Below, one piece after another: positions 1 through 64,000 of a stretch of 64,000 nucleotides of DNA. This DNA is from Candidatus Woesearchaeota archaeon (lineage in GTDB: Archaea > Nanobdellota > Nanobdellia > Woesearchaeales > DSVV01), in contig JAGVYH010000067.1 in the NCBI GenBank assembly GCA_018303325.1, positions 4,167-68,166 on the forward strand, in the 5' to 3' direction. Within the stretch, counting starts at the first letter, position 1, and the number at the start of each line of letters is the position of its first letter. Below the pieces are notes generated by a model. That model ran no database searches, had not been told where the DNA came from, and saw only the letters and a list, made by a program, of their open reading frames with translations. The position numbers and the translations under genes are program-made.

Positions 1-186
1 AAAACCATAGCTTCCAAAATAATCTGTGTTCCATATAGATGGCTTTTTAGCATCTGCTCTTTTGCCTGTTCCTGCCATACCATAACCGCCCCTATGGCCA
101 CTGCCACGATGCTTTTTCTTAGCACCCCAACCGTGAGTATGTGTTCCTCGTTGTCTGGATGTTTTTCTTCTTCTTCTTGCTGGCAT
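1..186 (-). CDS. rpl15: 50S ribosomal protein L15 (uL15), N-terminal part. The gene continues past the window start.
   Basis: Reverse complement of 1..186 translates to [43 protein letters not shown]..., a typical uL15 N-terminus. It sits at the expected position after L30 in the archaeal cluster. Confidence 0.8.
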
Positions 187-306
187 TTTTAATCACATCA
201 TGTTTATTTTTATATTCAATTATGTTACATTACTTTTATTATCGTACATTATTTTTATTATCGCGTTATATTGCATTAAATTATAATTATTATTCGATTT
301 AATAAC

Positions 307-771
307 TTAATGAATCATCCTGTGTATTATCTCATTAATTTTTGCTCCCCTATAACCCAGGGCGCCGCCTATCTTAAATGGTCTTTTTATACCTTTTCGA
401 CCGTATCCTTTCAAAGGAGCATTTAATCTGAAAAATGATTTTGTCTTTTTTTTGTCGTCTGGGTTTGGCTCGCCCTTTTCTTCAATCAATCTTTTTAAGG
501 TTGCTTCGTCAATCTCTCCCCATGTGACAGTATCTTTAACCTTTTTTATCATACCCATGATTGAAGGTGTAGCTTTATGTACACTGCAATAATTTACTCT
601 GTATACATTTAACATACCTAAAGTATCATTTATTTTTTCACTGACCCTTAAATTGCCCCTAACCCTTATAACTGCAATTAAAGGTTCCTGACCTTCAGGG
701 GTTGGTGCTACATTTACATTAGTTTTTCCTTTAGCTTCTTTCATGTTTTTTTTTCCTTTAGCTTCTTTCAT
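307..771 (-). CDS. rpl30: 50S ribosomal protein L30 (uL30)
   Basis: uL30 motif PLIAVIRVRGN..VS..I..TL..L.L.R.N. The N-terminus carries a 27-nt tandem duplication (MKEAKGKKN-MKEAKGKTN), so the true start may be the second Met. Confidence 0.85.
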   Translation of the reverse strand: MKEAKGKKNMKEAKGKTNVNVAPTPEGQEPLIAVIRVRGNLRVSEKINDTLGMLNVYRVNYCSVHKATPSIMGMIKKVKDTVTWGEIDEATLKRLIEEKGEPNPDDKKKTKSFFRLNAPLKGYGRKGIKRPFKIGGALGYRGAKINEIIHRMIH

Positions 772-779
772 GTGTATCC

Positions 780-1730
780 TTACTCTTCTTCAACATTAGT
801 ATCATCTATTGCATTAGACGATATTGATGATTGTAATTTTCCTTCAACAACATTCATATCTTTTTTTTGTGTATAGGATAATCTTGTTCTCAATAAATTA
901 TCTAAAGCCTGAACGCATGCTTTTAAATGATTCATTTTTGTTCCTGTTTGACCGCCTGATTTTGACCATACATCTTTTATTCCAGCTAGTTTCAGGATTT
1001 TTGCACTTTCTTTTTCTACACATAATCCTGTACCTTTTGGAGCAGGGAATAATTTAACAATTGAAGAACCGCATTTGCCTTCTACTTGGAAAGGTATTGT
1101 ATGCGGATTTCCGCAATTGCATTCCCATGATCCACAACCGCGCGAAATCTTGCGAACATTTAATTTTGCCTGCCTAATTGCTTTTTCTCTTGCAGGAACT
1201 GTTTCCTTTGCTTTTCCATAACCAACACCAAAATAACCATTTTTATTGCCGACAACAGCATATGTTGCAAAATGTGGTTTGTTGCCTTCTTTTGTTTTTT
1301 TCTGTGTTTGCCTGAATACTCTTCTTTGACCGCCGCCAAATTTACCTTTTGACTGACCAATCATCAATAAATCTGTTTCCAAGTCAGGCATTAAAGCATC
1401 AACTATTTCTGATTCAAGGATTTTCAGACCATTATCCAATATATGATCAATATCATTAATTTCTCCGCTTTTTACTTTTTTACCAACACTTGTTTTTGGT
1501 GTCCATTTATCTTTGTTGAATGACTTTGCAGGAAGTTGTTTTTCTTCTTCTTTCTTCTCAATCTCTTCTTTTGAAATTACTTCAACAACTTCACTTGGTT
1601 CAACAACAGGTTTCATATCTAAATCTTCAGCTACTTCAGCTTTAGATGATGCTTTTATGTTATCTTCTTTTATTTTGTCTTCACTTGATTCTTTTTGTTC
1701 TTTGGTTTTTCTTGTTTTTTCTTTTGCCAT
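780..1730 (-). CDS. rps5: 30S ribosomal protein S5 (uS5) with a ~100-aa Lys/Glu-rich N-terminal extension
   Basis: uS5 core GGQRRVFRQTQKKTKEGNKPHFATYAVVGNKNGYFGVGYGKAKET, at the expected position in the cluster. Confidence 0.9.
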   Translation of the reverse strand: MAKEKTRKTKEQKESSEDKIKEDNIKASSKAEVAEDLDMKPVVEPSEVVEVISKEEIEKKEEEKQLPAKSFNKDKWTPKTSVGKKVKSGEINDIDHILDNGLKILESEIVDALMPDLETDLLMIGQSKGKFGGGQRRVFRQTQKKTKEGNKPHFATYAVVGNKNGYFGVGYGKAKETVPAREKAIRQAKLNVRKISRGCGSWECNCGNPHTIPFQVEGKCGSSIVKLFPAPKGTGLCVEKESAKILKLAGIKDVWSKSGGQTGTKMNHLKACVQALDNLLRTRLSYTQKKDMNVVEGKLQSSISSNAIDDTNVEEE

Positions 1731-1760
1731 TGTTTATTACCTTGATTGTATTTTAATTAT

Positions 1761-2360
1761 TTATTTTTGTGTTGATTTATCTTGTGGAGGAATATTTCCT
1801 TTTATTATTTTTTCTTTTATTGCATTGAATTCAACAGGCATATTTTCAAAAGATGTATGTTTTAATTTTGAATATTGAAACGTATTCTGGCCTTTTATCT
1901 TGTTAAAATGAGTTAAGATATGTTTGCCTGAAAGTCTGTCTTCAGACGGATACATTTCTTTACCACATGGGATTACTAATCCACCGTCATTAACACCTTT
2001 CACAGCAGCATAAATCTTTGAACCCTTTACGTTTGTATGCAGCCCTGCGTCAAGTATTGCTTCTTTCACTTTTTTGCTTAATGCTAGTTTTCCCATTATC
2101 AAACCACCAAGATATGCTGCTGAAAGATTCTTTTTTGAATATTTCCAACCCATTTTTTCAAGTGATTTGGTATTGTATGAAATTATAACCTTGTCTCCTG
2201 CTGCCTGATATTCTACCAATTGAAGTAATAAATATTTTAAAGACTTTCGGATAACTAATCTTGGCGTTCTTGATTTCAACAATTTAAGCCGTTTATAATA
2301 GTTAGTTCTACCTTCTCTCTTTCTTCTGTATTGAACATTTACTTTTTTTCGGTTTACCAT
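1761..2360 (-). CDS. rpl18: 50S ribosomal protein L18 (uL18)
   Basis: uL18 N-terminus NVQYRRKREGRTNYYKRLKLLKSRTPRLVIRKS. Confidence 0.9.
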   Translation of the reverse strand: MVNRKKVNVQYRRKREGRTNYYKRLKLLKSRTPRLVIRKSLKYLLLQLVEYQAAGDKVIISYNTKSLEKMGWKYSKKNLSAAYLGGLIMGKLALSKKVKEAILDAGLHTNVKGSKIYAAVKGVNDGGLVIPCGKEMYPSEDRLSGKHILTHFNKIKGQNTFQYSKLKHTSFENMPVEFNAIKEKIIKGNIPPQDKSTQK

Positions 2361-2429
2361 TGTGTGTTTCCTTATTTTTATTTGTTTGAATTTTTTGTTT
2401 ATGTGAATTAAGTGTATACTGTTTAAGTT

Positions 2430-2927
2430 TTACAAATTTGAACTTTTTTCTGAGCTTTTTTCTTTTCTTTGCACTAATTTATTTTCAGCTATATAATGTT
2501 GAAGATGCTTCTTACTTCTGAAAAAGCCGCCTTTTGCTTTCAAGTATAACATTCTGTAAACATCTGATAATATTAATTCATTATCTTTCATTGTTTTCAA
2601 CAATCTTCTCTGCAATCGTATTTTATTTATCCATTCCCTTTTTGATGGGTTTCTTGCATTTGCAGTTCCTTTTCTTTTTCCTTGGCCTCTTTGTCTTCCT
2701 TTTTTTCTTTGTTCATGCTTTTGTTTTGCTCTTACCCTTGAAACACCTTTTTTCTGAACTTTGTGTATAGCCCCTTCACTAACTAATCCTCTTAAATCAG
2801 CTTTAGTGATTGCTTCTTTTATGTCAGACAATCTTTCCTGATCAAAGACTACTCTTTTCTTTGAGCAGCCTAAAATATCTGCTGCGATTCTTTTCTGAAC
2901 AATTAAATTCATTTTAACAACCTTCAT
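2430..2927 (-). CDS. rpl19e: 50S ribosomal protein L19e
   Basis: eL19 N-terminus MNLIVQKRIAADILGCSKKRVVFD. Confidence 0.9.
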   Translation of the reverse strand: MKVVKMNLIVQKRIAADILGCSKKRVVFDQERLSDIKEAITKADLRGLVSEGAIHKVQKKGVSRVRAKQKHEQRKKGRQRGQGKRKGTANARNPSKREWINKIRLQRRLLKTMKDNELILSDVYRMLYLKAKGGFFRSKKHLQHYIAENKLVQRKEKSSEKSSNL

Positions 2928-2945
2928 TAATTAAACTCATATTAA

Positions 2946-3560
2946 TTAAAATCCTGTGCCTTTCGAAGTTAACAATTTATCCTTCACTTTTTTTTCTTCT
3001 TCTTTTTTCTGTTCTTCAGATAATTCTTCTTTTGCAATTGTATCAATTGTTTTTTCCTTTTTAGATTCTTTCTTTTTCTCTTCTTCTTTTTGCTGTTTTT
3101 CCTTTGACTCTTTTTGAAGTTTCTTGTTTTTCAATGCATCTGTCTTTTCTTTAAGGAATTCTGAAGGATGTTTAACATTCTCCAAGTTAATTTTAAGTTC
3201 AATTGCCTTCTTTACTATTTCAAGCTTGAGTTTCAAACCAACTGTTGAACCAATTACTGCTGATTGTGTCTTTGTATTAATTTCAACCAGTTCTTTAACA
3301 TTATGAACAAGTACTGGGAACAATCCTGTTCTCAGCATACCTCTTACTTCTTGAGGAGATTTATAGCCTTTGGTAACAAGTTTAAGGTTGCCTCTTTGAT
3401 GAAGTCTCATCTTGCTGTGCATACCCTTTGGTCTTCTCCATTTAATCTTAAGGGTTTTTTTTCTGACAACATCCTGCCTGATAAAGTTTGGCTTTCTTTC
3501 TTTAAGATGTCTTCTCAGTGAAAGCAATCGTTCAGTATTTTTTTCTTCTGTTTGTTTCAT
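2946..3560 (-). CDS. rpl32e: 50S ribosomal protein L32e with a Lys/Glu-rich C-terminal tail
   Basis: eL32 motif KIKWRRPKGMHSKMRLHQRGNLKLVTKGYKSP. Confidence 0.85.
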   Translation of the reverse strand: MKQTEEKNTERLLSLRRHLKERKPNFIRQDVVRKKTLKIKWRRPKGMHSKMRLHQRGNLKLVTKGYKSPQEVRGMLRTGLFPVLVHNVKELVEINTKTQSAVIGSTVGLKLKLEIVKKAIELKINLENVKHPSEFLKEKTDALKNKKLQKESKEKQQKEEEKKKESKKEKTIDTIAKEELSEEQKKEEEKKVKDKLLTSKGTGF

Positions 3561-3645
3561 AGTAATAACCTTTTGTGACTATTTAATATCCTTTATTGTC
3601 TGTTGTTTTTTTATTATCTGTTGTTTTATTATTTTTTAGTATTTA

Positions 3646-3765
3646 TAAAGAGCTTTGAATAACCATCTTTTTATTTGATTTTCAAAGCGGCTCTATTAAA
3701 GGTTTTGACTATTTTATAAGTTATTCAAAACCTTCAATAAGTTATTCAAAACCTTCTATAATTTA
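3646..3765 (+). repeat. Repeat family C, copy C1: two-hairpin element of ~100 nt with the 3' half partly duplicated
   Basis: AGAGCTTTGAATAAC...TTTTCAAAGCGGCTCT forms hairpin 1 and AAGGTTTTGACTATTTTATAAGTTATTCAAAACCTT forms hairpin 2. It is near-identical to copies at 7642, 25136 and 54870 and lies between L6 and L32e. Confidence 0.7.
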
Positions 3766-3814
3766 TTTATCGTTTACATGATAAATATTAAATTGATATT
3801 TGTTATTTATCCTT

Positions 3815-4351
3815 TTAGGATGGTTTTTGTGTTATGAAAATTCCTTGCTGGAATACTCGTGGATCAAATCCATTTCTTGAACCTAATTTTTCTATTAATC
3901 CTGAAGTTTGACCGGCAATTTCAATATCATTTGCTTCGACAGTGATAAATTCACCTTCAACAATAACTTTTACATCAGGATTTAAAATTAATATACGTGG
4001 TATTTTTTCACCGATGAAATTTTTTATAGTAAGCTCTCGATTTTTTACGCTGACTGCCATTGGGAAATGGCCGGGGCATATTTTAAGTTTATACACAAAC
4101 CCTTGTGTAACGCCAGTTAACATATTCTTAATATGTGCAACAATTGATCCCAATTGTGTTTTCTCTTTTTTTGACATTACTGTCAGCGAAAATTTAATTG
4201 TGTTTCCTTCTAACCCCATTTTTACTTTAGGATTATAAAAATTTCTTTTCAATTCCCCTCTTTTGCCTTTCACAGTTAACACTCCTTTTTCTAAGTTAAC
4301 AGTTACACCTTGCGGCACTTCAATTGTTTCTTGATAATTTTTTAATTTCAT
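3815..4351 (-). CDS. rpl6: 50S ribosomal protein L6 (uL6)
   Basis: Two-domain uL6 sequence at the cluster position. Confidence 0.9.
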   Translation of the reverse strand: MKLKNYQETIEVPQGVTVNLEKGVLTVKGKRGELKRNFYNPKVKMGLEGNTIKFSLTVMSKKEKTQLGSIVAHIKNMLTGVTQGFVYKLKICPGHFPMAVSVKNRELTIKNFIGEKIPRILILNPDVKVIVEGEFITVEANDIEIAGQTSGLIEKLGSRNGFDPRVFQQGIFITQKPS

Positions 4352-4391
4352 TTTTAATTTAATTAGTTTGAATGTTTAATAACTAGATGGT

Positions 4392-4784
4392 TTAATAGCA
4401 ATATGCTATCAACTTTCCCCCTGTACTTTTTTTCTTTGCTTCGTTATGTGTAATTAATCCTTTTGATGTTGAGATTATTAATATACCCATGTTTCTCGAT
4501 GGCAAAAATCTTTTCTCAAATTTATCAATCTCTGATTTAGTTACCGGATATCTTGGTTTTATAACACCGCATTTATTAATATTACTTAATAAATTAATCT
4601 CTAAAATGCCGCCCCTGTTATTAGGTATTTCTTTGAACTCGCCGATATATCCTTCTTTTTGAAGTATAGATAAATTTGCTTTAATCATTTTTGAAATTGG
4701 ACTAAATCTGCAAACCTTTCTTCCCAATCTTTCATAAATAAGTATTTGCGAATAAATACTTGCTAATGTATCATTTTGTGCCAT
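4392..4784 (-). CDS. rps8: 30S ribosomal protein S8 (uS8)
   Basis: uS8-like sequence (MAQNDTLASIY...GGKLIAYCY) at the cluster position. Confidence 0.9.
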   Translation of the reverse strand: MAQNDTLASIYSQILIYERLGRKVCRFSPISKMIKANLSILQKEGYIGEFKEIPNNRGGILEINLLSNINKCGVIKPRYPVTKSEIDKFEKRFLPSRNMGILIISTSKGLITHNEAKKKSTGGKLIAYCY

Positions 4785-4880
4785 TTAATCACCTAACGTT
4801 TGAGTATATTTGAGTATAATTTGAGTATATTTTTAGTTTGAGTATTTTTTTATTTTATGGTATTTTAAGTTACATTTCTT

Positions 4881-5111
4881 TTAGCTATATTGCTTGAAAC
4901 CAATCTTCGTTGCAATATCCCTAAAACATTGCCTGCAAAGATGCAGACCATATTTATTTATGTGACCGCCAATTCTCAGGCATCTTCTGCACCTTTTTCT
5001 TGCTTTTCCTGTTTTTCTTAATTTGGGAGTATTATGTTTAAGGTATTTAGTAAGTATAGCTGGTTTAGCTTTGAGCTGTTTTAATGGTTTTTTATAATAA
5101 CTATACGTCAA
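4881..5111 (-). CDS. rps14: 30S ribosomal protein S14 (uS14, zinc-binding type), TTG start
   Basis: CRRC...CRQC zinc ribbon ([27 protein letters not shown]). The initiation codon on the minus strand is TTG, preceded by a strong SD GGAGGAG seen as ctcctcc at 5119..5125. Confidence 0.85.
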
Positions 5112-5137
5112 TTTGTTTCTCCTCCGTTGTTTTTTAT

Positions 5138-5265
5138 TAAATTATACTAAAAGCAATTAATTTTCGAACAAATTAATTGCTTTTGTAAGTTGGAAAGCAA
5201 AGCTTTCTAACTTCTCAGGAATCTCTGATTCCCGAGATATATTTTAGTATATTATTTAAATCTTA
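5138..5265 (+). repeat. Repeat family D-like element (D3): three hairpins flanked by inverted TTTAGTATA(T/A)ATTTAA arms
   Basis: Left arm is attaaattatactaaa and right arm is tttagtatattatttaaa. The internal hairpin AAGCAATTAATTTTCGAACAAATTAATTGCTT shares its loop with the hairpin at 52215..52250. It lies between L5 and S14. Confidence 0.55.
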
Positions 5266-5337
5266 TTTGAGTTTAGTTGATTATTATTTGATTATTTGTT
5301 AATGCTTTTTATTATGTTTACATTTGCATTTTAGGTA

Positions 5338-5871
5338 TTATTTCTCTTTCTCCTCGACAACAATACCAAAATCTTTTTTCATAAATTCTATTGCCTCATC
5401 TTGTGTGATTCTGTGTTTATGGGGGATTACACGATTCATTATCTTTCTGTTTTTCACTCTAAACCCATTTCGGCTCAGTGTGAAACAGACTTGAAATCCA
5501 GTTAATCCAATGTCTGGATTATATTTTACACCAGGAACATCAATATATTCTAAAATACCAAAGGATATATTTCCTTCTTTGTCGAAATTAGTTCTTCTTA
5601 ATTGATTATTCTTTGCTTTCAATAATCTTTTGACAAACTCAAGTTTATCTTTTCCCCTGAGTGTTAACTTGCAGCCGATTGGAAGCCCAGGTCTCAAGCC
5701 CCATGTAGGGATTCTTTTCTGTGTGATTGTTTTTACGGGCAGGATTCCTGTTATGTATTCCAAAAGTTTCATACCTTTTTCTAATACACCCTGCTCCTTA
5801 CCAGCGCCGATGTTTAATGTGATTTTCTCTATTTTTATGTTTCTGTTTTGATTCATTTTCCAGTCACTCAT
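5338..5871 (-). CDS. rpl5: 50S ribosomal protein L5 (uL5)
   Basis: uL5-like sequence at the cluster position. Confidence 0.9.
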   Translation of the reverse strand: MSDWKMNQNRNIKIEKITLNIGAGKEQGVLEKGMKLLEYITGILPVKTITQKRIPTWGLRPGLPIGCKLTLRGKDKLEFVKRLLKAKNNQLRRTNFDKEGNISFGILEYIDVPGVKYNPDIGLTGFQVCFTLSRNGFRVKNRKIMNRVIPHKHRITQDEAIEFMKKDFGIVVEEKEK

Positions 5872-5880
5872 TGATATTAT

Positions 5881-6591
5881 TTATTTTTTATCTTCAGTTT
5901 TTATTAAGGGTGATTCTTTGCCTATCAAAAATGCATAATCTAATAGTGTAACAAATGTTTCATTAGTGGTTGTTTTAAATATAACTTGACTACCTTTAAC
6001 ACCTTCAATTTTAACAACTGATCCTACATGTTGTCCGCCGGTAAGATAGATTGTGTTTCCTTTTTCAAGTTTTAAAACATCAATTGCCTTATGATTTACG
6101 AAATCATATACAATTACATCATTAATTTTAATCTGTTTGTCACTAACTTTTTCATTAAGCATTGTTGTTCCGTTTGTAAAACTCAGTTGGGATTTTCCGC
6201 CTTTAATTGTTGTCTTTTTTGATAATTTAAGCAAAATCAAATTTGCTTCATTGCCGTTTACTTTTACAAGCATTAATTTACCTTTCTTATCGAGCATTAA
6301 CCTGTATGATTCTTTCAAAGGCTTTATATCGATGACATCAAAAATCCCCAAAGGATATTTAATTTCCTTTCTTTTTTCTCCGTTAATCAATAAATCATTA
6401 TTGTTAAGTATGTATTTTATTTCCTTTGCTGTTTTACCAACCTTTAACATATCCCTCAATACAATAATTAAAGGAAGACAATATTTAATCTTTTGTCCTG
6501 TGGTGTTTGGCCTAGCAATAAATTGGTTCTCTTTCCTTTCAACTGCCCATGTATTCGGTGAGTTTAATCTCATTAAGTGATTTTTTCCCAT
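5881..6591 (-). CDS. rps4e: 30S ribosomal protein S4e
   Basis: eS4 N-terminus MGKNHLMRLNSPNTWAV and KOW-like middle. Confidence 0.9.
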   Translation of the reverse strand: MGKNHLMRLNSPNTWAVERKENQFIARPNTTGQKIKYCLPLIIVLRDMLKVGKTAKEIKYILNNNDLLINGEKRKEIKYPLGIFDVIDIKPLKESYRLMLDKKGKLMLVKVNGNEANLILLKLSKKTTIKGGKSQLSFTNGTTMLNEKVSDKQIKINDVIVYDFVNHKAIDVLKLEKGNTIYLTGGQHVGSVVKIEGVKGSQVIFKTTTNETFVTLLDYAFLIGKESPLIKTEDKK

Positions 6592-6650
6592 TTTGTGTTC
6601 CTTCTATTTTGTATATTTTTTGTATATTGTTTGTTTACTTATTGTAAAAA

Positions 6651-6766
6651 GAAAACCGACCACCACCAGTCAATAGACTGGTGGCATTCTCGCCCCATGG
6701 GCTCGGGTCGGTTTTCTTTAACTCTGATTTTTCCACCAGTGAATACACTGATGGAAAAATCAGATT
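6651..6766. other. Structured spacer between L24 and S4e with two copies of the same 22-nt hairpin (CCACCAGT-loop-ACTGGTGG)
   Basis: 6651..6716 is aaaaccgac[caccaccagtcaatagactggtgg]...gtcggtttt, a nested structure. 6724..6766 is tctgatttttccaccagtgaatacactgatggaaaaatcaga, an 18/19 bp stem. Confidence 0.5.
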
Positions 6767-7170
6767 TTAGCCTTCTCTTTGCTTTTATCCTGCTCTTTTG
6801 TTAACTTTTTCATTCTTTTCTTGTCTGATGTATCAAGCTCTATGATCATTAAATTTGATGGCTCAAGCTGTTTGAGGGATTTTGAACCGTCTTTCCTTGT
6901 TTGTTCTACCTTCTCGACAAAAACATAGGATTTCTTTACATTTACTTCTTCTACTCTGCCTGCATGTTTTTTATTGTCCCCTCTCAAAATAACTACTTTA
7001 TCGCCTTTTCTTATTCTTATACATCTTCTTCCATATTTTGCTCTCAATTCTTTGGATAAATGTACATGCAAAAATTTAGATTTGATATGTAATGGAGCAT
7101 TATGCCTATACTTTCTCTGTTTTCTTGGTTGTTTGCTCCCAATCCATGATGTTGAAAATTCTTTTTTCAT
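6760..7170 (-). CDS. rpl24: 50S ribosomal protein L24 (uL24). Start placed at an internal Met; the full ORF extends to 7212.
   Basis: SKQPRKQRKYRHNAPLH...KGDKVVILRGDNKKHAGRV KOW motif. The longer ORF overlaps L14. Confidence 0.8.
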   Translation of the reverse strand: MKKEFSTSWIGSKQPRKQRKYRHNAPLHIKSKFLHVHLSKELRAKYGRRCIRIRKGDKVVILRGDNKKHAGRVEEVNVKKSYVFVEKVEQTRKDGSKSLKQLEPSNLMIIELDTSDKKRMKKLTKEQDKSKEKAKI

Positions 7171-7204
7171 TTTTTGCACCAATATCCTGTTTTTTAATTT
7201 AAAA

Positions 7205-7615
7205 TTATACAATAATGCTTGCTAATTTTGCCACTGATGGCCACCTATAACATGCTTCTTTTGCAATAGGACCTTTAAACATTGTACCCTGCGGATTGCC
7301 TTTGTCGTCTTTCAAAACAACACATGCATTGTCTTCAAATTTGATTCTTGTACCATCTTGTCTTCTGTACTCCTTTTTCTGTCTTACTATAACTGCAAGC
7401 ACCATTTTTTTTCTTATATCTGGTTTACCTGTTTTAACAGCACCCATGATAAGGTCTCCAATTGCAGCAGCTGGTGTTCTGCCCTTTGAAGTTTTTAAAC
7501 CCATAACTGTTACTACCTTAAGCAATTTTGCGCCGCTGTTATCACATACTGTTAATATTGCACCATGCGGCAATCCTCTTGTAATGTTTGATTTTAATCC
7601 TAAAATAATAACCAC
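7205..7615 (-). CDS. rpl14: 50S ribosomal protein L14 (uL14)
   Basis: uL14 motif LTVCDNSGAK... Confidence 0.9.
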   Translation of the reverse strand: MVIILGLKSNITRGLPHGAILTVCDNSGAKLLKVVTVMGLKTSKGRTPAAAIGDLIMGAVKTGKPDIRKKMVLAVIVRQKKEYRRQDGTRIKFEDNACVVLKDDKGNPQGTMFKGPIAKEACYRWPSVAKLASIIV

Positions 7616-7641
7616 CTTTGAATTTATTTTGTTTTTTTGAT

Positions 7642-7742
7642 TATAGAGAGCTTTGAAAAACTCTTTTTTATGATATTTTTCAAAGCAGTTCTATTAAGGA
7701 TTTTGACTATTTGGATAGGTTATTCAAAACCCTCTATATTAA
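7642..7742 (+). repeat. Repeat family C, copy C2
   Basis: TATAGAGAGCTTTGAAAAAC...TTTTCAAAGCAGTTCTATTAAGGATTTTGACTATTT...TTATTCAAAACCCTCTATATT, between S17 and L14. Confidence 0.7.
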
Positions 7743-7754
7743 TTGATTCATGAT

Positions 7755-8078
7755 TCATATTTTTTTTACAACGACAAAATTCTTCGTCTTGCTCAATTTT
7801 TTAGTTTCCATTATTTGAACGTAATCGCCAATCTTGACACACAAGCATAATGGATTATGAGCCCATACTCTTGTTCTTCTTTTTTCTGATCTTTCGTATT
7901 TTGGAACAAATACTCTTCTTTCCCATTCAACAAGAGCATTTTTCTGGAATGTAATTTTTACAACTTTTCCTGTAAAACTCCTGCCTCTGACATTAATTTG
8001 TCCATGAAATGGGCATTTTTTATCATTGCACATTTCCTTTGGAGCAGGAATATCAATTCCTATATTTTTTGCGTTCAT
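7755..8078 (-). CDS. rps17: 30S ribosomal protein S17 (uS17)
   Basis: CNDKKCPFHGQINVRGRSFTGKVV. Confidence 0.9.
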   Translation of the reverse strand: MNAKNIGIDIPAPKEMCNDKKCPFHGQINVRGRSFTGKVVKITFQKNALVEWERRVFVPKYERSEKRRTRVWAHNPLCLCVKIGDYVQIMETKKLSKTKNFVVVKKI

Positions 8079-8154
8079 TTAATTCACCATTAATTTTATT
8101 TGTGATTGTGTTTTGTTTTTATTATGTGTTTATTGATTTGCATTATTATTTGTC

Positions 8155-8439
8155 TTATTTGATTTTTATTCTCTCTTCAGGTTTCTTTTCAAGCAAACTT
8201 CCTTCAACAATATATGTTATTGAATTTTGTGTTACTTGAAATACGCAACCTTTTTTCAACACTTTTTTTTTGTTATTATAATTTTCTTTATTTTTATTTA
8301 ATGTTAATATTGTGAATGTGTGTTTTGTCTCGTCTATGATTTTACCTTCAACATCAATAAGCGACTTATTGGTGGCATTGATAATCTTCACTATGGAACC
8401 AATCCATTCTGAAGTTAATATCTCTTTTTGTTTGTCCAT
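8155..8439 (-). CDS. rnp1: RNase P protein component 1 (Rpp29/Pop4)
   Basis: Canonical position between S17 and SUI1. Motif SEWIGSIVKIINATNKSLIDVEGKIIDETKHTF. Start chosen at the internal Met because the longer ORF (to 8532) overlaps SUI1 by 65 nt. Confidence 0.75.
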   Translation of the reverse strand: MDKQKEILTSEWIGSIVKIINATNKSLIDVEGKIIDETKHTFTILTLNKNKENYNNKKKVLKKGCVFQVTQNSITYIVEGSLLEKKPEERIKIK

Positions 8440-8467
8440 TATTTGGAAAACTGTAACTTTTTTAATG

Positions 8468-8791
8468 TTAATATCGGTCCAAACGATGAATTTCGATTGA
8501 TTCGGGCGCAAAACCCATTGTAACAAGTACATTTCTTACTTGGTTTGAATGATCGCCTTGCAGCTCGATTTTTCCATCCTTGTATGTTCCACCGCACGCA
8601 AAGGTTGATTTTAATTTTTTTGTAAGGTCTTTAATGTCAATCTGTTTTGGGTCAACACCTTCAATTACAGTGTATACTTTCCCAAATTTTTTTTTAATTA
8701 CTTTGACCTTTATGCTTTGCATTTCCTTTGCAATTGTTTCACATACACATAAGTCTTTTGGAAGTCCGCATGTTGAACAAATTTCATTCAT
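8468..8791 (-). CDS. Translation initiation factor SUI1 (aIF1)
   Basis: SUI1 fold signature ...KKFGKVYTVIEGV...KLKSTFACGGT.KDG.IELQGDH... Confidence 0.85.
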   Translation of the reverse strand: MNEICSTCGLPKDLCVCETIAKEMQSIKVKVIKKKFGKVYTVIEGVDPKQIDIKDLTKKLKSTFACGGTYKDGKIELQGDHSNQVRNVLVTMGFAPESIEIHRLDRY

Positions 8792-8866
8792 GCTTTTTTA
8801 CCACCCGTTGTTTTTAACGATTTTTATTTTTGTGTCCAATTTTTTCAAGTTGTTTTATTTTATTCT

Positions 8867-9094
8867 TTATTTTAATTGTTCTTTTTTCTGTTCTCTTGTT
8901 TTAACTGATTTAAGTGACAATATTCTTGCAATATCTTTCCTCAAATTTTTTATCAGTTTTGAATTCTTTAATTGGGTGCCTGTAACCCTCTGAGTGTTCT
9001 GTTTCATTAACTCTTTCCTTAAGTCACTTAGTTTATTATCTAAGTCACCTGCACTCATTGGTTTCAGTTCTTTGAATTTCATAGTTATCATCAA
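8867..9094 (-). CDS. rpl29: 50S ribosomal protein L29 (uL29)
   Basis: ELKPMSAGDLDNKLSDLRKELMKQ. Confidence 0.85.
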   Translation of the reverse strand: MMITMKFKELKPMSAGDLDNKLSDLRKELMKQNTQRVTGTQLKNSKLIKNLRKDIARILSLKSVKTREQKKEQLK

Positions 9095-9175
9095 ATATAT
9101 TTAAGTTTATTTTATCTTGTTTGATGTTATTTGAGTTTATTCTGAATATACATATTTCTTTATTTATTTCTTTAT

Positions 9176-9970
9176 TTATTCAGTTGTTCCTGCTTCTGAT
9201 TCAGACTCAATTGTTACATCTTCTTTTTTCTTTCTAGTTTTTTTAGCTTTTTTTGAATCTTTGTCTTCTTCAGCGCCTTCTGATTTATGCTTTTTTTCCT
9301 TTGCATCTGTTTTCTCTTTTACGATAGATTCTTTTGCAGTTTCTTTTGCGTTTGCTTCATTTAGTTGCTGCTCTTCGCTTTTTATTGAAATATCGTCTGG
9401 AAGCACAGTATCAGGCGGCATAATTCTTACCTGTATGCCTACAGTTCCGCTCTTTAATTGCGCTGCTCTGTACGCTGTTTTTACGCCTTCTGTTGCAACT
9501 GTGCCTGATTTTTTAAGGTAACCTTGATAAAATCTCCATTTTTTTGCCCTGCTGCTTGGAATTTTTCCTGAAATAAGTATTTCAATACCTAACGCACCAG
9601 CATTCATAACATCTTCCATTGCTTTGTGCCCAATTGCTTTAAATCTCATTGGCCCAAATTTTTCAAGTGAATTTGCAATTCTTTCTGCAATAATATTAGC
9701 GTCGACATTAACGTCTTGGATCTCATTAATTTCTATCTGTGGATTTTCAAGATTAAACTTTCTTTTCAATGTTGAAGTTAATCTTCTTATGCTCTGCCCT
9801 TTTCTGCCGACAATCATGCCAGGTCTTGAAGCTGAAATAATAATCTTTTCGCCCATAGGAGTCATTTGAAGTTTTACACCGCTTAAGCCAACTCTTTTTA
9901 GACTGTCACATACATATTCCTGAATCTCAAATTCTTTTAGTTGCTGGTCAACAATTTTTCTTACAATCAT
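9176..9970 (-). CDS. rps3: 30S ribosomal protein S3 (uS3) with a Lys/Glu-rich C-terminal tail
   Basis: KH-domain uS3 sequence. Confidence 0.9.
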   Translation of the reverse strand: MIVRKIVDQQLKEFEIQEYVCDSLKRVGLSGVKLQMTPMGEKIIISASRPGMIVGRKGQSIRRLTSTLKRKFNLENPQIEINEIQDVNVDANIIAERIANSLEKFGPMRFKAIGHKAMEDVMNAGALGIEILISGKIPSSRAKKWRFYQGYLKKSGTVATEGVKTAYRAAQLKSGTVGIQVRIMPPDTVLPDDISIKSEEQQLNEANAKETAKESIVKEKTDAKEKKHKSEGAEEDKDSKKAKKTRKKKEDVTIESESEAGTTE

Positions 9971-10050
9971 TTTATCGCCCTTAACTATTTATGTTTAACA
10001 TTTATTGAATTATTATTCATTTATTGAATTTCATTTATGGTTATAATTAT

Positions 10051-10650
10051 TTAGTTATGATCATGTTTAACTGCAGCTGTTGCAGATGTTTTTGGTTTTA
10101 AATTATCATTTTTTAAATTTGAATTATGCATTTTCTGTTCTTGTTTTTGTTCTTGGTTTTTTATATCTGATTTTACGTGCTTTTCTTTTGATTTGGTTTC
10201 TTTTGTATCTTTCTTTTTTGTTTCTTCGAGCACAACTTCAATGTGTGTTCTTTTCATCTTTCTACCCCTGTGTCTTCCAAAGTGATATGGCGTAGATGCT
10301 TTATGGGCACAGATATGCCTTATTACCATATTTCCCGGATTCAATCCTTTGAACTGCGCATTTGCTTCTGCTGATTTGATAACTGATAAAATTTCAGTTG
10401 AGGCACTTTTAGGATATCTCCCAGGTCCAATTTTGGTTTTATGTGCAACATGCATATTAAACCTTCTGTATGGGACTGCCATTTTTTCGTCAATAACATC
10501 ATTGAGCATCTTTTTAGCTCTTTCAACAGGCTTGTGTCTGATAAATGTGCATATCTCAGCACTTTCTTTAACAGAGATTGGCAGTGAATTGCCAACAGCT
10601 CTTGCCATAAGCTCCTGATTGTATTGATTAAATGCATATTTGTATCCCAT
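10051..10650 (-). CDS. rpl22: 50S ribosomal protein L22 (uL22) with a C-terminal low-complexity extension
   Basis: uL22 core AVPYRRFNMHVAHK..IGPGRY. Confidence 0.9.
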   Translation of the reverse strand: MGYKYAFNQYNQELMARAVGNSLPISVKESAEICTFIRHKPVERAKKMLNDVIDEKMAVPYRRFNMHVAHKTKIGPGRYPKSASTEILSVIKSAEANAQFKGLNPGNMVIRHICAHKASTPYHFGRHRGRKMKRTHIEVVLEETKKKDTKETKSKEKHVKSDIKNQEQKQEQKMHNSNLKNDNLKPKTSATAAVKHDHN

Positions 10651-10705
10651 TTTGTTGACCTGTTGATTTGTCTCTTTGCTTTGTTACATATTTTTTTTAT
10701 TAAAT

Positions 10706-11089
10706 TTATCTCACTGAAATACTTGAGCTTGATTTTGTAGCACCAATACCTGGGGCATTGTGGCTAACTTTTCTTCTTGTCATTACAAACTCACCAAGAT
10801 AATGACCTAACATTTCTACTGTAATAGTTAATGGAACAAACTCTTTACCGCTGTAAATCATAATATTTCTATCCAATAATTGCGGTATAACAATCATGTT
10901 TCTGCAGTGTGTCTTTACATTATTCCCTTTTTTTTCCAATTTTTTCAAAAAACTTTTTTGAGCATCACTAAATCCTTTGAGCAAAGATCTTCTCTGGCGT
11001 GCTGGAACTAATTGAGCAAACTCTTTTATACTCATCTGTTTAAGTTCCTCTTGCGACTTACCATAAAATTTCAATTCCCTTAATGCCAT
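10706..11089 (-). CDS. rps19: 30S ribosomal protein S19 (uS19)
   Basis: MIYSGKEFVPLTITVEMLGHYLGEFVMTRRKVSHNAPG. Confidence 0.9.
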   Translation of the reverse strand: MALRELKFYGKSQEELKQMSIKEFAQLVPARQRRSLLKGFSDAQKSFLKKLEKKGNNVKTHCRNMIVIPQLLDRNIMIYSGKEFVPLTITVEMLGHYLGEFVMTRRKVSHNAPGIGATKSSSSISVR

Positions 11090-11142
11090 GATTACACCTT
11101 AAATTATTTATTTAATTATTCATTAGTTGTTTAGTTATTTTT

Positions 11143-11856
11143 TTATTTCTTCTTCCTGCCTGTTCTTCTTGCTCTAATCATACCTACCTTTCTTCCTGGT
11201 GGTGCGTTCTTTGGAGCAACTCTGGCTTTTGATTTTCTTGAAGATCTCTTATTACCGAAAGGATGATCTACAGCGTTCATTGCACATGATGCTGTTCTTG
11301 GATATAAATGATTCTTTGCCTTCATCTTGAAGAACATTGTACCAGCTTTCAGGAATGGCTTTTCTGTTCTGCCGCTTCCTGCGACAATACCGATTGTTGC
11401 ACGGCAGTTTAAATTAAATGATTTTTGTTTCTTTGATGGCAATAAAACAATTGTTTGATTTTCCATCTGTGAAACTATTCTTGCGAATGTTCCTGAACTT
11501 CTGACAAATTTACCGCCGTCGCCTGGGACATTTTCAATATTATAAATAAGCGTACCTTCTGGAATATCTTTTAATGCCAATGTATTTCCTAATTCCAGTG
11601 TTTTGCTTCCATTTTCAATTATTTGATTAACACAAATATTTTCAGGGGCAATCATTAATGAAGATTCGCCATTTTCATATTCAACTTTTACCAATGGAGC
11701 GCTGTGCGCTGGACAATGAATAATATCAATAACAGTGCCTTTGATTGGCTCTTGCGCAATAGCAGGATGTTTAGCTGCGCCTTTAAAATTAAAGGATGGG
11801 CATCTGTATGTTGTGCTTCCTTTTCCTCTCCTTTGTGCAATGATTCTTTTACCCAT
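11143..11856 (-). CDS. rpl2: 50S ribosomal protein L2 (uL2)
   Basis: uL2 C-terminal motif MNAVDHPFGNKRSSRKSKARVA. Confidence 0.95.
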   Translation of the reverse strand: MGKRIIAQRRGKGSTTYRCPSFNFKGAAKHPAIAQEPIKGTVIDIIHCPAHSAPLVKVEYENGESSLMIAPENICVNQIIENGSKTLELGNTLALKDIPEGTLIYNIENVPGDGGKFVRSSGTFARIVSQMENQTIVLLPSKKQKSFNLNCRATIGIVAGSGRTEKPFLKAGTMFFKMKAKNHLYPRTASCAMNAVDHPFGNKRSSRKSKARVAPKNAPPGRKVGMIRARRTGRKKK

Positions 11857-11973
11857 TTTATCCTCGTGAACAGTTTAATTATTTTGTTTGTTTTTTGTAT
11901 TTTATATGATTTGCAAGTTTTATTTCAATCTTTTCTATTTGTTTATTATTAAATTAATATAATTAAAGATACA

Positions 11974-12237
11974 TTACATTATACCCAGTTTAGTTGCAAC
12001 ATCTATTGCTGGTTTGTCCATTGGCAGCTTGATTATTGCTTTTTTTGTACCTTTCGAAGTTATCAGCGTATTAACTTTTACTGGCTTTATTTTAAACATC
12101 TCTTCGAATGCTGTTTTTATCTCTTCTTTGTTTGCTCGTCTTTCTACCATAAATACTAATTTATTCTCTGATTCCATCAACCTAATTGATTTTTCAGTTG
12201 ATAATGGATGTTTTAAAATCATAAATGAATCCGTCAT
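11974..12237 (-). CDS. rpl23: 50S ribosomal protein L23 (uL23)
   Basis: PLSTEKSIRLMESENKLVFMV. Confidence 0.9.
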   Translation of the reverse strand: MTDSFMILKHPLSTEKSIRLMESENKLVFMVERRANKEEIKTAFEEMFKIKPVKVNTLITSKGTKKAIIKLPMDKPAIDVATKLGIM

Positions 12238-12265
12238 GATTGGCTCCTCATTATCTTATTTTTTT

Positions 12266-12458
12266 GTTATTAAGTATGTATTAAGCCTACCCTAATTTTG
12301 TCAGCTTTGCTATCATATCTCGTAAGACTATCAGGAAAGCGAAAACCATCGGTAAACTCAAGTTCCTTTGCTATAATGTTCGATTATTTTGCACTTTTAG
12401 TATAAATAATCAGGTTTTCGCCAAAGCTGACTGGTAGGCTTAATACATACGTTATTAA
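12266..12458 (+). mobile_element. MITE (family B, copy B1) inserted between L4 and L23: 18-bp perfect TIR plus 8-bp TSD
   Basis: TIR is GTATGTATTAAGCCTACC (12274..12291) pairing with GGTAGGCTTAATACATAC (12433..12450). Direct repeat GTTATTAA flanks it at 12266..12273 and 12451..12458. The internal core shared with B2 and B3 is TGTCAGCTTTG...TCTCGTAAGACTAT...GCGAAAAC...GTTTTCGC...CAAAGCTGAC. Confidence 0.8.
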
Positions 12459-12524
12459 TTGTTATTATTAGTTTTGATTATGGTTTTTAATTTGTTTTTT
12501 GTTTTGACTTATTTTTATGCAAAT

Positions 12525-13328
12525 TTAGGATATAAACAATTTTTCCTTGTCTAATCTTTCAATTGCACTTTCTGTGAATAATGTCAGTCTGCCTATCTTA
12601 CAGCCAGGTGCAAGCAATTCAGCATTAAGTTTTGATACTTCAACAACATCAATGCCCGGCAAATTAAGCTTTGATAAATTACATTCTTTCGATACCACTA
12701 ATAATGGCCCTTTTCTCTTCTTGTATTTTCTTCCTCTCATTTTGCCTTTACCAGCCCTTACTTTTTTTACTGCTGCTCTGGTAAGGTCTTCTTTAAAACC
12801 CAATGTTTCCAAAATATTCTGAAGATTTTGTGTTTTGGTTATATCTTCAAGTTTGTTCTCGACTATAAACGGATAATCTTTTGGTACTTTGTGCCCTCTT
12901 TCTTCAACCAATTGGGGAACAAGTGTTGCAGCAAGTGCGCTTCTTATCGCTTTTTGCCTTTCTTTTCTGTTGATTTTAAGGTTCCATTGTTTGTCTGCTT
13001 TTGGAGGATGAGATCTTCTACCGCCAACTGTGCCTGGAGCAACTGCACCAACCCAGTTAAATCTTATTCCTCTGTGCGACATAATTTTTCTAGGAACTCT
13101 TGAAATACCATGACCATAACTTGTTTTATACCAATGTCTTCTTCTTGAAATCTTTGCACTCTGTCTTTTACCAGCTTCTGTGAAAGCACCATATGGCTGC
13201 CTTTTATTTGACCAAATTGAAAAAACAGCCCTCTCTATTAAGTCTGACCTGATTAATTCACTGAATTGCACAGGCAGTTTCTTTTTTCCGACGCTGGTTT
13301 TTGTTATTGAATACACAGGTAATTCCAT
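12525..13328 (-). CDS. rpl4: 50S ribosomal protein L4 (uL4)
   Basis: Archaeal uL4/L1e family sequence at the cluster position. Confidence 0.9.
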   Translation of the reverse strand: MELPVYSITKTSVGKKKLPVQFSELIRSDLIERAVFSIWSNKRQPYGAFTEAGKRQSAKISRRRHWYKTSYGHGISRVPRKIMSHRGIRFNWVGAVAPGTVGGRRSHPPKADKQWNLKINRKERQKAIRSALAATLVPQLVEERGHKVPKDYPFIVENKLEDITKTQNLQNILETLGFKEDLTRAAVKKVRAGKGKMRGRKYKKRKGPLLVVSKECNLSKLNLPGIDVVEVSKLNAELLAPGCKIGRLTLFTESAIERLDKEKLFIS

Positions 13329-13393
13329 TTTATATCCTCATGACATTTTGTTCATACTACATTTATATTAATATTACATTGAATTTAGTATAT

Positions 13394-14401
13394 TTACTTA
13401 CCTTGACTTGAATCTAAATGAATATAATCTATTGCTGGTGCTTCTTGCGGTGATTTATTTCCAGTAGTTCTGCTTGGGAAATTAAATCTTAATAATCTTT
13501 TTTTATGCCCTGAAAGCGAACCTTTGATTAAGACATAATCACTTTTTACAAGACCATAACTTAAAAATCCGCCTTTAGGATTAATCTCATCTACTTTGTC
13601 AGATATTTTTAATAGCCATTTATTATATTCAGTTCTTGTGTGAAAACCCATCCTTCCTGCATGTGCTACTCTGTACATCATATGTCCTTGGCCTCTCCAT
13701 GCACCTAAGCTACCTGGACCTCTTTTGGTTTTTTCTGCTTTATGCTGTCTTATCATAACACCAAATCTTTTAACAGGACCTTGGTAACCTTTACCTTTGG
13801 TTACGCCGTGAACATCTAATAATTGACCCGACTTGAAAACTTCACTTACCCTGATTTCCTTGCCAACATGTTCTTGAACATATTTCAACTTTTCTTCGTT
13901 TGGACCGCCAAGAGCTAATTCAAATACTTCTGGCTTTTTTTTACTGACGCCGGCAAGTTTTGGCTGTGTATAAACATTTATGCGAACATCATCATAGTCA
14001 GTGATTGCGATACTATTCAATTTTTCCTGTGATTCTTGTGCTGATATTTGTGTTTTTGGCAAACTAAGTTTTCTGCCTAATTCTTTATCGGCGTTAAACA
14101 TAATCTCTTTTTTTAGAACCCATTTATTTACATCATATTTGTAGAACCGAACAGAAAGAATCTTTAAAGGGGGGCATTCAACAACAGTAACCGGACAAAA
14201 AAGCTCCTCACCTTTTGTTTTGGATGTTTTTTTGTTATCTATAATAATAGTGTGTGTCATACCAACTTTGTAGCCTGCAAATCCTAATGGGGTTGCTTGT
14301 GCTACAATAGGCCAAGACCTAACTCTGGGATAAATTCTTATTGCCTGTTTTCTAGGCCAAAACTGCATTGAGCCTGCCCTTGATTTGTGTGGTTGTCCCA
14401 T
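13394..14401 (-). CDS. rpl3: 50S ribosomal protein L3 (uL3)
   Basis: uL3 sequence (FKAGMTH-like GYKVGMTH), first gene of the cluster. Confidence 0.9.
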   Translation of the reverse strand: MGQPHKSRAGSMQFWPRKQAIRIYPRVRSWPIVAQATPLGFAGYKVGMTHTIIIDNKKTSKTKGEELFCPVTVVECPPLKILSVRFYKYDVNKWVLKKEIMFNADKELGRKLSLPKTQISAQESQEKLNSIAITDYDDVRINVYTQPKLAGVSKKKPEVFELALGGPNEEKLKYVQEHVGKEIRVSEVFKSGQLLDVHGVTKGKGYQGPVKRFGVMIRQHKAEKTKRGPGSLGAWRGQGHMMYRVAHAGRMGFHTRTEYNKWLLKISDKVDEINPKGGFLSYGLVKSDYVLIKGSLSGHKKRLLRFNFPSRTTGNKSPQEAPAIDYIHLDSSQGK

Positions 14402-14866
14402 TTTAAACCTTTAATTTGATTTTTTGTTAATTTTATCCTTTAATTATATTATTATTTTAATTTAATTGATTGTTTATTATGTTTATTGTATTTCTTATTT
14501 ATTTGCTGTAATTTTAGACTCTTATCTCTAGGCCTAGGTAGGTTTCAATAGTTTAAACAGCCTATTGATAGCGCTTTTCAAGAAGATAAGTTGTAACATA
14601 AACGATTTATGTAAACAACATATTAGGTTGATTCGCTTTTTCAGGCCTAAGTTATTGTCTATACGCATTTAATATTATTAGATTTAAATGCTGTCTAATG
14701 ATATTTTAGGTAAAAATGGTAGGTTATTTATAAAGGTTGTTGTTTTGTGTAGATGTGTGTGTTATCTCTTTTAAGAATAATGCTATGCACATATTGTTTT
14801 TATACCTAAATTCCTAAATTGTCAAAAATTAGGGTGTTTTGAGTATAAAAAACAAGATAAAAAAAG

Positions 14867-15028
14867 CGGGCCTGATGGGATTTGAACCCACGACCTATTC
14901 AGCGATAATAAGCACGAATTAAGTTACACACTCATTATCTCAGCTTAGAAGGCTGTCGCCCTATTTGCATTACGTGTAAACCCATTAAATTTAGGAATTT
15001 ACAGGTATCCAGGCTAGGCTACAGGCCC
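14867..15028 (-). tRNA. tRNA, probably tRNA-Arg(UCU), carrying two putative introns (~44 nt in the D-loop region and ~45 nt at the variable-arm/T-arm junction)
   Basis: Acceptor stem GGGCCTG/CAGGCCC with discriminator G. T-arm GTGGG-TTCAAAT-CCCAT. Anticodon stem-loop CAGC-CTTCTAA-GCTG, giving anticodon TCT with U33 and A37. Total 162 nt, so ~90 nt of intervening sequence. Confidence 0.6.
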
Positions 15029-15122
15029 ATATGAATAAAAAAGTAGATAATAGTTTATAAAGTTAATGAAAAGTTCAGTAATAAATATTGGAATGAAGAA
15101 TTAGAAATTGGTTTTATTCGTT

Positions 15123-15311
15123 CTATTTTCCACGTATATTCTCAAATTTCAACGGCTCTCTGCAATAATTGCAATGCATCTCTAAAAAACATTCAACAAG
15201 CCAAGATTCAACATCATTAGTCATATTGCAGGATTTACATTTAATTGAAATATATTTTAATGTGTTGCCATCTTCGATTCCATAGGGTAATCTTTGAATT
15301 ATATCAACCAT
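15123..15311 (-). CDS. Small zinc-ribbon protein (62 aa), hypothetical
   Basis: CKSCN...CNYC with four Cys in two CxxC pairs. No homology recognised. Confidence 0.3.
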   Translation of the reverse strand: MVDIIQRLPYGIEDGNTLKYISIKCKSCNMTNDVESWLVECFLEMHCNYCREPLKFENIRGK

Positions 15312-15524
15312 TGCTCACCTGCCGTTTCTGTTTTGAGTGAGCCAGATAGTTGTTTATTAAAGTTTGCATTAGTAGTACTATTGTGTATAATGTTACAGAT
15401 AGTAGTTATAACACAATATCGAAAAAGCGTTATTAAACACAAAATCGACAATAAATATTTATATAACTTAATTTAGAATAACCATTGTAAAGGTAAATGA
15501 GATAAATAAATGAGGTGAATCTAG

Positions 15525-17195
15525 TTGAGAAAAGCTCAAAGTGCTGCAGGAGCAGCAGGATTAGTTGCATTACTAGCTGTTTTTATTGTACTATATATGT
15601 TATTATTGCCGCCGCAGGAAAGGGCAAATTTGCTTGGTGAACAATCTACAACAGGTACAGGCAATGGCGCAAACCAAAACTTGCCATCCGGCGCATTTAC
15701 TATTAATAAGACTGCTTTAACAGCTTCTCCTGGAAGAATTGAATATCTTAAATTCAGCTCTTACGATCATCCTTTACCTGCTGTAAATTTATACACGACA
15801 ACAAGCGCAAAAATATTGGCTAAGGAAGAGTCGTTATATATTAAGAATGGTATCTTTGATTTTCTGTCGCGAAACGTAACATTTAAAGTTGCAGATTTAG
15901 AATACACTGACAATGTTTTGTTATCAGCAAATACTGAAAAAGCACAGGGTAGATTAAGGATTTATTTAAACAATGTTGTTATTTATGACGGCGACGCAAA
16001 TCCTCTGCCAGTGATAAATATAGACAAAGAGTTTCTCCAGGCAATGAACACTATTTTGTTTGAAGTCAGCCCTGTTGGCTGGAAATTCTGGACAACAAAT
16101 GAGTTCACTCTGACAAAATTTCAGGTAACAGCAAATGTGATGGATGTAAGCGAACAAACAAGCAAGACATCATTTATCGTAACAGACACTGAGAAATTTA
16201 ATTTAGAAAAAGCCGCATTAAGATTTTTCCCTGACTGCAATCCAAGTGACGTCGGTAAATTAAAAATTTATTTTAATAACCAAAATATATATTCCTCTAT
16301 ACCTGACTGCTCGCAGTTAAACCAGCTTGATTTGTCACCTGATTTAATGTCGAGCGGCACTAATGATGTAACCTTCAAAACAGATAAAGGATATTATACT
16401 GTCTCACAGCTAAATGTCCACACTGAATTGAAAAAACAAACATATCCAGTATATTATTTTGAATTGGATGAAAGATTGTTTGTTGGCGAAGAAGAAGACA
16501 CAAATGCATGTGGAGAGGTTGACGGCGTCTGTCCTGCTAATTGCGATGAAGATCTTGACAGAGATTGCTGTTTTGAAACAGGCAACAAATACTGGTGCGA
16601 TGTTGTGCCAAATGAAGAAGGCGACAGATGCATCGCAGTTGTAAGCAAAGATGTTTGTGGACGATGTTTAACTGGGTATGAAGACAGCACTAATAATGCT
16701 CCTGATACATGTAAAAGCCTTTGTGGTGATGATAAAGACAATAAATGTCCTGTTGGCTGCAGTAAGAATTATGATAAAGATTGCTGTTTTGCAGACAATA
16801 CTGACAATTATTGGTGTGATAATGTTCCAATCTATGGCATAGATCAGGTATGCAAACATTCTCTGACACAGTCACAATGTAAAGATTGCGCAGGAAAATA
16901 TAAAACAAAAACAGGCGAAAGTTATAGTTGTGAAGATGAAGAAGAAACAGATATTAAAACACTAAGAGATGATTTTGAGGTGTTTATTATGTTTAGGTTC
17001 CTTGACGATAAAGAGCATAAGGCAGCAAATATTTATGTCAACGGCCACAAATTTTATCTTGACACTTACAAAGGCGAATATAAGAAAGCTGTAAGCAATT
17101 ATATTGGGCCTGGAAGCAATGCAGTCAAGATTGAGCCTGACATAAGCACATTGGACATTATAGAGCTAAAAATAGAAGTGCAACCAAAAAAGTAA
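15525..17195 (+). CDS. Secreted or surface Cys-rich protein with an archaeal pilin-like (class III) signal peptide; TTG start
   Basis: N-terminus (M)RKAQSAAGAAGLVALLAVFIVLYMLL. SD GAGGTGA lies 9 nt upstream of TTG. Two internal copies of the Cys module CPxxC..D.D.DCCF....YWCD.VP. Confidence 0.7.
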   Translation: MRKAQSAAGAAGLVALLAVFIVLYMLLLPPQERANLLGEQSTTGTGNGANQNLPSGAFTINKTALTASPGRIEYLKFSSYDHPLPAVNLYTTTSAKILAKEESLYIKNGIFDFLSRNVTFKVADLEYTDNVLLSANTEKAQGRLRIYLNNVVIYDGDANPLPVINIDKEFLQAMNTILFEVSPVGWKFWTTNEFTLTKFQVTANVMDVSEQTSKTSFIVTDTEKFNLEKAALRFFPDCNPSDVGKLKIYFNNQNIYSSIPDCSQLNQLDLSPDLMSSGTNDVTFKTDKGYYTVSQLNVHTELKKQTYPVYYFELDERLFVGEEEDTNACGEVDGVCPANCDEDLDRDCCFETGNKYWCDVVPNEEGDRCIAVVSKDVCGRCLTGYEDSTNNAPDTCKSLCGDDKDNKCPVGCSKNYDKDCCFADNTDNYWCDNVPIYGIDQVCKHSLTQSQCKDCAGKYKTKTGESYSCEDEEETDIKTLRDDFEVFIMFRFLDDKEHKAANIYVNGHKFYLDTYKGEYKKAVSNYIGPGSNAVKIEPDISTLDIIELKIEVQPKK

Positions 17196-17403
17196 TAAAT
17201 TAAGGTTTATTTCTTTTATTTGTTTATTTATTTTATTAGTAGAAGTAACTAGTATTATGACAACTTAATTTTGTAACATATTAATACAGGTACCTTTTGG
17301 GTATTATGCAGTTATTTGTCTGAAAATTAAATTGTCAAGCTGCTAGCAACATAGTTTATAATACTTATTTGTGTTGTTGTATAGTTATTAATATTTATTA
17401 TTT

Positions 17404-18492
17404 ATGGGTGTGATAAAAATTTTAACAATAAAAGTTCCATTAAAAGATGCCAACAAGGTTAAAACAATTCTTATAAGAAACGAGAATCTTGACAACAGTT
17501 ATAAAACATTAAAAGAAGGATTATTTGTTTATTTCCCTGTAAAAACCCTGTTTAAAACAAAATATGAACTCATTAATAAAGAGCTAGAAACACTTGAGCA
17601 TCTGCCGCATTCACTTAAAGATGCACTTAAAAATATTCTTACAAAAGATGAGCTGGAAAAAGTCAAGACAGCATATGATTGTATAGGAGATATAGCTATA
17701 TTAGAGATTGATCGAGAACTCAGAAAAAAAGAAAAAGAGATTGCGAACGCTTTATTAAATATAAGAAGAGATATTAAAACAGTTGTAAGGAAAGAAGGCA
17801 GCCATGAAGGAACATTCAGAGTTCAGAAAATGAAATATCTTGCTGGAGAAAACAGAAAGGAAACTATACATAAAGAAAACAATATCAGATTAAAATTAGA
17901 TATAGAAAAGGTATATTTCTCACCGAGGCTTTCACTGGAAAGAATGAGGATTGCTGAACTTGTCAATACTTCAAAGAGCAGAGAATCAAAGAATAAAAAG
18001 TCAGAGAAAAAAGAAGATATTCTTGTAATGTTCAGCGGATGCGCGCCATATTGCTGTGTCATTGCAAAAAATGCGGCTGAAAAAATAAATTCAATAATTG
18101 GTATTGAGATTAACCCTGAAGGCCATAAATATGGTATAGAAAACATTAAATTAAATAAGCTTGACAATGGGTGCAATATAAATTTAATTAATGGCGACGT
18201 AAAAAAAGAAATTCCTAAACTGGCAAAGATGGGAAAAAGGTTTGACAGAATCCTTATGCCTCTGCCAAAACACGCTGAAGATTTCCTGCCAGAAGCATTA
18301 GCTGTCAGCAAAAAAGGAACAATTATTCATTTTTATGATTTCTTGCACGAAGAAAAGTTTAATGATGCCTTAGAAAAAATAAAAAAAGTGTGTGATAAAG
18401 CAAAAAAGAAATGTAGAATACTGAAAATAGTTAAATGCGGCCAGCATTCTCCAAGAACATTCAGGATTTGTGTGGATTTTGAAGTAATGTGA
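17404..18492 (+). CDS. trm5: tRNA (m1G37) methyltransferase, Trm5/Taw2 (Met-10+) family
   Basis: Class I SAM-MTase of the Met-10+ family. DCIGDIAILE, VMFSGCAPYCCVIAKN, GIEINPEGHKYGIENIKLNK. Confidence 0.7.
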   Translation: MGVIKILTIKVPLKDANKVKTILIRNENLDNSYKTLKEGLFVYFPVKTLFKTKYELINKELETLEHLPHSLKDALKNILTKDELEKVKTAYDCIGDIAILEIDRELRKKEKEIANALLNIRRDIKTVVRKEGSHEGTFRVQKMKYLAGENRKETIHKENNIRLKLDIEKVYFSPRLSLERMRIAELVNTSKSRESKNKKSEKKEDILVMFSGCAPYCCVIAKNAAEKINSIIGIEINPEGHKYGIENIKLNKLDNGCNINLINGDVKKEIPKLAKMGKRFDRILMPLPKHAEDFLPEALAVSKKGTIIHFYDFLHEEKFNDALEKIKKVCDKAKKKCRILKIVKCGQHSPRTFRICVDFEVM

Positions 18493-18551
18493 GATAGTGA
18501 ATAAGACTACAAACGAATTTCAACAAAATTATTTACACCACCCAAAAATTA

Positions 18552-19172
18552 TTAAATTCTATAGTTATTATTTCTTATTGACATTCCTGTTGAATCAAAT
18601 TCAGCTTTAAATCCTCTTTTCATTACATATTGCCCAAAATCATAAATGACTTTGGCCATCGCAAATGTTATTGCCCCGTTAGGATATTGTTCTTCTATCA
18701 ATGCTCTCCTTTGGTCGGTTGTCTCAATTGCTCTTTCAATTGTTGAGAATTTTTCCGATTTAGGAAGAAAATCATTTATTTGATAGGGATGAAATCTAAC
18801 TAACAAACCATATCTTGGCTTATTACCATAGTACAAGTAAGTTCTATTAACTTGAACAATCACAATTTTATCATCAACATTATAATAGTTTACTTTACTA
18901 TGATACTCATATCCAACATCATTTTTTTCAAATGATTCTCTTAAACTAAATGTTTGAGGAAAAAATTCATCAGAAGTTGCTGATGCTTCAATGTCAGACA
19001 CCACTGTTTTAAATATATTTTCCTTCTCGTCAAATTCATCATCATCTTGGCCATAAAAAACAATAGAATAATTATCTAGAATTCTAAATTCTAATTTTAA
19101 TTTTTCTTCATCTTTAACCTCTAACGCTGATTTAAGACCATTTAAATAATCTTCTAAATTAATTTTCGCCAT
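18552..19172 (-). CDS. Hypothetical protein (206 aa)
   Basis: Long ORF with host-like composition. No recognisable motif. Confidence 0.5.
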   Translation of the reverse strand: MAKINLEDYLNGLKSALEVKDEEKLKLEFRILDNYSIVFYGQDDDEFDEKENIFKTVVSDIEASATSDEFFPQTFSLRESFEKNDVGYEYHSKVNYYNVDDKIVIVQVNRTYLYYGNKPRYGLLVRFHPYQINDFLPKSEKFSTIERAIETTDQRRALIEEQYPNGAITFAMAKVIYDFGQYVMKRGFKAEFDSTGMSIRNNNYRI

Positions 19173-19419
19173 AATAAATGTAAGTTAAGGTCATTAATAA
19201 ATATTTACTTTGTGGTTTCATGTTATGCTCCAAAATAAATTGCTTATCATCGTGAAAAGATATATAAACTATAATCGAATACATCTATTGCGCGCGATGA
19301 GATTGTGAACACCATGAGAGCGAAAGCAATGATCGACGGAAGTAACTTTCGAGCGCGCAACTTATATCTTAACTTTTTGGTTTGTTTAGTTGGTTGCATG
19401 TTTCTTAGCTTTTTTCTTG

Positions 19420-19680
19420 TTCTCGTCATGTTTTCTGCCCACACCCTGTTTGTGGGACGCAGTCCACAGTCACATGAATAAAAATGTAAGAAGGTTTGAA
19501 GGTCAGATGGTTTGATGGTAACGACTGATTTCCGTCGTTCCATTCGTAGTACCTTCAGACCATCAAACCATATTACCATCTTACCTTTTTTAGTGAACGA
19601 GTTGGACATGCCAGGAACGAAACAAACAAGTAGAATATAAAAATAATTATAGGTAGGGTAGCTGCGTCCATAAACGAAAA
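19420..19680 (+). repeat. Repeat family A, copy A1 (TIR-bounded MITE-like element with a ~50-bp central hairpin)
   Basis: 5' box GTTTGTGGGACGCAGTCCACAGTCACATGAA at 19449. Central hairpin gtaagaaggtttgaaggtcagatggtttgatggtaacgac...gtcgttccattcgtagtaccttcagaccatcaaaccat. 3' box GTGAACGAGTTGGACATGCCAGGAAC at 19593..19617. Inverted 5' box ...GCTGCGTCCATAAAC at 19661. Confidence 0.75.
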
Positions 19681-19772
19681 AAACAGACACATTTCAAAAA
19701 CATTTAAATAGTATAACCTACTAAGGACTAAACTAAGAGTAATAAATAACATCATAAAAAGAGGTTATATTA

Positions 19773-20207
19773 ATGCCAATGCGTGAATCAGACAAACATT
19801 TCTTATGGTCATTGTATTATGCAGTAGGTATTATTCTTATATGGAAAGGTGTATGGGAAGGTATTGGTTCTTTACCTTTGTTAGAACTGCCGTTTGTCAG
19901 TTTATTTGTTGGTTTAGTAATGTTAACCTTTTCAGGGCTATTAATGAGAGAGTTTGATCCATTGGGTGGTTTAGAAAAAGGTGTTCAGAATATGCTGCAT
20001 GGAATACATCATCATCCGCAAAAAGAAGAGTTTACTATTTCATATTTTGACAATAAGAAGAATAAAGAAGTAAAGATTGAAGCGCATAAATTAAAGCTTA
20101 TAGAAAAAAACGTATTGTCTTTCCATGAACATGGTAAAGAAATATTTATACCTATGCATAGAATAAGGAGAATACACAGAAAAGGTAAAGAAGTGTGGAG
20201 ATTGTAA
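19773..20207 (+). CDS. Membrane protein (2 TM) with a C-terminal region resembling DUF504/MJ1316 (IPMHRIRRI)
   Basis: Hydrophobic N-terminus. C-terminal motif EIFIPMHRIRRIHRKG. Confidence 0.4.
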   Translation: MPMRESDKHFLWSLYYAVGIILIWKGVWEGIGSLPLLELPFVSLFVGLVMLTFSGLLMREFDPLGGLEKGVQNMLHGIHHHPQKEEFTISYFDNKKNKEVKIEAHKLKLIEKNVLSFHEHGKEIFIPMHRIRRIHRKGKEVWRL

Positions 20208-20368
20208 CTAGCTAAGTGTGTATCCAGAATATAAGAACATAAAGCAAAGCGCAAATTTTATAAACCATTTATCCTTTAATTATTTATCTTTTAATTATCT
20301 CATAAAAATCAGAAAATGAGAAATGCGTAAAAAAAGTAAACTTAGAATCAAAAAAAGAGGTACAAATA

Positions 20369-20680
20369 ATGGTTGAGTTCATTACAGGCACATTACAAAT
20401 AACTGCTGCAACATTATCAGTTGTCGCTGGTATTATCGCAATCAGCCTGTTCAAAGTTTCTCATGTAAATGTTGGGCTGAGGGCATGGAAATATCTTATT
20501 GTTGCACTGGTGCTTTTCGCTATTGAAGAGGTAATTGGCGCATTGGTTTCATTCAAAATTATTGCTCCTACATTTCTGACGCATGTCATACCTGCAGGAA
20601 TAGTTGGGTTTATCATTATTGCGCTGACATTAGAAATTAATTATGTAAACACAGAAAAAGGCAGGAGGAACAAAAGATAA
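20369..20680 (+). CDS. Small membrane protein (3 TM), paralog of the next gene
   Basis: ALVLFAIEEVIGAL matches GILIFVLEEVFTIL in the 20683 gene. Confidence 0.5.
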   Translation: MVEFITGTLQITAATLSVVAGIIAISLFKVSHVNVGLRAWKYLIVALVLFAIEEVIGALVSFKIIAPTFLTHVIPAGIVGFIIIALTLEINYVNTEKGRRNKR

Positions 20681-20682
20681 AA

Positions 20683-21021
20683 ATGGTTTTAGAATATTGT
20701 CTGACAAAGGTTGCGCCATTGTATAATCTGGCGTTAGTGGTAATTGTAATAATCATGTTTATCAAATTATTCATGACTCAAAATAAACAAAGATATACTA
20801 AACCATGGGCATTAATTTTTGCAGGCATATTGATATTTGTACTTGAGGAAGTGTTCACTATATTAAGGCATTCACAAATATTTGTCTTGCCAACATATTT
20901 TAATGGTATTTTTGAAATAATAATAATCTCGTTATTTATCTATGCTATGCTTCTTCAGAGAGAATATAATGCATTTAATTATTCATTAAACAGAAATAAG
21001 AAAAAAGTAAAAAGAAGCTAA
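20683..21021 (+). CDS. Small membrane protein (3 TM), paralog of the previous gene
   Basis: See 20369..20680. Tandem arrangement with a 2-nt gap. Confidence 0.5.
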   Translation: MVLEYCLTKVAPLYNLALVVIVIIMFIKLFMTQNKQRYTKPWALIFAGILIFVLEEVFTILRHSQIFVLPTYFNGIFEIIIISLFIYAMLLQREYNAFNYSLNRNKKKVKRS

Positions 21022-21034
21022 AGAGAAAAATAAA

Positions 21035-21298
21035 ATGTTTGAAAACAAAAGAGGAGTAACACCATTAATGGTTACAATCATTTTAATAGGTTTTGCAGTA
21101 GCTGTAGGTTCTATAGTTATGAGTCTTGGCGAGGATTATGTTCAAGATATACCTGATACAGAGACTTCCCAGCAAGACAATGTTGTATGTGTTGGGACAG
21201 CAGGTGAACCATTGAAAGATCTCATGGTCAAATACATAAATGATGAAATAACAGTTGAGCAGTATTTGCAGGGCGAAGGTATTCTGAATAAAGAGTAA
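21035..21298 (+). CDS. Archaeal type IV pilin-like protein (class III signal peptide, DUF361-like)
   Basis: MFENKRGVTPLMVTIILIGFAVAVGSIVM matches the K/R-G-(I/V)-(S/T)-P-(I/L)-(I/V)-AT-(V/I)-LLI prepilin pattern. Confidence 0.6.
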   Translation: MFENKRGVTPLMVTIILIGFAVAVGSIVMSLGEDYVQDIPDTETSQQDNVVCVGTAGEPLKDLMVKYINDEITVEQYLQGEGILNKE

Positions 21299-21334
21299 AA
21301 CAGATTAAAAGTGTAAATTTTTCTTAATATTTTT

Positions 21335-21400
21335 CTTCTGCTCTCAATCCGTTTGTGGGACGCAGTCCACAGTCTTATGAAAAATTAATTTTTTTTGAGC
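21335..21400 (+). repeat. Repeat family A, truncated copy A2 (5' box only)
   Basis: CTCTCAATCCGTTTGTGGGACGCAGTCCACAGTCTTATGAAAAATTA with no 3' box. Confidence 0.6.
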
Positions 21401-21462
21401 AGTCGAAAAAAGAAATCAAAGGTGTAACAATAAAGGAAATAGAAAAATAGATATGATTAATA

Positions 21463-22605
21463 TTACCCAAACATTTCTATATAAGTATTATCCATTTTCT
21501 CTTTCTGCTTGACTTTTTCAATTGCACTTAGAATATCTGTCTGGCATATTGTTGTTCTGTCATTACGTATGGCAAAATAACCTGCTTCTGTACATACTGC
21601 CTTAATTTCTGCGCCAGAGAAACTATCCATTTTTTTAATAAGAATATTTAATTTAACTGTCTTGTCAATGGTCATGTTTTTTGTATGAATCTTAAATATC
21701 TGCTCAACACCTGCTTTTGTTGGCAAAGGCACTTCTATCAGCCTGTCAAACCTGCCAGGCCTTAAAATTGCAGGATCAAGAATATCTTTTCTGTTAGTGC
21801 ATCCTATAATTTTTACATTGTCTAAGCTTTTGAATCCGTCCATCTCAGCTAGGAACTGCATAAAAGTTCTTTGAACTTCTCTCTCGCCGCTTGTCCCAAT
21901 CTCTATTCTTTTCGCTGCTAATGCGTCAATTTCATCTATAAAAACAATAGATGGCGCTTTAGCCCTTGCTAGATCAAACATTTCTTTGACCATCTTTGCA
22001 CCTTCTCCAATAAATTTTTGGACAAGCTCAGAAGCTACAATTTCTATAAACGTGCTTTTAGTTGAGTTGGCAACTGCTTTTGCTAACAAAGTTTTGCCTG
22101 TGCCTGGAGGACCATGAAGCAAAACGCCTTTTGGTGGAGTGATACCTATTTTTTTAAACAATTCCGGCTTTAATAATGGCAGTTCAATAACCTCTTTGAT
22201 TTCATTAATTGGGGCTTCTAAACCACCAACCTCAGCCCATGTTGTTGTTGGTTTTTCTATGATCACAAAGCGTTCAACATTGAATTTAGTTGTAGATGAG
22301 ATTTTTTGGATTATGTTAAGATTTTTTTGTTCTGTCAGTACACTGTCTCCAGGCGCTAAACCCTTTAAATCACTTGCAATATTAACAAGAAATTGGTTGC
22401 CGTTTGGTGTTCTTATGATTGCTTTGTCTTCTATGATATCACAAACCTCGCAAACCATTAAAGCTGGCTCTCTTAATCGTTTCAATTCTTTTTGCAATTG
22501 CGTAACTGTCTCTCGAAGAAGCTTGTTTTCTGACTCCAAACGATGAGAACTGGCAGTATAATTGTACATTACATGATCAAGAGCATCTGATGTTTTTGTG
22601 TCCAT
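21463..22605 (-). CDS. pan: Proteasome-activating nucleotidase PAN (AAA+ ATPase)
   Basis: N-terminal coiled coil, Walker A GVLLHGPPGTGKTLLAKAVA, Walker B IVFIDEIDA, AAA second region of homology. Confidence 0.9.
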   Translation of the reverse strand: MDTKTSDALDHVMYNYTASSHRLESENKLLRETVTQLQKELKRLREPALMVCEVCDIIEDKAIIRTPNGNQFLVNIASDLKGLAPGDSVLTEQKNLNIIQKISSTTKFNVERFVIIEKPTTTWAEVGGLEAPINEIKEVIELPLLKPELFKKIGITPPKGVLLHGPPGTGKTLLAKAVANSTKSTFIEIVASELVQKFIGEGAKMVKEMFDLARAKAPSIVFIDEIDALAAKRIEIGTSGEREVQRTFMQFLAEMDGFKSLDNVKIIGCTNRKDILDPAILRPGRFDRLIEVPLPTKAGVEQIFKIHTKNMTIDKTVKLNILIKKMDSFSGAEIKAVCTEAGYFAIRNDRTTICQTDILSAIEKVKQKEKMDNTYIEMFG

Positions 22606-22692
22606 GACTTCAGGTTTGATTTATATATTTATAAAGTTTGTGCTGATTTATTTGGTTTAGAATATATGAAGTTAACTATAAACTCTTAATAA

Positions 22693-23769
22693 TTACACGA
22701 CAACAAGCTTTTTCGGCGCTTTTGTCAGTCGAATAAGTTTATTTCTTTCCAATAAATAATCATCTTCTATTCTTATACCAAACTTAAGTTTAAAATAAAT
22801 GCCTGGCTCTATAGTAAATATCATTCCATTCTCAAATTTCTCTTTAGATGTTTCTTTAAGGTTAGGCAGTTCATGAATCTCTAAACCAATGCCGTGCCCT
22901 AAACCATGTGTAAAATATTTGTCATATTTCCCAAGATGTTTTCTCGCTGTTTTTACAACATTAAGGATTTTCTCTCCAGAGCTTATTTTGTTTGCAGCGC
23001 ATTCTTTTGTTTCATAAACAAGATTATAAAATTTTTCTTCTTTATTAGTGGGCTTGCCGATAAATATTGTTCTTGTAACATCTGTGCAATATCCTTTGTA
23101 CCTTATCCCAAAATCAATTATGCAGAAACCATTAAGCTTATCGTTGTTAGTAACATGATGCGGTATAGCTGCATTTTTTCCAGAAGCGACAATTGTTGGA
23201 AACGAAGGAGCATGATTAATTAGTTTTATCTGCTGTTCAATAAATTCTTTAACCTGGACTTCTGTATTTAGTTTTTTGCGCTGGATTTGTGCTAATGCTT
23301 TTGACCAAATTTGTTCAGTTAATCTGCATGCTTTTTTGTAAATATTTATTTCATCATTGGTTTTTATAGCTCTGAGATTTAACAGCTCGTCGGAGATATC
23401 AACAAATTTGCATTTAAATAATTTTTTTAAGTTTTTAAGCTCCTTTACAGTTAAGTATGAAAAATTAACCCCTATTTTTTTTATTTTGTGGGTTTTTGTT
23501 AATTTTTTAATCTGCTCGAGAGTGTTTTTTTTGAATTGTAAAAATGGTTTTATTCTTGAACTGGCTTTTAATTCTTCAAAATCCAAAGATGAGCAATAAA
23601 TTCGTGGGAAAAATTTTGAAGACATCAGCATCAATGCATATTCTGGGCTAATATTAGAGAAATAAAAAAAAGCAGGATCTTTTAGTTTTGTGCTGAATAT
23701 TAAAGCCAAAGGCAGTTTCAGCTTTACTAATTTTTTTTGAAATTCTTTAATTTTATTGTTCATTAGCAA
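22693..23769 (-). CDS. M24-family peptidase (Xaa-Pro aminopeptidase/prolidase-like)
   Basis: Pita-bread fold metal ligands HGLGHGIGLEIHE...FTIEPG...IRIED. Confidence 0.8.
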   Translation of the reverse strand: MLMNNKIKEFQKKLVKLKLPLALIFSTKLKDPAFFYFSNISPEYALMLMSSKFFPRIYCSSLDFEELKASSRIKPFLQFKKNTLEQIKKLTKTHKIKKIGVNFSYLTVKELKNLKKLFKCKFVDISDELLNLRAIKTNDEINIYKKACRLTEQIWSKALAQIQRKKLNTEVQVKEFIEQQIKLINHAPSFPTIVASGKNAAIPHHVTNNDKLNGFCIIDFGIRYKGYCTDVTRTIFIGKPTNKEEKFYNLVYETKECAANKISSGEKILNVVKTARKHLGKYDKYFTHGLGHGIGLEIHELPNLKETSKEKFENGMIFTIEPGIYFKLKFGIRIEDDYLLERNKLIRLTKAPKKLVVV

Positions 23770-23801
23770 ATGCTTTAAATAAGAAGATATATAAAGTTAT
23801 T

Positions 23802-24209
23802 GTGTACAAAAGTATATTAAAAGCACAAAATAATAGAAACATTATCGTGCTTTTATATATCCATAAATATGTTCGGCATGATAAAGGGGTGGATAAAATG
23901 GTATGTTACATAATACCGACGATTGCTGCGATTGTACATGGAATATCAAGAAAAAAAATAAAACTATTGGGAAATGATGAAACACAGAAACATCTGTTTT
24001 TACTTTTGACAGGCGGCGCAATTTTTGGATTTATCGATCATTTATGGAACGGTGAGTTATTTATAAGCAAAAATCTAGGAAAAGATCTGTTGCTTGGAGT
24101 TACGATAACAATTATCATATTTTTGGTGTGGGGAATAATTGTCTTTGCAGAAAAAGCTAAACAAAGCCAAGCTACTGAAGAAAAAATAATTAAAGACACT
24201 GAAAAGTAA
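23802..24209 (+). CDS. Small membrane protein, hypothetical (the start may be the internal Met at 23898)
   Basis: Two hydrophobic helices (IIPTIAAIVHGI, LLGVTITIIIFLVWGIIVF). Confidence 0.4.
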   Translation: MYKSILKAQNNRNIIVLLYIHKYVRHDKGVDKMVCYIIPTIAAIVHGISRKKIKLLGNDETQKHLFLLLTGGAIFGFIDHLWNGELFISKNLGKDLLLGVTITIIIFLVWGIIVFAEKAKQSQATEEKIIKDTEK

Positions 24210-24386
24210 AATCAAAAAATTGAAAGATAATTATGATGATAAACCAAACATTATAATAATTATAATGTCGGACATAAATACTTATACAAATAGTTATGTC
24301 CGACAAATATAGTAAGTGACATGATTTGTCTAAAAATTTAGGTCACTTACTATAGTTTATAATAATCCACAAGATTATAATAATCA

Positions 24387-25091
24387 TCACTGCATTTGCG
24401 TCATAATCAATTCGTCAAGACAACCATTACTTTCCAAGGCAGAAACAAGAACCATTGCAACTTCTTTTGGCTCCATAAAAACATATTTCTTTTTATATTT
24501 GGCATCGACATTATCAAAAAGATGTGTTTTCATTGCGCCTGGGCACACATTGGTTACTTTTATTCCTTTACTTTTACATTCTAAAGCCAATGCTTCTGAA
24601 AATCCAGTAACACCATATTTGCTGGCGCAATACGGCGCTTTGTTCATGCTCGGCCTTTTTCCTGCGATTGAGCTTATATTAATAATATGGCCTTTCCCTT
24701 TCTTAAGCATATGCAAATAAACAAGATGAGTAAGATTGATTAAAGCTCTTAAATTAACGTCAATAATATATTCGCACTCTTTTCTCGTCATCTGCTCAAA
24801 TGGCTTGATAATCATTATTCCTGCATTATTGATAAGAATGTCAATTGTCTTGAATTCCGTTAATGTTAAACTTACTATTTGTTTAATGTCATTATAATTA
24901 GTTATATCTGTTTTAATGAATCTTGCATTTCCTTTAAGTTTGTTAATCTTTTCTGCAACAAGTTTTAGCTCATTTTCTTCCCGTGCTGCAAGAACAAGAC
25001 GGCATCCTTTTTGCCCTAATAAAATAGCCAGCTCTTTCCCAAAACCTCTGCTGGCACCAGTGATTATACAAACCTTGTTTTTTAGTATCAT
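24387..25091 (-). CDS. Short-chain dehydrogenase/reductase (SDR)
   Basis: TGASRGFG cofactor motif, NNAG, catalytic YCASK. Confidence 0.85.
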   Translation of the reverse strand: MILKNKVCIITGASRGFGKELAILLGQKGCRLVLAAREENELKLVAEKINKLKGNARFIKTDITNYNDIKQIVSLTLTEFKTIDILINNAGIMIIKPFEQMTRKECEYIIDVNLRALINLTHLVYLHMLKKGKGHIINISSIAGKRPSMNKAPYCASKYGVTGFSEALALECKSKGIKVTNVCPGAMKTHLFDNVDAKYKKKYVFMEPKEVAMVLVSALESNGCLDELIMTQMQ

Positions 25092-25135
25092 GTTGAAGTT
25101 AATTGTTCATATCTATTTATGAATTTAAATCAGTA

Positions 25136-25235
25136 AATAGAGAACTTTGAAAAACTTTATAAAAATGGGTTTTTCAAAGAGCTCTATTAAGGGTTTTGAC
25201 TATTTTAATAAGTTATTCAAAACCCTCAATAGTAT
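25136..25235 (+). repeat. Repeat family C, copy C3
   Basis: ATAGAGAACTTTGAAAAAC...TTTTCAAAGAGCTCTATTAAGGGTTTTGACTATTTTAATAAGTTATTCAAAACCCTCAATAG, between TyrRS and SDR. Confidence 0.7.
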
Positions 25236-25237
25236 AT

Positions 25238-26317
25238 TTATCTTGAAACATTAAATTCTTTTATCTGCTCTGCTAATTTTGTGGCTTTTTTGCTTTGATT
25301 CAATTTGTTTCTTACTGGCTCAAGCAATTGGTTAAGATGGCTTGCAACAGCCTGTTTCAGGTCAGCAGGATGAAGCTCGCCGTTGACAAATTTCTGTTCT
25401 AATTCTTCATAATTGCAAAATTCTAAATTCCCGCCCCATTTTGCAGGCCTTTCAATAACAAAATTATCAAATTTACTGAAAATAATATATTTGCAGTATT
25501 CAAGGATTGGGTTTTCAAATGTCTGTTTTTCCGGACAGTAAGCTTTAGATATTTTTCGTTTTATATCTTCGGCATTATCATTCATGAATATTGCGCTGTC
25601 TGGCTTAGACTTGGACATTTTCATTGCCATCATTCTTTCTTCCTGAGAAACATCTTGTCCTGGTGGCTGCAAAAGACCTTGAAGCATGTGATGGTTTACG
25701 ACAACAGGTTTCCAGAATCCTAATTTTGACCCAATTTCTCGTGCAAGAACATTAACCTTTCTCTGATCCATACCTAATTGAGTTATATCAGCGCCAATTT
25801 CAAATATATCAGCGCATTGCATGCAAGGATAAAATATTTGTGATGCCTGCAGAGCATCTTTCTCGCTTCTTCCCATTATTTGAGAACATCTAACTATTCT
25901 ATTAACAGTAGAATTTCTTGCTATTTGCATAACTGTTTTCCAGTATGTGCCATTATTGATTAAATCTGTGCTTCTCATGAACTTAACATTTTCTAAATCC
26001 ATATCGCATGCTTTCCACACTTCTATAAGATAATCGCCGACAATATTGATTTTCTCTAAATCTCCGCCTAACTTGTTATTAGCCCAGCCATGCCAATCAG
26101 CAGCTAGCATAACAAATTTAACCCCTGCCTTGGTCATTTTGTTAATATTAATAGCTCTCAATAAACCTTGAGCGATGTGAATATTAGTTCCTGAAGGCTC
26201 AAACCCGTCATAAGCAACAGGATGCTTCTTCTTTTCAAAAAGCTCTCTTAGCTCTTCCTCTGTAAGAATCTCTTCTCCGACTTCTTTTACTAGCTTAATT
26301 TGTTCTTCTGTTTTCAT
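25238..26317 (-). CDS. tyrS: Tyrosyl-tRNA synthetase (archaeal type) with a degenerate HIGH motif
   Basis: Collinear with archaeal TyrRS: GFEPSG, ADWHGW matching ADLHAY, a KMSKSKPDSAIFMND KMSKS loop, and C-terminal GGNLEFCNYEELEQKF..GELHPADLK. The HIGH position reads NIHIAQG. Confidence 0.7.
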   Translation of the reverse strand: MKTEEQIKLVKEVGEEILTEEELRELFEKKKHPVAYDGFEPSGTNIHIAQGLLRAININKMTKAGVKFVMLAADWHGWANNKLGGDLEKINIVGDYLIEVWKACDMDLENVKFMRSTDLINNGTYWKTVMQIARNSTVNRIVRCSQIMGRSEKDALQASQIFYPCMQCADIFEIGADITQLGMDQRKVNVLAREIGSKLGFWKPVVVNHHMLQGLLQPPGQDVSQEERMMAMKMSKSKPDSAIFMNDNAEDIKRKISKAYCPEKQTFENPILEYCKYIIFSKFDNFVIERPAKWGGNLEFCNYEELEQKFVNGELHPADLKQAVASHLNQLLEPVRNKLNQSKKATKLAEQIKEFNVSR

Positions 26318-26425
26318 GTTAAATGTATTGTTTATAGTAAGTATATAAATATTTTTGTTGTAAAAGATAAAGTAAACATTAAAGTTTTAAATTAAGAAAG
26401 AAAAACAAGCTAAAAAGGTGATTAA

Positions 26426-27871
26426 ATGTTCAAGTTTTCGTTTTGCTGGGGTCAGACTGAAAGTTTATTAAATGGTCTTGCACAGGAGATTTCTTTTTAT
26501 AGAAAAGATCCATCAACAATGGGTTTTGCAGCGAATTTCAATAATCATCTTCAGTTTTGGATTAATGGAATGTCTAATAATTATTTTGGAGAAGATCATC
26601 TGAAAGCATGGAGAGATGCAAGTGAAAAACATAAAAGCTCTGAATTTGTAACAAAAGTATTTCTTGAATCTAAGAAAATTAGACAAAGGTATTATAAAAT
26701 AATAAAAGATATTGAAAAAACAAATTTTGAAAAAGTTAGCAGAAAGAGGTTACTTAAACTGTTCAAAGATTATTATCATTCTCTTGTGGAAATAAGGGGT
26801 ATGTTCACAATTTCCGCTCCAAATGGAACATATTATGTTGAACAGCAAATTAAAAATTTACTTTTTGAAATTAACGACGAGAAAAAAGAGAAAGAGACAT
26901 ATATTTTAATTATAACACCAACAAAACAGGACTTGATTCAGAGAGAAAAAGTTGGATGGTTAAAACTTGTTTCGAAAAAATATAATGATAAAATATTAAT
27001 GCAGCATGCTAAAAAATATGCTTCTTTTTTCTTTAATACTTATGATGAAAAGTTTGTGTTGGATTATTTAAGGAATAAAGCTAAAGAAGAATCTATTCAC
27101 GAATTAAGAGATGAAGTTAAAAAAACATATATTCATCTTAATGAAATAAAGAACAGGCAGAAAAACATATTTCCTAAATTTGATAAAAAATTAAGATATT
27201 ATGCACAAATTTTGCAAAAACATGCAATAGACAGGTTTGAATTAAAGAATTGCTGGAGTGGAGCAGAGTTTCTGGCATTATCTCTGTTTAAGAAGTTAAG
27301 TGGACTGGCTAATATTTCTATTCATGATTTCATGAAGAGTTATTATCATGAAGACATTGAAAGATTAATCATTAAAGGAATTTGTTTGAAAAAAGACGAA
27401 ATTACTAGAAGAAAAATATGTTTTGCATGCTATTTTCATGACAATAAACTGTTGTTTAAAAGCGGCAGTGAAGCTGAAGGGTTAATTAAACAACTATTAA
27501 GAAAAAGAGACTCATTGACAAAAGAGCTTAAAGGTATGACAGCATCCTCTGGAAATGTTAAAGGAATAACAAAAGGTACAGCAAGGGTTGTGCTGGTAAC
27601 TGATTTGGCTGGTTTTGTTAAAGATTTAAGTGAGTTTAAGAAAGGAGAGATATTAGTTACCACAATGACTACACCAAATATGGTTGTAATCATGAAAAAA
27701 GCGTCTGGAATTGTTACAGATGAAGGTGGTATTTGCAGTCATGCTGCTGTTATAAGCAGAGAATTAAACTTACCTTGTATTGTTGGAACAAAGGATGCCA
27801 CAAGAACAATAAAAACAGGGGATATTATAGAGATAGATACAAGTAATGGAAAAGTGAAGATATTAGGTTAA
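26426..27871 (+). CDS. Protein with a C-terminal PEP-utilising-enzyme mobile (phosphohistidine) domain
   Basis: C-terminus TDEGGICSHAAVISRELNLPCIVGTKDAT...GDIIEIDTSNG matches the PPDK/PEP synthase swivelling domain. N-terminal ~350 aa unassigned. Confidence 0.65.
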   Translation: MFKFSFCWGQTESLLNGLAQEISFYRKDPSTMGFAANFNNHLQFWINGMSNNYFGEDHLKAWRDASEKHKSSEFVTKVFLESKKIRQRYYKIIKDIEKTNFEKVSRKRLLKLFKDYYHSLVEIRGMFTISAPNGTYYVEQQIKNLLFEINDEKKEKETYILIITPTKQDLIQREKVGWLKLVSKKYNDKILMQHAKKYASFFFNTYDEKFVLDYLRNKAKEESIHELRDEVKKTYIHLNEIKNRQKNIFPKFDKKLRYYAQILQKHAIDRFELKNCWSGAEFLALSLFKKLSGLANISIHDFMKSYYHEDIERLIIKGICLKKDEITRRKICFACYFHDNKLLFKSGSEAEGLIKQLLRKRDSLTKELKGMTASSGNVKGITKGTARVVLVTDLAGFVKDLSEFKKGEILVTTMTTPNMVVIMKKASGIVTDEGGICSHAAVISRELNLPCIVGTKDATRTIKTGDIIEIDTSNGKVKILG

Positions 27872-28037
27872 TGTTTAAGAATTATCTAAAAATTAGTTAA
27901 AGAACACTTCTTATAGAACATCTGGGAAATATAGCTTTAACCAGCGAAACATTTATATACAAAAAGAACTCTCGGAATAGTCAACCATAAATGTTATTAA
28001 GAACAAAAAGGATAATTATTACTTAGAGGGGATTATA

Positions 28038-28301
28038 ATGGCAGAAGAAGAAAAGAAGTTTTCAAAACAGTTGTTAGGGAAGATAGTTGTATCAAAATCA
28101 GCAAAAAGATTTGGTGAAGTTGGTGATTTAGTATTTGAAACAAGATCTGGCGAATTAATACATATAGTATTAGTGAACCCAACACCTTACACTGAAAAAT
28201 TAGAGCTGGAAAAAGATAAAGAAGGTAATATTCTTATCCCATTCAGCGCAGTAATTGCAATTGGTGATTACTTGGTTATTGCTGAAGAAGATATTGTTTA
28301 A
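28038..28301 (+). CDS. PRC-barrel domain protein
   Basis: LLGKIVVSKSAKRFGEVGDLVFETRSGELIHIVL. Confidence 0.6.
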   Translation: MAEEEKKFSKQLLGKIVVSKSAKRFGEVGDLVFETRSGELIHIVLVNPTPYTEKLELEKDKEGNILIPFSAVIAIGDYLVIAEEDIV

Positions 28302-28389
28302 GTGTTTATATTTTATTTTTAGTATATTTCTATTTGTTTTGTATAATTTTTTAAAATTTCATGTTTTGTTTAGCTGATTAATATCTTTT

Positions 28390-28575
28390 TCTCGCTCACA
28401 ATTCAGTTTACCGCTCTCAATCCGTTTGTGGGACGCAGTCCACCGTCTCATGAAAAATTATTAGTTATTCGTTCTTCGCTATTCGTCATTCGTAACTAAG
28501 AACGAAAAACGAAGAAAGAATAACCGTTTTATCATAGTGAACGGGTTGGACATGCCGGGAACTAAAATAAAAAAA
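28390..28575 (+). repeat. Repeat family A, copy A3
   Basis: CACAATTCAGTTTACCGCTCTCAATCCGTTTGTGGGACGCAGTCCACCGTCTCATGAA, then central hairpin gttattcgttcttcg...cgaagaaagaataac, then GTGAACGGGTTGGACATGCCGGGAACTAAAA. Confidence 0.75.
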
Positions 28576-28778
28576 ATGCCGACAATCTGCAACCTGAAGG
28601 TTGCAGTATTTAATGTTGGCATTTTTAAATTCTTGACGAGCACTGCTCGTCAAGTCTAATAATGCCGATGAAGTCGGCATTATTTTTATAGAAAAGACCC
28701 ATCTGTGACCTTAAGGTCACAGTATTCGCTTTTCCAAATAAGATAAATTTAAAAAGATTCAATAATATAAATGAATTA

Positions 28779-30017
28779 ATGATTAAATTAAAACGAACTC
28801 TTAACTTATTTTGGATCACGTGCGCTGTTACAGGTATTATTGTCGGCGCAGGTATTTACGCATTAATTGGTAAAGGCGCAGGTTACAGCGGCAATATGCT
28901 CTGGCTGAGCTTCTTACTTGCGGCAATAATTGCTTCATTTACTGGATTAAGTTATTGTGAATTGTCGTCAAGATATCCTAAAACAGGCGGGGAGTACGTT
29001 TATTTATCTAATATTTTCAATAAAAAGATTGGAACTATAATAGGGTTGCTGATTGTCCTTATAGGGATTTTAAGCAGCGCAACCATTGCTTTTGGTTTTG
29101 GCGGATATTTTAATGCATTAACATCATTGCCAGCGCTTTGGGCAGCGATTATATTAATATTAATTGTTGCTGTTATCAATTACATCGGCGTCAAATTTAC
29201 TATGTGGTTTAATTTTATTGCAACCTTTTTCGAGGTTATTGGCTTAATAATAATTTTAGTGTTAGGTGTAAAATTCTTTGGAAAAGTTGATTATTTTGAA
29301 TATTCTGCTGCAAAAGGTATGTTTGGGATTTTTTCAGCAATAGGTATAATCTTTTTTGCATATTTAGGTTTTGAAAGTATGGTAAATTTAAGTGAAGAAA
29401 CAAAACATGCAAGAATTATAATTCCAAAAGGATTGATTTTAGGCATGATAATCAGTGCAATATTATATGTCCTTGTTGCGATTTCTGTTGTCAGCATTGT
29501 TCCTTATAACGAATTATCCTCAACAAATGCCCCATTAAGCCTGGTTGTAAAAACAGCATTAAATTCAGATATAGGAAATTATTTTTCTATCATTGCATTG
29601 TTTTCAACATTCAATACTGTTTTATTGGTGTTTATAGCTGCAACAAGGGTTCTTTACAGCATAAGCAGAGATATAAATCCATTAACTTTTTTTAGTAGGA
29701 TTAATAGAAAAACAAGAACACCATATAATTCAATCTTAATTGTTGCAGTGATTGGTATTATTTTTCTGTTAGTTACTGAAATAAAAATAGCAGCGCAATT
29801 GACAGACATTGTTGTGTTAAGTGTTTTTACTATGGTTAATGTTGCGCTTATAAAATCAAGGTACACTGATAGTAAGAAAAAAAGAAAGGAATTGGAAGCA
29901 GGCCATTATTTTAAAGCACCTTTGAATATTGGAAGATTTCCATTTCTTGCATTATTAGGTGCTATCACAAGCATAATAATACTTCTTATTACATTATATG
30001 ATATATTTTGGTTGTAA
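28779..30017 (+). CDS. Amino acid/polyamine permease (APC superfamily), 12 TM
   Basis: Long hydrophobic ORF; GxG..SGxxxxxG-like N-terminus typical of APC transporters. Confidence 0.8.
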   Translation: MIKLKRTLNLFWITCAVTGIIVGAGIYALIGKGAGYSGNMLWLSFLLAAIIASFTGLSYCELSSRYPKTGGEYVYLSNIFNKKIGTIIGLLIVLIGILSSATIAFGFGGYFNALTSLPALWAAIILILIVAVINYIGVKFTMWFNFIATFFEVIGLIIILVLGVKFFGKVDYFEYSAAKGMFGIFSAIGIIFFAYLGFESMVNLSEETKHARIIIPKGLILGMIISAILYVLVAISVVSIVPYNELSSTNAPLSLVVKTALNSDIGNYFSIIALFSTFNTVLLVFIAATRVLYSISRDINPLTFFSRINRKTRTPYNSILIVAVIGIIFLLVTEIKIAAQLTDIVVLSVFTMVNVALIKSRYTDSKKKRKELEAGHYFKAPLNIGRFPFLALLGAITSIIILLITLYDIFWL

Positions 30018-30030
30018 ATCTTAGAAGATA

Positions 30031-30792
30031 TCACTTTTGACATACATAAAAAATAGGTGGGTGTGTTCTAACGTCTGTTTTAGAAATTTGCAAGTTTCCA
30101 TTTGTCTCGAGAATTTTGAATCCTGTCTTTTTAATTTCTCTTTCAACTTCTTTTACAGAGGGGATATGGATATATTGCTGTGTTTTGTAAGTCTTTTTGT
30201 TATCACTTGATTCTCTGTCAAAAAACCTGTCGCCAAAATCTTGCTCCCAAATATTAAATCCTAATGATTTCAATATGTAAAACCTTATCCAATGTTTAAT
30301 CCAGAAAAAAGAAAATTCTAAATTAAAAACTCTCGGATGCGCTGTAAATATGAAAATTCCCCCCTTTTTCAAGATCCTATGCACTTCTTTAAGTGCTTTT
30401 AATCTGTTCATATTATTGGGAATTTGTGTCCATCCCTGATTTGAAAAAAGAGCATAATCAAAGGAGGTTTCATTAAAGTTGAGATTGGTGGCGTCGCCAA
30501 TTCTATAATCTATTTTCAAATTCATTTTTTTGGCAATTTTCTTTGCATTTATAATCATTGCAGGAACAAGATCTATGCCAACTATTTTGAAACACATTTT
30601 GGAGAGTGGTATTGTTGTTCTTCCAGTTCCACAACCAATATCTAAGAGTTTTGCGTTTTTCTTTTTAAAGTATTTTTTAATAAAGTGAAGTTCAGAAATC
30701 CATAACCCCTCTTTTGCTTTTTTGATATAAAGTAGTTGAGCATTTTCACCTGAAAATTCTTCAACAACTAGTTTTTTAATATCAGTAGTCAT
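30031..30792 (-). CDS. Class I SAM-dependent methyltransferase
   Basis: Motif [12 protein letters not shown], motif [10 protein letters not shown]. Confidence 0.75.
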
Positions 30793-30863
30793 AGTTCTAA
30801 TAAGAATTAAAATGTTTATAATGTTTTCGCTTATAAACGAAAAAGATAGTTTAATTCAATGAT

Positions 30864-31060
30864 AATGGGTTTTAAATCTCGCAGCTCTGCTGCGATTGGA
30901 ATTTTTACTGATTATATAATTGAAGGCGTATAACCTCACCCCTTGGGGCGATGGCGTTACGCCTTCAATTATCCCAAGAATTTGCCCTATATAATGTGAG
31001 CCTAAAACCTCGCCATTTATGGCGAGGATAGGCGAACACATACAAAAGGGCAAATTCTTG
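30864..31060 (+). ncRNA. GC-enriched multi-hairpin region directly upstream of RFC, either a structured leader or an independent small RNA
   Basis: Hairpin AATCTCGCAGC-TCT-GCTGCGATT. Hairpin ATTGAAGGCGTA...TACGCCTTCAAT (30915..30970). A 14-bp long-range stem CAAGAATTTGCCCT/AGGGCAAATTCTTG (30975..31058) encloses CCTCGCCATTTATGGCGAGG. TATA-like CTATATAAT sits at 30988. Confidence 0.4.
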
Positions 31061-31062
31061 TT

Positions 31063-32124
31063 ATGTTAGAAAGAATCTTTTCCATTTCCAATAAATATTT
31101 AAACATGTTGGCTGTCTTGAAACACATGGAAAAAGACAAAGATGCAGACAATGATAATAATGTGCAGAAAGATACAGCGATATGGATAGAGAAGTACAGA
31201 CCAGGCACATTCACAGAAATAAAAGGACAGGATGATATTAAAAAAAAGGTTCAGGCATTCATCAAGCAGGGTAATATGCCGCATTTAATGTTCTCTGGTC
31301 CTGCTGGTACAGGCAAATCAACAATGGCTATAGTTGTTGCGAAGAAAATGTTTGGCGAAAACTGGAGACAGAATTTCTTGGAGCTGAATGCGTCGGATGA
31401 AAGGGGAATTGATGTCGTGAGACACAAGGTCAAAGATTTTGCGCGAACACGTGCACTAGGCAATGTGCCTTTTAAAATAATTTTTCTGGATGAAAGCGAT
31501 GCTCTTACAAAAGAAGCACAGCAGGCATTAAGAAGAACCATGGAGAATTATACCACAACTTGCAGGTTTATACTTTCAAACAATTATTCTTCAAAGATTA
31601 TTGATCCTATTCAAAGTAGATGCACTTTGTTTAGATTCAGGCCATTGGAGAAAAAGGATGTTTTGGCAATCATAGAAAATATTGAAGGAAAAGAAAAATT
31701 AAAGATTGACTCAAAAGCAAAAGAAGCATTGTTTGAAATCAGCGAAGGCGACTGCCGAAAATTAGAAAATATACTTCAAAGCTGCGCTGCACTTGATGAA
31801 AAAATAACAGAAGAATTAGTATTTTCAATGGCATCTATCGCGAAGCCTGCGGAAGTCAAGGATATCCTTGAGCTTGCAGTAAAGAACAGGTTTATTGATG
31901 CAAGAAACAAGCTTTTAGACATAATGCTGAAGTATGGGTTAAGCGGCCAGGATATAATCAAACAGATTCAAAAACAGATTTTAGATCTCAATATTGACGA
32001 CAGAATGAAAGTGCATATGATAGACAAATGCGGAGAGATTGAGTTTAGAATGACAGAAGGCAGTGATGAGTATCTGCAGTTAGAGGCGTTATTGGCGAAT
32101 TTTACGCTGTGTAATTTAAAATAG
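31063..32124 (+). CDS. rfcS: Replication factor C small subunit (probable start at the internal Met near 31126)
   Basis: IWIEKYRPGTFTEIKGQDD, Walker A FSGPAGTGKST, DEAD-like FLDESDAL, SRC-like ILSNNYSSKIIDPIQSRC. Confidence 0.9.
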   Translation: MLERIFSISNKYLNMLAVLKHMEKDKDADNDNNVQKDTAIWIEKYRPGTFTEIKGQDDIKKKVQAFIKQGNMPHLMFSGPAGTGKSTMAIVVAKKMFGENWRQNFLELNASDERGIDVVRHKVKDFARTRALGNVPFKIIFLDESDALTKEAQQALRRTMENYTTTCRFILSNNYSSKIIDPIQSRCTLFRFRPLEKKDVLAIIENIEGKEKLKIDSKAKEALFEISEGDCRKLENILQSCAALDEKITEELVFSMASIAKPAEVKDILELAVKNRFIDARNKLLDIMLKYGLSGQDIIKQIQKQILDLNIDDRMKVHMIDKCGEIEFRMTEGSDEYLQLEALLANFTLCNLK

Positions 32125-32198
32125 ATTGAAATATAGATAACGATTAATAAGTTCTGGAAGACAAGAAAATAAAAAATAAGAATAAAGAATAGAAAAAT

Positions 32199-33134
32199 CT
32201 ACGTCAGCTCAGGATTTTCTCTTATTCTCACTGTTTGGCTTACAAAGTCCCAGTAGATATAAGTTAGTTTCAAGTCAAAGGTGCTTGTGTAAATCTCATT
32301 TTCAGCAATAGGATTTAAGAATCCATACTTGCATCTGATTACTGTTTCACCGTTTTTAGTAATTCTTACTAAGTCACCAGTGCCCTTTGCAGTGCATTCC
32401 CATCCGTCTGGAACCTGCATTAAAACCTCGTCGTACATTGGCGAAAATTCTTCGAATGTGCTATCGCTTGCTTTTGCCTTGCCGCCGCCGACATTTCTGA
32501 TAGGTATTTCCAAACTGATTCTTCCTTTGCCAGCAGGTCTTTGAATAACTGTACCTATCTGCAATGGTCCGCCAGAGATAAATCCTTGTTTTCCTTCGTC
32601 AATATTACATATCGTAGTTTCATAAGGATTACCTTTGAAACAAACTTTTGGCACAACTATTGTCTGCTCGTAAGGATAAGTGTATTCGACAAATACATTA
32701 GCATCGTAGAATGTTCCTTTGACGCCGCTTACATAAAATGCCTCACCGAAATCAACTAATTCCTCACCACCGTCTGGCAGATATTCAGAAACCTTTTCTA
32801 TCTCTTTAGAATTTGTTTTAACTGGTTCTATACCTTGGAAATCTTCTGGAATTTTTATGCCTTTAATAGCAAACTGAACCATGCCAGCTGGAACAGTATA
32901 TTCTCCTCTGTTGCTAACCCTCACTACAACAGGAATACCCTGATCTTCCCATATTTCTGGCAAACCAGACTGACTGATTAACGAGCCAACATCTTCAAAT
33001 TGTGAAATTAAACCTTCACTGCCACCCATATACGGCGAAGAAACACCTGACTCCAATCTGTTAGTGCATCCAATAACAATTAAAGATAAAGCTAAAACAC
33101 CAATAATTAAGTATCTTAATAATTTCATGTTCAT
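32199..33134 (-). CDS. Secreted lipoprotein-like protein, paralog family (1 of 3)
   Basis: Signal peptide plus Cys (LIVIGC). Conserved block GGPLQIGTVIQRPAGKGRISLEIPIRNVGGG shared with the 33361 and 34382 genes. Confidence 0.6.
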   Translation of the reverse strand: MNMKLLRYLIIGVLALSLIVIGCTNRLESGVSSPYMGGSEGLISQFEDVGSLISQSGLPEIWEDQGIPVVVRVSNRGEYTVPAGMVQFAIKGIKIPEDFQGIEPVKTNSKEIEKVSEYLPDGGEELVDFGEAFYVSGVKGTFYDANVFVEYTYPYEQTIVVPKVCFKGNPYETTICNIDEGKQGFISGGPLQIGTVIQRPAGKGRISLEIPIRNVGGGKAKASDSTFEEFSPMYDEVLMQVPDGWECTAKGTGDLVRITKNGETVIRCKYGFLNPIAENEIYTSTFDLKLTYIYWDFVSQTVRIRENPELT

Positions 33135-33360
33135 CCTCCTCTTTTTCTAATCAGTTTAGTAATTTTACTTTTATTATCTAATCTTAATAAGCCTTTTAAG
33201 GTTAAGTATATTTATCCTTAATAAATCTTTTTATTTATGAATATATAAATTTTTGGTTGTTTAGTTGTATTCACGCATTGTTTCATGCAATTTCTTCTCT
33301 TTCTTAATTGAAATTAAGTGTTTTTCCAGTTATATGTTTTTATTCTGAAACTGAGTAAAC

Positions 33361-34341
33361 CTATTCCCACCCACTGTTTTGTTCTTGGCCAGTATAAAAC
33401 GGGTTTATAACTTCTATTTGTTTGTTTATTGAAGTGCTATACCCATAATTAAGTGTAATCTCCATTTCAGTGGTGTATGAGTAGGTTCCAAATCCTTTAG
33501 GAAGGTAACATAATGCAACGCCTTTCCCGTCAATTAATTTTACTCTGCCATTGTTTGTACATTCTGCATAGCCTAACGCAGATATTCTTGCTTCAATGAC
33601 TAATTCATCAATATCAGTTAAACCTATATTTGTTGGACAGTCATTAAGATGGTCTTCTTTGATAATTACTCCTTTGCCGACATTAGCAATATGTATCAAA
33701 AACTGTAATTGGTCATTACTCATGCTTGGCTCAATATAAGTTACTGCAACTGGTGCTCCTTGTGTTGATAAAGAAGTTGGCTCAATCCTGCAGGTTGATG
33801 TGCCTTTAACATATTCGTCTATATTAGGGATAATACAAACAGGCAAGGTTGCTTTGGTTTGATAATTATAACAAGTACTGAACATAATATTTGTTTTGTA
33901 AGAAGAGCCATAAGGCACTTTTAATGGCTGCAACTCTTCTATTTTGATAATTTTAGATTCGCCATCAGTATATTGATTTTTGGCTAAAAGAAAAGGCAGC
34001 TCTTTTTTTTGCTCGCTAAAAAATATTGCAGACGGGTCATAACCACTTATGGCAATATGTCCCATTGGCTCGTCATACCTGCCCTGATTGCTTATTTCAA
34101 GCACTATGTTAAGATTTTGGCCTTGTATAAACCTATCTCCTTTGTTTACGTCTAACATTTCAATTCTAATGCCTTCTGTTCCTGTACCATAATCTTTTGA
34201 TGATTGAATTGAACAGGAAATTAAAAATAATGAAAATAATAAAAGTAATAAAATAAGGATATAGTTACTTAAATGAGATATTTTTTTATTATTAGATTGC
34301 ATTGTTTTATTATGAAGTGTATTACCTATATTATTCATCAT
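33361..34341 (-). CDS. Secreted protein, paralog family (2 of 3)
   Basis: Signal peptide. STCYNYQTKATLPVCIIPNIDEY and TQGAPVAVTYIEP...IHIANVGKG match blocks in the 34382 gene. Confidence 0.6.
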   Translation of the reverse strand: MMNNIGNTLHNKTMQSNNKKISHLSNYILILLLLLFSLFLISCSIQSSKDYGTGTEGIRIEMLDVNKGDRFIQGQNLNIVLEISNQGRYDEPMGHIAISGYDPSAIFFSEQKKELPFLLAKNQYTDGESKIIKIEELQPLKVPYGSSYKTNIMFSTCYNYQTKATLPVCIIPNIDEYVKGTSTCRIEPTSLSTQGAPVAVTYIEPSMSNDQLQFLIHIANVGKGVIIKEDHLNDCPTNIGLTDIDELVIEARISALGYAECTNNGRVKLIDGKGVALCYLPKGFGTYSYTTEMEITLNYGYSTSINKQIEVINPFYTGQEQNSGWE

Positions 34342-34381
34342 TTTAATAGTTTTTAATAGTTTTTAATCATTTTTAATATTT

Positions 34382-35458
34382 CTAACCATAAGTGCCAAAT
34401 CGCTTTATTTTTATTTGCTGAGATTTTGATAATGTATAGCCATAATCAACAACTATCTTCATTTGCGTCGAGATTGTGCCAATATCTGCAGTAATTGGCT
34501 GTTTAGTAATACACTTTATTTCAGCCTTTCTATTTTTCAGTTTTGTTTCTTTTTGTTTATTTGAGAATGTACATTCAATATTGCTATTCTCGTCGTCTCT
34601 GTCAAATTTGTATACGCCATTCAAAAATTCAACACTTTTGAGATGGATAACATTAAACGCATTTGATGGCAGATGAGAAGATGTACAAACTTTGTCAATC
34701 ATATCTTTGTGTATGACTTCGCCGTTTCCTGAATTTTGTAAGGTAATAATAAACATTGGTCTGACTGAATTTTTTCCTTCTGATAACATCTGTGTTTCTA
34801 TTTTTGTGATTGCCAATGGAGCGCCTTGGCCTGAGAAACTTTTACTCTCGACTTTGCATGGTTTTTCAATCACACCCAATTCATAAAAAAACGGGTCAAT
34901 GCATACTTCTGTAATCAAATCTGTTTTATATTGATAGCAGGCACTTACACCTATGTTTGAAGTGTGTTCAAAACTCTGCTTGTCAATTGGTCTGGTAAGA
35001 ACATAATATTCTATTAATTCAAAATCACCTGGTGGATTTGCCATTGATTTGCCTTTTAACTGCTGTTCCTGCAAACTTTCACCAAGCATTCTTATTGTAT
35101 CTGTTCCGTCTGAACATTGTTTAGCGCCCGGATCTGAAAGACACATATAATCCCTTTCAAGATTTATGTTCACATACCCCTGCCCTGGAAGAATGTCATA
35201 TGCACCTTTATTAAATATGTTCACAGCCAATTTAAATGCAGTATCTTCATAAATTTCAGGCATTAAACCAATAATATCGAAATCAACACCATTTGTTCCT
35301 TTATGAAATTCTATATCCAGTACATGTTTCTCGTCGCCATAGCCACCACTGCATGCAGTTAACAATGTGAAGATTAGTGTGAAGATTAAAATAAGTAATA
35401 ATATTATCATTCTTGTGTATATCAATTTAATATATAATTTTCTTGGCATAGTTAACAT
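34382..35458 (-). CDS. Secreted protein, paralog family (3 of 3)
   Basis: Signal peptide plus lipobox-like LLTACSG. VSACYQYKTDLITEVCIDP and SGQGAPLAITKIETQ...ITLQNSGNGEV. Confidence 0.6.
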   Translation of the reverse strand: MLTMPRKLYIKLIYTRMIILLLILIFTLIFTLLTACSGGYGDEKHVLDIEFHKGTNGVDFDIIGLMPEIYEDTAFKLAVNIFNKGAYDILPGQGYVNINLERDYMCLSDPGAKQCSDGTDTIRMLGESLQEQQLKGKSMANPPGDFELIEYYVLTRPIDKQSFEHTSNIGVSACYQYKTDLITEVCIDPFFYELGVIEKPCKVESKSFSGQGAPLAITKIETQMLSEGKNSVRPMFIITLQNSGNGEVIHKDMIDKVCTSSHLPSNAFNVIHLKSVEFLNGVYKFDRDDENSNIECTFSNKQKETKLKNRKAEIKCITKQPITADIGTISTQMKIVVDYGYTLSKSQQIKIKRFGTYG

Positions 35459-35493
35459 ATTCTTACCTTTTTAGTGTTATAAGACTATTTTTT

Positions 35494-38739
<3,246 letters not shown>

Positions 38740-38888
38740 AATCTGCCTCTTTTTTTGATAGATTTATCTATTTACTCTTATTTTTATTATTATTGTTTTT
38801 AAAGTTATTGATATTTATTATTGTATAGACACTAATTTATAGCAAATTTACTAAATATTTATATAATTATGGCTATTCATTAAACTTT

Positions 38889-39344
38889 ATGCAAAAAAAA
38901 GTGATAGTAAAAGAAGCCACATTTGATGATGTTGTGAAAGTAAACAAAACCATTTTAGAGTTTGACACTTCTTATAATAAAGAATATTTCAAAGAAAGAT
39001 GTGGCGATAAAAAGAGATTGATTATTGTGTCTTATCTCCAAGTGCACATAAAAGAACTGCCAATTGGCTACATTGTTGCATATGACAGATTTGGCAAGGG
39101 TTCATTTTATTGCTGGATGGCTGCGGTAGATCCAAAATACAGAGGGAAAGGTGCATTAAAAGCCATGATAAAGTATCTTGAAACATGGGCAAAGAAAAAA
39201 GGTTACAGGCAATTAAGAATAAAAACAAGAAACAGACGACGGGAAATGTTAAATTATCTTGTAAAATATGGATATAATTTTGTTGATGTTATTAAAAAAG
39301 AAGATATTTTAGAAAACAGAATTCTGTTGCAAAAAGAGATTTAA
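38889..39344 (+). CDS. GNAT-family N-acetyltransferase
   Basis: Acetyl-CoA binding motif A RGKGALKAMIKYLETWAKKKGY. Confidence 0.7.
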   Translation: MQKKVIVKEATFDDVVKVNKTILEFDTSYNKEYFKERCGDKKRLIIVSYLQVHIKELPIGYIVAYDRFGKGSFYCWMAAVDPKYRGKGALKAMIKYLETWAKKKGYRQLRIKTRNRRREMLNYLVKYGYNFVDVIKKEDILENRILLQKEI

Positions 39345-39416
39345 ATGGTTTTAAACAGTTATAGAATAATCAATTAATATATCATTTTATTGCCAATGTT
39401 TATATGGTCTTAAAAA

Positions 39417-40463
39417 TCAAAAAAACTCTCCCAAACCTTTCTGTTTCATATCTTTTGTTTCCATCAGCTTAGCCAAGGTTTTTTCTACTCTTTCTTTATC
39501 AAAATCATGCTTATCGCATAAAAATGCCATTAATTTATTTGGCTCGGGTTTGGCAAACTTGATAGAATAGGTTTTTTCAACAGGCATTTGCCTGAAAGTT
39601 TCATAAACATCCTGCCATGGATAATCAAAGTAATCCTGCCATTTGACTTCTTTGAAAAGTAGATTATAATCTTCTGGTGATTTGGCATGTTTGTATTGCT
39701 TAACTAACTTTAATGCTTTTTGTGGACCAATACCTTTTATTCCGCCAATATTGTAATCAGTGCCGACGAGCATTGATAAAATAAGCAATTGCTCATTTGA
39801 AATGCCCAAAGACTTCAAATTATCGTCAAGGTTTATTAATTCCGGCTTAATAGCAGTATATCCTAATGCACTGTTTTTTTTTCTTTTTCCTGCGATTGAT
39901 AAATTTCTAATTATATTGGGTGCACCATACAACAAAGAATCAAAATCCTGGCTTACACTGGCAAATGCGTCATTTTGCTTGACAATGTATGCTGCCTGTG
40001 CTTCTCCCTCTGAAGCTGCCTGAATAATAGGCAAACCTAAACAAGTTATAAGTTCTTTTGCATCATCAACCATTTCACTTGTTAATTTAGTTGTTCTTGC
40101 TGCATATTTTTTCATTGAAGTAATATCTTCCCTTTCTTTTGCGATTTCATATTCTTTCTTTGCTTCTGCTTTCAGTTCAGATCTTCTTTTTCTTTCATAT
40201 ATTTTTAATTTAGGGGGAGGACCATCGAAAACAAACACAGGTTTTAAACCAAGTTCCATAAATGTTGTCACACGCGAAAATAAGCCAATTAGATGGGATG
40301 TCACATTACCTTTGCTGTCTGTCAATAAACTTCCGTCGGAAGAACGTATTGTTGTCAAGAATTGGTACAGCATGTTAAAACTATCAACAGCAAGAATTTT
40401 GTTATTTAAATCATTCATGCTTATTTCTTTTGATATAATCAAATCTTTAATTGCTATGCCCAT
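39417..40463 (-). CDS. fen: Flap endonuclease FEN-1 (start at the internal MGIAIKDL; the long ORF to 40541 has a 26-aa spurious extension)
   Basis: XPG-N/XPG-I motifs MGIAIKDLI, VFVFDGPPPKLK, GLPIIQAASEGEAQAAY, H3TH LVGTDYN, C-terminal PIP-like LGEFF. Confidence 0.9.
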   Translation of the reverse strand: MGIAIKDLIISKEISMNDLNNKILAVDSFNMLYQFLTTIRSSDGSLLTDSKGNVTSHLIGLFSRVTTFMELGLKPVFVFDGPPPKLKIYERKRRSELKAEAKKEYEIAKEREDITSMKKYAARTTKLTSEMVDDAKELITCLGLPIIQAASEGEAQAAYIVKQNDAFASVSQDFDSLLYGAPNIIRNLSIAGKRKKNSALGYTAIKPELINLDDNLKSLGISNEQLLILSMLVGTDYNIGGIKGIGPQKALKLVKQYKHAKSPEDYNLLFKEVKWQDYFDYPWQDVYETFRQMPVEKTYSIKFAKPEPNKLMAFLCDKHDFDKERVEKTLAKLMETKDMKQKGLGEFF

Positions 40464-40537
40464 TTTAGTAATGTTTAGTAACGCATAATGTGTTGATGAT
40501 GTGTTGATAATTGTTTGATAATTGAATTGTACAAAAC

Positions 40538-41248
40538 TCACTTAACTATTAGTGTAAAATCAAAAAAATGATAATCATGTGTAAACGGCTCTTCTACTGT
40601 TTCTGTTTTAAGCCTAAATTTGTATGTACCGGCAAAGGTAAGCTTGCCTTCATTGTTTGCTTTCTCACCAATCGAAACAATTAAAGGGATATAAGCAATT
40701 TCATTTTTTCCTAAAGTGTATTGTTTGTTAGTATCAGTATACTTTGAAAACCAGCTAAGTACAGTATCATCTGCGCCACCATTGCTTAAAGAAACGGTTT
40801 TTGATTCAAGCAGTTGGATGGTATATTTAAACGTTGCAGGTTTAACATTAGTATTTTTTATGCCGAAGGCATATGTATATGCCCCACCGACAGGAACTTG
40901 ATCATTAATGCCTAACATTTGAGGGAATATCGCTGTTTTCTGCGTCATTAACATTTCTTTAAGGATATCTTTTTGTGCCTGTGTTAACTCCAACTGCGGC
41001 TTTGCTTCTTGCTGTGTTTCTTTAACAGATTCTTTTGGTATTTCAGCTGATTTTGTTTCCTGTGTTTGCTCTGATGGAATATTATTTGTCTCTTCGGAAA
41101 CTTGCGGTGTTTCAGTTTTACACTGTACAGCATCATTAACTGTTGTTCCGTCTGTGCATACATATTGCTTTGCACAACCTAAAACAAAAATAAAAATCAT
41201 CAGAATAACACAGAATGCTATTTTTACTATCTTTTTCATAAAATTCAC
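40538..41248 (-). CDS. Secreted lipoprotein, hypothetical
   Basis: Signal peptide plus LGCAK lipobox, Thr/Gln/Glu-rich linker, beta-rich C-terminal domain. Confidence 0.5.
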   Translation of the reverse strand: MNFMKKIVKIAFCVILMIFIFVLGCAKQYVCTDGTTVNDAVQCKTETPQVSEETNNIPSEQTQETKSAEIPKESVKETQQEAKPQLELTQAQKDILKEMLMTQKTAIFPQMLGINDQVPVGGAYTYAFGIKNTNVKPATFKYTIQLLESKTVSLSNGGADDTVLSWFSKYTDTNKQYTLGKNEIAYIPLIVSIGEKANNEGKLTFAGTYKFRLKTETVEEPFTHDYHFFDFTLIVK

Positions 41249-41299
41249 CCCATTATTTTCTTTCTAAACAAACTCGATAATAGTATAGTTTTAAGTTTT

Positions 41300-41402
41300 A
41301 TAATATACTAAACCATAATTAGTTTTTCTAACTAATTATGGTTTGTATATACAAAACGGAAATGAAAGTTCGGAATTTCATTTCCGTTTTAGTATATTTA
41401 AT
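41300..41402 (+). repeat. Repeat family D, copy D4: two perfect hairpins inside ATATACAAAA...TTTTAGTATAT arms
   Basis: AAACCATAATTAG-ttttt-CTAACTAATTATGGTTT, then gtatatacaaaaCGGAAATGAAAgttcggaaTTTCATTTCCGttttagtatattta. Confidence 0.6.
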
Positions 41403-42480
41403 TCAAAAACACTATTTTCATATTTCTAAATTCTGTAGTTAATATAGATTGCGCTTTTTTAGTAACCTCGCCGGTTGTTATAAACAAAACAGGCAGATTT
41501 TTTTTCTGGCCTTTGACATAAGCGCTCGCTAAGTCTCCTTCATTGCACTTTTTCTTTGTTTTTATTTTGCACAAATATTCTATTTTGCCAACAGGCGAAG
41601 GCACTTCTGCCATACAATCAATTTCTTTATTTTTTTTAATAATCTCGACATCACCAAAAGTTATATTATTCTCATTAAAATATAGTTTTAATTTTAAAAA
41701 TAGTTCATCTTTAATAGAGTCATGTTTAATATTGGTTTGTGGCTTGGTTAATGATTGTAATGATTGCTGCTCTTTAACTTCTTTAATATTATCTTGAATA
41801 AATGATTCTGAGATTCCAGAAATCCCTAAAGCAGATTGTTTTTTCTTAATTTTTTCTGTATCTTTTTCTCCTTTATCTTTCTCTTCATCAGTTATTGCCT
41901 TAATTGTTTCTTTCTCTGATTGATTAATTTCAGTAAGAGGATATTCTTTCAAGATTGTTTTTTGTATAATGAGAGGTTCTGCCTTTAAATCGGGTTTAAT
42001 CTCTTTTTGTAGTTCATCCTGTGGTTGTTTAAGCATTAGATGCTGCTGTATAAATGCAACGCATTCTTCCTGCGCCAATAAATACCAACCCCAAAATAAT
42101 TCAGTCGTATTGTCAACAGTAACCTGTAAAGGCCTTGCATAATCAGGGATATAACGCAGAGAAACTCTTAATAAGGGTGTTAATTCATTATCCTTCAATA
42201 CCTTTTTTTCTTTTAATAAGTTATAGGCTTTGATGTCTTTTTCATTTAAATGTTTATTAAGTTCCTGCAATCTTGCTTTTTGTTCAGGAAGATAATAAAA
42301 AGGGCTACCGCCAATCTTAACAGTTGTTATGAGAAGCTTTCCATTTGCAACAAGCTCTGATAATGTTGCACCCATCATAAATGTGTCTGAGCCAAAAGAT
42401 TTAACAAGATCTTTTGGGATAACCGGCCCTTTGGTTTTAATAAATTGTATAATTTTATCTTTGTCTATTGTTTGATACAT
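41398..42480 (-). CDS. Hypothetical protein: N-terminal winged-helix-like region plus C-terminal PD-(D/E)xK nuclease-like motif
   Basis: N-terminus KIIQFIKTKGPVIPKDLVKSF...LSELVANGKLL. C-terminus DVEII...EIDCMAEV...KIEYLCKIK. Assignment tentative. Confidence 0.35.
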   Translation of the reverse strand: MYQTIDKDKIIQFIKTKGPVIPKDLVKSFGSDTFMMGATLSELVANGKLLITTVKIGGSPFYYLPEQKARLQELNKHLNEKDIKAYNLLKEKKVLKDNELTPLLRVSLRYIPDYARPLQVTVDNTTELFWGWYLLAQEECVAFIQQHLMLKQPQDELQKEIKPDLKAEPLIIQKTILKEYPLTEINQSEKETIKAITDEEKDKGEKDTEKIKKKQSALGISGISESFIQDNIKEVKEQQSLQSLTKPQTNIKHDSIKDELFLKLKLYFNENNITFGDVEIIKKNKEIDCMAEVPSPVGKIEYLCKIKTKKKCNEGDLASAYVKGQKKNLPVLFITTGEVTKKAQSILTTEFRNMKIVFLN

Positions 42481-42627
42481 AGCTCGATGGGGTTAAAGAA
42501 TGTTTATATATTTATTGTAAATTTAATGGGGATGATTTATTCAATTCATCATGGTTTATAAGATTAGGCACTTGTTAAAGCAAGGATTTGTTAGCTGATT
42601 TCTTGTTTTTAAATCTCTTTTTCTTGT

Positions 42628-42880
42628 TCACAATCTTGTTTCTCGTTCTCAGCTGGTTTGTGGGACGAAGTCCACGATTACATGAAAAATTAAAAAAGGT
42701 GCTGGGTGCTAGGTGCTGGGTGCTAGTTACGATGAATTATCGCTGCTAGCACCTAGCACCTAGCACCCAGCACCTAGCACCTAGTTTTCATAGTGAACTA
42801 TTTGGACATGCCAGGAACTGAACAAAAAACTTAAATTAGTGAACAATGGCTGCGCCCCTGAACTAAAAAACAAAAGAAAA
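42628..42880 (+). repeat. Repeat family A, copy A4 (central hairpin is a 29-bp perfect GGTGCTGGGTGCTAGGTGCTGGGTGCTAG palindrome)
   Basis: CACAATCTTGTTTCTCGTTCTCAGCTGGTTTGTGGGACGAAGTCCACGATTACATGAA...GTGAACTATTTGGACATGCCAGGAACTGAAC...GGCTGCGCCCCTGAACTAAAAAACAAA. Confidence 0.75.
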
Positions 42881-42888
42881 CAAATACA

Positions 42889-43737
42889 CTAAAAAAATCT
42901 CGGTGTAACAAACACTTCTATTATCGCAGAAATAAATAATAAAACCAGAGAGATTATCAGCAAATCTGAAACATCAAAGATGATTTTTTCAAATTTATTT
43001 GATCCGAGGACATGCCTGATTACTGCGATAGAAATAATGCCTCCTGCTAAAGCAGCGATAACATATGCTAATATTTCAAAAAAACCATGTATCATAAATT
43101 TTAAGATGCCGATAGAAAATAAATGAAAATATTTAGCAGCCCAGACAAAACCAAATGAATTACTTATAGAAGCGAGGTTTGCACGAATAAATGTTCCGGC
43201 AGCAGTTGCAATAACTGCAGCGTTCCATGAAAGAATAAACATTGCGCCAACACCATACAAAAATGAGAATAACACACAAATAGATAACACACGAAGATTA
43301 TTAAAGAAAATTGTTTTAAGATGCACGGCTTGTATTGTATGTCCTTGGATAACTGTATTAATATTGATTATTGTTTCGAGTTGCGCACTAAATACTACTG
43401 TTACATATTCTTGCGGCAAAAACATAAACCACAAAGTATATGATATTAAGAAACCAACAAAAAGAAACATAAAGACTTCCAATGCTTTGCTATGCTCTTT
43501 AAGAAGGGTTTTTTCGCTTGTCCCTGTTTCATCTTTATATTCTTCCAATCTTACAGTATTATAAATTATAGGAAAACTCATCAGAACAGAAAGAAAAATC
43601 ATGACTAATGACGCATGTGACTTGAAAACAATTAAACTTAAAACAATTGCTAAAGACGTGAACACAATACCGAGAAAAAACATCTGCCATGGACGTTTTT
43701 CAGCGCTTATTGGATTAATTAAGAGATTTAACACCAT
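42889..43737 (-). CDS. Integral membrane protein (6-7 TM), hypothetical (SpoIIM/DUF95-like topology)
   Basis: Multiple hydrophobic helices. No catalytic motif recognised. Confidence 0.5.
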   Translation of the reverse strand: MVLNLLINPISAEKRPWQMFFLGIVFTSLAIVLSLIVFKSHASLVMIFLSVLMSFPIIYNTVRLEEYKDETGTSEKTLLKEHSKALEVFMFLFVGFLISYTLWFMFLPQEYVTVVFSAQLETIININTVIQGHTIQAVHLKTIFFNNLRVLSICVLFSFLYGVGAMFILSWNAAVIATAAGTFIRANLASISNSFGFVWAAKYFHLFSIGILKFMIHGFFEILAYVIAALAGGIISIAVIRHVLGSNKFEKIIFDVSDLLIISLVLLFISAIIEVFVTPRFF

Positions 43738-43780
43738 CTTGCTGATTTAATTTAGTTTATATTTTATAAATCTTTTGAAA

Positions 43781-43790
43781 AGATTTATAA
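43781..43790 (+). promoter_or_regulatory. TATA box (TTTATAAAT) for a leaderless aIF2-beta transcript
   Basis: Located ~27-30 nt upstream of the ATG at 43814. There is no SD, consistent with leaderless initiation. Confidence 0.4.
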
Positions 43791-43813
43791 ATCATTCTGC
43801 TAACCTTTTATAT

Positions 43814-44242
43814 ATGGGTAATATGAATAGTGAAGAAGAATATAATGCATTATTGAATGAAGCATATATAAAGCTGCCTGAAAAACAAGAAGCTACTTCG
43901 AGGTTTGAGATACCTAAAGTTATGGGCCACGTTCAGGGCAACAGAACAATTATAAGCAATTTTCATCAGATTGCAAGTACATTAAACAGACCTGTTGAGC
44001 ATCTGTTAAAATATCTGCTAAAAGAACTTGCTACACCAGCAGAACTGAAAAAGAACGGAATAATTTTCGGGACTAAGATTTCTGCATCGAGAGTTAATGA
44101 AAAGATAGAAAAATATACAGAAGAATATGTTCTGTGCAAAGACTGCAATAAACCAGACACAAAATTAATCAAAGAAGGCAATTATCTATTCAAAAGATGT
44201 ATGGCATGCGGCGCAAAACAGTGTGTAAACGCAAAAATTTAA
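43814..44242 (+). CDS. Translation initiation factor 2 beta subunit (aIF2-beta)
   Basis: EYNALLNEAYIKLPE, FEIPKVMGHVQGNRTII.NF..IA..L.R...HLLKYLLKELAT, C2-C2 zinc ribbon CKDCNKPDT...CMACGA. Confidence 0.85.
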   Translation: MGNMNSEEEYNALLNEAYIKLPEKQEATSRFEIPKVMGHVQGNRTIISNFHQIASTLNRPVEHLLKYLLKELATPAELKKNGIIFGTKISASRVNEKIEKYTEEYVLCKDCNKPDTKLIKEGNYLFKRCMACGAKQCVNAKI

Positions 44243-44286
44243 ATAATAAACAAAGAATTTAATAATTCTAAATAAACATAATTAAT

Positions 44287-44559
44287 ATGATCACCGCACA
44301 AATAATAATAAATGGTTTGGTTCAGGGTGTTTCTTTTCGCTATTATACAAAAAAAACTGCTTTATCTCTTGGCTTAACTGGTTTTGTAAAAAATTTAAAA
44401 GATGGTTCTGTTGAGATTGTTGTTCGAGGTAATAAAGATAATATCAACAAATTAATTAATTGGTGTAAAAAAGGCTCTGAACAGGCAAAAGTTGAAAATG
44501 TAAAAATTAAAGAGATTAATTTAATAGAAAAGTTTAATCTTTTTGAAATAAGATATTAA
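44287..44559 (+). CDS. acyP: Acylphosphatase
   Basis: INGLVQGVSFRYYTKKTALSLGLTGFVKNLKDGSVEIV. Confidence 0.8.
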   Translation: MITAQIIINGLVQGVSFRYYTKKTALSLGLTGFVKNLKDGSVEIVVRGNKDNINKLINWCKKGSEQAKVENVKIKEINLIEKFNLFEIRY

Positions 44560-44571
44560 AAAGTATTGATA

Positions 44572-44632
44572 ATTTGATATATACAAAAGTCCTTAATTTT
44601 TGTTCGAAAGCTAAGGACTTTTAGTATAATTT
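44572..44632 (+). repeat. Repeat family D, copy D1 (hairpin AAAGTCCTTA...TAAGGACTTT with ATATACAAAA / TTTTAGTATAATTTAA arms) between convergent genes
   Basis: gatatatacaaaagtccttaatttttgttcgaaagctaaggacttttagtataatttaagc, near-identical to 52255..52312. Confidence 0.65.
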
Positions 44633-44641
44633 AAGCTGAAT

Positions 44642-47600
44642 TCAAAACCATTTTCCCAATCCTTCCTGCTTTTCTTTTTCTTTGCCAAAGACACTGTCAA
44701 TCCTGTTTTTTAAAAGGTCTAATGTTTGTCTTGTATACATAGAAACATTAAAGTCTTTGGACAGTTTTATACTGAGATCTAAATATTTCAATACAGATCC
44801 TTCAGATATTGTAAATATTAATTTTCCGCCGCATTTTGTGCAAATACCCCTTAATGGTGGCCGTCTAAACTTTTCATTGCATTTGACACATCTAAATTGC
44901 TGCTGTGAAAATTTTCTAAGGTTTCCTTTCGTATCTTTAATGAAATGTTTGGTAATAACAAGTTCAGCAACATTTGCTTCATCAACAGCTCTTACCATTC
45001 TTGCAATCTCCATTTGTCCGTTTAATTTTTCTTCCATTGAAGGCAGAGATTTATACGCAGAAAATAAAACACCATCATTTATACTTGAAACCGGATGTGT
45101 ATAACCAACTTGTTCATACTGTGTTTCTTGGCCTAATCTGTGTTTTATCTGTTCTATTTTAACATCCCATGGATTCTTGTATTGTTCTGCTGCTTCGTAT
45201 AATTCCAGAGGATACTGCCAAGTTACATCCAATCCGTGCACTTGGTCATCTACTTCAGCAGGATTAAGAAGTGATGTTAAAACCAAAGGTGCGTCCATTG
45301 TTTTCGCTCCTCTTGAATCTGGCAAAAACTGTGTTGAAAAATTTAATAATCCGTCCAACAGCAAAGACACGCTTGCCTCGTCGCCATCACAATCACGCCT
45401 AAGCGAAGCATGAAACAAAGGATGTGCAAACATACCTTGTGTTTTTGAAAAACCAACAATCCGAGCCACCATTCCTGCTGAAATATGAGGTGCTAGTGCA
45501 ATAACCAAATGCCCCACTAAATCAGATTCTGTCTTAAAGTTATAATAAGGTTTTGTAGAGTAATATTTAATAAGCAGTTCATCTATAAAATTACCTGTCC
45601 TGAACAATATTTTGGTGGCAGGCTCTTCCATTGCTTCTGCACCGCCAGGCAAAATAAGGTCTTGTGGTTTTAATTCTAGAACTTGGTCTGGGTCAACCAG
45701 CTCTTTACCATAAATATCTTTGTCATATCCTAATTCTTTTAATCTATTAATATCCGATCCAACTTCTGCTGGCTTGAAGTGTGTAATGGGCAGTTCAGAC
45801 ATATCATATCTGATAGTGCCGTCTTTGTTCACATATAAATTATGTTTTGCTCTCAACATACCTTTAACAAGATGCTCAGGGATATGATTTTTATTGCTGG
45901 TGCCTTTGACACCTTTTATCAAATCAGGATATGTTTTTTCACCAAAAATAGAAAGTGCGCTGTCAAAATAATGTTTGATATCAATCGTTTGTCTTTGGTG
46001 TTTAAACATGTCCTCATTTTTACAGGAAGGGCATTTTTGTTTGTCTGTTTTGCCGCACGCCTTGCAGAAGTATAATTGTTTTGTTTGATTTTTGCATGTT
46101 TCGCATACTTTGTATATTGTTTCTTTCTCGCATTTGGGGCACATGAATATTGGAAAATCTGCTGTTACTTTTTCAGATTCTAAAGCAGACTGAAAACTTC
46201 TTGTTTTCCCGCCTTCTTCTCCCACAGGAAATAAAACTTGAGGTGAACCTGTCATTTTTCTCATCTTTGCCTTTTCAGGCCTGCCCATTCTTGCACCTAT
46301 GAAAGTACCGGATTTATCCTTAAGAATAATCCCTGACAATAAAGTTAGATTTTCTATAATACTCTTGTTCTTGTCAATTTCAAATGTATGTGATGTAATA
46401 ATATGTGATGTGATTGTTGGTTGGATAGTTTCGACGCGAGTATTAATATTGATATTATCTGGCAATAAAGAGTTAAGAATCAATCCATATTGTTTATTGA
46501 AAACTATAAATTCTTTATTTACAAATTGATGAGGACAGCCAATAAATTCAAAAATTTTTTTGATTGCATCGTCATGTTTTACAACTATTTTTATTATTTC
46601 ATCGTTTTCCTTTTGCTCCTTGGTAAAATGCGGATTTTTCCAATAATCCAACAAAAATTTAAGTTCATCATGTGTTATATGATTCCAATGAAAAGTATAA
46701 AATGGGTGAAGCGGAACATTTAATTTCTTTGAAATCAGAAGAGTTGTTGCAGCTGATACTCTTGTAAATAAGGGGTTTTTCATTATTGCTTCTATTTCTT
46801 CAGATTCTAAACCTAATAAGCTGGAAAGTTTATCAATATCAATTGTACCGAATAATTCAACACATTTTTTTTCGACATCCCTTACCCACCATTCTTCATT
46901 ATACCCGCATGGCACTAGCACGTGGCCGTTCTCTGAAAAATCACCATAATTAATAAGTATATCCCCTAAAAATAAGATTGTCTCGACGTCCAGCATTGCT
47001 TTTTTTGCTTGTTCAACATTATCAACCCTTTGCACTGAACCGTCTTTTAATTTGACAACAGGTCCTTCAATAGAATCAGTAACAGTCATTGCTGCTGCTT
47101 TTCCTGGTCTTTCAATTTTTAATTGTGTGCCGACAGCAATATACTTTTTTAGAAGAATCATTGTTGCAGGGTTTATTGATGCCGCTGAAAAACCAGATGT
47201 CCTTGTTCTTCCATATCTTAACCTAAAACCACCCTTTGCCATTGGATGAGTAAGCACAGGTCTGCCAGCAACAAGGTCAGCAATAAAAGTAAAGTTTGGG
47301 GATAATTTTTCTTTTTTCTCCTGCGAAACTGCCTTCTTCGCTTTTATTTGTTTCTGTAGTTTGATAAACTCCCCAAGAAATTCCCATTCAAACCCAAACT
47401 CTTTTCCCCATTGTTCAAGACGTTTCCATAATTTTGGCGCTTTTTGCGAAAGCCCTTCCGCCAAAACAAGGCACATCCCGCCTCTTATCATGTTTGTTTC
47501 TATTCTGGGAAGATCCTTATAATTGGAAACTTCTATTTTTTCCGTCGGGTCGCCTTCTACTTCAATTGGAAGATTTTTTGTAAGAAAATCTATCTCATCT

Positions 47601-48235
47601 GCTGAAGGCAGATATTGTAAATTAGTCACACGCTCATTATAATCAAATATTTCTGTTCTGAACCTTGACATTTCAGCTGGTGATGGATCATATTTTGCAT
47701 ACCCGAATTTTATGCGTAGAAAATCAACAAGCAATAAAGAGAATGCTGCTGCTGTTCCGCCTGCGCCCCTGATTGGCCCGGCATAAAATGGCGCCAGATA
47801 TTCTTTGCCGTCATTGGTTCTTTTGATTTTTAATTCTATGAATCCTTCGAGTGGTGCTGCAACAATACCGCCCGTCTGGTATGCAAATCCTGTCCTTATC
47901 CCCACTTCTATTGCTTCTTTCTGATCTTTAAATTTACAGAATTTCTGTTTTGCAACTTCATGAGCTATTAAAAGAGCGACTCTCCAGTCAAGCGGCGCAT
48001 ATTTTTTTTCCATTTCAATTATCTTGTCTGTGACGCCTGAACCGATTAACTGCGGAGCCACAACACCAATAAGCGCTTCTACACGTTCTGCCATGTTTCT
48101 TGCCAGTCTTATATCTACTTTTTGTTCCGGGTCAAGATTAAGCTTTCTTGCAGTATTAGCTATTGAATAACATAGTTCTAATTCCTCGGAAATATTATCA
48201 AAATATTTTTGCATTTGAATGCTTGCTGCAACCAT
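44642..48235 (-). CDS. DNA polymerase II (PolD) large catalytic subunit DP2
   Basis: 1197 aa, multiple CxxC zinc clusters (CPKCEKETIYKVCETC, CKACGKTDKQKCPSC, CVKCNEKFRRPPLRGICTKCGG). Lies immediately next to DP1. Assigned by length, architecture and synteny. Confidence 0.85.
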   Translation of the reverse strand: MVAASIQMQKYFDNISEELELCYSIANTARKLNLDPEQKVDIRLARNMAERVEALIGVVAPQLIGSGVTDKIIEMEKKYAPLDWRVALLIAHEVAKQKFCKFKDQKEAIEVGIRTGFAYQTGGIVAAPLEGFIELKIKRTNDGKEYLAPFYAGPIRGAGGTAAAFSLLLVDFLRIKFGYAKYDPSPAEMSRFRTEIFDYNERVTNLQYLPSADEIDFLTKNLPIEVEGDPTEKIEVSNYKDLPRIETNMIRGGMCLVLAEGLSQKAPKLWKRLEQWGKEFGFEWEFLGEFIKLQKQIKAKKAVSQEKKEKLSPNFTFIADLVAGRPVLTHPMAKGGFRLRYGRTRTSGFSAASINPATMILLKKYIAVGTQLKIERPGKAAAMTVTDSIEGPVVKLKDGSVQRVDNVEQAKKAMLDVETILFLGDILINYGDFSENGHVLVPCGYNEEWWVRDVEKKCVELFGTIDIDKLSSLLGLESEEIEAIMKNPLFTRVSAATTLLISKKLNVPLHPFYTFHWNHITHDELKFLLDYWKNPHFTKEQKENDEIIKIVVKHDDAIKKIFEFIGCPHQFVNKEFIVFNKQYGLILNSLLPDNININTRVETIQPTITSHIITSHTFEIDKNKSIIENLTLLSGIILKDKSGTFIGARMGRPEKAKMRKMTGSPQVLFPVGEEGGKTRSFQSALESEKVTADFPIFMCPKCEKETIYKVCETCKNQTKQLYFCKACGKTDKQKCPSCKNEDMFKHQRQTIDIKHYFDSALSIFGEKTYPDLIKGVKGTSNKNHIPEHLVKGMLRAKHNLYVNKDGTIRYDMSELPITHFKPAEVGSDINRLKELGYDKDIYGKELVDPDQVLELKPQDLILPGGAEAMEEPATKILFRTGNFIDELLIKYYSTKPYYNFKTESDLVGHLVIALAPHISAGMVARIVGFSKTQGMFAHPLFHASLRRDCDGDEASVSLLLDGLLNFSTQFLPDSRGAKTMDAPLVLTSLLNPAEVDDQVHGLDVTWQYPLELYEAAEQYKNPWDVKIEQIKHRLGQETQYEQVGYTHPVSSINDGVLFSAYKSLPSMEEKLNGQMEIARMVRAVDEANVAELVITKHFIKDTKGNLRKFSQQQFRCVKCNEKFRRPPLRGICTKCGGKLIFTISEGSVLKYLDLSIKLSKDFNVSMYTRQTLDLLKNRIDSVFGKEKEKQEGLGKWF

Positions 48236-48342
48236 TTTAACCCCGATGACTTAAAAAATTTAAACTATGTTTTTTATTTGTAGTTATTTAATTCTGTGTT
48301 ATTATTGAATTATTATTTAATCTCTATTTCATTAAAATTTAT

Positions 48343-50079
48343 TTAAAACCTTAAAACTTTTACTTCTCTAGTCTGCAAATTTACAATTGGCACCCTTGCC
48401 GGTTCTGGTTTATGCCCAACCTTTTCTTGAAATGTTGTTGTGCTCTGCCAGCATGAGCCAGATATTAAAGTAATATGATGATAATTGGCAATACTGGTTT
48501 TATGAATATGTCCTGTAACAAAAAAATCTGGTATGTGAGAGATTACCAAAGGGTCTGAAGCCGAATCTGGGATGTATAATGAAGAAGTGTGTGTCGGCGC
48601 AAGGTGGCGTCTCTGCAATAAAAATTTCATAACCAAATCTGCTCTGTCATAACCGCCGTTGTTTCTTATATAATCTACATTGGAAATGTAATAATCAAAA
48701 CTATAGCCGTGATACATTAATATATCAAATCCTGGAAAAGTGTCGTCGGCGCCAATGTTAACCATCGCAGGATTGCTGACAAAAACAATATTTGGAAGTT
48801 CTAGTAATTGTTTAACAAATTCTCCGCTTAAAATTGGCTGAGGCTCTGATAATCTTGATGCATCGTGGTTTCCTGCGCAGAGAATAATTGTAATTTCTTT
48901 TGGTATTTTTGATATCATTTCAGTAAATACAGAGTACTGCTGATAAATATCTTTTATAATTAATTCTTTGTCCTGTTCAGGATAAATTCCAACGCCGTCA
49001 ACAAGATCTCCGATTATGAAAACATATTTTATATTTTTAGTAAGGGTTTTTTGCTCATCTGAACCCATATTTCCGTTTATCCATTCTATAAATTTTAGAA
49101 ATTTTTCCTCTAAAAAAAATCGTGAACCTACATGAATGTCAGATAAGAACACCGCATACTCTTGGTTTGGTGATTTTTTTAATTCTCTCGGATATATATC
49201 CGGCAATAATATTTTATTCGCAAAAATTACATCTTTGTCATTAAACCCCGCCAAACCGATAACTTCATCTTCAATAATGTTTTTGGCAATTTCAAAAACA
49301 TCAGGCTTTGTTTTGTTGATTACGACGCTGATCTGGCCGGTTGTGTCTTCAATTTTTAAAAGAATATTTTTTGCTTTTGTTATGTTCTTTTCCATTACTA
49401 TGCCTATAATAGATACATTTTCTTTTTCTTTTTTATTGAGAATTTTATTAATGGAAAGCAGATTAACTAGTTCCTGCCTGTTAAGAAGTATTTTTTTTAT
49501 TGCTTCATATCTTTTATTAAAATGCGCAACAAAATCTTCCACATACCTTTTTTTTGACTCGCCGCAATAGGAAAACAAAACTTTAACTTTTCGCAGCGGA
49601 TCCTGTGTTGGGTCTTGTATTTGTGGTATGTTCTGTTTGCTGGTTTGCGAATCCTGATCCTGCAAGGCGGTTAATTTTACTTCGTATTTTTCTATTAAAG
49701 CAGCGGCTATTTCTGCACTACTCTCTGCTTCTTGTTCTGATTCTTGATTTAAGGTTTCTATGCCTTGTTTGTCTTCAAGTGGTGGTTCAAGAATTAGTGC
49801 TGTGGATTGTTGCGATACTATTTGTGGTTGGTTATTTATTTCAATAGCAGATATTTGTATGTTTGGTTGTATGTTAATTGGTTTCTGTTTTAACTTTGAA
49901 ATTTTGGAAAGAGTTAGTGCGTCGAGAAAAAACTGCTCTTCACCCAATTTTACATCAGTCATTGCACTTTCAAAATCAGAATAATTATCATAATTTATCT
50001 GTTCAATAACATCTTCGCTCAGTAAAATACCCCTTTCCATGAAAGCTCTCACTATTTTAGTTTTTGCTTCAGAAGACAT
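48343..50079 (-). CDS. DNA polymerase II (PolD) small subunit DP1 (calcineurin-like phosphoesterase). Start at an internal Met to avoid overlapping cdc6.
   Basis: Metallophosphatase motifs VFLSDIHVG, GDLVDGVG, LCAGNHDASR. OB-fold N-terminal part. The upstream ORF extension would overlap cdc6 by 89 nt. Confidence 0.85.
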   Translation of the reverse strand: MSSEAKTKIVRAFMERGILLSEDVIEQINYDNYSDFESAMTDVKLGEEQFFLDALTLSKISKLKQKPINIQPNIQISAIEINNQPQIVSQQSTALILEPPLEDKQGIETLNQESEQEAESSAEIAAALIEKYEVKLTALQDQDSQTSKQNIPQIQDPTQDPLRKVKVLFSYCGESKKRYVEDFVAHFNKRYEAIKKILLNRQELVNLLSINKILNKKEKENVSIIGIVMEKNITKAKNILLKIEDTTGQISVVINKTKPDVFEIAKNIIEDEVIGLAGFNDKDVIFANKILLPDIYPRELKKSPNQEYAVFLSDIHVGSRFFLEEKFLKFIEWINGNMGSDEQKTLTKNIKYVFIIGDLVDGVGIYPEQDKELIIKDIYQQYSVFTEMISKIPKEITIILCAGNHDASRLSEPQPILSGEFVKQLLELPNIVFVSNPAMVNIGADDTFPGFDILMYHGYSFDYYISNVDYIRNNGGYDRADLVMKFLLQRRHLAPTHTSSLYIPDSASDPLVISHIPDFFVTGHIHKTSIANYHHITLISGSCWQSTTTFQEKVGHKPEPARVPIVNLQTREVKVLRF

Positions 50080-50080
50080 T

Positions 50081-51280
50081 TTACAACCCCATGCTTTGTT
50101 CAAGAGCAGAAACGATTTTAGGAATAAGTGTCTCTGGGATTGGAAGACTAATCTCTCTTGTTCTTCCAAATCTGCCTTTAGATATAACTTTCGCGGTTAT
50201 AATCCCCAACATATCCAACTCACCAATAATATCAGAAACTCTTCTTTGTGTTAATGGCCGTAAACCAACCTTTTCACAGATTTGTTTGTAAACATCATAA
50301 ATTTCGCCGGTAAATATTGCTTCACGTTTTTTAAAATATAAGATAGCATATAATGTTGCCTGCTGTTGTTTTGGTTGTGTTTTTACAATATCAATAATTC
50401 TGTCCTTTTCTATTTTTTCCTCTGCCTCGTCGATATGCTCTATATTAATTGTTTTATTGTTTGCTCTTTCAGCAATCTCTCCTGCAACTCTTAGAAGTTC
50501 TAATGCTCTTCTGGCATCGCCGTGTTCTCGGGCCGCATATGCTGCGCATTTTCCGATTACACCGTCAGACAAAACACCTTGTTTGAAGGCAAAAGAAGCG
50601 CGCTTCTTTAATATGTCTTGTAATTGTAATGCGTTATATGGGGGGAATACAATTTCTTCTTCGCTTAAAGAAGACTTTACTCTTGGATCCATTGTATCAG
50701 TAAACATAAGATCATTTGATATTCCAACTAATGTTACCTGGCTGTTTTTCAATTCTGCATTCATTCTGGTGAGATTATATATTATCTCGTCGCCAGCCTT
50801 TTTTACGAGCTGATCAATTTCATCCAAAACCAGAATAAACTGCATTTTTTGTGTTGTTATTGCATGATTAAAGATTTTGTAGACTTCTTCAGTTGGGAGG
50901 CCAGTGGGTGGTATTTCTTTACCCAATTCTCTGGCTAATTGCGCAACCAGCCTGTATTCAGTATCTGCAACTTTGCTCAGTTTACAGTTTATATATATTA
51001 TTTTTACGGGTAAATTGTTTGTTTTTGCCAGCTCCATCATTTGATTAGAAACATATTTAGCAGTTAAAGTCTTACCTGTGCCTGTTTTACCATAAATAAA
51101 GACGTTTGACGGCTTTTCTACTCTTAAACAAGGCGCCAAGATGTTAGCTAGTTGTTTTACCTCGTTCTCTCTATGGATAATTTCTTCTGGTGTGTATTGT
51201 GACTGTAAAACAGCGCGTTCGCTAAATAAACTGTCTTTTTTAAGAAAAGTCTCGAAAAAACCCTTTAAACTCTTTTCCAT
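50081..51280 (-). CDS. cdc6: Orc1/Cdc6 replication initiator
   Basis: Walker A IYGKTGTGKTLTAKYV, Walker B ILVLDEID, sensor, C-terminal winged helix. Confidence 0.9.
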   Translation of the reverse strand: MEKSLKGFFETFLKKDSLFSERAVLQSQYTPEEIIHRENEVKQLANILAPCLRVEKPSNVFIYGKTGTGKTLTAKYVSNQMMELAKTNNLPVKIIYINCKLSKVADTEYRLVAQLARELGKEIPPTGLPTEEVYKIFNHAITTQKMQFILVLDEIDQLVKKAGDEIIYNLTRMNAELKNSQVTLVGISNDLMFTDTMDPRVKSSLSEEEIVFPPYNALQLQDILKKRASFAFKQGVLSDGVIGKCAAYAAREHGDARRALELLRVAGEIAERANNKTINIEHIDEAEEKIEKDRIIDIVKTQPKQQQATLYAILYFKKREAIFTGEIYDVYKQICEKVGLRPLTQRRVSDIIGELDMLGIITAKVISKGRFGRTREISLPIPETLIPKIVSALEQSMGL

Positions 51281-51473
51281 CTTTAAATTTCCATAAGAAA
51301 CAGAGGTATATAAATATTATTGTAAACTAGTTAGGGACACACCCCTTGATTTCCTATGGAACTTGTGTAAATTTGGTTTAGTTTGTGAATTGTTTTGTAA
51401 TTTTGATGTGTTTAATCAAGAACCAACAGTCACCGCTGCGGCTTAGAAAAGTGGAAAGAGGAATTCTAAAATG

Positions 51474-51537
51474 AGCTTAAAGCATGATAAGCTTAAAGTA
51501 TGATGAGTTTAAAGTATGATAAGCTTAAAGCAGAGCA
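51474..51537. repeat. Four tandem 16-bp repeats, (G/A)AG(C/T)TTAAAG(C/T)ATGAT
   Basis: gagcttaaagcatgat aagcttaaagtatgat gagtttaaagtatgat aagcttaaagcagagc. Confidence 0.8.
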
Positions 51538-51603
51538 TCTTTATTTCTTCTTTCGAACTTCAAATTTTCCTTTTGACGCCAAATATATCTTTGTATTCTT
51601 ATA

Positions 51604-51735
51604 CTTCTTTCCTTCTTTCCTTCTTTCCTTCTTTCCTTCTTTCCTTCTTTCCTTCTTTCCTTCTTTCCTTCTTTCCTTCTTTCCTTCTTTCCTTCTTTCC
51701 TTTTTCCTTTCCTTTCCTTTCCTTTCCTTTCTTCA
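51604..51735. repeat. Polypyrimidine/polypurine microsatellite (CTTTCCTT)n followed by (CCTTT)n, a mirror repeat with H-DNA potential
   Basis: About 12 units of ctttcctt then cctttcctttcctttcc. The ORFs called here (FPSFLLSF... and KKERRKEG...) are translations of the repeat. Confidence 0.9.
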
Positions 51736-52214
51736 TATATTTTTCGTTAATTACAATCTGTGTATTAAACCTCGTGGTTTGCTGTGATTGGGTTGGCGAA
51801 TTTAAGGCTTTTTTTGATTTTATTCTCATTTTAACTTTGTTATTATTTTAAATATTATTTCATACAAAAATATTATGTTTTTGTATTATTTTGATATTAT
51901 ATATAATTTTTATTATTATCTTATTATATTATTATTATAACTCTTTATTTTCTATATTGAAATAAAATACTTATTATAAATATAAAATGTAAAATTATAA
52001 CAAAAAAGTAAAAGAGCAAACAAAAAAATTATTATAATATTATATTATTATTAATATCAAACATAATAAATATAATTAATAATAATCATCAATCATTAAT
52101 TGTAAATAATAAAAAGAAAATTATAAAAATAAATAATCAATTAAAATAAGTTATAATTGTTTATAATTTTGGTTGATGTTAAAGATTTCGATAAAAATAG
52201 TATAAACATATCTT

Positions 52215-52312
52215 AAATGGAATTAGTTTTCGAATAAATTAATTCCATTTAGTATATACAAAAGTCCTTGTTTTTATTCAAAAGCTAAGGACTTTTAGTA
52301 TATAATTTATAA
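52215..52312 (+). repeat. Repeat family D, copy D2 (two hairpins) at the edge of the putative origin
   Basis: AAATGGAATTAGTTTTCGAATAAATTAATTCCATTT, then agtatatacaaaagtccttgtttttattcaaaagctaaggacttttagtatataatttat. Confidence 0.65.
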
Positions 52313-52551
52313 GTAAAACCAGATACTATCAATACAAAAACATTAACAACACATTTTCCACACGCAATCAACGGGTCAGGGGCGCAACTTTAATGTTAAT
52401 CTATTACTTATTAATCATAAAAACCACATCTATTCGAAACATTTTTAAACTATAATATATCTAAAATAATAAAATACACTTAAAATGCATTTAATGTATA
52501 GTTAATATACTTAATTATTAAAATAGATTTTGAAAAAGAAGGTGATTAAAT

Positions 52552-52812
52552 ATGGCAATATCAGATCCATTAGAAGTTGTGATTTTAGCGATTATTGTTG
52601 GTACTTTAGCAGCAATAGTATACAGCTTAAGAGTTCTAGTCATTATGGAAAGAAGAGTAGCTAGAATGGACCTCAATATAGAAAGAATCACACGAAAGAT
52701 TGCTCGAGAAGAAATGAAGATTGAGGAAGAAGAAGCAAAACTATTGTCTGAACAGAGGGTAATAGAAAGAAAGTTGGGTATTAAACCAAAAACAGGCAAA
52801 AAGAAGCGGTAA
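52552..52812 (+). CDS. Small single-TM protein with a charged coiled-coil tail, hypothetical
   Basis: VVILAIIVGTLAAIVYSL TM helix. RBS-like AAGGTGA upstream. Confidence 0.5.
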   Translation: MAISDPLEVVILAIIVGTLAAIVYSLRVLVIMERRVARMDLNIERITRKIAREEMKIEEEEAKLLSEQRVIERKLGIKPKTGKKKR

Positions 52813-52852
52813 TTTATTTTTCTCTTTTTGTTTTTTAAGTTTTTTATTCAAA

Positions 52853-52896
52853 AAAAATGGGTTATAAACCCCACAGCTCTGCTGTGACCCATTTTT
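52853..52896 (+). terminator. Hairpin plus T-tract downstream of the 52552 gene (family E hairpin, CACAGC-TCT-GCTGTG apex)
   Basis: AAAAATGGGTtataaacccCACAGCtctGCTGTGACCCATTTTT. The covarying homolog at 30864..30899 has CGCAGC/GCTGCG. Confidence 0.45.
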
Positions 52897-52991
52897 AAGA
52901 GTAAACCTCCCATCTGAAGCGTTGGCAAAATAAAGCCCGCACTTTGACGTTTGTATTTTTATTCTCAGGAAAGGGGAGATAAACAGAAAGA

Positions 52992-53864
52992 TTAAATTTC
53001 CTTTGAAATCAAGCCAGCTAAATCTATTTTATTTGTTATATGTGGTATAGAATTTGTTGTAATAATCGAATCCGCGCCGGCTTTTTTCAATTTTTTGTAA
53101 GCGTTCTCTACAAACAATCCATGAACACCGATACAAGTGATAGAAATAGGTTTATATTTTTTGACATGTTTTACTGCTTCAATCATTGTGTGTGCTGTGC
53201 TGATTATATCATCAACAATTACCACTTCTTTGCTTTTAATTGAGATATTATTTTTTAACAAAACTTTAACTTTTCTTGAAGAAAACCTTGTTTTTTTGCA
53301 GACAGTAACCTCTGCTCCTGCAATTTTTGCAATTGCTTCTGCCCATTGGTAAGATTCTTCGTCAGGGCCGATAATTATTGGATTGGTATAATCCTTTTTT
53401 ATATATTCACCAATTAAAATGTTTGCTGTTAACACTTTAGTTTTTAGCCTGTAAATTATTCCTAATGATTTATATCTGTGCAAATGCGGGTCAACAGTGA
53501 TTAATTTTGAGAAGAAAGGAGAAATTATTTTTGCAATGGTTTTTGAAGAAATACTTTCACCAGTATGAAACCGCTTATCCTGTCTTAAATAACACAGGTA
53601 CGGCGCAACAAGAATCATTTGTTTCGCTCCGAGATCTTTTGCTGTGTCGGCTGTTAAACATATATCTAATATCTTTTCGTCAGGAATATACAAACTATCA
53701 ACAATAATCACTTGTTTGTTTTTCACGTCTGCATTAAGTTGGATAAGTTTTTCTTTGTCTGGAAACGCTTTTATTTTAACCAGAGAAAATTCACAATTTA
53801 ACTTTTTAGCGAGGTTTCTTCCAAGCTTTTGCGAATATAAAAAAGATAAAACTATTTTTTTCAT
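52992..53864 (-). CDS. prs: Ribose-phosphate pyrophosphokinase (PRPP synthetase). Start at the internal MKKIV; the ORF extends to 53921.
   Basis: PRPP-binding loop VVIVDDIISTAHTM. N-terminal KLIQLNADVKNKQVIIV. Confidence 0.8.
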   Translation of the reverse strand: MKKIVLSFLYSQKLGRNLAKKLNCEFSLVKIKAFPDKEKLIQLNADVKNKQVIIVDSLYIPDEKILDICLTADTAKDLGAKQMILVAPYLCYLRQDKRFHTGESISSKTIAKIISPFFSKLITVDPHLHRYKSLGIIYRLKTKVLTANILIGEYIKKDYTNPIIIGPDEESYQWAEAIAKIAGAEVTVCKKTRFSSRKVKVLLKNNISIKSKEVVIVDDIISTAHTMIEAVKHVKKYKPISITCIGVHGLFVENAYKKLKKAGADSIITTNSIPHITNKIDLAGLISKEI

Positions 53865-53893
53865 GTTATTCATTTCATTAATTAAGGTATTTT

Positions 53894-54202
53894 TAAATGT
53901 TTTGAGTTTGAGTATGCGCATAGCTCTTTTAAGGATTATGCTGCTGTCTCAAATTTGTTTTCTGAGCAGTTTTATTCGTAAGATATCAAGTGACCGAAAA
54001 CTTATAAGATATTCATTATATATAGTAAGTAACCTAAATAATTGTATAGTTCGTGTTACTTACTATATACGTGGACTTTAACTAAATAAATAATAATATT
54101 AAAGTCCACCACTATGCTTGTAGAGAATGAACAATCGTGTTTTCGGCGAAGAAAACTGACAGTAGCATAATCCCAATGAGAGCTATGCGCATACGAGTTT
54201 GA
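53894..54202 (+). mobile_element. MITE (family B, copy B3): 16-bp perfect TIR plus 8-bp TSD, ~290 bp, highly structured interior
   Basis: TIR is GTATGCGCATAGCTCT (53902..53917) pairing with AGAGCTATGCGCATAC (54179..54194). Direct repeat GAGTTTGA flanks it at 53894..53901 and 54195..54202. The interior shares ...TTCGTAAGAT...CCGAAAAC...GTTTTCGG...AACTGACAG with B1 and B2. Confidence 0.75.
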
Positions 54203-54259
54203 ATAGTTTAAAATTATCGCTTCTCTTCTCACTAACATTTTGAATGCGCTTACCACCAT

Positions 54260-54661
54260 TTACCTTATCAATTCCTCAAACAACAACCCTTTCCTTTTCG
54301 CCAATACTACTGACACGGAATATCCATTCTCTGTCTCTTTTATATCTTCCAATGTCAGAAAAAACCATTCTTTCAAATTTATTCTTATACCAATCCATGG
54401 TTCAGCGCCGAATCTTCGGCCAAATTCTTTTAATTCATTAATTTCTTTTTTTTCAAGATAAATATTATCTTCTTTCGAAGATTTACATTCTATTGCCAAT
54501 TTTCTCAATGAATTTCCTGCAAGTACATCAGGTGATGGATATCTTGAGCATCCGCTGCCGGCAGCTCTTATAGCTGACCAAGAATCAGTATTCCAGAAAA
54601 GATGAATCAGTTCACGTTCAGCATTAATACCTTTTGATTTTCTGTTCATTTGCATCACCAC
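54260..54661 (-). CDS. hjc: Holliday junction resolvase Hjc
   Basis: KGINAERELIHLFWNTDSWSAIRAAGSG...LAIECKSSK, the archaeal Hjc PD-(D/E)xK signature. Confidence 0.85.
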   Translation of the reverse strand: MVMQMNRKSKGINAERELIHLFWNTDSWSAIRAAGSGCSRYPSPDVLAGNSLRKLAIECKSSKEDNIYLEKKEINELKEFGRRFGAEPWIGIRINLKEWFFLTLEDIKETENGYSVSVVLAKRKGLLFEELIR

Positions 54662-54869
54662 AACAAATAAGATAAGATTCTTGTGGTCTGCTATAAATTC
54701 TTTTTCTTTTTGAACTTAAATGTTTTAATCATTGCTAATATGAGGCGAATACATAAATTTAACCATAAATTAAGCTTTTTTCCTCTTTTCCAGCCCAAAT
54801 TATTCATAAATTTTATAAATACGTTTAATTTAGTCTCTTTTTAATTAATAATTAATCTTTTAATTAATA

Positions 54870-54966
54870 ATAGAGAGCTTTGAATAACCTCTTTTATTTG
54901 ATTTTCAAAGCGGCTCTATTAAAGGTTTTGAGGATTTTTATAAATTATTCAAAACCTTCAATAATT
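54870..54966 (+). repeat. Repeat family C, copy C4, also carrying the likely histone promoter
   Basis: TAGAGAGCTTTGAATAACC...TTTTCAAAGCGGCTCTATTAAAGGTTTTGAGGATTTTTATAAATTATTCAAAACCTTCAATAATT. TTTTATAAA sits ~45 nt upstream of the histone ATG. SD GAGGTGG. Confidence 0.65.
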
Positions 54967-54977
54967 AATGATTTGAG

Positions 54978-55199
54978 GTGGTAATCATGGCAGGTAAAAG
55001 AATAATTCCTCTTGCTGCAATGGAAAAGATTATTAAACAGGCAGGCGGCGAAAGAGTATCAGATGGCGCAAAAGTAGCATTAAAAACAGTCCTTGAAGAA
55101 ATTGGCGAAGAGATTGCGATGAATGCAGTCAAACTGGCTGCCCATGCAGGAAGAAAAACAATAAAAGCAGGAGATGTTAAGTTAGCATCAAAAAGTTAA
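54978..55199 (+). CDS. Archaeal histone (HMf-like histone fold)
   Basis: MAGKRIIPLAAMEKIIKQAGGERVSDGAKVALKTVLEEIGEEIAMNAVKLAAHAGRKTIKAGDVKLA. Confidence 0.9.
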   Translation: MVIMAGKRIIPLAAMEKIIKQAGGERVSDGAKVALKTVLEEIGEEIAMNAVKLAAHAGRKTIKAGDVKLASKS

Positions 55200-55507
55200 T
55201 TTTTGCTTTTTGTGATTTTTTCAATCTTTTTTCTCGTTTTTAATTACAAACTGGGTATTATACAACAAAATGCTTTGAATTTTGTGTACATTTGAACTAT
55301 GTTCAAATTGTACCCCGCAGCTTGCTGCGACACCCAGTTTGTAATCTTAAAAATGCCGGTCACGAAGTGACAAATTCGTCGTATACAACAAAATGCTTTG
55401 CATTTTGTGTGCATCTGAACTTGTTCAGATTCCACAGCTTGCTGTGGTTGGGTAGTCGAATTTGAGGCATTTTTTTTGATTCAGTTTACTGAATTCAATT
55501 CATCTTT

Positions 55508-55680
55508 CCACAATCAATCTAGTTTTCCGCTCTCAGCTCGTTTGTGGGCGAAGCCACACGTCTCATGAAATATTTTTAAAGTTTTTTTAATAGTTTTATC
55601 GAAAGAGCAATACCGTGTAAATAAACTAAAATATCATCATGAGACGTGGGACTGCGTCCCTAGTACTAAAAAACAAACGA
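55508..55680 (+). repeat. Repeat family A, copy A5 (near-perfect TIR of the dyad box)
   Basis: 5' end CGTTTGTGGGCGAAGCCACACGTCTCATGAAAT. 3' end TCATCATGAGACGTGGGACTGCGTCCCTAGTACTAAAAAACAAACG. The 3' end is the inverted complement of the canonical 5' box. Confidence 0.75.
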
Positions 55681-55701
55681 TAATAAATTATACCAAGAAT
55701 A

Positions 55702-56622
55702 TCAAACTTTTATCTTCATAAAATCAAATGCGCAGACAGATTCAGGAAAAATGTCTTTGGCATTTGTTTCTATCTCTTCCACTGTTTTGTATCTTTGCGA
55801 AAAGTGTGTTAAAATTAATTTCTTTGCATTTGCTTGATGCGCAATCTGCGCTGCTTGTTGCGCGGTCATATGCTTGTAAGCATCAGCCTTTTCTTCCATG
55901 TTTGTTGCATAAACACTTTCCATTATTAAAATATCTGCGTCTCTTGATATTTCAATACAGCTCGGGCACGGTGTTGTGTCGAGAACAAACACAATTTTTT
56001 TACCTTTAACTATTTTGCTAACTTCGTCAGGATGTATTTTTTTACCTTTGAATATGACTTCATCTCCGCTTTGCAGTCTTCCAATATATGGCCCTTCTTT
56101 TAATCCTAATTTGCCTGCTTTGCTCATATCAACCTTTCTTTTATCTTTTTCAATAAATGAATATGCTAATGTTGGCGTGCTGTGTTTTACATTGACAGCT
56201 TCAATAGAATATTCTCTGGTTTCAAAAATCATTTCAGGTGTTTTTGAATTTATTTCTTTTATGTCTAAATCAACCTTATTTTGAAACACGCAGCTGTTTA
56301 ATAAATGCTGCATTCTTTCTTTTGTACCTTCTGGTCCGAATAATCTAATCTTTGTTTTCTCGCCGCTTTCTGCGTTTTTTTCATTGTTGCCGACAGTTTG
56401 TATTAATCCTATTAAACCAGAAACATGATCGCCATGCCAATGTGTTATAAGAATTGTTCTAACCTTTAACCGATTAATGCCTGCAATGTTCATCTGCCTT
56501 TGTGTTCCTTCGCCGCAATCAATAAGAATACCTTCGCCTTTATAATCTAAATAAATGCCAGTAACGTTCCTATCTTTTGTTGGAACCATTGCGCTTGTGC
56601 CCAAAAATGTTATTTCAGTCAT
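55702..56622 (-). CDS. rnz: Ribonuclease Z (tRNA 3' endonuclease, MBL fold)
   Basis: HxHxDH motif ILITHWHGDHVSGLIGL. Short-form RNase Z length. Confidence 0.85.
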   Translation of the reverse strand: MTEITFLGTSAMVPTKDRNVTGIYLDYKGEGILIDCGEGTQRQMNIAGINRLKVRTILITHWHGDHVSGLIGLIQTVGNNEKNAESGEKTKIRLFGPEGTKERMQHLLNSCVFQNKVDLDIKEINSKTPEMIFETREYSIEAVNVKHSTPTLAYSFIEKDKRKVDMSKAGKLGLKEGPYIGRLQSGDEVIFKGKKIHPDEVSKIVKGKKIVFVLDTTPCPSCIEISRDADILIMESVYATNMEEKADAYKHMTAQQAAQIAHQANAKKLILTHFSQRYKTVEEIETNAKDIFPESVCAFDFMKIKV

Positions 56623-56684
56623 ATATTAAAGATAAGAAAGGTTATATATAAAGTTTTCATCATCTTTTTGGTGGGTTATTATTG

Positions 56685-56900
56685 TTCTCATCATGGTTTC
56701 TGCTCAAAACTTGTTTGTGGACAAAGTCACACATCACATGAATAAAAATGTAAGAAGGTTTGAAGGTCAGATTGTTTGATGGTAACGACTGATTTCCGTC
56801 GTTCCATTCGTAGTACCTTCAGACCATCAAACCATCTAACCTTCTTACCTTTCTTCGTGAACTAGTTGGACATGCCAGGAACGACTAAAAACAAAAAAAA
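56685..56900 (+). repeat. Repeat family A, copy A6 (same central hairpin as A1)
   Basis: CTGCTCAAAACTTGTTTGTGGACAAAGTCACACATCACATGAATAAAAATGTAAGAAGGTTTGAAGGTCAG...GTGAACTAGTTGGACATGCCAGGAACGACTAAAAAC. Confidence 0.75.
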
Positions 56901-56990
56901 TTAATTATATAATATTATCTTTCACAAAGTGCCTCTTTCACAAAAACTCGACAAAAACTTTATAAGCAAAACATAGTTTTATACTTACTT

Positions 56991-57521
56991 ATGGCAAAGA
57001 CAATAGTAACTGGAACCATTGTTGGTGAAAGAATTATCACAGAAGACAGTGATGAAGCCAGAGAATTTTATAATCAAAGCAGATATGGCGCTATTGTCAA
57101 TAATAAAGTAGAGTTAAGTCTGCTGGAAGCATTATATTTAATGGAAAAAGAGCGTCTAGAAATAAAAACAGAGAACGGAAAAAAAGTTAATTCAGAACAG
57201 TTCATTAAAAAAGCGAAAAAAACAGACCCTAATTTTTGGATAAGATATTGTGTCTTTAAAGATATAAGAAACAGGGGATACATAATAAAGACTGCGTTAA
57301 AATTCGGCGCAGATTTCAGGGTATATGACAGAGGCATTAAGCCAGGAGAAGACCATGCAAAATGGGTTGTGTTTCCAGTGCATGAGGCATACGCACTAAC
57401 ATGGCATGATTTTGCTGCAAAGAACAGGGTCGCGCACAGCACCAAGAAAAGATTATTGCTGGCAGTTGTCGATGAAGAAGGAGATATTTCTTACTGGGAA
57501 TCGCGATGGATACGGCCGTAG
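56991..57521 (+). CDS. endA: tRNA-splicing endonuclease EndA
   Basis: Catalytic C-terminal domain: YIIKTALKFGADFRVYD...HAKWVVFPVHEAYALTWHDFAAKNRVAHSTKKRLLLAVVD. Confidence 0.85.
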   Translation: MAKTIVTGTIVGERIITEDSDEAREFYNQSRYGAIVNNKVELSLLEALYLMEKERLEIKTENGKKVNSEQFIKKAKKTDPNFWIRYCVFKDIRNRGYIIKTALKFGADFRVYDRGIKPGEDHAKWVVFPVHEAYALTWHDFAAKNRVAHSTKKRLLLAVVDEEGDISYWESRWIRP

Positions 57522-57563
57522 ATTAATATAAATTAACTATAACTTAATTATATTATTAATCAT

Positions 57564-60500
57564 TCATATATCTTCTAAACTTTCTTCTATTCTAATTTCT
57601 TGAATTTTTTCTTGTTGTAATAGCTTTAACGAATAATTTCTGCTTGCTTGTTCAAATGTTTCAGTTACGTATGATGGTAAAAGCAGCGAAATGTGATCTT
57701 CTCGTATAAATCTTCTTTTTTGACTTCCTTTCTTGTCTATCTCCATCCAAACCACTAAAGAATCAATATCATGCCTATTTTTTTTACCTGCGCACCCATT
57801 TATAATACGGTGATACCTTGCAATTAATTCCATCCTGTCTAATCTTCTTTTATACTGTCTTAATCTAAATATTTCTTCAACTTCCGTTATACTAAAATAT
57901 CTTTTTCCATCGAACGCAACAAATTCTAACCTTCCTTTTTCGTCTTCAACAATTCTTTCAAGATTGGTTGTATTCATCCTTCTTTTTAAGTCTTCAATTA
58001 TCATATCTGTTTTTTTCGTATCGGTAAGTGGTTTAGGAGATTGTTCTTTCTTTGAATCCTCACTTGGCTTGTTACGACGTTCTGAATACAATGGTTGTGT
58101 TTTAGTTATAAATCTGTACACTTTTTCTATTGGAATCGGTTTAAACGAATAACCTCTCGCAACATCTTCAAATGGTTTATCTGCAATTCCTTTAAAAATA
58201 TCATCTATGCTTTCTTCCTTAATAAACCACCTTGCTCCCTTATACCTGCATTTTTGCACACCTTTCCCAACATATACTTTAAATGCCTTGCGTGTTGGTG
58301 CATTTCCCCCTTCACGAATTCTTCCCCACACTTTTTTTGCATATTTTAATTTGTCTTTGGGCCAGTTATAAACATCATATACTGCGGTCATTACAAAATA
58401 TCTTTCTCCATCTACTGCTAAAAATTCAAGCGTGCCTTTTTCACTTCTAACCTTTCTTTCTAAACCATCATAATTTAACCTCTCAAGATCAACATTTTCA
58501 TTATATGACCTTAATGTTTCAATTATTTCTTTAACATCAACCAATTCCTTTCTTCTTGAAGGATGTTGTAATTTTCTCAATGCCTCTGCTTCTATTTGCC
58601 TTATTCTTTCTCTGGTGACAGCAAAATCCTGCCCAACTTCTTCTAATGTATGATCATCCTCTTCACCTATTCCAAATCTCATTCTTAACACTTTTTCTTC
58701 TCGTGGGTGTAATGTTGCAAGAACTCTTGTTAGTTTCTCATGAAGATTTTTATCGCTTACAACCACATCAGGTTTTGGTGCTGTTTTATCTTCAATAAAA
58801 TCACCAAGCTCGTCTTTTCCATCTTCATTAATCTTTGTTTGCAACGAAATTGGCTCTTTTGCTACTTTTTGAATCTTCTTAACTTTCTCAACAGAAATTT
58901 CCATTTTTGCTGCAATCTCTTCTGAATTTGGTTCTCTTCCCAACTCCTGAACAAGATACCTTGTGGTTTTTACTAACTTATTTATTATTTCGATCATATG
59001 CACAGGAATTCTTATTGTCTTTCCCTGGTCAGCTATTGCTCTTGTAATTGCCTGCCTTATCCACCATGTCGCGTATGTTGAAAATTTATACCCTCGTTCC
59101 CATTCATACTTTTCAACTGATTTCATTAACCCAATATTACCTTCTTGCACCAAATCTAAGAATTGTAACCCTCTGTTTGTATATCTCTTTGCGATGGAAA
59201 CAACTAATCTTAAGTTTGCAGTCGTCAAATCTTCTTTAGTTTTTTCATACCTCCTTCTTTCTCTTTCTATCGCAGAGACCCGTGCGCCAATATCCAAAGC
59301 TGCTATTCCTGTTTCTTCTTCGTATTTTTCGATTCTTGTGCAACTTTCATTATATTCGCTATTATCTCTTGTTACCTTTCTTCCTTCATGCGTTTCTTTA
59401 TACCTTTCTTCATATTTCTCTTTCTGCTTCACTGTGTTTGAATAATCTCTAACATATTTAAGAACCTCTTCCTCAAATTGCTGACGCCAATTATAATATA
59501 TTTTTCTCACAGATGCAAAAAATAAGATATCCTTTTGACTAATATCTTCGAATGAGGTATAAACTGTGAACCTATCATCTGGCGCATTTTCCTCTTTTTT
59601 TACTCCCTTCTTATCCTTTTCCTCTTTAAACCTAGAATAAATATCTGCAAATAACTTGAAAATAGCAGATTTATTGTTTAATGCATCTTTATCTTCCCCT
59701 ATATCTTCAGTCTCTTCAATATCTTCATCCTCGTCAATTCTGTGGGGTGAATAAACAGCACATGGTCGTATTTCACCATCATTTATTTTCTTTTCAGCTT
59801 CTTTTAATTTATTGAGAGAGTAATTTAATCCATACAATAATTTAGCATAATTTAACAAGTACATATCTCTTTTCTTTCCAAGTTCTATCTCTTTATCGCG
59901 GGTTAATAAATCAATATCCCCCATCTGCCTAAAATATGTCCTCACCATATCTTTTCCAGCGCCTTTTTCTAAGTCAGCATCCTTTTTTGTTATTCCCTCT
60001 TCGCTTCTTTCTTCTCTTTCTGGTTCTATATGTTCTTCACTTGCAAACTCTTGCTCATCTTCAGGTAGAGTTTTATCTATTCGTGATTCCAAAAATTTCA
60101 CATATTTTTCGATTTTTCTTTCTTTTGCAGACAATGCACGAGCATCTTGTTCTGCTTTACTTACAACCTCTCCTTTTTTTTCTTTAGCATCTTGTTTTCT
60201 TAAAGGAAGAATATGCACAGTAGCGCCTTTTGTTGTCGTGTCTGCTTTTTCTTGTCTGTGTTGTTCTGCTCTTTCAACACTTTCACAATACGCTTTAAAT
60301 AAATCATCTAATAATTCTTTGCTTGCATTAAAAGATGTTTTGTATAATGATGTATTAATGGCATTAAGCGCCCCAAGAACTTGTTTATAATCTAAAAAAG
60401 CACCTTCGCCAAATATTTTCAGCATTAGCCAATTTTTCTCAACCCAGACATAAGAGGGGTCGTCTCCTTTCCATTCACTTTCAACTTTTGCTATAAACTC

Positions 60501-60893
60501 TTTAAAATATTCCCTCAAACTAATCATAGCAATGCTTAAATCTTTGTTTCTGTCATTTCCAACTTTACATGCCTTAAAATATACTTGTTTAGAAATTAAT
60601 TCCTTTTCCCCGCCGACAACACCAAAACTTTTAACAATATCATCTATGCTGAAAAACCCAAACTCTCCAACTTTTTCTTTTTCAATTGCCTGTCCAAGTT
60701 TCATTCCCTGTGTACTGTAAAGTGTTTTAAACAAACCAGGATATACTGCATTAACAATATCTATATCATCAAAACTAATGCTATGGAGAGCAGGAATTCT
60801 TTGATAGAAAACATAATCTTGTTTCAGCTTTTCAGCTGTTAACGACAGAGACCTATCTTTACTTTTCAAAAAGTATGAGATTACGTCGCCCAT
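57564..60893 (-). CDS. 1109-aa multidomain protein containing a complete bacterial-type primary sigma-70 (RpoD-like regions 1.2, 2, 3, 4; approx. nt 58550..59950), plus unique N- and C-terminal extensions with a repeated motif
   Basis: Seen in translation: [27 protein letters not shown] (region 1.2). [82 protein letters not shown] (region 2). [14 protein letters not shown]...[27 protein letters not shown] (region 3). [48 protein letters not shown] (region 4). These match E. coli RpoD nearly residue-for-residue in the conserved blocks. The C-terminal extension has two copies of LEF(L/V)A(V/F)DG(E/K)RYF. Confidence 0.8.
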
Positions 60894-61025
60894 GGTAAAA
60901 TAATGCTTATAATAAGTTTATAAATCTACCTAATTTTACCCCGCACATTTTGGCGATTGGGTAATTCATTTGATTGTATTTTTGAAATGGATTCAAGAAT
61001 ACAATTTTTAGGTTTAATACCATAC

Positions 61026-63296
61026 TTAACTTTGTGTCTCTTTAAGGAATGAGGTTAAATTTACTAATTCTTCTGCTCGAATACCTTTTGGTGAATCATC
61101 ACCTAATTCAGGTATAGTTGCTTCTAATTTCAATTTTCCGTCGCTAACTAAAAGTTCACATGCAGCAGTGATATCCCCCATAGAATACCCTAATCTGCTT
61201 GGCAAATCATCATAAGGGATTAAAGGGTTTGCGTCTTGTGGTAATGTAAGTTGTGCACTATCTACTTCTGCTGCAGTAATGGCAGCAGCTTCTAAACCAC
61301 TTTCAGCTTCTGCAGTATCCTCTACACTCTCACTATCTACTGATATTTGTCGTGCTGCATCCCTTTTGCTTTTAGACACAGTATATAATCCATATTTTTT
61401 CATCTCACTAGTCAAGCTTTCGACATCAACACCAACTAAAGAAATTGCACTTAATGAATATCCTTTAATTAAATCGCTAAATTGGTCGTCAACATATTTT
61501 GGCAGGGCAGGCTGTACATAATCTTCCCTTACAAAAGCAACTGTTTTTCCTTGAGATGATTGAAGGCCTTCCACTTTTAAGTACGTCCCTTCCGGCAGTT
61601 TTCCAGTACTTTGCAATATACATATATTTGCAGGATAAGAACTACTTGGAACTTTCTGACCATCATATTCTCTTTCACTGTACACCTTTCTGACTTCTTT
61701 CGCTTTGAAATATCTTTGTCCATTAATTGCCAAGAAATATAATGTTTCTGCGCCTTCAACAGTTTGTTCTAACCCTTTTGCGCTTAACATTTCTCCTAAT
61801 TCAACAGGAATTTCTTGTGGTGATCTAGTCGTTTCTGGTCGCGCTTTTCTTTGTACTGCTGGTAGTGCTCTTACTCTTTCTGTTCTCTCGATTCCTTCTG
61901 CTTTTTTTGGTGCTTCTGCTTTCTCTACTTTTGCAGCAGAACTATTATCAACATTTCGTCCTACTAATGGCTGTGGCCTATATCCGCACACACTGGTACC
62001 ATTATCTGCTAATTTTACTGCTTTATATTTTCCATCATATTCCATTGATTTACTTTTTCTTTTAGAATCTACACTTTCTCTTACTTTTTCTGGTAGAAGT
62101 CCAACTAGTGCATCTTCTCTATAAACTTTTGTTGAATTACCTTTTTCTCTTTTTACTGCCTTAACTTTACCTTGTTGCTCTAATTCTAACAATATTTGGT
62201 TAGGGATTAGATTATAACCTAACTTAGAGTAATCAACACCAAGAAACTTTGCTGATTCTGGCGCTGAATAATAACGTTGGCCTCTTATTTCATAATAAAT
62301 TGCGGATTCACTCGAAGGTTCACTTGTACTTTTTGCGCCCTCATCTGCTTCAGATGTTCTCTCAACTTTTTTAACTACTTTGTCTATACTTCTTTCCTCA
62401 CCAACAACGTGATAATTATCTTGAGATGCTGGTTTTGGAGTAAATTCACTAAAAGTGTCCTTAAGAGTATGATGATACTTCTTAGGTAAAATAGTTTCAA
62501 ATATATCAAAGGAATATACTCCGCTCCTTTTTCCTTTGTAAATAACATCCTTTTCTTTTCCATCTCTTTCTAGCTGTGTTCTTTCTTTGTCATCAACACA
62601 CCTGCCGATATATTGATGCAACGCACTTATTGATGTCTTAAACATATCTGCTATTTCGCTAATGCGATAATACTGCTCGCCCCCAATCTCAAAACATAAA
62701 ACTTCTTTCCCCTTCTTTGCTTTGCCTAATACCTTTCCAGTATCAGTTCTCTGTGGTTGCGTGTGTGTTGGCTCAGTTCTTTGTTCAACTCTTCCGAGCT
62801 TTCTTACTTTTTCTATAACTTCGTTTCCAGCAATAAGTTTGAGTCTAGTATTTAAAAATCCAATATATTCTGTTACACGATTTAATGCTACATCCATAGC
62901 AGCTTTTTTTACAGGATCTTTGTCCGATACTTCGCAACTATTACAAAGATATAATATTTCAACTTCTTGCAATCTTTCTTTTGCTAATTTTAATCTCTCT
63001 ATCACCTTGCCTTTTGCATATGTTTCAGCATTTTTTTCAAGAGAGCCAGCAAAATCAATCAAATTAGAATACTTTAAAACAACAAAATTATAATCTGCTA
63101 CTACTTCTAACTCTATATCCGCAATTGCAAATTCTTGTGTTACCTGAACATCATGAACCTTTTTTGAAGCGCTGTCTATTTTGTCTAAAACTGTTAAGAC
63201 TACCTGCTCGTTTACTTTTGCATTAAGAACATCTTGACTTACACCGAATAATCTATTTGCTTCGCTTAACATCTCTTCAAGTTTCATTGCTACCAC
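61026..63296 (-). CDS. 756-aa protein with three copies of the same (I/L)xGxxY(Y/F) repeat motif found in the sigma-fusion protein. Composition departs from the host (Ala/Glu/Val/Ser-rich, locally higher GC).
   Basis: EVLCFEIGGEQYYRISEIADMF, AIYYEIRGQRYYSAPESAKFLG, TLYFLAINGQRYFKAKEVRKVY. Co-oriented with the 57564 gene, 132 nt upstream of it. Confidence 0.6.
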   Translation of the reverse strand: MVAMKLEEMLSEANRLFGVSQDVLNAKVNEQVVLTVLDKIDSASKKVHDVQVTQEFAIADIELEVVADYNFVVLKYSNLIDFAGSLEKNAETYAKGKVIERLKLAKERLQEVEILYLCNSCEVSDKDPVKKAAMDVALNRVTEYIGFLNTRLKLIAGNEVIEKVRKLGRVEQRTEPTHTQPQRTDTGKVLGKAKKGKEVLCFEIGGEQYYRISEIADMFKTSISALHQYIGRCVDDKERTQLERDGKEKDVIYKGKRSGVYSFDIFETILPKKYHHTLKDTFSEFTPKPASQDNYHVVGEERSIDKVVKKVERTSEADEGAKSTSEPSSESAIYYEIRGQRYYSAPESAKFLGVDYSKLGYNLIPNQILLELEQQGKVKAVKREKGNSTKVYREDALVGLLPEKVRESVDSKRKSKSMEYDGKYKAVKLADNGTSVCGYRPQPLVGRNVDNSSAAKVEKAEAPKKAEGIERTERVRALPAVQRKARPETTRSPQEIPVELGEMLSAKGLEQTVEGAETLYFLAINGQRYFKAKEVRKVYSEREYDGQKVPSSSYPANICILQSTGKLPEGTYLKVEGLQSSQGKTVAFVREDYVQPALPKYVDDQFSDLIKGYSLSAISLVGVDVESLTSEMKKYGLYTVSKSKRDAARQISVDSESVEDTAEAESGLEAAAITAAEVDSAQLTLPQDANPLIPYDDLPSRLGYSMGDITAACELLVSDGKLKLEATIPELGDDSPKGIRAEELVNLTSFLKETQS

Positions 63297-63430
63297 CCTT
63301 AATCTAATTATTTACTTTTTCAATATTATTTGTAGGAGAAGTTCAACACTAATTTATAATAGTTATGATTGTATTTTGTATACATTTCTTATTTTATAAC
63401 GACATGGTAACAAAATAAGTATTTGTTTTA

Positions 63431-63695
63431 CAAATTAAGCAACTACTAAGCCTGCCTCAAATTTGTCAGCTTTGCTATTGTATAGCAAATGCACTAAATT
63501 TTCGTAATTAGTCGTTGCATTTGCTATGTTGAATGAACTGAACTATATTGATAAGTAGTTTTAGTTCATTGGCTAAATCTCGTAAGACTATAGAGGAAGC
63601 GAAAACACTTGAATAAGTCATTTGTTCTTTATAACCTGCTTATTCTGCGGGTTTTCGCAAAAGCTGACTGACAGGCTTAGTAGTTGCCAAATTAA
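63431..63695 (+). mobile_element. MITE (family B, copy B2): 16-bp TIR plus 8-bp TSD
   Basis: TIR is GCAACTACTAAGCCTG (63439..63454) pairing with CAGGCTTAGTAGTTGC (63672..63687). Direct repeat CAAATTAA flanks it at 63431..63438 and 63688..63695. Conserved core TTTGTCAGCTTTGCTAT...ATCTCGTAAGACTATAGAGGAAGCGAAAAC...GTTTTCGCAAAAGCTGACTGACAGG. Confidence 0.8.
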
Positions 63696-63697
63696 TA

Positions 63698-63905
63698 TTT
63701 TCTTGCTCTCAGCTCGTTTGTGGGACGCAGTCCACCGTCACATGAAACTGTTTGAAAGCTCGAAAGTTATCTGTGTAAAGCGCACTTTCAAGCTTTCTAA
63801 CTTTCAAACCTTCTTACCTTTCTTCATAAACGTGTCCAATCAGGTAAGAAATAAAAAAATAAATATGTAGTAAGACGTCTGGCTTCGCCTAGGAACTAAA
63901 TAAAT
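63698..63905 (+). repeat. Repeat family A, copy A7, abutting MITE B2
   Basis: TTCTTGCTCTCAGCTCGTTTGTGGGACGCAGTCCACCGTCACATGAAACTGTTTGAAAGCTCGAAAG...GACGTCTGGCTTCGCCTAGGAACTAAATAAAT. Confidence 0.7.
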
Positions 63906-64000
63906 AGTTTACAAAACTTTAATCTTCCCCGCCTTTATCTCAAAAACTTCGCCTTCTTTTATCAGATTTATAATAATTTTTTCACAATCCGAAACATTAG

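Follow-up and report, generated by a model that had tools for sequence, protein, structure and literature searches.

A recently mobile MITE family with one copy in a ribosomal-protein operon of a Woesearchaeota archaeon

Three palindromic repeats lie in this stretch of DNA, one of them inside a ribosomal-protein operon, and they raise a double question: are they mobile elements, and do they also encode an RNA? The window—the whole stretch analysed, 64,000 nucleotides of an AT-rich genome (~32% GC) whose L4 homologues carry the name Candidatus Woesearchaeota—contains copies B1, B2 and B3 of what we call family B. Each has perfect terminal inverted repeats (TIRs) of 16–18 nt, and each is bounded by perfect 8-bp direct repeats (target-site duplications, TSDs) found at that copy only. 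An earlier note, made from the letters of the sequence, had drawn attention to these three copies; every repeat it quoted is present and perfect, though the start of B2, given as 53894, has to be corrected to 53904.

12266-12458, + strand: B1, complete MITE with both 8-bp TSDs (nhmmer E = 1.3e-40 against the family profile)
12266-12273 and 12451-12458: B1 TSD, GTTATTAA
12274-12291, + strand: B1 left TIR, GTATGTATTAAGCCTACC, 18 nt, pairing perfectly with the right TIR
12433-12450, + strand: B1 right TIR, GGTAGGCTTAATACATAC, 18 nt
53904-54202, + strand: B2, distant relative of the family, with 8-bp TSDs
53904-53911 and 54195-54202: B2 TSD, GAGTTTGA
53912-53927 (left) and 54179-54194 (right): B2 outer TIR, GTATGCGCATAGCTCT, 16 nt
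53933-53948, + strand: B2 inner stem, GGATTATGCTGCTGTC, at the same position as the B1 and B3 TIR
53912-53948, + strand: whole left arm of B2 (outer TIR plus inner stem); partner arm 54158-54194
63431-63695, + strand: B3, complete MITE with 8-bp TSDs, TIR subtype GCAACTAC...
63431-63438 and 63688-63695: B3 TSD, CAAATTAA
63439-63456 and 63670-63687: B3 TIR, 16 perfect, 17/18 overall

A blind scan for perfect 8-bp direct repeats abutting perfect inverted repeats no shorter than 10 nt and separated by 60-4000 bp was applied to the window and to ~120 kb of related loci. It gave nine matches, all of them family B and, in the window, exactly B1, B2 and B3; since it returns family B alone, chance is excluded. 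Elements of this family are 151-283 bp long, and no ORF is contained inside any of them. Where an ORF at least 50 aa long overlaps an element, it enters from the flank and appears to be spurious or over-extended.

A related MAG and groundwater metagenomes contribute at least 14 further copies, the majority of them with perfect 8-bp duplications, which brings the family to at least 17 copies on separate contigs: six contigs belong to the Woesearchaeota MAG JACQSP01 and eight to metagenome Ga0209211, and two (L121, L134) come from other metagenomes. Nine full copies beyond B1–B3 likewise have perfect TIRs. Outside the window the duplication is perfect in L014, L120, L127, L129, L136 and L137, and matches at 7/8 bases in L085 and L132; the tally is thus nine perfect copies and two at 7/8, with a different octamer in every one. 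That many of the further copies possess 8-bp duplications of their own supports the earlier note's reading of the direct repeats as true target-site duplications. Insertion is into AT-rich intergenic octamers, with exactly 8 bp duplicated, and one such octamer survives empty in the window.

44556-44563, no strand: empty target site, TTAAAAAG; the orthologous filled site is L094 5653-5804, with the octamer on both sides

Empty site (window 44552-44570) and filled site (L094 5653-5804) lie in a block of 8 kb with 82-88% identity between the two, and this comparison, which the earlier note had suggested, came out as expected for transposition: the site is empty in the window and filled in the related MAG. 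Sequences within one subfamily, the type-1 copies, are 92-99% identical, so amplification has been recent; between subfamilies the difference is 15-20%. With many dispersed copies bounded by 8-bp duplications and an empty/filled pair of sites, family B is, on sequence comparison, a genuine and recently mobile MITE family.

B1 and B2 sit among recognizable genes.

11974-12237, - strand: ribosomal protein L23 gene (PF00276 on the gene of the same length at the corresponding position in loci L140 and L141)
12525-13328, - strand: ribosomal protein L4 gene (PF00573)
52992-53921, - strand: PRPP synthase gene, neighbour of B2
54260-54661, - strand: Hjc gene, neighbour of B2

The gene coordinates agree with the earlier placement of B1 between L4 and L23: the start of L23 is 36 nt from its left end and the stop of L4 is 74 nt from its right end, with the element oriented antisense to the operon. 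That B1 'must' be co-transcribed with the operon puts it too strongly, given this antisense placement and the possibility of an internal promoter; co-transcription itself is likely. B1 is fixed in the population. In a relative with a 75% identical L4, the L4–L23 gap is 5 nt and the element is absent.

The basic unit of the family is ~151-153 bp long. The 18-bp TIR is followed by an internal loop with unequal sides, of 8 nt and 1 nt on the two arms, then by the 10-bp stem P2, GTCAGCTTTG/CAAAGCTGAC, a one-sided segment of ~30 nt that holds an invariant mini-hairpin, TCTCGTAAGA, and then an 8-bp stem, GCGAAAAC/GTTTTCGC, plus a variable hairpin.

12300-12347, + strand: 5' half of the B1 core; partner arms at 12413-12431
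12300-12309, + strand: B1 P2 arm, GTCAGCTTTG
12318-12327, + strand: B1 small hairpin, TCTCGTAAGA
12339-12347, + strand: B1 P3 arm, GCGAAAACC

The features that the earlier note took to be common to all three copies hold for two of them. Its conserved stem TGTCAGCTTTG/CAAAGCTGAC is present in B1 and B3, whereas B2 has GTTTTCT/AGAAAAC at that position; its conserved loop, TCTCGTAAGAC, is likewise found in B1 and B3, and reads TTCGTAAGAT in B2. The compensatory G/C swap (CCGAAAAC/GTTTTCGG) that it assigned to B3 is actually located in B2. B2 matches the family profile weakly, in two colinear pieces (nhmmer E = 0.29 and 0.35), and carries a symmetric extension of ~21 nt on both arms. Subfamilies differ in their terminal octamers: GTATGTAT in B1 and its close relatives, GTAAGTAA in L014, L085, L006 and L047, GCAACTAC in B3, and GCAGCTAC; B2 has GTATGCGC. 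These five octamers coexist in single genomes, each mirrored perfectly on the opposite arm, and chimeric copies (L047) reveal that arms can also be mismatched.

B1, B2, B3 and L129 all harbor smaller elements, nested double hairpins, in which the scaffold is conserved and the stems are completely different yet complementary.

12372-12404, + strand: remnant of a nested mini-element in B1; intact, and 67 nt longer, in other assemblies of the locus
54019-54115, + strand: nested mini-element in B2; over 53 nt it shares ~88% identity with copies that stand alone in L085 and L006
63483-63575, + strand: 93-nt double-hairpin insertion in B3, between P2 and the TCTCGTAAGA hairpin; absent in the closest relatives, L127 and L094

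The loops of family B are probably targets in their turn for a second family, of double-hairpin mini-elements of ~90-110 nt. In L133, a related double hairpin adjoins a truncated family copy.

What moves these elements? A Pfam scan of 20 ORFs from the window gave no transposase domain (six have no Pfam match of any kind, five of these being longer than 300 aa), and the window, the fetched loci and the viral contigs yielded neither a transposase nor an autonomous element whose ends match. The earlier statement that the window is without a transposase accords with this, and the MITE signature, in a window with no detectable transposase, supports its corollary, mobilization in trans. The family's termini are G(T/C)A...: GTAAG in the JACQSP01 subfamily, GTATG or GCAAC in others. 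Elements of the hAT family end in YARNG, those of IS1595 in GG... and those of IS4 in CA or CT; none of these, the sources favored earlier, would seem to fit. IS66 elements are 2.5-2.7 kb long and coding. PMC11946415, citing Ross et al. 2021, gives IS66/ISBst12 ends that start GTAAGCG and 8-bp direct repeats, and Nanobdellota contain every one of the 27 IS families annotated there, among them IS66 (PMC13343696). The 8-bp duplication of family B agrees with that of IS66/ISBst12 (8-9 bp direct repeats), and at best 5/7 bases of the end motif match, in one subfamily only. As a lead, then, the GTAAG termini and the 8-bp duplication point to a candidate parent of IS66/ISBst12 type, better than hAT, IS1595 or IS4.

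Taken as a whole, the observations are probably best explained by a MITE family that is moved in trans and whose arms are kept alike by processes acting on DNA. Some other part of the genome would encode a DDE-type transposase, with an IS66/ISBst12-type enzyme the best candidate, and this would bind the ends, cut the target with an 8-bp stagger and insert the element. The arms—near-perfect, almost purely Watson–Crick, and different between subfamilies—would be kept matched by a transposase shared by both ends, by hairpin-templated (quasipalindrome) correction, or by both, and selection at the level of RNA would not be required. B1 would have landed, antisense, in the ~110-nt rpl4-rpl23 spacer, and is probably a passive, strong hairpin in the polycistronic transcript. 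Four observations count against this explanation. The searches gave no autonomous partner, and the transposase family is a candidate only. Five mirrored octamers within single genomes do not sit easily with simple end recognition by one sequence-specific transposase. The one-sided 30-nt segment and the 8-nt bulge are conserved in sequence as far as B2, where the adjoining stems are compensated, and this resembles a folded single strand more than two sets of protein-binding sites. The copies, lastly, are biased in orientation relative to neighbouring genes, as set out below.

Could the MITE also bear a functional, structured RNA under selection—a hairpin acting in cis on processing or stability, a small RNA, or a module with a promoter—in which conserved loops (the TCAAATTT bulge, TCGTAAGA) are the functional sites and the stems are kept through compensatory evolution? 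We think this unlikely. It draws some strength from B2, which retains the architecture, the unpaired CTCAAATTTGT and TCGTAAGA, and CGAAAAC/GTTTTCG, with three pairs of P2 and one of P3 compensated; but B2, one distant sequence of marginal homology, is the sole comparison in which anything 'covaries'. Among the 11 core copies of the B1/B3-type family, P2, P3 and the mini-hairpin never vary, and hence carry no covariation signal. The TIR stem does vary: nine of its 18 pairs are changed on both sides, with only two one-sided changes in 198 cells. Constraints on the DNA explain this as well, for both arms have to match anyway. Nor do the folds single out a strand, their energies being similar on both. 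In the mRNA sense, B1 folds strongly (-59.3 kcal/mol, z = -7.25), but single-stranded DNA does so too (z = -7.1), and RNA from either strand and single-stranded DNA are equally significant, at z of about -7. G·U pairs make up no more than ~2-8% of the pairs in a copy, and the strands have them in similar number (48 on the plus, 42 on the minus). Rfam has no match at the gathering score in the window, and none at E <= 1 overlapping the copies in L014, L127 and L136. Insertions of ~90 nt, moreover, are tolerated at differing places in the supposed structure.

Orientation also speaks for an RNA. Seven of eight copies between co-directional genes share the same orientation, and 12 of 15 left ends face a gene start, compared with 5 of 14 right ends (Fisher p = 0.025), a bias that T-run content does not explain and that hints at a transcription-related constraint or function. 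Several copies are 3-50 nt from a start codon—in promoter or 5'UTR space, if the starts are right, these being ORF calls from the most upstream start. The earlier claim of a conserved RNA structure within the element finds no backing in its invariant core stems, its lack of strand preference in G·U pairs or Rfam, and that family B elements encode functional RNA is not supported.

A second alternative, which would differ from classical MITE mobilization, is that the elements move, or are maintained, as folded single-stranded hairpins or cruciform DNA, recognized by shape, with the arms copied from each other. This would suit the octamers that differ between subfamilies yet are mirrored exactly (the nine double-change pairs again), the symmetric extension of B2, the nested double hairpins, which repeat the pattern of conserved scaffold and different but complementary stems, and the folding of single-stranded DNA. 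A fixed 8-bp duplication, however, is the typical mark left by DDE transposases when they work on double-stranded ends, and the known transposons that depend on hairpins and move as single strands (IS200/IS605 and REP/RAYT systems) duplicate nothing at the target. Ordinary replication, too, can homogenize the arms of quasipalindromes through template-switch correction, without any special kind of transposition, and the chimeric arms of L047 are mismatched. We consider this route very unlikely.

A third alternative, in which the inverted repeats arose by chance or have a function of their own, for instance as terminators, and the direct repeats are part of a longer conserved motif, is almost certainly wrong: short AT-rich direct repeats are common in a genome so AT-rich, but the full signature occurs at family members only, the duplicated octamers all differ, and the octamer is present once at the orthologous empty site.

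A bolder thought is that family B and its nested double hairpins belong, in DPANN archaea, to a class of mobile hairpins defined by their shape, recognized, copied or repaired as folded single strands yet integrating with an 8-bp stagger. Scaffold and loops would be conserved in such a class, and stems free to vary provided the arms remain exactly complementary; we know of no described transposon family that combines folded-single-strand recognition with a fixed 8-bp stagger. Or else the conserved unpaired motifs might be outward-facing promoter or processing signals recruited by the host, which would explain the bias of orientation toward gene starts. We give these ideas little credence.

A MITE family moved in trans, our preferred reading, makes family B an ordinary kind of element. 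Its value lies in the copy-by-copy record of a recently mobile family in an uncultivated, small-genome DPANN archaeon from groundwater, one of whose insertions has become fixed within the conserved L3-L4-L23-L2 ribosomal-protein operon. The element is also relevant to the assembly and binning of these genomes, since several assemblies of the population are broken within it. Mirrored, variable arms and stacked mini-elements are, furthermore, a natural data set on the evolution of palindromic repeats, whether by selection, transposase constraint or template-switch correction. And they carry a warning: when the inverted repeats of a transposon show perfect 'compensatory' changes, an RNA does not follow from them.

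How does family B compare with known systems? REPIN/REP elements (RAYT, IS200/IS605-like) are also intergenic hairpin repeats with compensatory changes in their arms, but REPINs have neither a target-site duplication nor duplication-bounded terminal inverted repeats, and the strict 8-bp duplication of family B does not fit this identity. IS66/ISBst12 elements have the 8-bp duplication in common with it, and the GTAAG start of the JACQSP01 subfamily matches five of the seven bases of their end motif; they differ in being large and coding, and derivation from them is a lead. The Correia elements of Neisseria, the enterobacterial ERIC/IRU and the Rickettsia palindromic elements are palindromic, MITE-like repeats that are co-transcribed with genes; Correia and ERIC elements can influence mRNA processing or stability, in the case of ERIC depending on orientation. 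They resemble family B as whole-element hairpins between operon genes, carried in mRNAs, but their hosts are bacterial, their duplications are different (TA for Correia) and their sequences unrelated. Sulfolobus SM1-SM4 and the haloarchaeal MITEs are, like it, archaeal, non-autonomous IS derivatives with TIRs and duplications; for them the parent IS elements have been identified, whereas family B has a DPANN host and a candidate parent only. Prokaryotic MITEs in general are, like family B, small (150-280 bp), non-coding and intergenic, with TIRs, a TSD of fixed length, many dispersed copies and no transposase of their own. A census of archaeal MITEs records a very high density, 105 MITEs/Mb, in a Woesearchaea genome (PMC11602168), with which we compared family B by description rather than by sequence; as far as we have found, the family has not been described individually. 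What sets it apart from other prokaryotic MITEs are arms that covary perfectly between subfamilies, and the mini-elements that nest within it.

Family B, a family of short non-coding elements, has every testable feature that defines a MITE, an identified parent excepted. Three copies with terminal inverted repeats (TIRs) and 8-bp target-site duplications are present in the window, as the earlier note described; it placed the start of B2 at 53894, 10 nt too far left. Coordinates include the duplications:

B1, 12266-12458: octamer GTTATTAA; TIRs at 12274-12291 and 12433-12450, 18 nt, perfect
B2, 53904-54202: octamer GAGTTTGA; TIRs at 53912-53927 and 54179-54194, 16 nt, perfect
B3, 63431-63695: octamer CAAATTAA; TIRs at 63439-63456 and 63670-63687, 16 nt perfect, 17/18 overall

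All three are intergenic. B1 does lie, as reported, between the genes for ribosomal proteins L4 (12525-13328) and L23 (11974-12237); B2 lies between the Hjc and PRPP synthase genes, and B3 upstream of a functionally uncharacterized ORF of 756 aa. As a test of chance, the window and ~120 kb of related DNA were scanned for perfect 8-bp direct repeats abutting perfect inverted repeats of at least 10 nt, spaced 60-4000 bp apart. There were nine matches, all of them family B, and those in the window were exactly B1, B2 and B3.

The window is 30-36% GC. Its minus strand encodes L3, L4, L23, L2, S19 and L22, and it carries other archaeal-type genes as well: Hjc, histone, tRNA-splicing endonuclease, Orc1/Cdc6, RFC, FEN1 and PolD. 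The best named homologues of L4 belong to Candidatus Woesearchaeota; over 8 kb the window matches a contig of JACQSP01, a Woesearchaeota MAG, at 82-88% identity; and 24 contigs from aquifer-type metagenomes encode exactly the same L4 protein. A 1109-aa ORF at 57564-60893 (minus strand) has an identical product with precomputed Pfam matches to bacterial sigma-70 regions 2, 3 and 4, unexpected in an archaeal genome. Very high MITE density has been reported for a Woesearchaea genome (PMC11602168).

Further copies were found by pattern scans on six JACQSP01 contigs, on eight contigs of the groundwater metagenome Ga0209211, and on L121 and L134, contigs from two other metagenomes (three-digit L numbers denote fetched contigs, not ribosomal proteins). 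The first contig pattern, with 16 specified bases, was too loose: its 118 matches were mostly chance and bacterial, and the real ones lay only on the six JACQSP01 contigs. Viral contigs, scanned with the 3' core and three TIR types, gave only isolated chance matches that lacked a partner arm.

Most of these further copies retain both TIRs and duplications. Six (L014, L120, L127, L129, L136, L137) have perfect 8-bp duplications, each different, and two more (L085 and L132) match at 7/8 bases. Since the octamer differs at every copy, it is not part of some longer conserved motif, and across copies it bears no visible relation to the TIR sequence. Neither of the observations that the earlier note named as refuting it has thus turned up. 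The exceptions look like decay or recombination: the duplication of L005 has decayed, L047 has two ends of different subtypes and no duplication, and L121, too, is chimeric. An identical element in L121 (1935-2087) has the flank of L120 on its left and that of L132 on its right, a sign either that copies have recombined or that the assembly is chimeric at this repeat. The strongest evidence that family B is mobile comes from one orthologous pair: in JACQSP01 an element (L094, 5653-5804) is flanked on both sides by TTAAAAAG, whereas the same site in the window is empty, an uninterrupted GATATTAAAAAGTATTGAT at 44552-44570.

The basic unit is 151-153 bp long and folds, from the outside inward, as follows:

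P1: the 18-bp TIR
Bulge between P1 and P2: 8 nt on the 5' arm (YYMAWTTT), 1 nt (T) on the 3' arm
P2: GTCAGCTTTG/CAAAGCTGAC
One-sided segment: ~30 nt, including TCTCGTAAGA
P3: GCGAAAAC/GTTTTCGC, stacked directly on P2 at the 3' side
Innermost part: a variable hairpin

Three TIR subtypes coexist, in some cases within one genome: GTATGTAT... (B1 and five Ga0209211 copies), GCARCTAC... (B3, L127, L094 and L133) and GTAAGTAA... (JACQSP01). Copies of one subfamily, type-1, are 92-99% identical; subfamilies differ from each other by 15-20%. A variant of the family (L005 7198-7407, L047 1645-1855) has a long hairpin, ~125 nt of GTCGT-rich repeats (GTTTGTCGTTAGTCGTAGGTCGTTTGTCGTAAG...), in place of the TCTCGTAAGA segment and the 5' P3 arm.

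B2 stands apart. A profile built from nine core copies finds B1 at E = 1.3e-40 and B3 as two strong pieces; B2 scores weakly, in two colinear segments (E = 0.29 and 0.35). On sequence grounds B2 is a distant cousin of family B, with the same overall architecture and with CTCAAATTTGT, TCGTAAGA and CGAAAAC/GTTTTCG conserved as unpaired motifs. Its P2 is GTTTTCT/AGAAAAC and its P3 CCGAAAAC/GTTTTCGG; the stem GGATTATGCTGCTGTC, at the position of the B1 and B3 TIRs, is internal, and the true ends are formed by an additional 16-bp stem, GTATGCGCATAGCTCT. Several details in the earlier note are thus attached to the wrong copy: the compensatory G/C swap assigned to B3 is actually in B2, and TGTCAGCTTTG, given as a motif of all three copies, is absent from B2.

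B1, B2 and B3 exceed the basic unit in length because other mini-elements, each a double hairpin, sit within them. Mini-elements also occur alone, ~95-110 nt long with two hairpins each:

12372-12404: nested double-hairpin remnant, in B1
54019-54115: nested double hairpin, in B2
63483-63575: nested 93-nt double hairpin, in B3
24262-24361, minus strand: solo mini-element
41285-41396, minus strand: solo mini-element
L085 6392-6495, minus strand: solo mini-element
L006 1354-1447, minus strand: solo mini-element

Another is nested in L129, and a truncated family B copy in L133 has a double hairpin directly beside it. The mini-elements share a scaffold such as TATAG-hp1-CTATATACG-hp2-CCACTAT or TATACTAAAA-hp1-TTTTGTATATACAAAC-hp2-GTTTGGTATA; the stems are entirely different between copies, yet complementary. 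Their duplication is possibly TA, ambiguous in the AT-rich flanks. At the identical B1 locus, L140 (3879-4122), L141 and L143, three other assemblies, hold an intact nested element and are 67 nt longer than the window, where most of the double hairpin and 8 nt of B1 are missing. The shorter form may be a genuine deletion haplotype or a palindrome collapsed in assembly; the interior of B1 is the end point of several contigs.

Other repeats share this DNA. Two tandem units of ~95 nt (CCACAGCAAGCTGTGG...GCATTTTGTTGTATA) occupy 55244-55700, with ATTACAAACTGGGT / ACCCAGTTTGTAAT on either side of the second unit; identity with L129 10436-10615 and L137 11542-11721 is 92%, so the units constitute another repeat family. 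Here the strain variant L169 is without 50 nt, with an extra B-type element alongside: a GTAAGTAA-type copy near window position 55200, inside which the contig ends. A 221-bp repeat, internally palindromic (AAGGTTTGAAGGTCAGAT.../...ACCATCAAACC), occurs at 19411-19629 and 56676-56894 (mutually 89.6% identical) and twice in L136 (177-365, 2002-2179); this is probably a further family of MITE-like elements, possibly the 'family A' noted earlier. Near-identical short palindromes (TATTAARGGTTTTGACTATTTTA / TAAGTTATTCAAAACCYTCAATA) lie in two intergenic regions (3694-3760 and 25184-25232), and at 42697-42784 there is a GC-richer imperfect palindrome of AGGTGCTGGGTGCT-type repeats, its 37-nt arms 89% complementary.

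Insertions appear to be oriented. With B1 as printed defined as '+', 12 of 15 left ends face a gene start, against 5 of 14 right ends (Fisher p = 0.025). Of the 8 copies situated between co-directional genes, 7 are antisense to those genes (binomial p = 0.07). All three window copies obey this antisense, left-end rule. Possible causes are a promoter or leader pointing outward from the left end, a polarity effect, or an insertion bias linked to replication; T-runs acting as archaeal terminators can be set aside, as they are similar in both orientations. B1 is likely to be co-transcribed with the ribosomal-protein operon and, being antisense, would appear in the transcript as the reverse complement of the sequence in the earlier note. 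A relative with 75% identical L4 has a 5-nt L4-L23 spacer; in the window lineage the spacer measured ~110 nt before the insertion and 287 nt after it, with 354 nt in other assemblies. The B1 and B2 insertions are identical across all assemblies of the population, and hence fixed.

Does the element also encode a conserved RNA structure, as was claimed? Pairing in the named structure reaches 97.9% across 11 core copies. The covariation is all in P1, where 9 of 18 pairs are double-changed (26 cells). P2, P3 and the mini-hairpin are invariant, and therefore uninformative for or against structure. P1 arms would have to match for reasons at the DNA level, either because one transposase acts on both ends or because palindrome correction homogenizes them. 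In a functional RNA, G·U pairs should be confined to a single strand. When 15 copies were folded to minimum free energy, the two orientations had 48 and 42 of them (1-7 per copy), and a hand count of P1 wobbles gave 4 and 2. Folds are equally significant for RNA of either strand and for single-stranded DNA (B1 z = -7.25 as RNA, -7.12 as DNA), and Rfam has no match at the elements, whether for the window at gathering score or for three loci with canonical copies at E <= 1. Structural selection is supported only by the one comparison that includes B2, in which three P2 pairs and one P3 pair are compensated and the unpaired motifs conserved. We therefore hold the RNA claim to be unproven and favor the DNA-level explanation of arm complementarity as more likely. 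Particular RNA identities were rejected. The internal loop (8 nt and 1 nt) is not the 3+3 around a 4-bp helix of a bulge-helix-bulge substrate for tRNA-splicing endonuclease; box C/D or K-turn and hammerhead-like motifs (CUGAUAG, CGAAA) are not conserved across copies and have no Rfam support; and TCGTAAGA is no GNRA/UNCG tetraloop, since GTCA and GCAA variants exist and no strand is favored.

Pfam detected no transposase among 20 window ORFs, in agreement with the earlier note, and none among 10 ORFs next to copies. None emerged by way of viral contigs or as a multicopy ORF among the fetched loci, and a blind scan for TIRs with duplications, over spans up to 4 kb, returned no autonomous parent. 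Two 427-aa ORFs beside L133 and L047, considered as a route to the parent, turned out to be unrelated and domain-less. Mobilization that depends on shape, or recruitment of family B for a promoter or RNA function, strikes us as improbable. Some added interest lies in the family's mirrored variable arms, its nesting and its fixed insertion in an operon.

Duplications of 8 bp are made by several IS families, and Nanobdellota is the GTDB phylum that contains the Woesearchaeales. All 27 annotated IS families occur in Nanobdellota, IS66 included (PMC13343696). The ends of IS66/ISBst12 elements start GTAAGCG and are accompanied by 8-bp repeats (PMC11946415); family B termini read G(T/C)A..., one subfamily having GTAAG, and are flanked by 8-bp duplications. 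By termini and duplication together, IS66/ISBst12 is the best-fitting candidate source for family B, as a lead only.

Follow-up and report, generated by a model that had tools for sequence, protein, structure and literature searches.

A 64-kb stretch of DNA from a Rifle-aquifer Woesearchaeota (a DPANN archaeon), referred to here as the window, contains a repeat in seven copies, all on one strand, in which conserved arms enclose a hairpin that changes from copy to copy. This raises the question of whether the repeat has a strand-specific function, works as an integron-like cassette or is a mobile element. The sequence-only reading had described seven same-strand copies (A1 to A7) with arms and copy-specific hairpins, a truncated A2, a clean inverted right arm in A5 and flanking genes running in both directions, all of which was borne out. 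A repeat search of the window retrieved the left arms of all seven copies (at 19428, 21331, 28404, 42636, 55520, 56693 and 63696) and four instances of the GTGAAC..GTTGGACATGCCAGGAAC right box. With filters off, a profile HMM of the left arm gave exactly seven matches in the window, all on the + strand (E 2e-23 to 2e-6); it detected no independent copy on the minus strand of the window, where its sole match was the inverted right arm of A5. The 16-mer GTGGGACGCAGTCCAC (≤2 mismatches) occurred five times in the window, always on the + strand, versus 0.01 expected. A1 and A6 have a hairpin in common (191 nt, 86% identical), and the long hairpins of A3, A4 and A7 all differ from one another. A4 was identical in two independent assemblies from other Rifle samples (L086, L087) and differed in L089 by a 7-nt hairpin-unit indel; the window repeats are therefore no assembly artefact. 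Coordinates are listed in Table 1.

Table 1. Positions of the seven copies and their parts in the 64-kb window.
Copy	Feature	Position	Strand	Remark
A1	full element	19379..19628	+	ortholog at MAG locus L015
A1	outer terminal repeat GGTTTGTTTAG	19379-19389	+	
A1	core GTTTGTGGGACGCAGTCCAC	19448-19467	+	imperfect palindrome, one extra G
A1	hairpin	about 19485-19586	+	8-nt tandem units in stem
A1	right box R1	19593-19618	+	followed by GAAACAAACA
3′ of A1	remnant of second, inverted-core right arm (GGTAGCTGCGTCC..AAAC)	19657..19683	+	
A2	left arm alone	21313..21385	+	no hairpin, no right arm
A2	core	21351-21370	+	
A3	element	28363..28572	+	two 18-nt units
A3	terminal repeat GTTTTGTTTAG	28363-28373	+	
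A3	core	28424-28443	+	
A3	heptad hairpin (TTATTCG x5)	about 28458-28525	+	
A3	R1	28537-28562	+	
A4	element	42584..42888	+	
A4	terminal repeat GGATTTGTTAG	42584-42594	+	
A4	core	42656-42675	+	loop GAA
A4	heptad hairpin (GGTGCTR)	42697-42784	+	
A4	R1	42793-42818	+	
A4	second right arm, inverted core GGCTGCGCCCC	42839-42876	+	
A4	AAACAAATAC	42879-42888	+	
A5	element	55482..55678	+	AT-rich centre
A5	left-arm core, GGGC type	55540-55559	+	
A5	clean inverted right arm TCATGAGACGTGGGACTGCGTCCC	55637-55660	+	
A5	end ..CTAAAAAACAAAC	55678	+	
A6	element	56679..56900	+	most diverged copy
A6	core GTTTGTGGACAAAGTCACAC	56713-56732	+	
A6	hairpin		+	that of A1
A6	R1	56857-56882	+	
A7	element	63678..63907	+	ortholog L002
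A7	core	63716-63735	+	
A7	octad hairpin	about 63750-63823	+	
A7	R1-like box	63827-63853	+	
A7	inverted-core right arm and terminal repeat (GGCTTCGCCTAGGAACTAAATAAATAG)	63870-63907	+	

About 130 further copies were collected from the related MAG JACQSP01 and two metagenomes. The complete element is non-coding and 185-320 bp long. From left to right it opens with a 12-bp terminal inverted repeat (GTATTTGTTTAG), which is followed, in the long left arm only, by a T-rich spacer and one to four tandem units of ~18 nt. A strongly conserved imperfect palindrome, GTTTGTGGGAC-GCA-GTCCAC (the core), then precedes the variable centre, which is a hairpin or AT-rich sequence; a short right arm closes the element with CTAAACAAATAC and is of two types, R2 being an inverted copy of the palindrome and R1 a decayed version of it. 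The near-palindrome had been recognised from the first, and is present as GTGGGAC-GCA-GTCCAC, but imperfectly, since GTGGGAC pairs with GTCCAC and leaves over one G. The left boundary, by contrast, had been drawn 40-100 nt too far in, and the outer stretch holds the terminal repeat, spacer and 18-nt units in that order. Left arms were paired with right arms in 78 copies, 80-292 nt past the left-arm match. The R1+R2 arrangement of A1 matches that of A4, A7 and L018, and the two arms of A5 have exchanged palindrome types, the pattern expected from an internal inversion. The MAG ortholog of A2 (L032) is full-length and has both a heptad hairpin and R1, and that of A3 (L011) has the same hairpin, flipped. 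One fragmented MAG contains at least 39 exact cores, many at contig ends, and the metagenome loci contain 49 more, next to the 7 copies of the 64-kb window. In a published survey (PMC11602168), the 105 MITEs/Mb of 'a Woesearchaea genome' rank among the highest archaeal densities. So far, the family's known range is a genus-level group of Woesearchaeota.

Evidence for transposition came from the ends of the element. The terminal repeat was found at both ends of 49 copies and carries high information in the profile. In 12 of 33 copies the 8-mers on the two sides agreed at ≥7 of 8 positions, against a rate of 0.85% for mismatched pairings (binomial P 4e-17); one of the 12 was the same element scored on both strands (true count 11/32). 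All copies that had such a duplication and a terminal repeat at each end were 184-265 bp long. The duplicated targets are 8 bp, AT-rich, and were seen with both right-arm types, R1 (L083, L080) and R2. Between a filled site (L051, 2440-2760) and its empty counterpart (L033, 690-820) the difference is the element plus a single GATGATTT, two further cases of presence/absence between relatives were found, and a nested insert between CCACCGT and CTCATGA recurs at four separate loci (L023, L046, L047, L074). The analysis shows that the element inserts into AT-rich 8-bp targets, which it duplicates, mostly 3′ of genes, and that it moved after the sampled genomes diverged. We assign a probability of about 0.85 to the family being a MITE, a non-autonomous DNA transposon, that has spread through these archaeal genomes. 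The seven window copies have no recognisable target-site duplication, and the duplication evidence is from relatives. All four comparable window copies lie at orthologous MAG positions, so the window copies are old and immobile. Non-orthologous pairs reach at most 87% identity overall (paralogs 73-87%), so no recent burst has taken place. A transposase supplied in trans would bind the terminal repeat and subterminal palindrome and cut with an 8-bp stagger. The window and the loci together, about 700 kb, yielded no terminal-repeat pair around a gene, no multicopy protein and no IS-like structure of inverted repeats plus duplication. The arms had also been suggested to be part of a longer IS; no intact IS was found in this sequence.

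Archaeal MITE families have been described in Sulfolobus, Halobacterium and Haloquadratum (reviewed in PMC10969869), while for DPANN the published data are bulk counts only (PMC11602168). The present family is of this well-known kind, with a few unexplained habits of its own. Like prokaryotic MITEs, it is small, non-coding and intergenic, has terminal inverted repeats and duplicates an AT-rich target of fixed length; it also occurs in many copies, has strong secondary structure and is polymorphic for presence or absence among relatives. It differs in its unequal arms, the left with spacer and tandem 18-nt units; in being old and diverse (≤87% paralog identity), yet with one nearly invariant 20-nt subterminal palindrome; in that no cognate IS was identified in about 700 kb; and in its DPANN host.

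The same-strand arrangement had been given a chance of 1.6% and taken to suggest a strand-specific function. That figure is correct for 7/7 copies under independent random orientation. Family-wide, both orientations occur, also within single contigs, and neighbouring copies outside the window are co-oriented 26:9 (p=0.006); at this 74% concordance, a run of six agreeing pairs would arise with a probability of about 0.16. We infer that the run in the window reflects a moderate co-orientation of neighbours throughout the family and not a strand-specific function, for which the terminal repeats, the 8-bp duplications, the mixed orientations and the folding and Rfam results below give no support. 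The ordinary MITE offered at the outset, with clear duplications and random orientation, agrees with the 8-bp duplications and mixed orientation, but orientation is not fully random. Such neighbour co-orientation is unusual for cut-and-paste MITEs.

Orientation did not depend on which way the adjoining genes run: in tandem-gene contexts the two orientations were equally frequent (20 vs 20). Convergent gene pairs made up 36 of 84 contexts versus a 19% background (2.2-fold enrichment), and divergent pairs 8 of 84 versus 17%. Both element ends face gene 3′ ends about 2:1, and the left-to-right direction is opposite to the regional gene majority in 65 copies versus 37. As for replication, orientation showed no link to the replication-like component of GC skew (r = -0.004 ± 0.005; 37 vs 38) and no flip at the probable origin adjoining cdc6. 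These results bear on a relic of single-strand transposition, that is, an IS200/IS605-type palindrome-associated element or a RAYT-moved REPIN, whose strand-specific, replication-coupled movement would explain a uniform orientation. The local co-orientation, the bulged base in the subterminal imperfect palindromes and the inverted doublet architecture of A5 are in line with such an origin, which we nevertheless judge highly improbable: both families lack duplications and terminal inverted repeats, both present here, orientation ignores skew and origin, and no Y1 transposase was seen. Derivation from IS200/IS605 was contradicted by the terminal repeats, the duplications and the missing strand-skew link, and membership in the REP/REPIN-RAYT group by the duplications, no multicopy or flanked gene being seen. 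The family resembles REP/REPIN-RAYT systems in having an imperfect palindrome after a short conserved motif, inverted doublets and palindrome conservation far above background; REPINs, however, make no duplication and need a single-copy, REP-flanked RAYT, whereas here 8-bp duplications occur and no such gene was seen.

Were the copies small-RNA genes, the left arm would supply a TATA-like TTAAT box as promoter, and transcription would run through the core and long hairpins to a T-run. Many copies do have a TTAAT-plus-T-run block 33-52 nt upstream of the core, a T4-6 run can be read in the sequence after many hairpins, and predicted RNA folds were slightly more stable for the + strand (38 copies vs 19, of 57; G-U pairs 279 vs 237). 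The mean strand difference, however, was 1.4 kcal/mol of about 55 (Wilcoxon p=0.07), and AT-rich promoter-like motifs are not significant in a genome of 32% GC. A search of the whole window against Rfam, including CRISPR repeats, gave no match at gathering thresholds; at E≤10, A1, A2, A5 and A6 had sub-threshold matches to generic hairpins and nothing else. A variable dinucleotide in R1 had, by eye, no compensating change at the opposing left-arm positions, and at one and the same locus an unrelated sequence can take the place of the interior. We regard a small-RNA family as improbable.

The swapping of central hairpins was confirmed at orthologous loci. The interior module differed in five of nine orthologous pairs while the left arm was unchanged, and in four of the five the left breakpoint lay directly after the core. 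In pairs 7 and 8 the right arm had changed along with the interior, as if everything right of the core had been replaced. Hairpin types were found with either right-arm type, type-d hairpins also without arms, and a type-e hairpin in one case inside a different palindrome; the hairpins are thus independent palindromic modules that also occur alone. At L064 a left arm is followed, 119 nt 3′ of it, by another full copy that has a duplication of its own. The variable centres would be separate hairpin modules that became joined to the arms and that homologous recombination trades among copies. It might do so through ectopic gene conversion, or a new copy might insert beside an old left arm and the sequence between the two direct cores then be deleted.

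The integron or attC logic first proposed for the swap did not hold up. It would make the core the exchange site at which a dedicated recombinase trades hairpin 'cassettes', as the frequent interior differences with breakpoints right after the core would allow and as would the palindrome, imperfect with an extra base like sites that are read folded. The copies, however, are dispersed singly and not in arrays, their interiors have no genes, interior and right arm change jointly and the hairpins exist without arms. Ten flanking proteins scanned against Pfam had ordinary cellular domains, no recombinase was among them, and nothing suggested a platform site. The breakpoint falls where the copies are identical over the greatest length, which is what homologous recombination predicts and where it would resolve in any case. 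Site-specific cassettes are therefore very hard to credit, and copy-to-copy recombination accounts better for module exchange than does integron-like logic. The likeness to integrons is confined to the idea of constant, recombination-prone ends with an exchangeable middle and to the imperfect palindrome; here no integrase, attI, array or cassette gene was found, and the copies are dispersed and flanked by duplications.

Pneumococcal BOX, RUP and SPRITE elements and E. coli BIMEs insert into each other and cluster (PMC10969869). The present family likewise combines constant end modules with a variable middle (as in boxA-boxB(n)-boxC), mutual insertion and clustering, a composition that differs between strains at the same locus and a position 3′ of genes. 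Its middles, unlike those of BOX and BIME, are long (near-)perfect hairpins of 7-8-nt tandem units that are also found alone, and BOX and BIME have, to our knowledge, no clear terminal repeats or duplications.

At orthologs chosen without the core, the core 20-mer differed at 3 of 100 positions versus 26 of 100 in the adjacent 20 nt (P 6e-4 even at half rate), and over all nine orthologous pairs the counts were 4/180 and 34/180. The 3% versus 26% divergence places the core under constraint. Such conservation is far above expectation for a dead transposon. Tentatively, copies of MITE origin may have been exapted as REP/BIME-like elements kept for service to the host; the GC-rich core hairpin and the long hairpins, located in 3′ untranslated regions, might protect transcripts or terminate them, or a host protein that binds DNA or organises the chromosome might recognise the palindrome. 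Besides the low core divergence, an exact core (GCA or GAA loop) in five of the seven window copies despite 73-87% paralog identity, the enrichment between convergent genes, the facing of 3′ ends, the co-oriented neighbours and the opposition to the regional gene majority point this way. Core conservation, however, is equally expected of a transposase-binding site in lineages where transposition continues, and the core could be refreshed by recombination between copies. Copies are gained and lost among close relatives, and the loss of hairpin and right arm in A2 has had no visible consequence. Archaeal termination depends on T-runs and does not require hairpins, and we know of no protein that binds the palindrome. 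We consider host service possible, though on balance doubtful. It is more doubtful still that the core is a host-maintained polar signal, the archaeal equivalent of REP/BIME or orienting sequences, with a dedicated binding protein, about 85% of copies oriented to a chromosome-scale process and a role as swap point for hairpin modules.

DPANN genomes are very small, yet this lineage carries roughly 100 elements per Mb; the elements mark synteny breaks, reshape nearly all long intergenic regions and, with many copies at contig ends, break metagenome assemblies. The conserved core and partial co-orientation would be of wider interest only if they have host functions. With the consensus of terminal repeat, 8-bp duplication and core palindrome, annotators can mask the copies, and the same consensus is a handle for finding the missing transposase.

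Family A, to which the seven window copies A1 (leftmost) to A7 (rightmost) belong, is a MITE family, defined by its terminal repeats, flanking duplications, size and empty sites. Element boundaries were drawn from about 130 copies, most of which start with GTATTTGTTTAG and end with CTAAACAAATAC. The 8-mers outside the terminal repeats matched at 7 or more of 8 positions in 12 of 33 copies (a count that includes one element on both strands, the true figure being 11 of 32), compared with 0.85% of mismatched pairings, an excess with P of about 4e-17; examples are AAATCTAA, TCTTAATC, AAATAAAC, ATTAGTTT and AATAATTA. Clear target-site duplications of 8 bp, by which the sequence-only reading proposed to recognise an ordinary MITE, are thus present. 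A filled site in the metagenome genome differed from the empty site in the related Woesearchaeota MAG JACQSP01 by exactly the element plus one GATGATTT, and two further presence/absence cases were found. Length was 184-265 bp where a copy had both terminal repeats together with a good duplication, and the copies had no coding capacity. A secondary insertion between CCACCGT and CTCATGA was common to copies at separate loci, which shows that composite copies spread as units. Family A qualified as a MITE on every testable count and did not qualify as a REPIN/RAYT system, an IS200/IS605-derived element, an integron cassette or a known RNA family. IS66-type elements have ends starting with GTAA and 8-bp duplications. 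Within about 700 kb, no autonomous copy was found using terminal-repeat pairs 100-5000 bp apart, unpaired arms, multicopy proteins or generic inverted-repeat-plus-duplication structures.

Within the window, a repeat finder recovered seven left arms and four right-box copies, and a profile HMM made from ~45 left arms and run with filters off placed seven copies on the + strand (see table) and no independent copy on the minus strand, bearing out the original count of seven same-strand copies. The palindrome GTGGGACGCAGTCCAC, allowing at most 2 mismatches, matched five times, always on the + strand, where 0.01 matches were expected. Also as first described, one hairpin is common to A1 and A6, a separate one is found in each of A3, A4 and A7, A5 has a clean inverted right arm and an AT-rich centre, and A2 is truncated. 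Family density in the window was 109 per Mb. A4 was base-for-base the same in independent assemblies from other samples, with the exception of one 7-nt hairpin unit. The positions orthologous to A1, A2, A3 and A7 are occupied in the MAG, and these copies are therefore old; a duplication was detected at 0 of the 7 window copies.

The element is asymmetric, with a long left arm and a short right arm. In the left arm the terminal repeat is followed by CTGAT, then by a T-rich spacer that holds a TTAAT box and by 1-4 tandem units of ~18 nt (CYGCTCNCAAYNNNGTTT), with 43-103 nt between terminal repeat and core. The core, a 20-nt imperfect palindrome, is GTTTGTGGGACGCAGTCCAC, followed by CGTCTCATGAA. 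Of the two right-arm forms, R2 is an inverted core of the GGGC/GCCC variant (..CATGAGACGTGTGGCTGCGCCCAGGAAC) and R1 a decayed version (..CATAGTGAACnnGTTGGACATGCCAGGAAC); either is followed by (T/G)AAACAAATAC, and both occur in one copy in A1, A4, A7 and locus L018. In A5 the palindrome variants are swapped between the arms, as would result from inversion between inverted cores. At the left end (e.g., window 28369-28381) the outer sequence TTTAGCTGATTAA is conserved and holds TAG, TGA and TAA across the three frames; many upstream genes stop no more than a few bases from it, and at L034/L057 a gene appears to end on the element's own TGA.

By Pfam hits (PolD DP1/DP2, Orc1/Cdc6, Hjc, tRNA-splicing endonuclease, PAN-like ATPase) the window comes from an archaeon, with 32% GC, and identical coding of one window protein was found in Rifle-aquifer scaffolds, in ENA (ANAN16-1) and in the JGI metagenome Ga0209343. 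Scanning one genome for each of 185,579 species with the 20-mer core yielded the exact core in one species representative, MAG JACQSP01 (39 matches); a single Desulfobacterales match, inside a gene, was ascribed to chance. A metagenome scan added 47 loci. Syntenic identity was 80-92% between MAG and window and 80-94% between metagenome loci and MAG, which argues that the data represent three related genomes and that the spread of the family is, so far, genus-level. A viral origin was rejected, as the core had no match in viral contigs; two R1 matches there were attributed to chance because they lie in coding DNA at 57% GC. No description of family A was found in the searched literature. A Woesearchaeal genome with 105 MITEs/Mb had already been noted in a survey (PMC11602168).

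The interior, between core and right arm, is either an AT-rich sequence of ~70 nt or a long hairpin, of which at least six types recur. Hairpin stems are built of 7- or 8-nt tandem units (GGTGCTR, TTATTCG, GTTwGwC, GAAAGCTy, GAAGGTTT). The types recur at many loci in all three genomes, contrary to the initial impression of copy-specific inserts, and each right-arm type was found with the various hairpin types; the type d hairpin also occurs without any arms, tightly packed between cistrons, and type e in another palindrome. Since they recur, combine with either right-arm type and stand alone or elsewhere, the hairpins are independent modules. Stand-alone GGTGCTR hairpins between cistrons (L044 ~4477, L045 ~1636, L069 ~755) lie 5-20 nt from start codons or ribosome-binding sites, and their arms AGGTG / CACCT are Shine-Dalgarno-like and anti-Shine-Dalgarno-like.

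In five of nine orthologous pairs the interior differed while the left arm was the same, locus-specific quirks included. The replacements were d vs b, a vs AT-rich, b vs AT-rich, e vs short, and d vs another element; four of these pairs had their left breakpoint directly after the core, and pairs 7 and 8 also had different right arms. The central hairpin is thus swappable as the sequence-only reading had it, and the integron-cassette logic that it attached to the swapping did not hold. The simplest mechanism would be homologous exchange among the many copies, which would resolve at the core, since no other identical stretch is as long. L064 may be an intermediate: an older left arm is followed there, 119 nt downstream, by a second full copy that has a duplication of its own, and deletion between the two direct cores would yield exactly the replacements seen. 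The hairpin of A3 recurs, flipped, in its ortholog L011, and one heptad unit was gained or lost between Rifle samples, both of which fit ordinary palindrome and microsatellite dynamics. In mosaic build and nesting, pneumococcal BOX/RUP/SPRITE clusters and E. coli BIMEs are closest to family A (PMC10969869).

Both orientations occur genome-wide, also inside single contigs. Gene contexts (n = 84) were convergent in 36, tandem in one sense in 20, tandem in the other in 20, and divergent in 8, where the background shares are 19% for convergent and 17% for divergent; the copies are enriched downstream of genes, with no polarity relative to flanking genes and no tie to transcription. Orientation is not fully random: neighbouring copies on one contig agreed 26:9 when the window was left out (p = 0.006) and 31:9 when it was included, and at 74% neighbour concordance seven copies in a row facing the same way have a probability of about 0.16. 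Of 102 copies, which are not fully independent, 65 had a left-to-right direction opposed to the regional gene majority (p = 0.007). The 26:9 or 31:9 concordance and the 65/102 would fit about 85% polarity to a large-scale feature, e.g., replication. No link to replication was found: orientation had no association with gene-strand-corrected GC skew (r = -0.004 +/- 0.005) and did not flip across the AT-rich region at cdc6, the likely origin; noise in the third-position skew across the window prevented placing the origin.

Rfam returned nothing at gathering or permissive thresholds. Resemblance of the left arm to a CRISPR repeat (GTTT, stem-loop, ..ATGAAA) was discounted, with no Rfam CRISPR-DR match and no array, as was a kink-turn pairing CATGAA with GTGAAC, the variable dinucleotide of R1 having, by eye, no matching left-arm change. 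RNA folding was marginally better on the + strand (1.4 of about 55 kcal/mol, p = 0.07). The promoter-like TTAAT box and the T-runs after hairpins carry little weight in a genome of 32% GC.

Coordinates of the family A left arms and of other features in the window
Feature	Position	Strand	Remarks
Left arms of A1 to A7 (profile HMM)	19380, 21313, 28364, 42584, 55482, 56679, 63678	+	
Second repeat family, about 135 nt	3625-3771, 7623-7758, 25116-25251, 54848-54983		all same orientation
Cluster of small perfect palindromes	28570-28740		just right of A3; e.g., ATCTGCAACCTGAAGGTTGCAGTAT, ATCTGTGACCTTAAGGTCACAGTAT
AT-rich region	51474-52170		adjoins Orc1/Cdc6 gene (50081-51280)
3' module related to the 55240-55490 stretch	51779-51819		
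Conserved non-coding stretch	55240-55490	+	90-96% identity to L055 and L063
Sigma-70-like ORF, 1109 aa	57564-60893	-	Pfam regions 1.2, 2, 3, 4, E 1e-6 to 1e-23

The sigma-70-like ORF places bacterial-type domains in the genome of an archaeon; prevalence of sigma-70 genes among Woesearchaeota has been reported before (PMC8204110). All four copies of the second repeat family lie just upstream of a minus-strand gene and contain two internal dyads, AGAGCTTTGAA..TTCAAAGCGGCTCT and GGTTTTGA..TTCAAAACC. The conserved non-coding stretch, with an internal ~69-nt duplication and a 3' end formed by the hairpin CCACAGC-TTG-CTGTGG and T8, had no Rfam match and may be an unannotated ncRNA gene adjoining A5. 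Within the AT-rich region lie a 16-nt repeat x3.7, the microsatellite (CTTCTTTC)x15 and ~330 nt that are extremely AT-rich; the region is a likely replication origin, and no ORB-type repeats were recognised in it. The small palindromes beside A3 are absent at the orthologous MAG locus L011, and copies in the MAG and the metagenomes have further tiny palindromic families (GTGGACTTTAA..TTAAAGTCCAC, GCACGGACA.., TATACTAAAAGTGATTAATTT..) nested in them. Window-MAG synteny (window 63600-63720) ends exactly at the A7 left arm. In the MAG, the left flank that A7 has in the window adjoins a different, inverted copy (L033), and the ortholog of A7 (L002) is flanked on the left by other sequence; this suggests repeat-mediated rearrangement.

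The best overall identity between paralogous copies was 87%, and the exact 20-mer core (GCA or GAA loop) is kept in five of the seven window copies and most arms elsewhere. Across the nine orthologous pairs the core differed at 4/180 positions and the upstream 20 nt at 34/180 (Fisher 1.5e-7), a comparison biased by the fetching of loci via the exact core; among partners not ascertained in this way the figures were 3/100 and 26/100 (P = 6e-4 even at half the rate). Such low divergence argues that the core is constrained after insertion, or that recombination keeps restoring it. The core is probably the transposase-binding site of lineages still transposing, and it may have a host role of the REP type.

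Follow-up and report, generated by a model that had tools for sequence, protein, structure and literature searches.

Does the DNA directly upstream of an orc1/cdc6 initiator gene serve as a replication origin in the Woesearchaeota, and if so, how is such an origin built? DPANN archaea have either never been cultured or are difficult to grow, and we found no description of DPANN origin architecture in the literature searched. A preprint rotated Nanobdellota genomes to ORC1, without an analysis of cis-elements (bioRxiv 10.64898/2026.05.13.725050). We examined a 64-kb stretch of DNA from a Candidatus Woesearchaeota archaeon, hereafter the window, in which a gap of 1,271 bp (51281-52551) separates cdc6 from a divergent ORF and lies upstream of the gene order orc1/cdc6-DP1-DP2. 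A sequence-only reading of this DNA had described a 1.27-kb gene-free region from which cdc6, DP1 and DP2 all read away, and the measured gap and the minus-strand position of all three genes agree with that description. No RNA gene was found in the gap by Rfam (whole window at the gathering threshold; gap at E<=1) or by ARAGORN, tRNA genes included. The ORFs within the gap all overlap a pyrimidine microsatellite, and the two that were checked (51516-51851, plus strand; 51599-51829, minus strand) have no Pfam match. A scan for sigma-70 type promoters and terminators, which is uninformative for an archaeon, returned promoter-like matches at the level of shuffled sequence.

The gene products support the identity of the neighborhood. 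The Cdc6 protein contains the Pfam Cdc6_C, Cdc6_lid and AAA domains and scores 523 bits against the NCBIfam equivalog NF001625 (ORC1-type DNA replication protein; cut-off 501). The start of DP1 was taken from gene calls on identical contigs. On the far side of the gap, the protein of the divergent ORF displays, by inspection, a hydrophobic N-terminus and, after it, a region rich in charged residues. It has no Pfam or NCBIfam family; it is 95% identical in the closest relatives (loci L088 and L089), and the ORF lies upstream of cdc6 in 23 loci. The features discussed below are collected in the table.

Table. Positions of genes and putative origin elements in the 64-kb window (PWM, position weight matrix; TRF, tandem repeat search)
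Feature	Position	Strand	Description
PolD genes DP1 and DP2	44642..50079	-	downstream of cdc6; Pfam PolC_DP2 and DNA_pol_E_B domains; NCBIfam
DP2	44642-48235	-	1197 aa; Pfam PolC_DP2 N-terminal, central and catalytic domains
DP1	48343-50079	-	578 aa; NCBIfam NF003118
orc1/cdc6 initiator gene	50081..51280	-	399 aa; transcribed away from the putative origin
Mini-ORB	51287..51316	+	ATTTCCATAAGAAACAGAGGTATATAAATA; 10.3 bits (full PWM), 13.2 bits (dyad-only PWM)
ORB1	51334..51363	-	AGTTCCATAGGAAATCAAGGGGTGTGTCCC; 37.0 bits, best PWM match of the window
16-bp tandem repeat	51474..51532		AGCTTAAAGCATGATA; TRF: period 16, 3.7 copies, 86% matches
Pyrimidine microsatellite	51604..51734	+	(CTTCTTTC)12(CCTTT)6; 131 nt, uninterrupted
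AT-rich block	51806..52335		86% A+T over 530 bp; candidate duplex unwinding element
Central palindromic box	51948..51963	-	minus strand ATTTCAATATAGAAAA; clade consensus TTTTCTATATAGAAAA
Two adjoining palindromes	52214-52251 and 52253-52304		long, hairpin/cruciform-capable; just inside ORB2
ORB2	52354..52383	+	TTTTCCACACGCAATCAACGGGTCAGGGGC; 20.9 bits
Divergent ORF	52552..52812	+	86 aa; gene call on identical contigs; far border of the putative origin

Origin recognition boxes upstream of cdc6

A search of the whole window for the dyad of the origin recognition box (ORB), allowing up to 3 mismatches, gave 38 matches where 42 were expected. Since this is chance level, a PWM from relatives was required. 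The PWM was built from relatives' sites only, with this genome excluded from training; the training sites were chosen by a dyad regular expression within the same set of loci, and training drew on neither the degenerate distal sites nor the sites of the window nor the downstream background. In the 1.5-kb stretch preceding cdc6, matches of at least 13 bits number 1.62 per kb versus 0.032 per kb elsewhere, a ~50-fold enrichment that is partly circular because the training sites came from the same loci. The strict dyad TTCCANNGGAAA is found at 0.56 per kb upstream of cdc6 versus 0.034 per kb elsewhere. Outside the gap, no site in the window exceeds 9.3 bits.

ORB1 corresponds to the ORB-like box that had already been noticed on the minus strand. 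It follows the ORB pattern of a dyad (TTCCAnnGGAAA) and then a G-string, reading AGTTCCATAGGAAATCAAGGGGTGTG, with the dyad at 51349-51361 and the G-string at 51342-51345. The site is oriented as cdc6, and its dyad faces the AT-rich spacer. Published work supports binding of the mORB dyad by the winged-helix domain, with the AAA+ ISM positioned on the flank beside it (Dueber et al. 2011, PMC3089459). Most relatives have an ORB of the same orientation 70-230 bp upstream of cdc6, and 103 of the 111 loci whose upstream sequence reaches 1.2 kb have a proximal ORB within 400 bp. The earlier proposal of a candidate oriC beside cdc6 and PolD gains from both the enrichment and the presence of this ORB at the same place and in the same orientation in nearly all relatives.

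In the sequence-only reading, two classic inverted ORBs had been judged not obvious and the architecture possibly unusual, a point that proved incorrect. That reading had covered the region only to 52250, and the PWM search for additional ORB or mini-ORB matches, which it had proposed as a check, recovered both ORB2, beyond that position, and the mini-ORB. ORB2 is inverted relative to ORB1 and its dyad (52356-52368) also faces the AT-rich spacer; the pair has its dyads inward and its G-strings outward. An inverted pair is found in 95 of the 111 relatives with at least 1.2 kb upstream. The ORB2 dyad is degenerate (TTCCACACGCAAT) and its score is well below that of ORB1, which counts against reading the locus as an origin. 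Neither 801 kb of non-origin DNA nor 5000 shuffles contained a match of ORB2 strength (at least 20.9 bits). In L088 and L089, ORB2 is located at -1032 and -1123, respectively, beside the same divergent 86-aa gene, and the distal ORB of another relative, L054, closely resembles that of the window (GTTTCCACACGAAACAACAGGGTCAG).

The mini-ORB is inverted relative to cdc6 and overlaps its TATA/start region, with the dyad between the TATA box (TTTATATA, minus strand, 51307-51314) and the ATG (51278-51280). PWM matches at or above its score of 10.3 bits have a background rate of 0.019 per kb. A homologue is present in L088/L089 (AGTTCCACAAGAAATGGAGGTATATAAATA, 12.7 bits), which thus share all three ORB-type sites with the window, and in 38 of 156 loci an inverted site scoring 8 bits or more lies no further than 80 bp from the cdc6 ATG. 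We infer that the mini-ORB is a candidate autoregulatory operator of cdc6.

Together, these results indicate that the locus is very probably an ORB-type chromosomal oriC of Woesearchaeota (Nanobdellota, DPANN), directly upstream of orc1/cdc6-DP1-DP2. An oriC is beyond proof from sequence alone; the comparison with ~160 Woesearchaeota/Nanobdellota loci strongly supports this reading.

The spacer, its palindrome and its microsatellite

The two ORBs of the window are separated by 990 bp, 4-5 times the median of 221 bp in relatives, and this distance was counted against the origin reading, as Orc1 molecules so widely separated may fail to cooperate in MCM loading. Across the clade, spacers as short as 85 bp and as long as 1150 bp occur, with ~130 bp in L054. 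The spacers of L088/L089 are 915-1006 bp long, each with a pyrimidine microsatellite of 272-363 nt, and the part of the window that can be aligned to L088 is the ORB1-promoter module only (~130 bp, 73% identity), the remaining spacer being unalignable. The unusual feature of this putative origin is its long inter-ORB spacer, not its ORB arrangement. In each of the 58 loci measured, the spacer was more AT-rich than the locus as a whole. In the window, the AT-rich block contains the AT-richest stretch whether measured over 100 bp, 550 bp or lengths in between, and the ~350 bp of more than 90% A+T that had been put forward as a possible duplex unwinding element (DUE) measures 351 bp at 90.6% (51810-52160). 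The palindrome pair at 52214..52304 folds as DNA with -23.6 kcal/mol, versus -7.3 +/- 2.2 for shuffled sequence (z = -7.4); by eye, no counterpart was noticed in the L088 upstream sequence.

Within the spacer lies a 16-bp palindromic box, which has its sole match in the window here. Of the 161 loci scanned, 46 contain the box, each as a single copy, and in 28 loci it lies between the two ORBs. It is 87-fold denser upstream of cdc6 than elsewhere (0.236 versus 0.0027 per kb). A literature search for the palindrome sequence returned unrelated primer and chloroplast matches only; the palindrome TTTTCTATATAGAAAA is new here, with no prior description found in the literature. The box also marks a switch in strand composition. 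Purine skew is -0.24 on one flank and +0.25 on the other, and 41 of 43 loci show the switch (p = 3e-8). The cumulative purine excess of the window reaches its minimum at 51958, and the largest pyrimidine-to-purine switch of the 64 kb is located at 51923. Furthermore, the purine/pyrimidine tracts in these origins all have the same polarity around the box (16/16), including the microsatellite of the window, whose purine strand is the cdc6-sense strand and runs 5' to 3' away from the box.

This microsatellite had been described as a pure pyrimidine tract of ~130 bp, which matches the measured length; the next-longest run of purines alone or pyrimidines alone in the window measures 26 nt. On contigs with identical Cdc6 the tract is 84, 89, 131 or at least 243 nt long, and other such contigs have a scaffold gap at the tract or end inside it. 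The microsatellite appears to be a lineage-specific, length-variable expansion of the spacer rather than an initiator site, and it carries to an extreme the strand polarity that is conserved on both sides of the palindrome.

As a separate observation, origin repeats are a recurrent source of contig breaks in Woesearchaeota assemblies, and microsatellite lengths from short-read contigs should therefore be distrusted.

What the polarity is for can be read in several ways. We tentatively suggest that the palindrome may be a core woesearchaeal origin element that fixes the initiation point, with purine strands running 5' to 3' outward and the microsatellites as selected exaggerations, a proposal that is possible yet rather doubtful. 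If it is true, the microsatellites would present the pyrimidine strand as leading-strand template on each side, and the benefit of this polarity could lie in strand selection by MCM, in initiation by primase or in stable purine-RNA:pyrimidine-DNA hybrids. Either a dedicated factor or Orc1 would then bind the palindrome; Orc1 is a possible binder because the TTTC/GAAA half-sites resemble the ORB dyad, around a 6-bp TATATA core. A preference of archaeal MCM for polypyrimidine single-stranded DNA is not stated by Froelich et al. 2014 (PMC3970758), where poly-dT is present in the crystal and selection of the leading-strand template is proposed, and we regard that preference as speculation only.

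The strongest competing explanation, which has an appreciable though minority chance of being correct, holds that the micro- and minisatellites are neutral slippage products and that the polarity arises secondarily from mutational asymmetry linked to replication around a fixed start point. Repeat unit, side and length vary among sister lineages, and length varies even among assemblies of one lineage; the wide range of spacer lengths across the clade and the many assemblies that break in this region point the same way. However, a purine skew of +/-0.25 at 30-150 nt from the box in nearly every locus is far above usual mutational skews, and a single polarity in every tract is likewise too strong. 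Neutral slippage is compatible with the locus being an origin; it would in fact depend on initiation at one fixed place, the box.

It is improbable that the microsatellite acts instead through an intramolecular triplex (H-DNA) that stalls forks or regulates origin opening. An uninterrupted homopyrimidine-homopurine run of this length, and a ~15-fold enrichment of purine/pyrimidine tracts of at least 25 nt upstream of cdc6, are what would favor it. Like H-DNA-forming homopurine-homopyrimidine mirror repeats, the tract is long and unbroken and includes a short perfect mirror: the longest perfect arms, 14 nt, lie in the (CCTTT)6 part, a true mirror repeat of ~30 nt. In contrast to such repeats, most of the tract is non-mirror, as the octamer array (~100 of 131 nt) has no mirror symmetry and perfect arms of at most 3 nt near its centre. 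The best mirror identity of the microsatellite is 75-76% (arms of at least 40 nt) versus 53% expected. Thus the earlier description of the tract as an H-DNA-capable mirror repeat holds for (CCTTT)6 and fails for the octamer array. Tracts in relatives are composed of different units, and those inspected are likewise not designed mirror repeats. Moreover, the conserved trait is strand polarity relative to the palindrome, which H-DNA does not predict.

Proposed origin function and its alternatives

For the origin reading, we infer that Orc1 binding, MCM loading and origin firing would take place at this locus. Monomers of the adjacent Orc1/Cdc6 would occupy the two ORBs in opposite polarity, recruiting MCM to the AT-rich DNA between them. 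Melting and first priming might occur at the palindrome or close by; to either side of it, the strand running outward 5' to 3', of nascent-leading-strand sense, is purine-rich. Occupation of the mini-ORB by Orc1 would repress cdc6 transcription.

The cdc6-linked origins of some archaea, such as Thermococcus kodakarensis and Haloferax volcanii, can be dispensable or dormant. This lends some weight to a quite unlikely alternative in which ORB1 and the mini-ORB are only an autoregulatory operator of cdc6, the AT-rich, repeat-filled gap is degenerate and does not fire, and replication starts elsewhere or by recombination. Placement of the mini-ORB between TATA box and ATG, with ORB1 only ~20 bp upstream of the TATA, is consistent with such an operator, as is the lack of a GC-skew extremum at 51-52 kb: in the window, which represents 64 kb and not the whole genome, GC skew follows gene orientation and cumulative skew falls on to 64 kb. 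An operator, however, needs neither an inverted ORB 1 kb away nor a mid-spacer palindrome or a strand switch, all of which are conserved in the clade. In addition, ORC1/Cdc6 is among the single-copy core genes across Nanobdellota (bioRxiv 10.64898/2026.05.13.725050), which argues against the operator alternative and fits one cdc6-linked origin.

The four tandem 16-bp repeats that had been reported in the gene-free region are real as a repeat, with 3.7 rather than four full copies. They were found on same-species contigs only and in none of the 160 other loci, including relatives with 79% identical Cdc6, and unrelated tandem repeats fill the same spacer in other lineages (e.g. L015, L006). The 16-mers thus appear to be a lineage-specific minisatellite that expands the spacer. 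That they substitute for a missing ORB pair as iteron-like initiator-binding sites, as had been suggested, is highly implausible: they lie 110 bp from ORB1, yet an inverted ORB2 is present, the 16-mers bear no similarity to the ORB dyad, and relatives lack them. Overall, the locus has the appearance of an ORB-type origin of canonical design whose spacer, rich in repeats, has expanded to ~1 kb.

Comparison with known origins and implications

The closest likeness in design is to Sulfolobus oriC1, where inverted ORBs flank a DUE with an essential mid-DUE motif, ucm, bound by UBP, and where ORB2-DUE-ORB3 is the model for opposite-polarity Orc1 binding and MCM recruitment (Dhanaraju et al. 2025, PMC12141716). 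Both loci adjoin an orc1 gene, place inverted ORBs around an AT-rich DUE with an extra ORB toward the initiator gene, and contain a short conserved motif inside the DUE between the inverted ORBs. They differ in that the woesearchaeal spacer spans 990 bp and carries micro- and minisatellites, whereas the entire ORB3-DUE-ORB2 unit of Sulfolobus spans ~130 bp. The motifs differ as well; by eye, the 16-bp palindrome has only TATA-N-AAAA in common with the ucm oligo AACCATTATACAAAAGAATT.

In Pyrococcus and other Thermococcales, oriC is located upstream of cdc6-DP1-DP2 and contains long ORBs plus mini-ORBs; these origins were reportedly studied by Myllykallio in 2000 and by Matsunaga from 2001 to 2007. 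They share with the present locus the order of origin, orc1/cdc6, PolD small subunit and PolD large subunit, a nearly identical ORB dyad followed by the G-string, and a mini-ORB beside long ORBs. Unlike them, the locus described here belongs to a DPANN lineage, has three detected ORB-type sites, and combines a hypervariable purine/pyrimidine microsatellite with a conserved palindrome at the strand-composition switch of its spacer.

For this phylum, the findings would mean that the canonical inverted-ORB design has been kept while the distance between the ORBs is highly elastic. The palindrome at the strand switch would provide a concrete candidate for where initiation takes place, and would be the counterpart of ucm, which is essential in Sulfolobus origins.

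An inverted pair of origin recognition boxes upstream of cdc6

The gap upstream of cdc6 was proposed as a candidate oriC in a sequence-only reading, and the elements listed there, an ORB-like box, a 16-bp repeat, a pyrimidine run and an AT block, were all located in the sequence. No tRNA, no Rfam family at the gathering threshold and no Rfam match at E<=1 was found in the gap. The ORFs within it coincide with the pyrimidine microsatellite, and the two searched against Pfam had no match.

Features of the cdc6 upstream region and of its closest relatives (loci L088 and L089; negative positions are upstream of cdc6)
Feature	Position	Strand	Description
PolD DP2	44642-48235	-	downstream of cdc6
PolD DP1	48343-50079	-	downstream of cdc6
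orc1/cdc6	50081-51280	-	ORC1-type initiator gene; NCBIfam equivalog, 523 bits (cut-off 501)
Gap	51281-52551		1,271 bp; bounded by cdc6 start and divergent 86-aa ORF
Mini-ORB	51287-51316	+	10.3 bits
ORB1	51334-51363	-	37.0 bits; minus strand AGTTCCATAGGAAATCAAGGGGTGTGTCCC
16-bp tandem repeat	51474-51532		3.7 copies
Pyrimidine microsatellite	51604-51734		uninterrupted 131 nt; (CTTCTTTC)12(CCTTT)6
AT block	51810-52160		351 bp, 90.6% A+T
Palindromic box	51948-51963	-	ATTTCAATATAGAAAA; sole match in 64 kb
ORB2	52354-52383	+	20.9 bits; TTTTCCACACGCAATCAACGGGTCAGGGGC
86-aa ORF	52552-52812	+	divergent, far side of gap
Unrelated PWM site	17928-17957	+	9.3 bits
L088/L089 mini-ORB	-40		over TATA box; AGTTCCACAAGAAATGGAGGTATATAAATA
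L088/L089 ORB1	-87
L088/L089 AT-rich block			between ORB1 and ORB2
L088/L089 microsatellite			pure pyrimidine, 272 or 363 nt
L088/L089 ORB2	-1032 or -1123		inverted; 26.7 bits

A 30-nt position weight matrix (PWM) was built from the ORB-like sites of relatives, excluding the window's own sites and same-species contigs. Just four sites of at least 8 bits were identified in the 64-kb window, and in the gap nothing other than ORB1, ORB2 and the mini-ORB reached 3 bits. ORB2 is inverted relative to ORB1, so that the dyads point inward, towards the AT-rich DNA, and the G-strings outward. The earlier reading had found the classic inverted pair not obvious, because the ORB2 dyad is degenerate and lies about 100 bp past the end of the region considered; the PWM search it proposed recovered both ORB2, which completes the pair, and the mini-ORB. 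The score of ORB2 had no equal in 801 kb of relatives' cdc6-and-downstream DNA or in 5000 shuffles of the gap.

An identical Cdc6 protein is encoded by 21 public metagenome contigs, and the closest genome records, Woesearchaeota/Nanobdellota (DPANN) MAGs, have Cdc6 proteins 55-79% identical to it. The closest lineage is represented by two complete origins from metagenome contigs, L088 and L089 (Cdc6 identity 79%). Among relatives, the 1.5 kb upstream of cdc6 holds 1.62 PWM matches per kb that score 13 bits or more, versus 0.032 elsewhere, and for the strict dyad TTCCANNGGAAA the densities are 0.56 versus 0.034 per kb. A proximal ORB in cdc6 orientation was present in 103 of the 111 loci whose upstream sequence extends 1.2 kb or more, and 95 of these 103 also carried an inverted ORB further upstream. 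The inter-ORB spacer exceeded whole-locus A+T in all 58 loci measured.

Pacearchaeota-like loci (L060, L063, L065, L067, L068, L073, L075-L080) carry, besides the proximal ORB cluster, a very strong extra inverted ORB (33-39 bits), with the tail GGGGTTCCAACAGACA common to most copies. Its distance upstream of cdc6 is about 1.8-2.6 kb, except in L068, where it is 5.6 kb. This could be another origin module or the outer limit of a far larger origin. Public records assign two contigs with clear Woesearchaeota-type cdc6 origins (L040, L049) to bacterial bins ('Acidobacteriota bacterium', 'bacterium') and label many others 'uncultured Methanosarcinales archaeon'; the probable cause is mistaken binning or taxonomy.

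The cdc6 TATA box (51307-51314, minus strand TTTATATA) lies 26 nt upstream of the ATG, a spacing identical in L088, and the transcript is probably leaderless. The mini-ORB is inverted relative to cdc6, and its dyad falls between TATA box and ATG. Relatives likewise carry an inverted mini-ORB over the TATA/start region, at -10 to -47. This placement, together with the spacing retained in L088, suggests that Orc1 represses its own cdc6 transcript through the mini-ORB.

A long, repeat-rich spacer

The spacer between ORB1 and ORB2 measures 990 bp, versus a median of 221 bp (interquartile range 152-318, maximum 1150) in 58 relatives; in L054 the ORB sequences are nearly identical to those of the window, yet only about 100 bp apart. 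The ORB2 position (-1075) and the long layout are shared with L088 and L089, where a divergent small gene follows ORB2, which argues that the long spacer is a sub-clade feature and not an assembly accident. The product of this gene is 95% identical to the 86-aa protein although Cdc6 is only 79% identical. By inspection, the N-terminus of the protein is hydrophobic and the region after it strongly charged; it belongs to no family in Pfam or NCBIfam, and its gene is the divergent origin neighbour in 23 loci.

The AT block contains the window's most AT-rich stretch at each scale tested. Just inside ORB2, two adjacent long palindromes capable of forming hairpins or cruciforms (52214-52251 and 52253-52304) give a DNA fold of -23.6 kcal/mol (z = -7.4 versus shuffles); they had no Rfam match, and no counterpart was noticed in the L088 upstream sequence.

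The tandem 16-mers had been suggested as ORB substitutes. However, the repeat is confined to same-species contigs (0/160 other loci) and other lineages carry unrelated tandem repeats at the same spacer position, indicating a lineage-specific minisatellite instead. Similarly, the proposed ~130-bp mirror repeat with H-DNA potential holds in part. The tract is pure pyrimidine throughout, and no other run of purines or pyrimidines alone in the 64 kb exceeds 26 nt, but the octamer array lacks mirror symmetry: its unit, C2T2C1T3, reads differently when reversed, and mirror identity is 75-76% at best. Only the (CCTTT)6 tail is symmetric, its arms being 14 nt long, and thus the H-DNA idea covers about 30 nt at most.

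The microsatellite either varies in length or is beyond what the assemblies resolve. Where the flanks are 100% identical, its length differs by contig (84, 89, 131 or at least 243 nt), and other such contigs have a 100-N scaffold gap in it or end within it; in the L001/L088/L089 lineage the lengths are at least 191, 272 and 363 nt. At least three relatives' contigs (L001, L002, L047) stop in AT-rich or repeat DNA a few hundred bases from cdc6, and breaks or N gaps in origin microsatellites or AT-rich DNA recur in Woesearchaeota short-read assemblies (also L083-L086 and others, whose contigs likewise stop a few hundred bp or less upstream of cdc6). Repeat lengths in such short-read contigs, the window included, are unreliable.

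A central palindrome at a strand-composition switch

While inspecting relatives' spacers we spotted a 16-bp palindromic box, absent from the earlier reading (consensus TTTTCTATATAGAAAA, variant TTTCAATATAGAAAAT, extended symmetry TATTTATTTTC|TATATA|GAAAATAAATA). Exactly one copy per locus occurs in 46 of 161 loci scanned (43 distinct 60-mers), lying between both ORBs in 28. Matches number 0.236 per kb upstream of cdc6 versus 0.0027 elsewhere, an 87-fold enrichment.

Read on the cdc6-sense strand, the box has a pyrimidine-rich flank on its distal side and a purine-rich one on its proximal side, with a purine skew over 60 nt of -0.24 versus +0.25 (41/43 loci, Wilcoxon p = 3e-8); the switch is likewise seen at 30, 100 and 150 nt. 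The window's cumulative purine excess (50800-53000) reaches its minimum at 51958, and the biggest pyrimidine-to-purine switch of the entire 64 kb (300 nt per side) is at 51923. All 16 mixed purine-only or pyrimidine-only tracts that are 18 nt or longer and lie no more than 700 bp from a box share one polarity. They come from 11 loci, about 9 independent lineages, and keep it even though unit and side vary: in the window the tract is proximal with a purine sense strand, in L088 distal with a pyrimidine sense strand. In both, the purine strand runs 5'->3' outward from the box, and the pyrimidine strand would therefore be the leading-strand template for forks leaving it.

Speculatively, outward purine polarity could help MCM or primase choose the pyrimidine strand, or stabilise purine-RNA:pyrimidine-DNA hybrids. 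The MCM N-terminal domain has been proposed to select the leading-strand template, with no pyrimidine preference reported (Froelich et al. 2014, PMC3970758). Alternatively, the polarity may be neutral, a product of slippage together with mutational asymmetry around a fixed point of initiation.

Reading as an ORB-type origin

By sequence-level criteria, the locus is a member of the ORB-type class of archaeal oriC: it is linked to cdc6, has an ORB made up of dyad and G-string and an inverted ORB pair enclosing an AT-rich candidate DUE, and is conserved in relatives. This cis-architecture and its conservation agree with the candidate oriC proposed beside cdc6. Counted against this are the absence of a GC-skew extremum at the locus inside the 64-kb window, where skew tracks gene orientation, the degenerate ORB2 and the 1-kb spacing. 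The gene order origin-cdc6-DP1-DP2 is Thermococcales-like. A search of a library of papers turned up no account of the cis elements in DPANN/Woesearchaeota origins, and searching for the palindrome sequence returned unrelated matches only. Unlike described origins, the spacer here is very long, repeat-expanded and length-variable, with a conserved palindrome at a strand-composition switch and a strict purine/pyrimidine tract polarity.

In Sulfolobus oriC1, Orc1-1 monomers bind with a defined polarity to ORB2 and ORB3, which flank the DUE and are both required for firing, and an essential motif, ucm, lies mid-DUE (PMC12141716). The woesearchaeal box is similar to ucm in position but different in sequence. 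By analogy, Orc1/Cdc6 would bind in one orientation at ORB1 and in the opposite one at ORB2 and bring MCM to the AT-rich interior, and the palindrome would mark the centre, as the site of melting or first priming.

What the first reader, a model, noticed from the sequence alone, without database searches (positions are those of the whole stretch)
57564..60893. Complete bacterial-type sigma-70 (RpoD-like) domain set inside a giant protein in an archaeal genome
The neighbourhood is unambiguously archaeal (EndA, RNase Z, archaeal histone, Hjc, PolD, Orc1/Cdc6, aIF2-beta, FEN-1, eukaryotic-type r-proteins). Archaea transcribe with TBP/TFB and a Pol II-like RNAP and have no use for sigma factors. 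Yet residues ~315-781 of this 1109-aa ORF reproduce sigma-70 regions 1.2, 2.1-2.4, 3 and 4 with long near-identical runs to proteobacterial RpoD: [49 protein letters not shown], and an RpoD-like acidic stretch plus non-conserved insert between 1.2 and 2. The protein adds a ~315-aa N-terminal and a ~320-aa C-terminal extension with repeated LEF(L/V)AxDGxRYF modules reminiscent of Bro-N/KilA-N-type DNA-binding repeats. Codon usage is host-like (AT-rich) and the ORF is uninterrupted. This is a domesticated, fused sigma, not a bacterial contaminant read. Possible roles are binding a bacterial partner's or host's RNAP core (effector, decoy or anti-transcription), or a repurposed DNA-binding module. 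Either would be new biology for an archaeon.
Basis: partly seen in the sequence, partly recalled or inferred. Interest (0 to 1): 0.92.

Follow-up and report, generated by a model that had tools for sequence, protein, structure and literature searches.

The report
Fast-evolving bacterial sigma factor in archaeon
A groundwater DPANN archaeon (Woesearchaeota) carries, between its own TBP/MCM genes and its tRNA-splicing genes, an intact bacterial-type primary sigma factor fused to a new kind of DNA-binding-like module; it keeps the tested sigma functional residues yet its protein sequence changes 8-27 times faster than its neighbours', and although sigma genes in these archaea were noted in 2021, this architecture and behaviour were not, and its function is still open.

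Summary
ORF 57564-60893 (-) encodes 1109 aa with sigma-70 regions 1.2, 2, 3 and 4 at E 1e-6 to 1e-23, and it passes NCBI's RpoD C-terminal cutoff. It is not a chimera: archaeal core genes flank the gene on both sides, eight assemblies compared base by base are identical, and three diverged relatives keep the partner-sigma arrangement. All four orthologues keep an archaeal TATA box 22-23 nt before the ATG.

Sigma-70 genes in Woesearchaeota were already reported (Castelle 2021, function unknown). The following were not found in the papers searched:
- A novel N-domain replaces region 1.1.
- One or two copies of a ~115-aa module (weakly KilA-N/Bro-N/APSES-like) follow region 4.
- A partner gene carries 3-5 copies of the same module.
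- The module family is tiny: 11 proteins among 1.84 billion.
- The cassette is a mosaic, hyper-divergent island: 41-58% identity against 93-98% in flanks, at similar dS.
- The tested core-binding, -10 and -35 residues stay essentially invariant.
- Only 2 of 175 bacterial-invariant positions carry a change shared by all four archaeal copies.

I infer canonical sigma biochemistry is retained. My favoured but unproven reading is action on a bacterial-type RNA polymerase, not the archaeon's own.

The parts
57564..60893 (-). Sigma-fusion ORF, 1109 aa (NCBI MBS3122780.1 calls only 794 aa from a later start)
   Evidence: full-length orthologues of 1133, 1232 and 901 aa in L001, L002 and L009
60917..60924 (-). 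TTTATAAA, archaeal TATA-box-like element ending 23 nt upstream of the ATG (geometry of a leaderless or short-leader mRNA)
   Evidence: TTTATAA[A/G] sits 22-23 nt from the ATG in all four orthologues while the rest of the spacer diverges. Function is inferred.
60204..60893 (-). N-terminal domain, residues 1-230, in place of sigma region 1.1; predicted helical, no known relatives
   Evidence: Conserved in 4 orthologues (A4), dN/dS 0.17-0.35. No Pfam, PDB or database homologue. The AF2 model is unusable (pLDDT 39).
59952..60203 (-). Charged/acidic linker, residues 231-314
   Evidence: variable in length, with a large insertion in L002
59871..59951 (-). Sigma region 1.2, residues 315-341
   Evidence: Pfam PF00140, E 1.1e-6, 28.9 bits against cutoff 22
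59259..59870 (-). Family-specific region between 1.2 and 2 (residues 342-545) with an acidic run
   Evidence: Aligns with L002, L009 and L008 sigma-1 (E 6e-18 to 4e-13) but not with an ordinary RpoD non-conserved region
59019..59222 (-). Sigma region 2, residues 558-625 (core-binding 2.2, melting 2.3, -10 recognition 2.4)
   Evidence: Pfam PF04542, E 2.8e-23; residues D403 Q406 E407 N409 Y425 F427 T429 Y430 W433 W434 Q437 T440 R441 (E. coli numbering) kept in all 4 orthologues, M413 in 3 of 4
58770..58985 (-). Sigma region 3, residues 637-708 (extended -10 contact H455/E458; 3.2 finger LGDF)
   Evidence: Pfam PF04539, E 2.3e-23; residue table
58563..58724 (-). Sigma region 4, residues 724-777 (-35 recognition helix-turn-helix)
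   Evidence: Pfam PF04545, E 8.7e-20; R584 E585 R586 R588 Q589 kept in all orthologues
58125..58478 (-). C-module 1, residues 806-923 (novel alpha/beta domain)
57978..58124 (-). Inter-module linker, residues 924-972, including the conserved KEQSPKP...KKT...LKRRM stretch
57609..57977 (-). C-module 2, residues 973-1095
   Evidence: HMM i-E 4e-41; absent from the L009 orthologue, which has one module
61026..63296 (-). Partner ORF, 756 aa from GTG (753 aa from ATG 63287): conserved N-domain, 3 modules, C-domain; no Pfam, NCBIfam or PDB match
   Evidence: orthologue directly upstream of the sigma gene in L001, L002 and L009
62418..62726 (-). Partner module 1 (residues 191-293)
   Evidence: i-E 1.1e-22
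62034..62321 (-). Partner module 2 (residues 326-421); weak MerR/HTH_17-like sequence signal
   Evidence: i-E 7e-20; Pfam MerR best E 0.0016 among module copies, which I attribute to these middle copies from their sequence
61437..61787 (-). Partner module 3 (residues 504-620), the copy most like the sigma C-modules
   Evidence: i-E 4.3e-37; BLASTP 1e-8 to both sigma modules

Best explanation
SHOWN. This is a chromosomal, horizontally acquired, group-1 (RpoD-type) sigma-70 gene in a narrow clade of groundwater Woesearchaeota. It sits between archaeal core genes and is preceded by a conserved archaeal TATA box. The protein has these parts, in order:
- a novel N-domain in place of region 1.1
- an acidic linker
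- sigma region 1.2
- a family-specific inter-region
- sigma regions 2, 3 and 4
- one or two copies of a novel ~115-aa alpha/beta module

Directly upstream lies a partner protein carrying 3-5 copies of the same module. The two-gene cassette is inherited with its flanks, since dS is of similar order. Its proteins change 8-27 times faster, and in a mosaic way. The residues sigma uses to dock on the beta-prime clamp helices, melt and read the -10 element, and read the -35 element stay essentially invariant.

INFERRED MECHANISM. The protein still performs canonical sigma biochemistry. Regions 2 and 4 dock on a bacterial-type RNA polymerase core and read sigma-70-type promoters. The modules attached just after region 4 sit upstream of -35. 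There they add DNA contacts, or contacts with the partner protein through the shared module, and so retarget the holoenzyme. The new N-domain replaces the auto-inhibitory region 1.1.

The archaeon's own polymerase uses TBP/TFB, and the sigma-core interface shows no change shared by the archaeal copies. I therefore think the most probable target is a bacterial RNA polymerase outside the archaeon, in a bacterial partner, host or prey. The cassette's fast, mosaic evolution would then reflect that inter-organism interaction.
For: - Sigma identity. The core scores 307 bits against E. coli sigma-70 and 195 against RpoS.
- Functional residues D403, Q406, E407, N409, Y425, F427, T429, Y430, W433, W434, Q437, T440, R441, H455, E458, R584, E585, R586, R588 and Q589 are kept in all 4 archaeal orthologues; M413 is kept in 3 of 4 (L in L009). 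L008 sigma-1 keeps them apart from a conservative E458D. This holds despite 24-41% divergence across the core.
- Core dN/dS is 0.15-0.18. The ORFs are intact in 4 lineages.
- Only 2 of 175 bacterial-invariant positions carry a derived state shared by all archaeal copies. So there is no sign of re-adaptation to a different polymerase.
- Expression signal: TTTATAA[A/G] lies 22-23 nt from the ATG in 4 orthologues.
- Residency.
- Hyper-divergence against flanks: EndA 94-98%, sigma fusion 48-58%, partner 44-52% identity. Cassette dS is 0.8-1.15 and flank dS 0.43-1.07. Cassette omega is 0.33-0.53 and flank omega 0.02-0.065.
- Mosaicism: the inter-region is 64% against 27% identical; C-module 2 is 36% against 69%.
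- Module fold. The module always accompanies this sigma or its partner.
- The same sigma-module junction occurs twice in the L008 giant protein.
Against: - Neither protein has a signal peptide or membrane segment, and no delivery route is known.
- No bacterial host is established for any Woesearchaeota (my own knowledge).
- I could not check the whole genome for bacterial rpoA/B/C genes.
- dN/dS is below 1 in every segment. Fast change could be relaxed constraint rather than an arms race. No polymorphism was available for a McDonald-Kreitman test.
- The core is 3-7 times less constrained than the flanking housekeeping genes.
- The four sequences are few and closely related.
Confidence: 0.4

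Rival explanations
1. The sigma works inside the archaeon on the archaeal RNA polymerase. It would be an auxiliary initiation or regulatory factor that binds the universally conserved clamp coiled-coil (the site used by TFE and Spt5), with the modules choosing the DNA targets.
For: The gene is resident, carries an archaeal promoter and is host-adapted in codon usage. It lies about 7 kb from the TBP gene. Both proteins look cytoplasmic. Castelle 2021 raises this possibility. From established knowledge, the clamp coiled-coil is structurally conserved across domains.
Against: Only 2 of 175 bacterial-invariant core positions changed in common, although a new partner surface should have forced shared substitutions. 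The region 4 to flap-tip interface, the -35/-10 spacing logic and the 3.2 finger have no archaeal counterpart (established knowledge), yet their residues are retained. Sigma-70-type promoters are not enriched in the 20 kb scanned: 93 found against 79 +/- 9 expected.
Confidence: 0.2
2. It is an RNAP-independent DNA-binding protein. With region 1.1 gone, regions 2-4 plus the KilA-N-like modules bind AT-rich -10/-35-like or TATA-like DNA. The protein would act as a repressor, activator or chromatin protein together with the multi-module partner.
For: Region 1.1, the element that blocks DNA binding by free sigma (established knowledge), is replaced (one search shows no PF03979). Extra putative DNA-binding modules are present in both proteins. 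The DNA-contact residues are conserved.
Against: Surface residues used only for core docking (D403, Q406, E407, N409) and the 3.2 finger LGDF are also kept in all lineages, despite 24-41% divergence elsewhere in the core. A pure DNA binder would not need them. The melting residues W433, W434 and Y430 act only within a holoenzyme open complex (established knowledge).
Confidence: 0.18
3. It is a component of a conflict system (anti-virus defence or mobile-element regulator), by analogy with the sigma-like MzaA protein of the MZA defence system and with KilA-N/Bro-N antirepressors of phages.
For: The family is fast-evolving, mosaic, narrowly distributed and horizontally acquired. There are MzaA hits in NCBIfam and PADLOC. 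The module's structural neighbours are mainly viral antirepressor, KilA-N and Bro-N proteins.
Against: The MzaA score of 374 bits is far below its 800-bit cutoff, and the PADLOC MzaA match covers only the generic sigma core (545-794). No MzaB-E-like or other defence genes lie adjacent. There are no hits in phage genomes or IMG/VR. No integrase, repeats or empty site were found, and the locus is fixed between core genes in three lineages.
Confidence: 0.1
4. It is a decaying relic of horizontal transfer with no current function.
For: Protein divergence is 8-27 times that of the flanks. The sigma core is 3-7 times less constrained than housekeeping genes.
Against: Long ORFs of 901-1232 aa remain intact in four lineages. 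dN/dS is 0.15-0.18 in the core and 0.17-0.35 in the N-domain. Functional residues are essentially invariant. The TATA box is conserved. From established knowledge, small DPANN genomes under deletion bias do not keep about 6 kb of junk.
Confidence: 0.07
5. It is an assembly chimera or bacterial contamination.
For: None found. The only chimera detected was L007, in an unrelated lineage.
Against: Eight assemblies compared base by base are identical across cassette and available flanks. The sigma protein is on 16 contigs from ENA, JGI and Logan. Archaeal genes lie on both sides. There is no GC or codon break. Diverged relatives keep the arrangement.
Confidence: 0.01

Closest known systems
Bacterial primary (group 1) sigma-70, RpoD/SigA
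   Same: It has regions 1.2, 2, 3 and 4. It passes the RpoD C-terminal model (TIGR02393). The core aligns without gaps to E. coli sigma-70 residues 334-606. The tested core-binding, -10, extended -10 and -35 residues are identical. It is 62-73% identical in regions 2-4 to a Myxococcota RpoD.
   Different: It is encoded in an archaeon and has no region 1.1. It has a different 230-aa N-domain, a different 1.2-to-2 inter-region and 1-2 extra C-terminal modules. It fails the full-length RpoD equivalog cutoffs. The core scores 10-20% lower than a true RpoD against the E. coli, B. subtilis and Thermus references, and less so against Mycobacterium and cyanobacterial SigA. It evolves far faster than housekeeping genes.
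Sigma-70 genes of DPANN archaea (fam00359, Castelle et al. 2021, PMC8204110)
   Same: Sigma-70-class genes on bona fide Woesearchaeota contigs, with no anti-sigma factor and unknown role. This gene is very probably one of them.
   Different: The paper gives one paragraph. It does not describe the domain architecture, the partner gene, the module, the rate of evolution or residue conservation. I could not retrieve the family's sequences.
Giant double-sigma protein of contig ORJL010901252.1 (L008, 3802 aa, 52% GC, groundwater metagenome)
   Same: It shares the family-specific inter-region and the same module directly after region 4. Its upstream ORF also begins with the module.
   Different: It has two sigma sets in tandem (the second degenerate) followed by three large TPR-containing repeats. 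It has no archaeal-type N-domain. Its host organism is unresolved, with weak hints of a bacterium.
KilA-N / Bro-N / APSES and Ski/Dachshund alpha-beta DNA-binding domains
   Different: No sequence-profile match to any of these families. The scores are borderline and DNA binding is untested. Some copies instead give weak MerR/HTH_17 sequence signals.
MzaA, the sigma-70-family protein of the MZA anti-phage system
   Same: It is a large sigma-70-family protein with an N-terminal extension that is not a housekeeping sigma. The NCBIfam model aligns over residues 279-789.
   Different: It scores 374 bits against a cutoff of 800. The PADLOC MzaA match covers only the generic core. No other Mza genes are nearby.
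Sigma factors encoded outside the compartment of their polymerase: nuclear-encoded plastid sigma factors and phage-encoded sigma factors (analogy from established knowledge)
   Same: A genome that does not itself use a bacterial-type polymerase for its own genes (plant nucleus), or an invader (phage), encodes a sigma that redirects a bacterial-type polymerase elsewhere. This is the logic of my favoured mechanism.
   Different: Those cases have a known delivery route (transit peptide or infection) and a known target. Neither is known here.

Membership tests
Sigma-70 family, group 1 (RpoD/SigA-like) | Regions 2 and 4 present (Pfam PF04542, PF04545 above gathering score) | tested here: met
   81.9 and 70.4 bits against cutoffs of 24 and 24.1
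Sigma-70 family, group 1 (RpoD/SigA-like) | Regions 1.2 and 3 present (these separate groups 1-2 from ECF sigmas) | tested here: met
   PF00140 scores 28.9 bits (cutoff 22); PF04539 scores 82.5 bits (cutoff 25.3)
Sigma-70 family, group 1 (RpoD/SigA-like) | RpoD C-terminal equivalog domain TIGR02393 above its trusted cutoff | tested here: met
   358.4 bits against a cutoff of 354, so only just
Sigma-70 family, group 1 (RpoD/SigA-like) | Full-length RpoD equivalog models above cutoff | tested here: not met
   NF004208 scores 488 (cutoff 555); NF006666 scores 382 (cutoff 572)
Sigma-70 family, group 1 (RpoD/SigA-like) | Region 1.1 (PF03979) at the N-terminus | tested here: not met
   No PF03979 hit. 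The N-terminal 230 aa have no Pfam or PDB relative.
Sigma-70 family, group 1 (RpoD/SigA-like) | Canonical residues for beta-prime clamp-helix docking, -10 melting/recognition, extended -10 and -35 recognition | tested here: met
   Nearly all are identical to E. coli sigma-70 in the 4 archaeal orthologues; L009 differs at L402S and M413L (numbering from the ungapped alignment)
Sigma-70 family, group 1 (RpoD/SigA-like) | Forms a holoenzyme with a bacterial core RNAP encoded in the same genome, and serves as the housekeeping sigma | not testable with these tools
Biochemistry is needed.
DPANN sigma-70 family fam00359 (Castelle 2021) | Sigma-70-class protein on a Woesearchaeota contig with archaeal marker genes | tested here: met
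   paper text
DPANN sigma-70 family fam00359 (Castelle 2021) | Sequence membership in the published protein cluster | not testable with these tools
   The family's sequences and tables are not in the supplements held
KilA-N / Bro-N / APSES DNA-binding domains (for the C-module) | Match to the family sequence profiles | tested here: not met
   No KilA-N, Bro-N or APSES Pfam hit at E<=1 for any of 13 module copies
KilA-N / Bro-N / APSES DNA-binding domains (for the C-module) | Shared three-dimensional fold | tested here: inconclusive
KilA-N / Bro-N / APSES DNA-binding domains (for the C-module) | Binds DNA | not testable with these tools
   Needs EMSA, SELEX or DAP-seq
MzaA (MZA anti-phage system) | NF041931 above its cutoff, and neighbouring MzaB-E genes | tested here: not met
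   374 bits against a cutoff of 800. The PADLOC hit covers only 545-794. The neighbours are EndA and the module-repeat ORF.
ECF (group 4) sigma with C-terminal extension | Only regions 2 and 4, without 1.2 and 3 | tested here: not met
   Regions 1.2 and 3 are present. The generic sigma70-ECF superfamily model TIGR02937 is passed (111.8 bits against 42.9) but scores far below the RpoD models.
MerR / excisionase-type HTH (for some module copies) | Pfam MerR or HTH_17 above gathering score | tested here: inconclusive
   Best E is 0.0016 (MerR, 2 of 13 copies) and 0.13 (HTH_17), all sub-threshold. PADLOC mad1 gives E 3e-4 on residues 206-230 of the partner.

The most novel reading that the evidence does not exclude
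An archaeon encodes a sigma factor that is not for itself. The Woesearchaeon would deliver this RpoD-derived protein, retargeted by its KilA-N-like modules and the multi-module partner, into a bacterial partner or prey cell. There it would capture that cell's RNA polymerase and reprogram or jam its transcription. This would be an inter-domain transcriptional effector, and its fast, mosaic evolution would be the trace of an arms race with the bacterium.
Probability: 0.2. Interest if true: 0.95.

Novelty: new variant of a known kind. Interest (0 to 1): 0.62.

Why it matters
Archaeal transcription is TBP/TFB-driven, so a selection-maintained, complete primary-type sigma inside an archaeal chromosome is an anomaly. 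It was noted once in 2021 but never dissected. This locus turns the anomaly into a defined, testable object:
- a specific protein architecture
- a partner gene
- a new rare domain family
- a clear evolutionary signature: tested sigma-core and promoter-contact residues held almost without change, everything else changing fast and in a mosaic pattern

If the sigma still docks on a bacterial polymerase, it would point to DPANN-bacterium interactions, for which no molecular handle exists today. If it docks on the archaeal polymerase, it would be the first cross-domain use of a sigma, and would bear on the proposed sigma/TFB relationship. Either result needs only recombinant protein and two polymerases.

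The finding also shows that public annotation truncates these genes. NCBI and 798 aa instead of 1109 and 1133, which hides the N-domain.

Tried and rejected
- N-terminal domain: the word-indexed search found nothing. Pfam had nothing at E<=0.01 and three scattered single-member hits at E 0.024-0.14. The PDB profile search gave only noise at E 0.7.
- The afdb50 fold library was unavailable.
- Partner protein: no Pfam, NCBIfam or PDB match.
- Viral or mobile origin: tblastn of the C-extension against 50,697 phage records found nothing. An IMG/VR scan found nothing. Phage hits to the sigma core are ordinary rpoD or prophage sigma genes.
- Defence system: PADLOC matched only MzaA, through the generic core.
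- Sigma-70-type promoters in 44-64 kb: 93 found against 79 +/- 9 expected, mostly inside genes. This is not informative.
- P0004, a 942-aa sigma with a long C-extension, comes from a gut bacterium and is unrelated to this family.
- Taxonomy of L008: L007 suggested a bacterial PTS/HprK neighbourhood. It proved to be a join of L010 and L008 across a 65-bp shared repeat, so this is not reliable evidence.
- Empty-site and polymorphism search: all contigs with this EndA that extend into the neighbouring gene carry the sigma gene. The eight copies compared are 100% identical, so no McDonald-Kreitman test was possible.
- The Castelle 2021 supplements held as text do not contain fam00359.
- GTDB species-representative and JGI metagenome scans with the C-extension found only L001 and L008/L007. 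The family really is rare, or the search patterns were too strict.
- I first read the 62-73% identity to a bacterial RpoD as 'RpoD-like constraint'. I withdrew this after calibrating against the flanking genes: the core is in fact 3-7 times less constrained than housekeeping genes.

Full report
**1.
The minus-strand ORF 57564..60893 is uninterrupted and encodes 1109 aa. Pfam finds Sigma70_r1_2 (315-341, E 1.1e-6), r2 (558-625, 2.8e-23), r3 (637-708, 2.3e-23) and r4 (724-777, 8.7e-20), all above gathering scores. NCBIfam's RpoD C-terminal equivalog domain is just passed (358.4 bits against 354). The full-length RpoD equivalogs are not passed (488 against 555). Against solved structures, residues 511-783 align without a gap to E. 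coli sigma-70 residues 334-606, and the best match is E 3e-105. GC is 0.33-0.34, like the rest of the window. Codon usage correlates with confirmed archaeal genes at r = 0.93, and native genes range from 0.68 to 0.97.

**2. It is a resident archaeal gene, not an artefact.**
Within the window the downstream side holds EndA, RNase Z, an archaeal histone, Hjc, PRPP synthase, Orc1/Cdc6, PolD DP1/DP2, FEN-1, RFC, PAN and eukaryotic-type ribosomal proteins. Longer contigs with the identical gene show the other side: the partner ORF, an OB-fold protein, MCM with an intein, TBP, ThiI and RNase P p30.
- Sixteen contigs carry the protein, and 22 carry the identical EndA.
- Every EndA contig that extends into the neighbouring gene has the sigma gene next to it.
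- Eight assemblies from ENA, JGI and Logan that I compared are 100% identical over the cassette and available flanks.
- NCBI holds the protein as MBS3122780.1, 'RpoD [Candidatus Woesearchaeota archaeon]', called from a later start at 794 aa.

Three diverged relatives keep the arrangement:
- L001 is a groundwater Woesearchaeota MAG, GCA_016205905.1. Its true ORF is 1133 aa, but NCBI.
- L002 has a 1232-aa ORF. L001 and L002 both keep partner, sigma and EndA in order.
- L009 has a 901-aa ORF, one module and 40% GC. It keeps partner and sigma, but its downstream gene does not look like EndA.

All four have TTTATAA[A/G] ending 22-23 nt before the ATG, while the remaining spacer diverges. This is the geometry of an archaeal TATA box driving a leaderless or short-leader transcript. 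The function is inferred, not measured.

**3. Prior knowledge.**
Castelle et al. 2021 (PMC8204110) state that sigma-70-class genes (fam00359) are 'particularly prevalent in Woesearchaeota'. They also state that mis-binning was ruled out, that no anti-sigma factors were found, and that the mechanism is unclear. So the bare presence of a sigma in this archaeal group is already known. I found no paper describing the architecture, a partner gene or the evolutionary behaviour.

**4. Anatomy.**
The protein consists of:
- residues 1-230: a conserved, predicted-helical domain with no detectable relative
- residues 231-314: a charged linker
- residues 315-341: region 1.2
- residues 342-545: an inter-region with an acidic run
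- residues 546-786: regions 2-4
- residues 806-923 and 973-1095: two copies of a new domain, joined by a conserved linker

The inter-region aligns with L002, L009 and the first sigma of L008 (E 6e-18 to 4e-13). With an ordinary RpoD, only region 1.2 aligns.

An iterated HMM finds the new domain in several places:
- twice in each of three orthologues, and once in L009
- 3-5 times in the ORF immediately upstream (61026..63296 here)
- directly after each of the two sigma sets in a 3802-aa ORF on a 52% GC groundwater contig (L008)
- at the start of L008's own upstream ORF

An exhaustive profile search of 1.84 billion representative proteins returns 11 hits at E<=1e-3. The convincing ones are all these same proteins or fragments of them. 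The window holds no further copies.

- a baculovirus Orf22 N-domain (4.6)
- Mbp1 APSES (3.8)
- DdrC, Mu repressor and an excisionase (2.8-3.5)

Foldseek against viral models has no hit at E<=1e-3. Its top list is nonetheless dominated by KilA-N, Bro-N and antirepressor proteins, with TM up to 0.51. Two of the 13 copies give sub-threshold MerR signals. I read the module as a probable winged-helix-like, KilA-N/Bro-N/APSES-type DNA-binding domain, with low-to-moderate confidence.

**5. The sigma core keeps its working parts.**
E. coli numbering equals the window residue number minus 177, taken from the ungapped alignment. The following residues are identical in all four archaeal orthologues unless noted. 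L008 sigma-1 keeps them apart from a conservative E458D:
- core docking: D403, Q406, E407, N409; M413 is kept in three of four (L in L009)
- -10 melting and recognition: Y425, F427, T429, Y430, W433, W434
- -12 recognition: Q437, T440, R441
- extended -10: H455, E458
- the LGDF of the 3.2 finger
- -35 recognition: R584, E585, R586, R588, Q589

L008's second sigma is degenerate (Y425N, Y430H, R584P). The roles of these residues come from the established sigma-70 literature, not from a test here.

The core scores 307 bits against E. coli sigma-70 and 195 against RpoS. A Myxococcota RpoD used as a control scores 385 and 211. So the core is group-1-like and modestly more diverged than a true RpoD.

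**6. The key new result: a hyper-divergent, mosaic island.**
The flanks between the window and L001 are nearly identical:

| Gene | aa identity (window vs L001) |
|---|---|
| EndA | 98% |
| Histone | 97% |
| Hjc | 94% |
| PRPP synthase | 93% |

For these genes dN is 0.011-0.037, dS 0.43-0.74 and omega 0.025-0.065. The cassette is very different:

| Gene | aa identity | dN | dS | omega |
|---|---|---|---|---|
| Sigma fusion | 58% | 0.295 | 0.91 | 0.33 |
| Partner ORF | 52% | 0.384 | 0.79 | 0.48 |

. The window-L002 pair replicates this: EndA is 95% identical with omega 0.023 and dS 1.07. The sigma fusion is 52% identical with omega 0.34 and dS 1.15. The partner is 44% identical with omega 0.53.

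Synonymous divergence of similar order argues that the cassette was inherited together with its flanks. Its proteins simply change 8-27 times faster. Constraint differs by segment. Omega is 0.15-0.18 in regions 2-4, 0.17-0.35 in the N-domain and 0.19-0.59 in the C-modules.

The pattern is mosaic. The inter-region is 64% identical between the window and L001 but 27% between the window and L002. C-module 2 is 36% against 69%. Some segments (N-domain, C-module 2) also have higher dS than the flanks. This points to recombination among alleles or to episodic change.

Of 175 core positions invariant in three bacterial RpoDs, each archaeal copy keeps 73-85%. Only two positions (R495K and H518E) carry a derived state shared by all four. 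The common ancestor of the archaeal copies therefore still had an essentially bacterial core. There is no sign of a shared re-fit to a new binding partner.

**7. Mechanism.**
Shown:
- an intact, expressed-looking, selection-maintained sigma with canonical docking and promoter-reading residues
- extra domains placed after region 4
- a co-conserved multi-module partner
- fast mosaic evolution

Inferred: the protein still behaves as a sigma. The modules after region 4 would lie upstream of -35 and add DNA or partner contacts. The N-domain replaces the auto-inhibitory region 1.1.

Which polymerase is the target? The surface residues retained are those that contact bacterial beta-prime and beta, and the -35/-10 elements. 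The archaeal machinery has no counterpart for the region 4 to flap contact or for -35/-10 spacing. No shared interface substitutions exist either. I therefore favour a bacterial-type polymerase as the target. Since none is evident in the roughly 75 kb seen, I favour a polymerase outside the archaeon (confidence 0.4).

Against this reading:
- There is no signal peptide or membrane segment.
- No bacterial host is known for this group.
- I could not scan the full genome for a bacterial-type polymerase core.
- Omega is below 1 throughout, so relaxation cannot be separated from conflict.

The rivals and my confidence in each are:
- action on the archaeon's own RNAP: 0.2
- RNAP-independent DNA binding: 0.18
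- a conflict-system or mobile regulator: 0.1
- a decaying relic: 0.07
- an artefact: 0.01

Sigma-70-type promoters are not enriched locally (93 against 79 +/- 9). That neither helps nor hurts much.

**8. Origin.**
The family-specific inter-region and the sigma-module junction are shared with L008. So the fusion probably predates the archaeal copies and may have arisen in the donor lineage. L008's host is unresolved. The only contextual clue, L007, is a join of L008 with a bacterial PTS/HprK contig (L010) across a 65-bp repeat. One tension remains unexplained. Complete codon amelioration suggests long residence or an AT-rich donor. The near-absence of shared derived substitutions suggests a short stem before the four lineages split.

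**9. Verdict.**
- The presence of a sigma in Woesearchaeota is already known.
- I found no prior description of the architecture, the partner cassette, the rare module family or the 'conserved interface, hyper-variable everything else' signature.
- Novelty class: new variant of a known kind.
- Interest: 0.62.

Noticed in passing
window ~63698-63835 (-); also ~28400-28455, ~21330-21385, ~19425-19480 (-); L001:2555-2720: A conserved non-coding element. A ~50-nt motif, TTTCATGTGACGGTGGACTGCGTCCCACAAACGGnTTGAGAGCAGAAAA, occurs 4 times in the window, always on the minus strand and in regions that look intergenic. The core GGTGGACTGCG gives 4 hits against 0.11 expected. The motif also occurs in L001, but there it lies between the partner and sigma genes rather than upstream of the partner. 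At 63.7 kb a strong 14-bp-stem hairpin precedes it (fold z -2.75). There is no Rfam family. It may be a clade-specific small RNA, a terminator-associated repeat or a miniature mobile element.
   Followed up: partly
L008:4518-15926 (contig ORJL010901252.1) and L008:13-4518: A 3802-aa ORF with two complete sigma-70 sets in tandem, the second degenerate, and each followed by the module. After these come three ~450-aa TPR-containing repeats separated by recurring 'GPPPELMPGPDGGGIWGSLARF'-like linkers. The upstream 1501-aa ORF starts with the same module and contains an enolase-C-like domain. The contig is 52% GC and its organism is unknown.
   Followed up: partly
window 59705-60893 region; L001:2804-3808: Public annotation truncates these genes. 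NCBI aa (MBS3122780.1) and 798 aa (P0002) where the conserved ORFs are 1109 and 1133 aa. This hides the N-terminal domain and region 1.2.
   Followed up: yes
L007 (Ga0082335_1010023) vs L008 and L010: L007 is a join of a bacterial PTS/HprK/Fur contig (L010, 99.8% over 2184 nt) and the L008 sigma contig (99.8% over 7800 nt) across a 65-bp shared sequence. It is probably an assembly chimera, or else a repeat shared within one genome.
   Followed up: yes
window 35494-38739 (-), 15525-17195 (+), 41398-42480 (-), 34382-35458 (-): Several large ORFs (1081, 556, 360 and 358 aa) have no Pfam match at E<=1e-5. They lack the sigma-associated module and were not studied further.
   Followed up: no
L014:2127-6218 (just beyond the window's right edge): The TBP gene and an intein-containing MCM gene lie about 5-7 kb from the sigma cassette. 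So the bacterial-type and archaeal-type promoter-recognition factors are near neighbours on the chromosome. This is probably coincidence.
   Followed up: no
window 1-64000: No tRNA gene and no Rfam family at gathering threshold in 64 kb.
   Followed up: no
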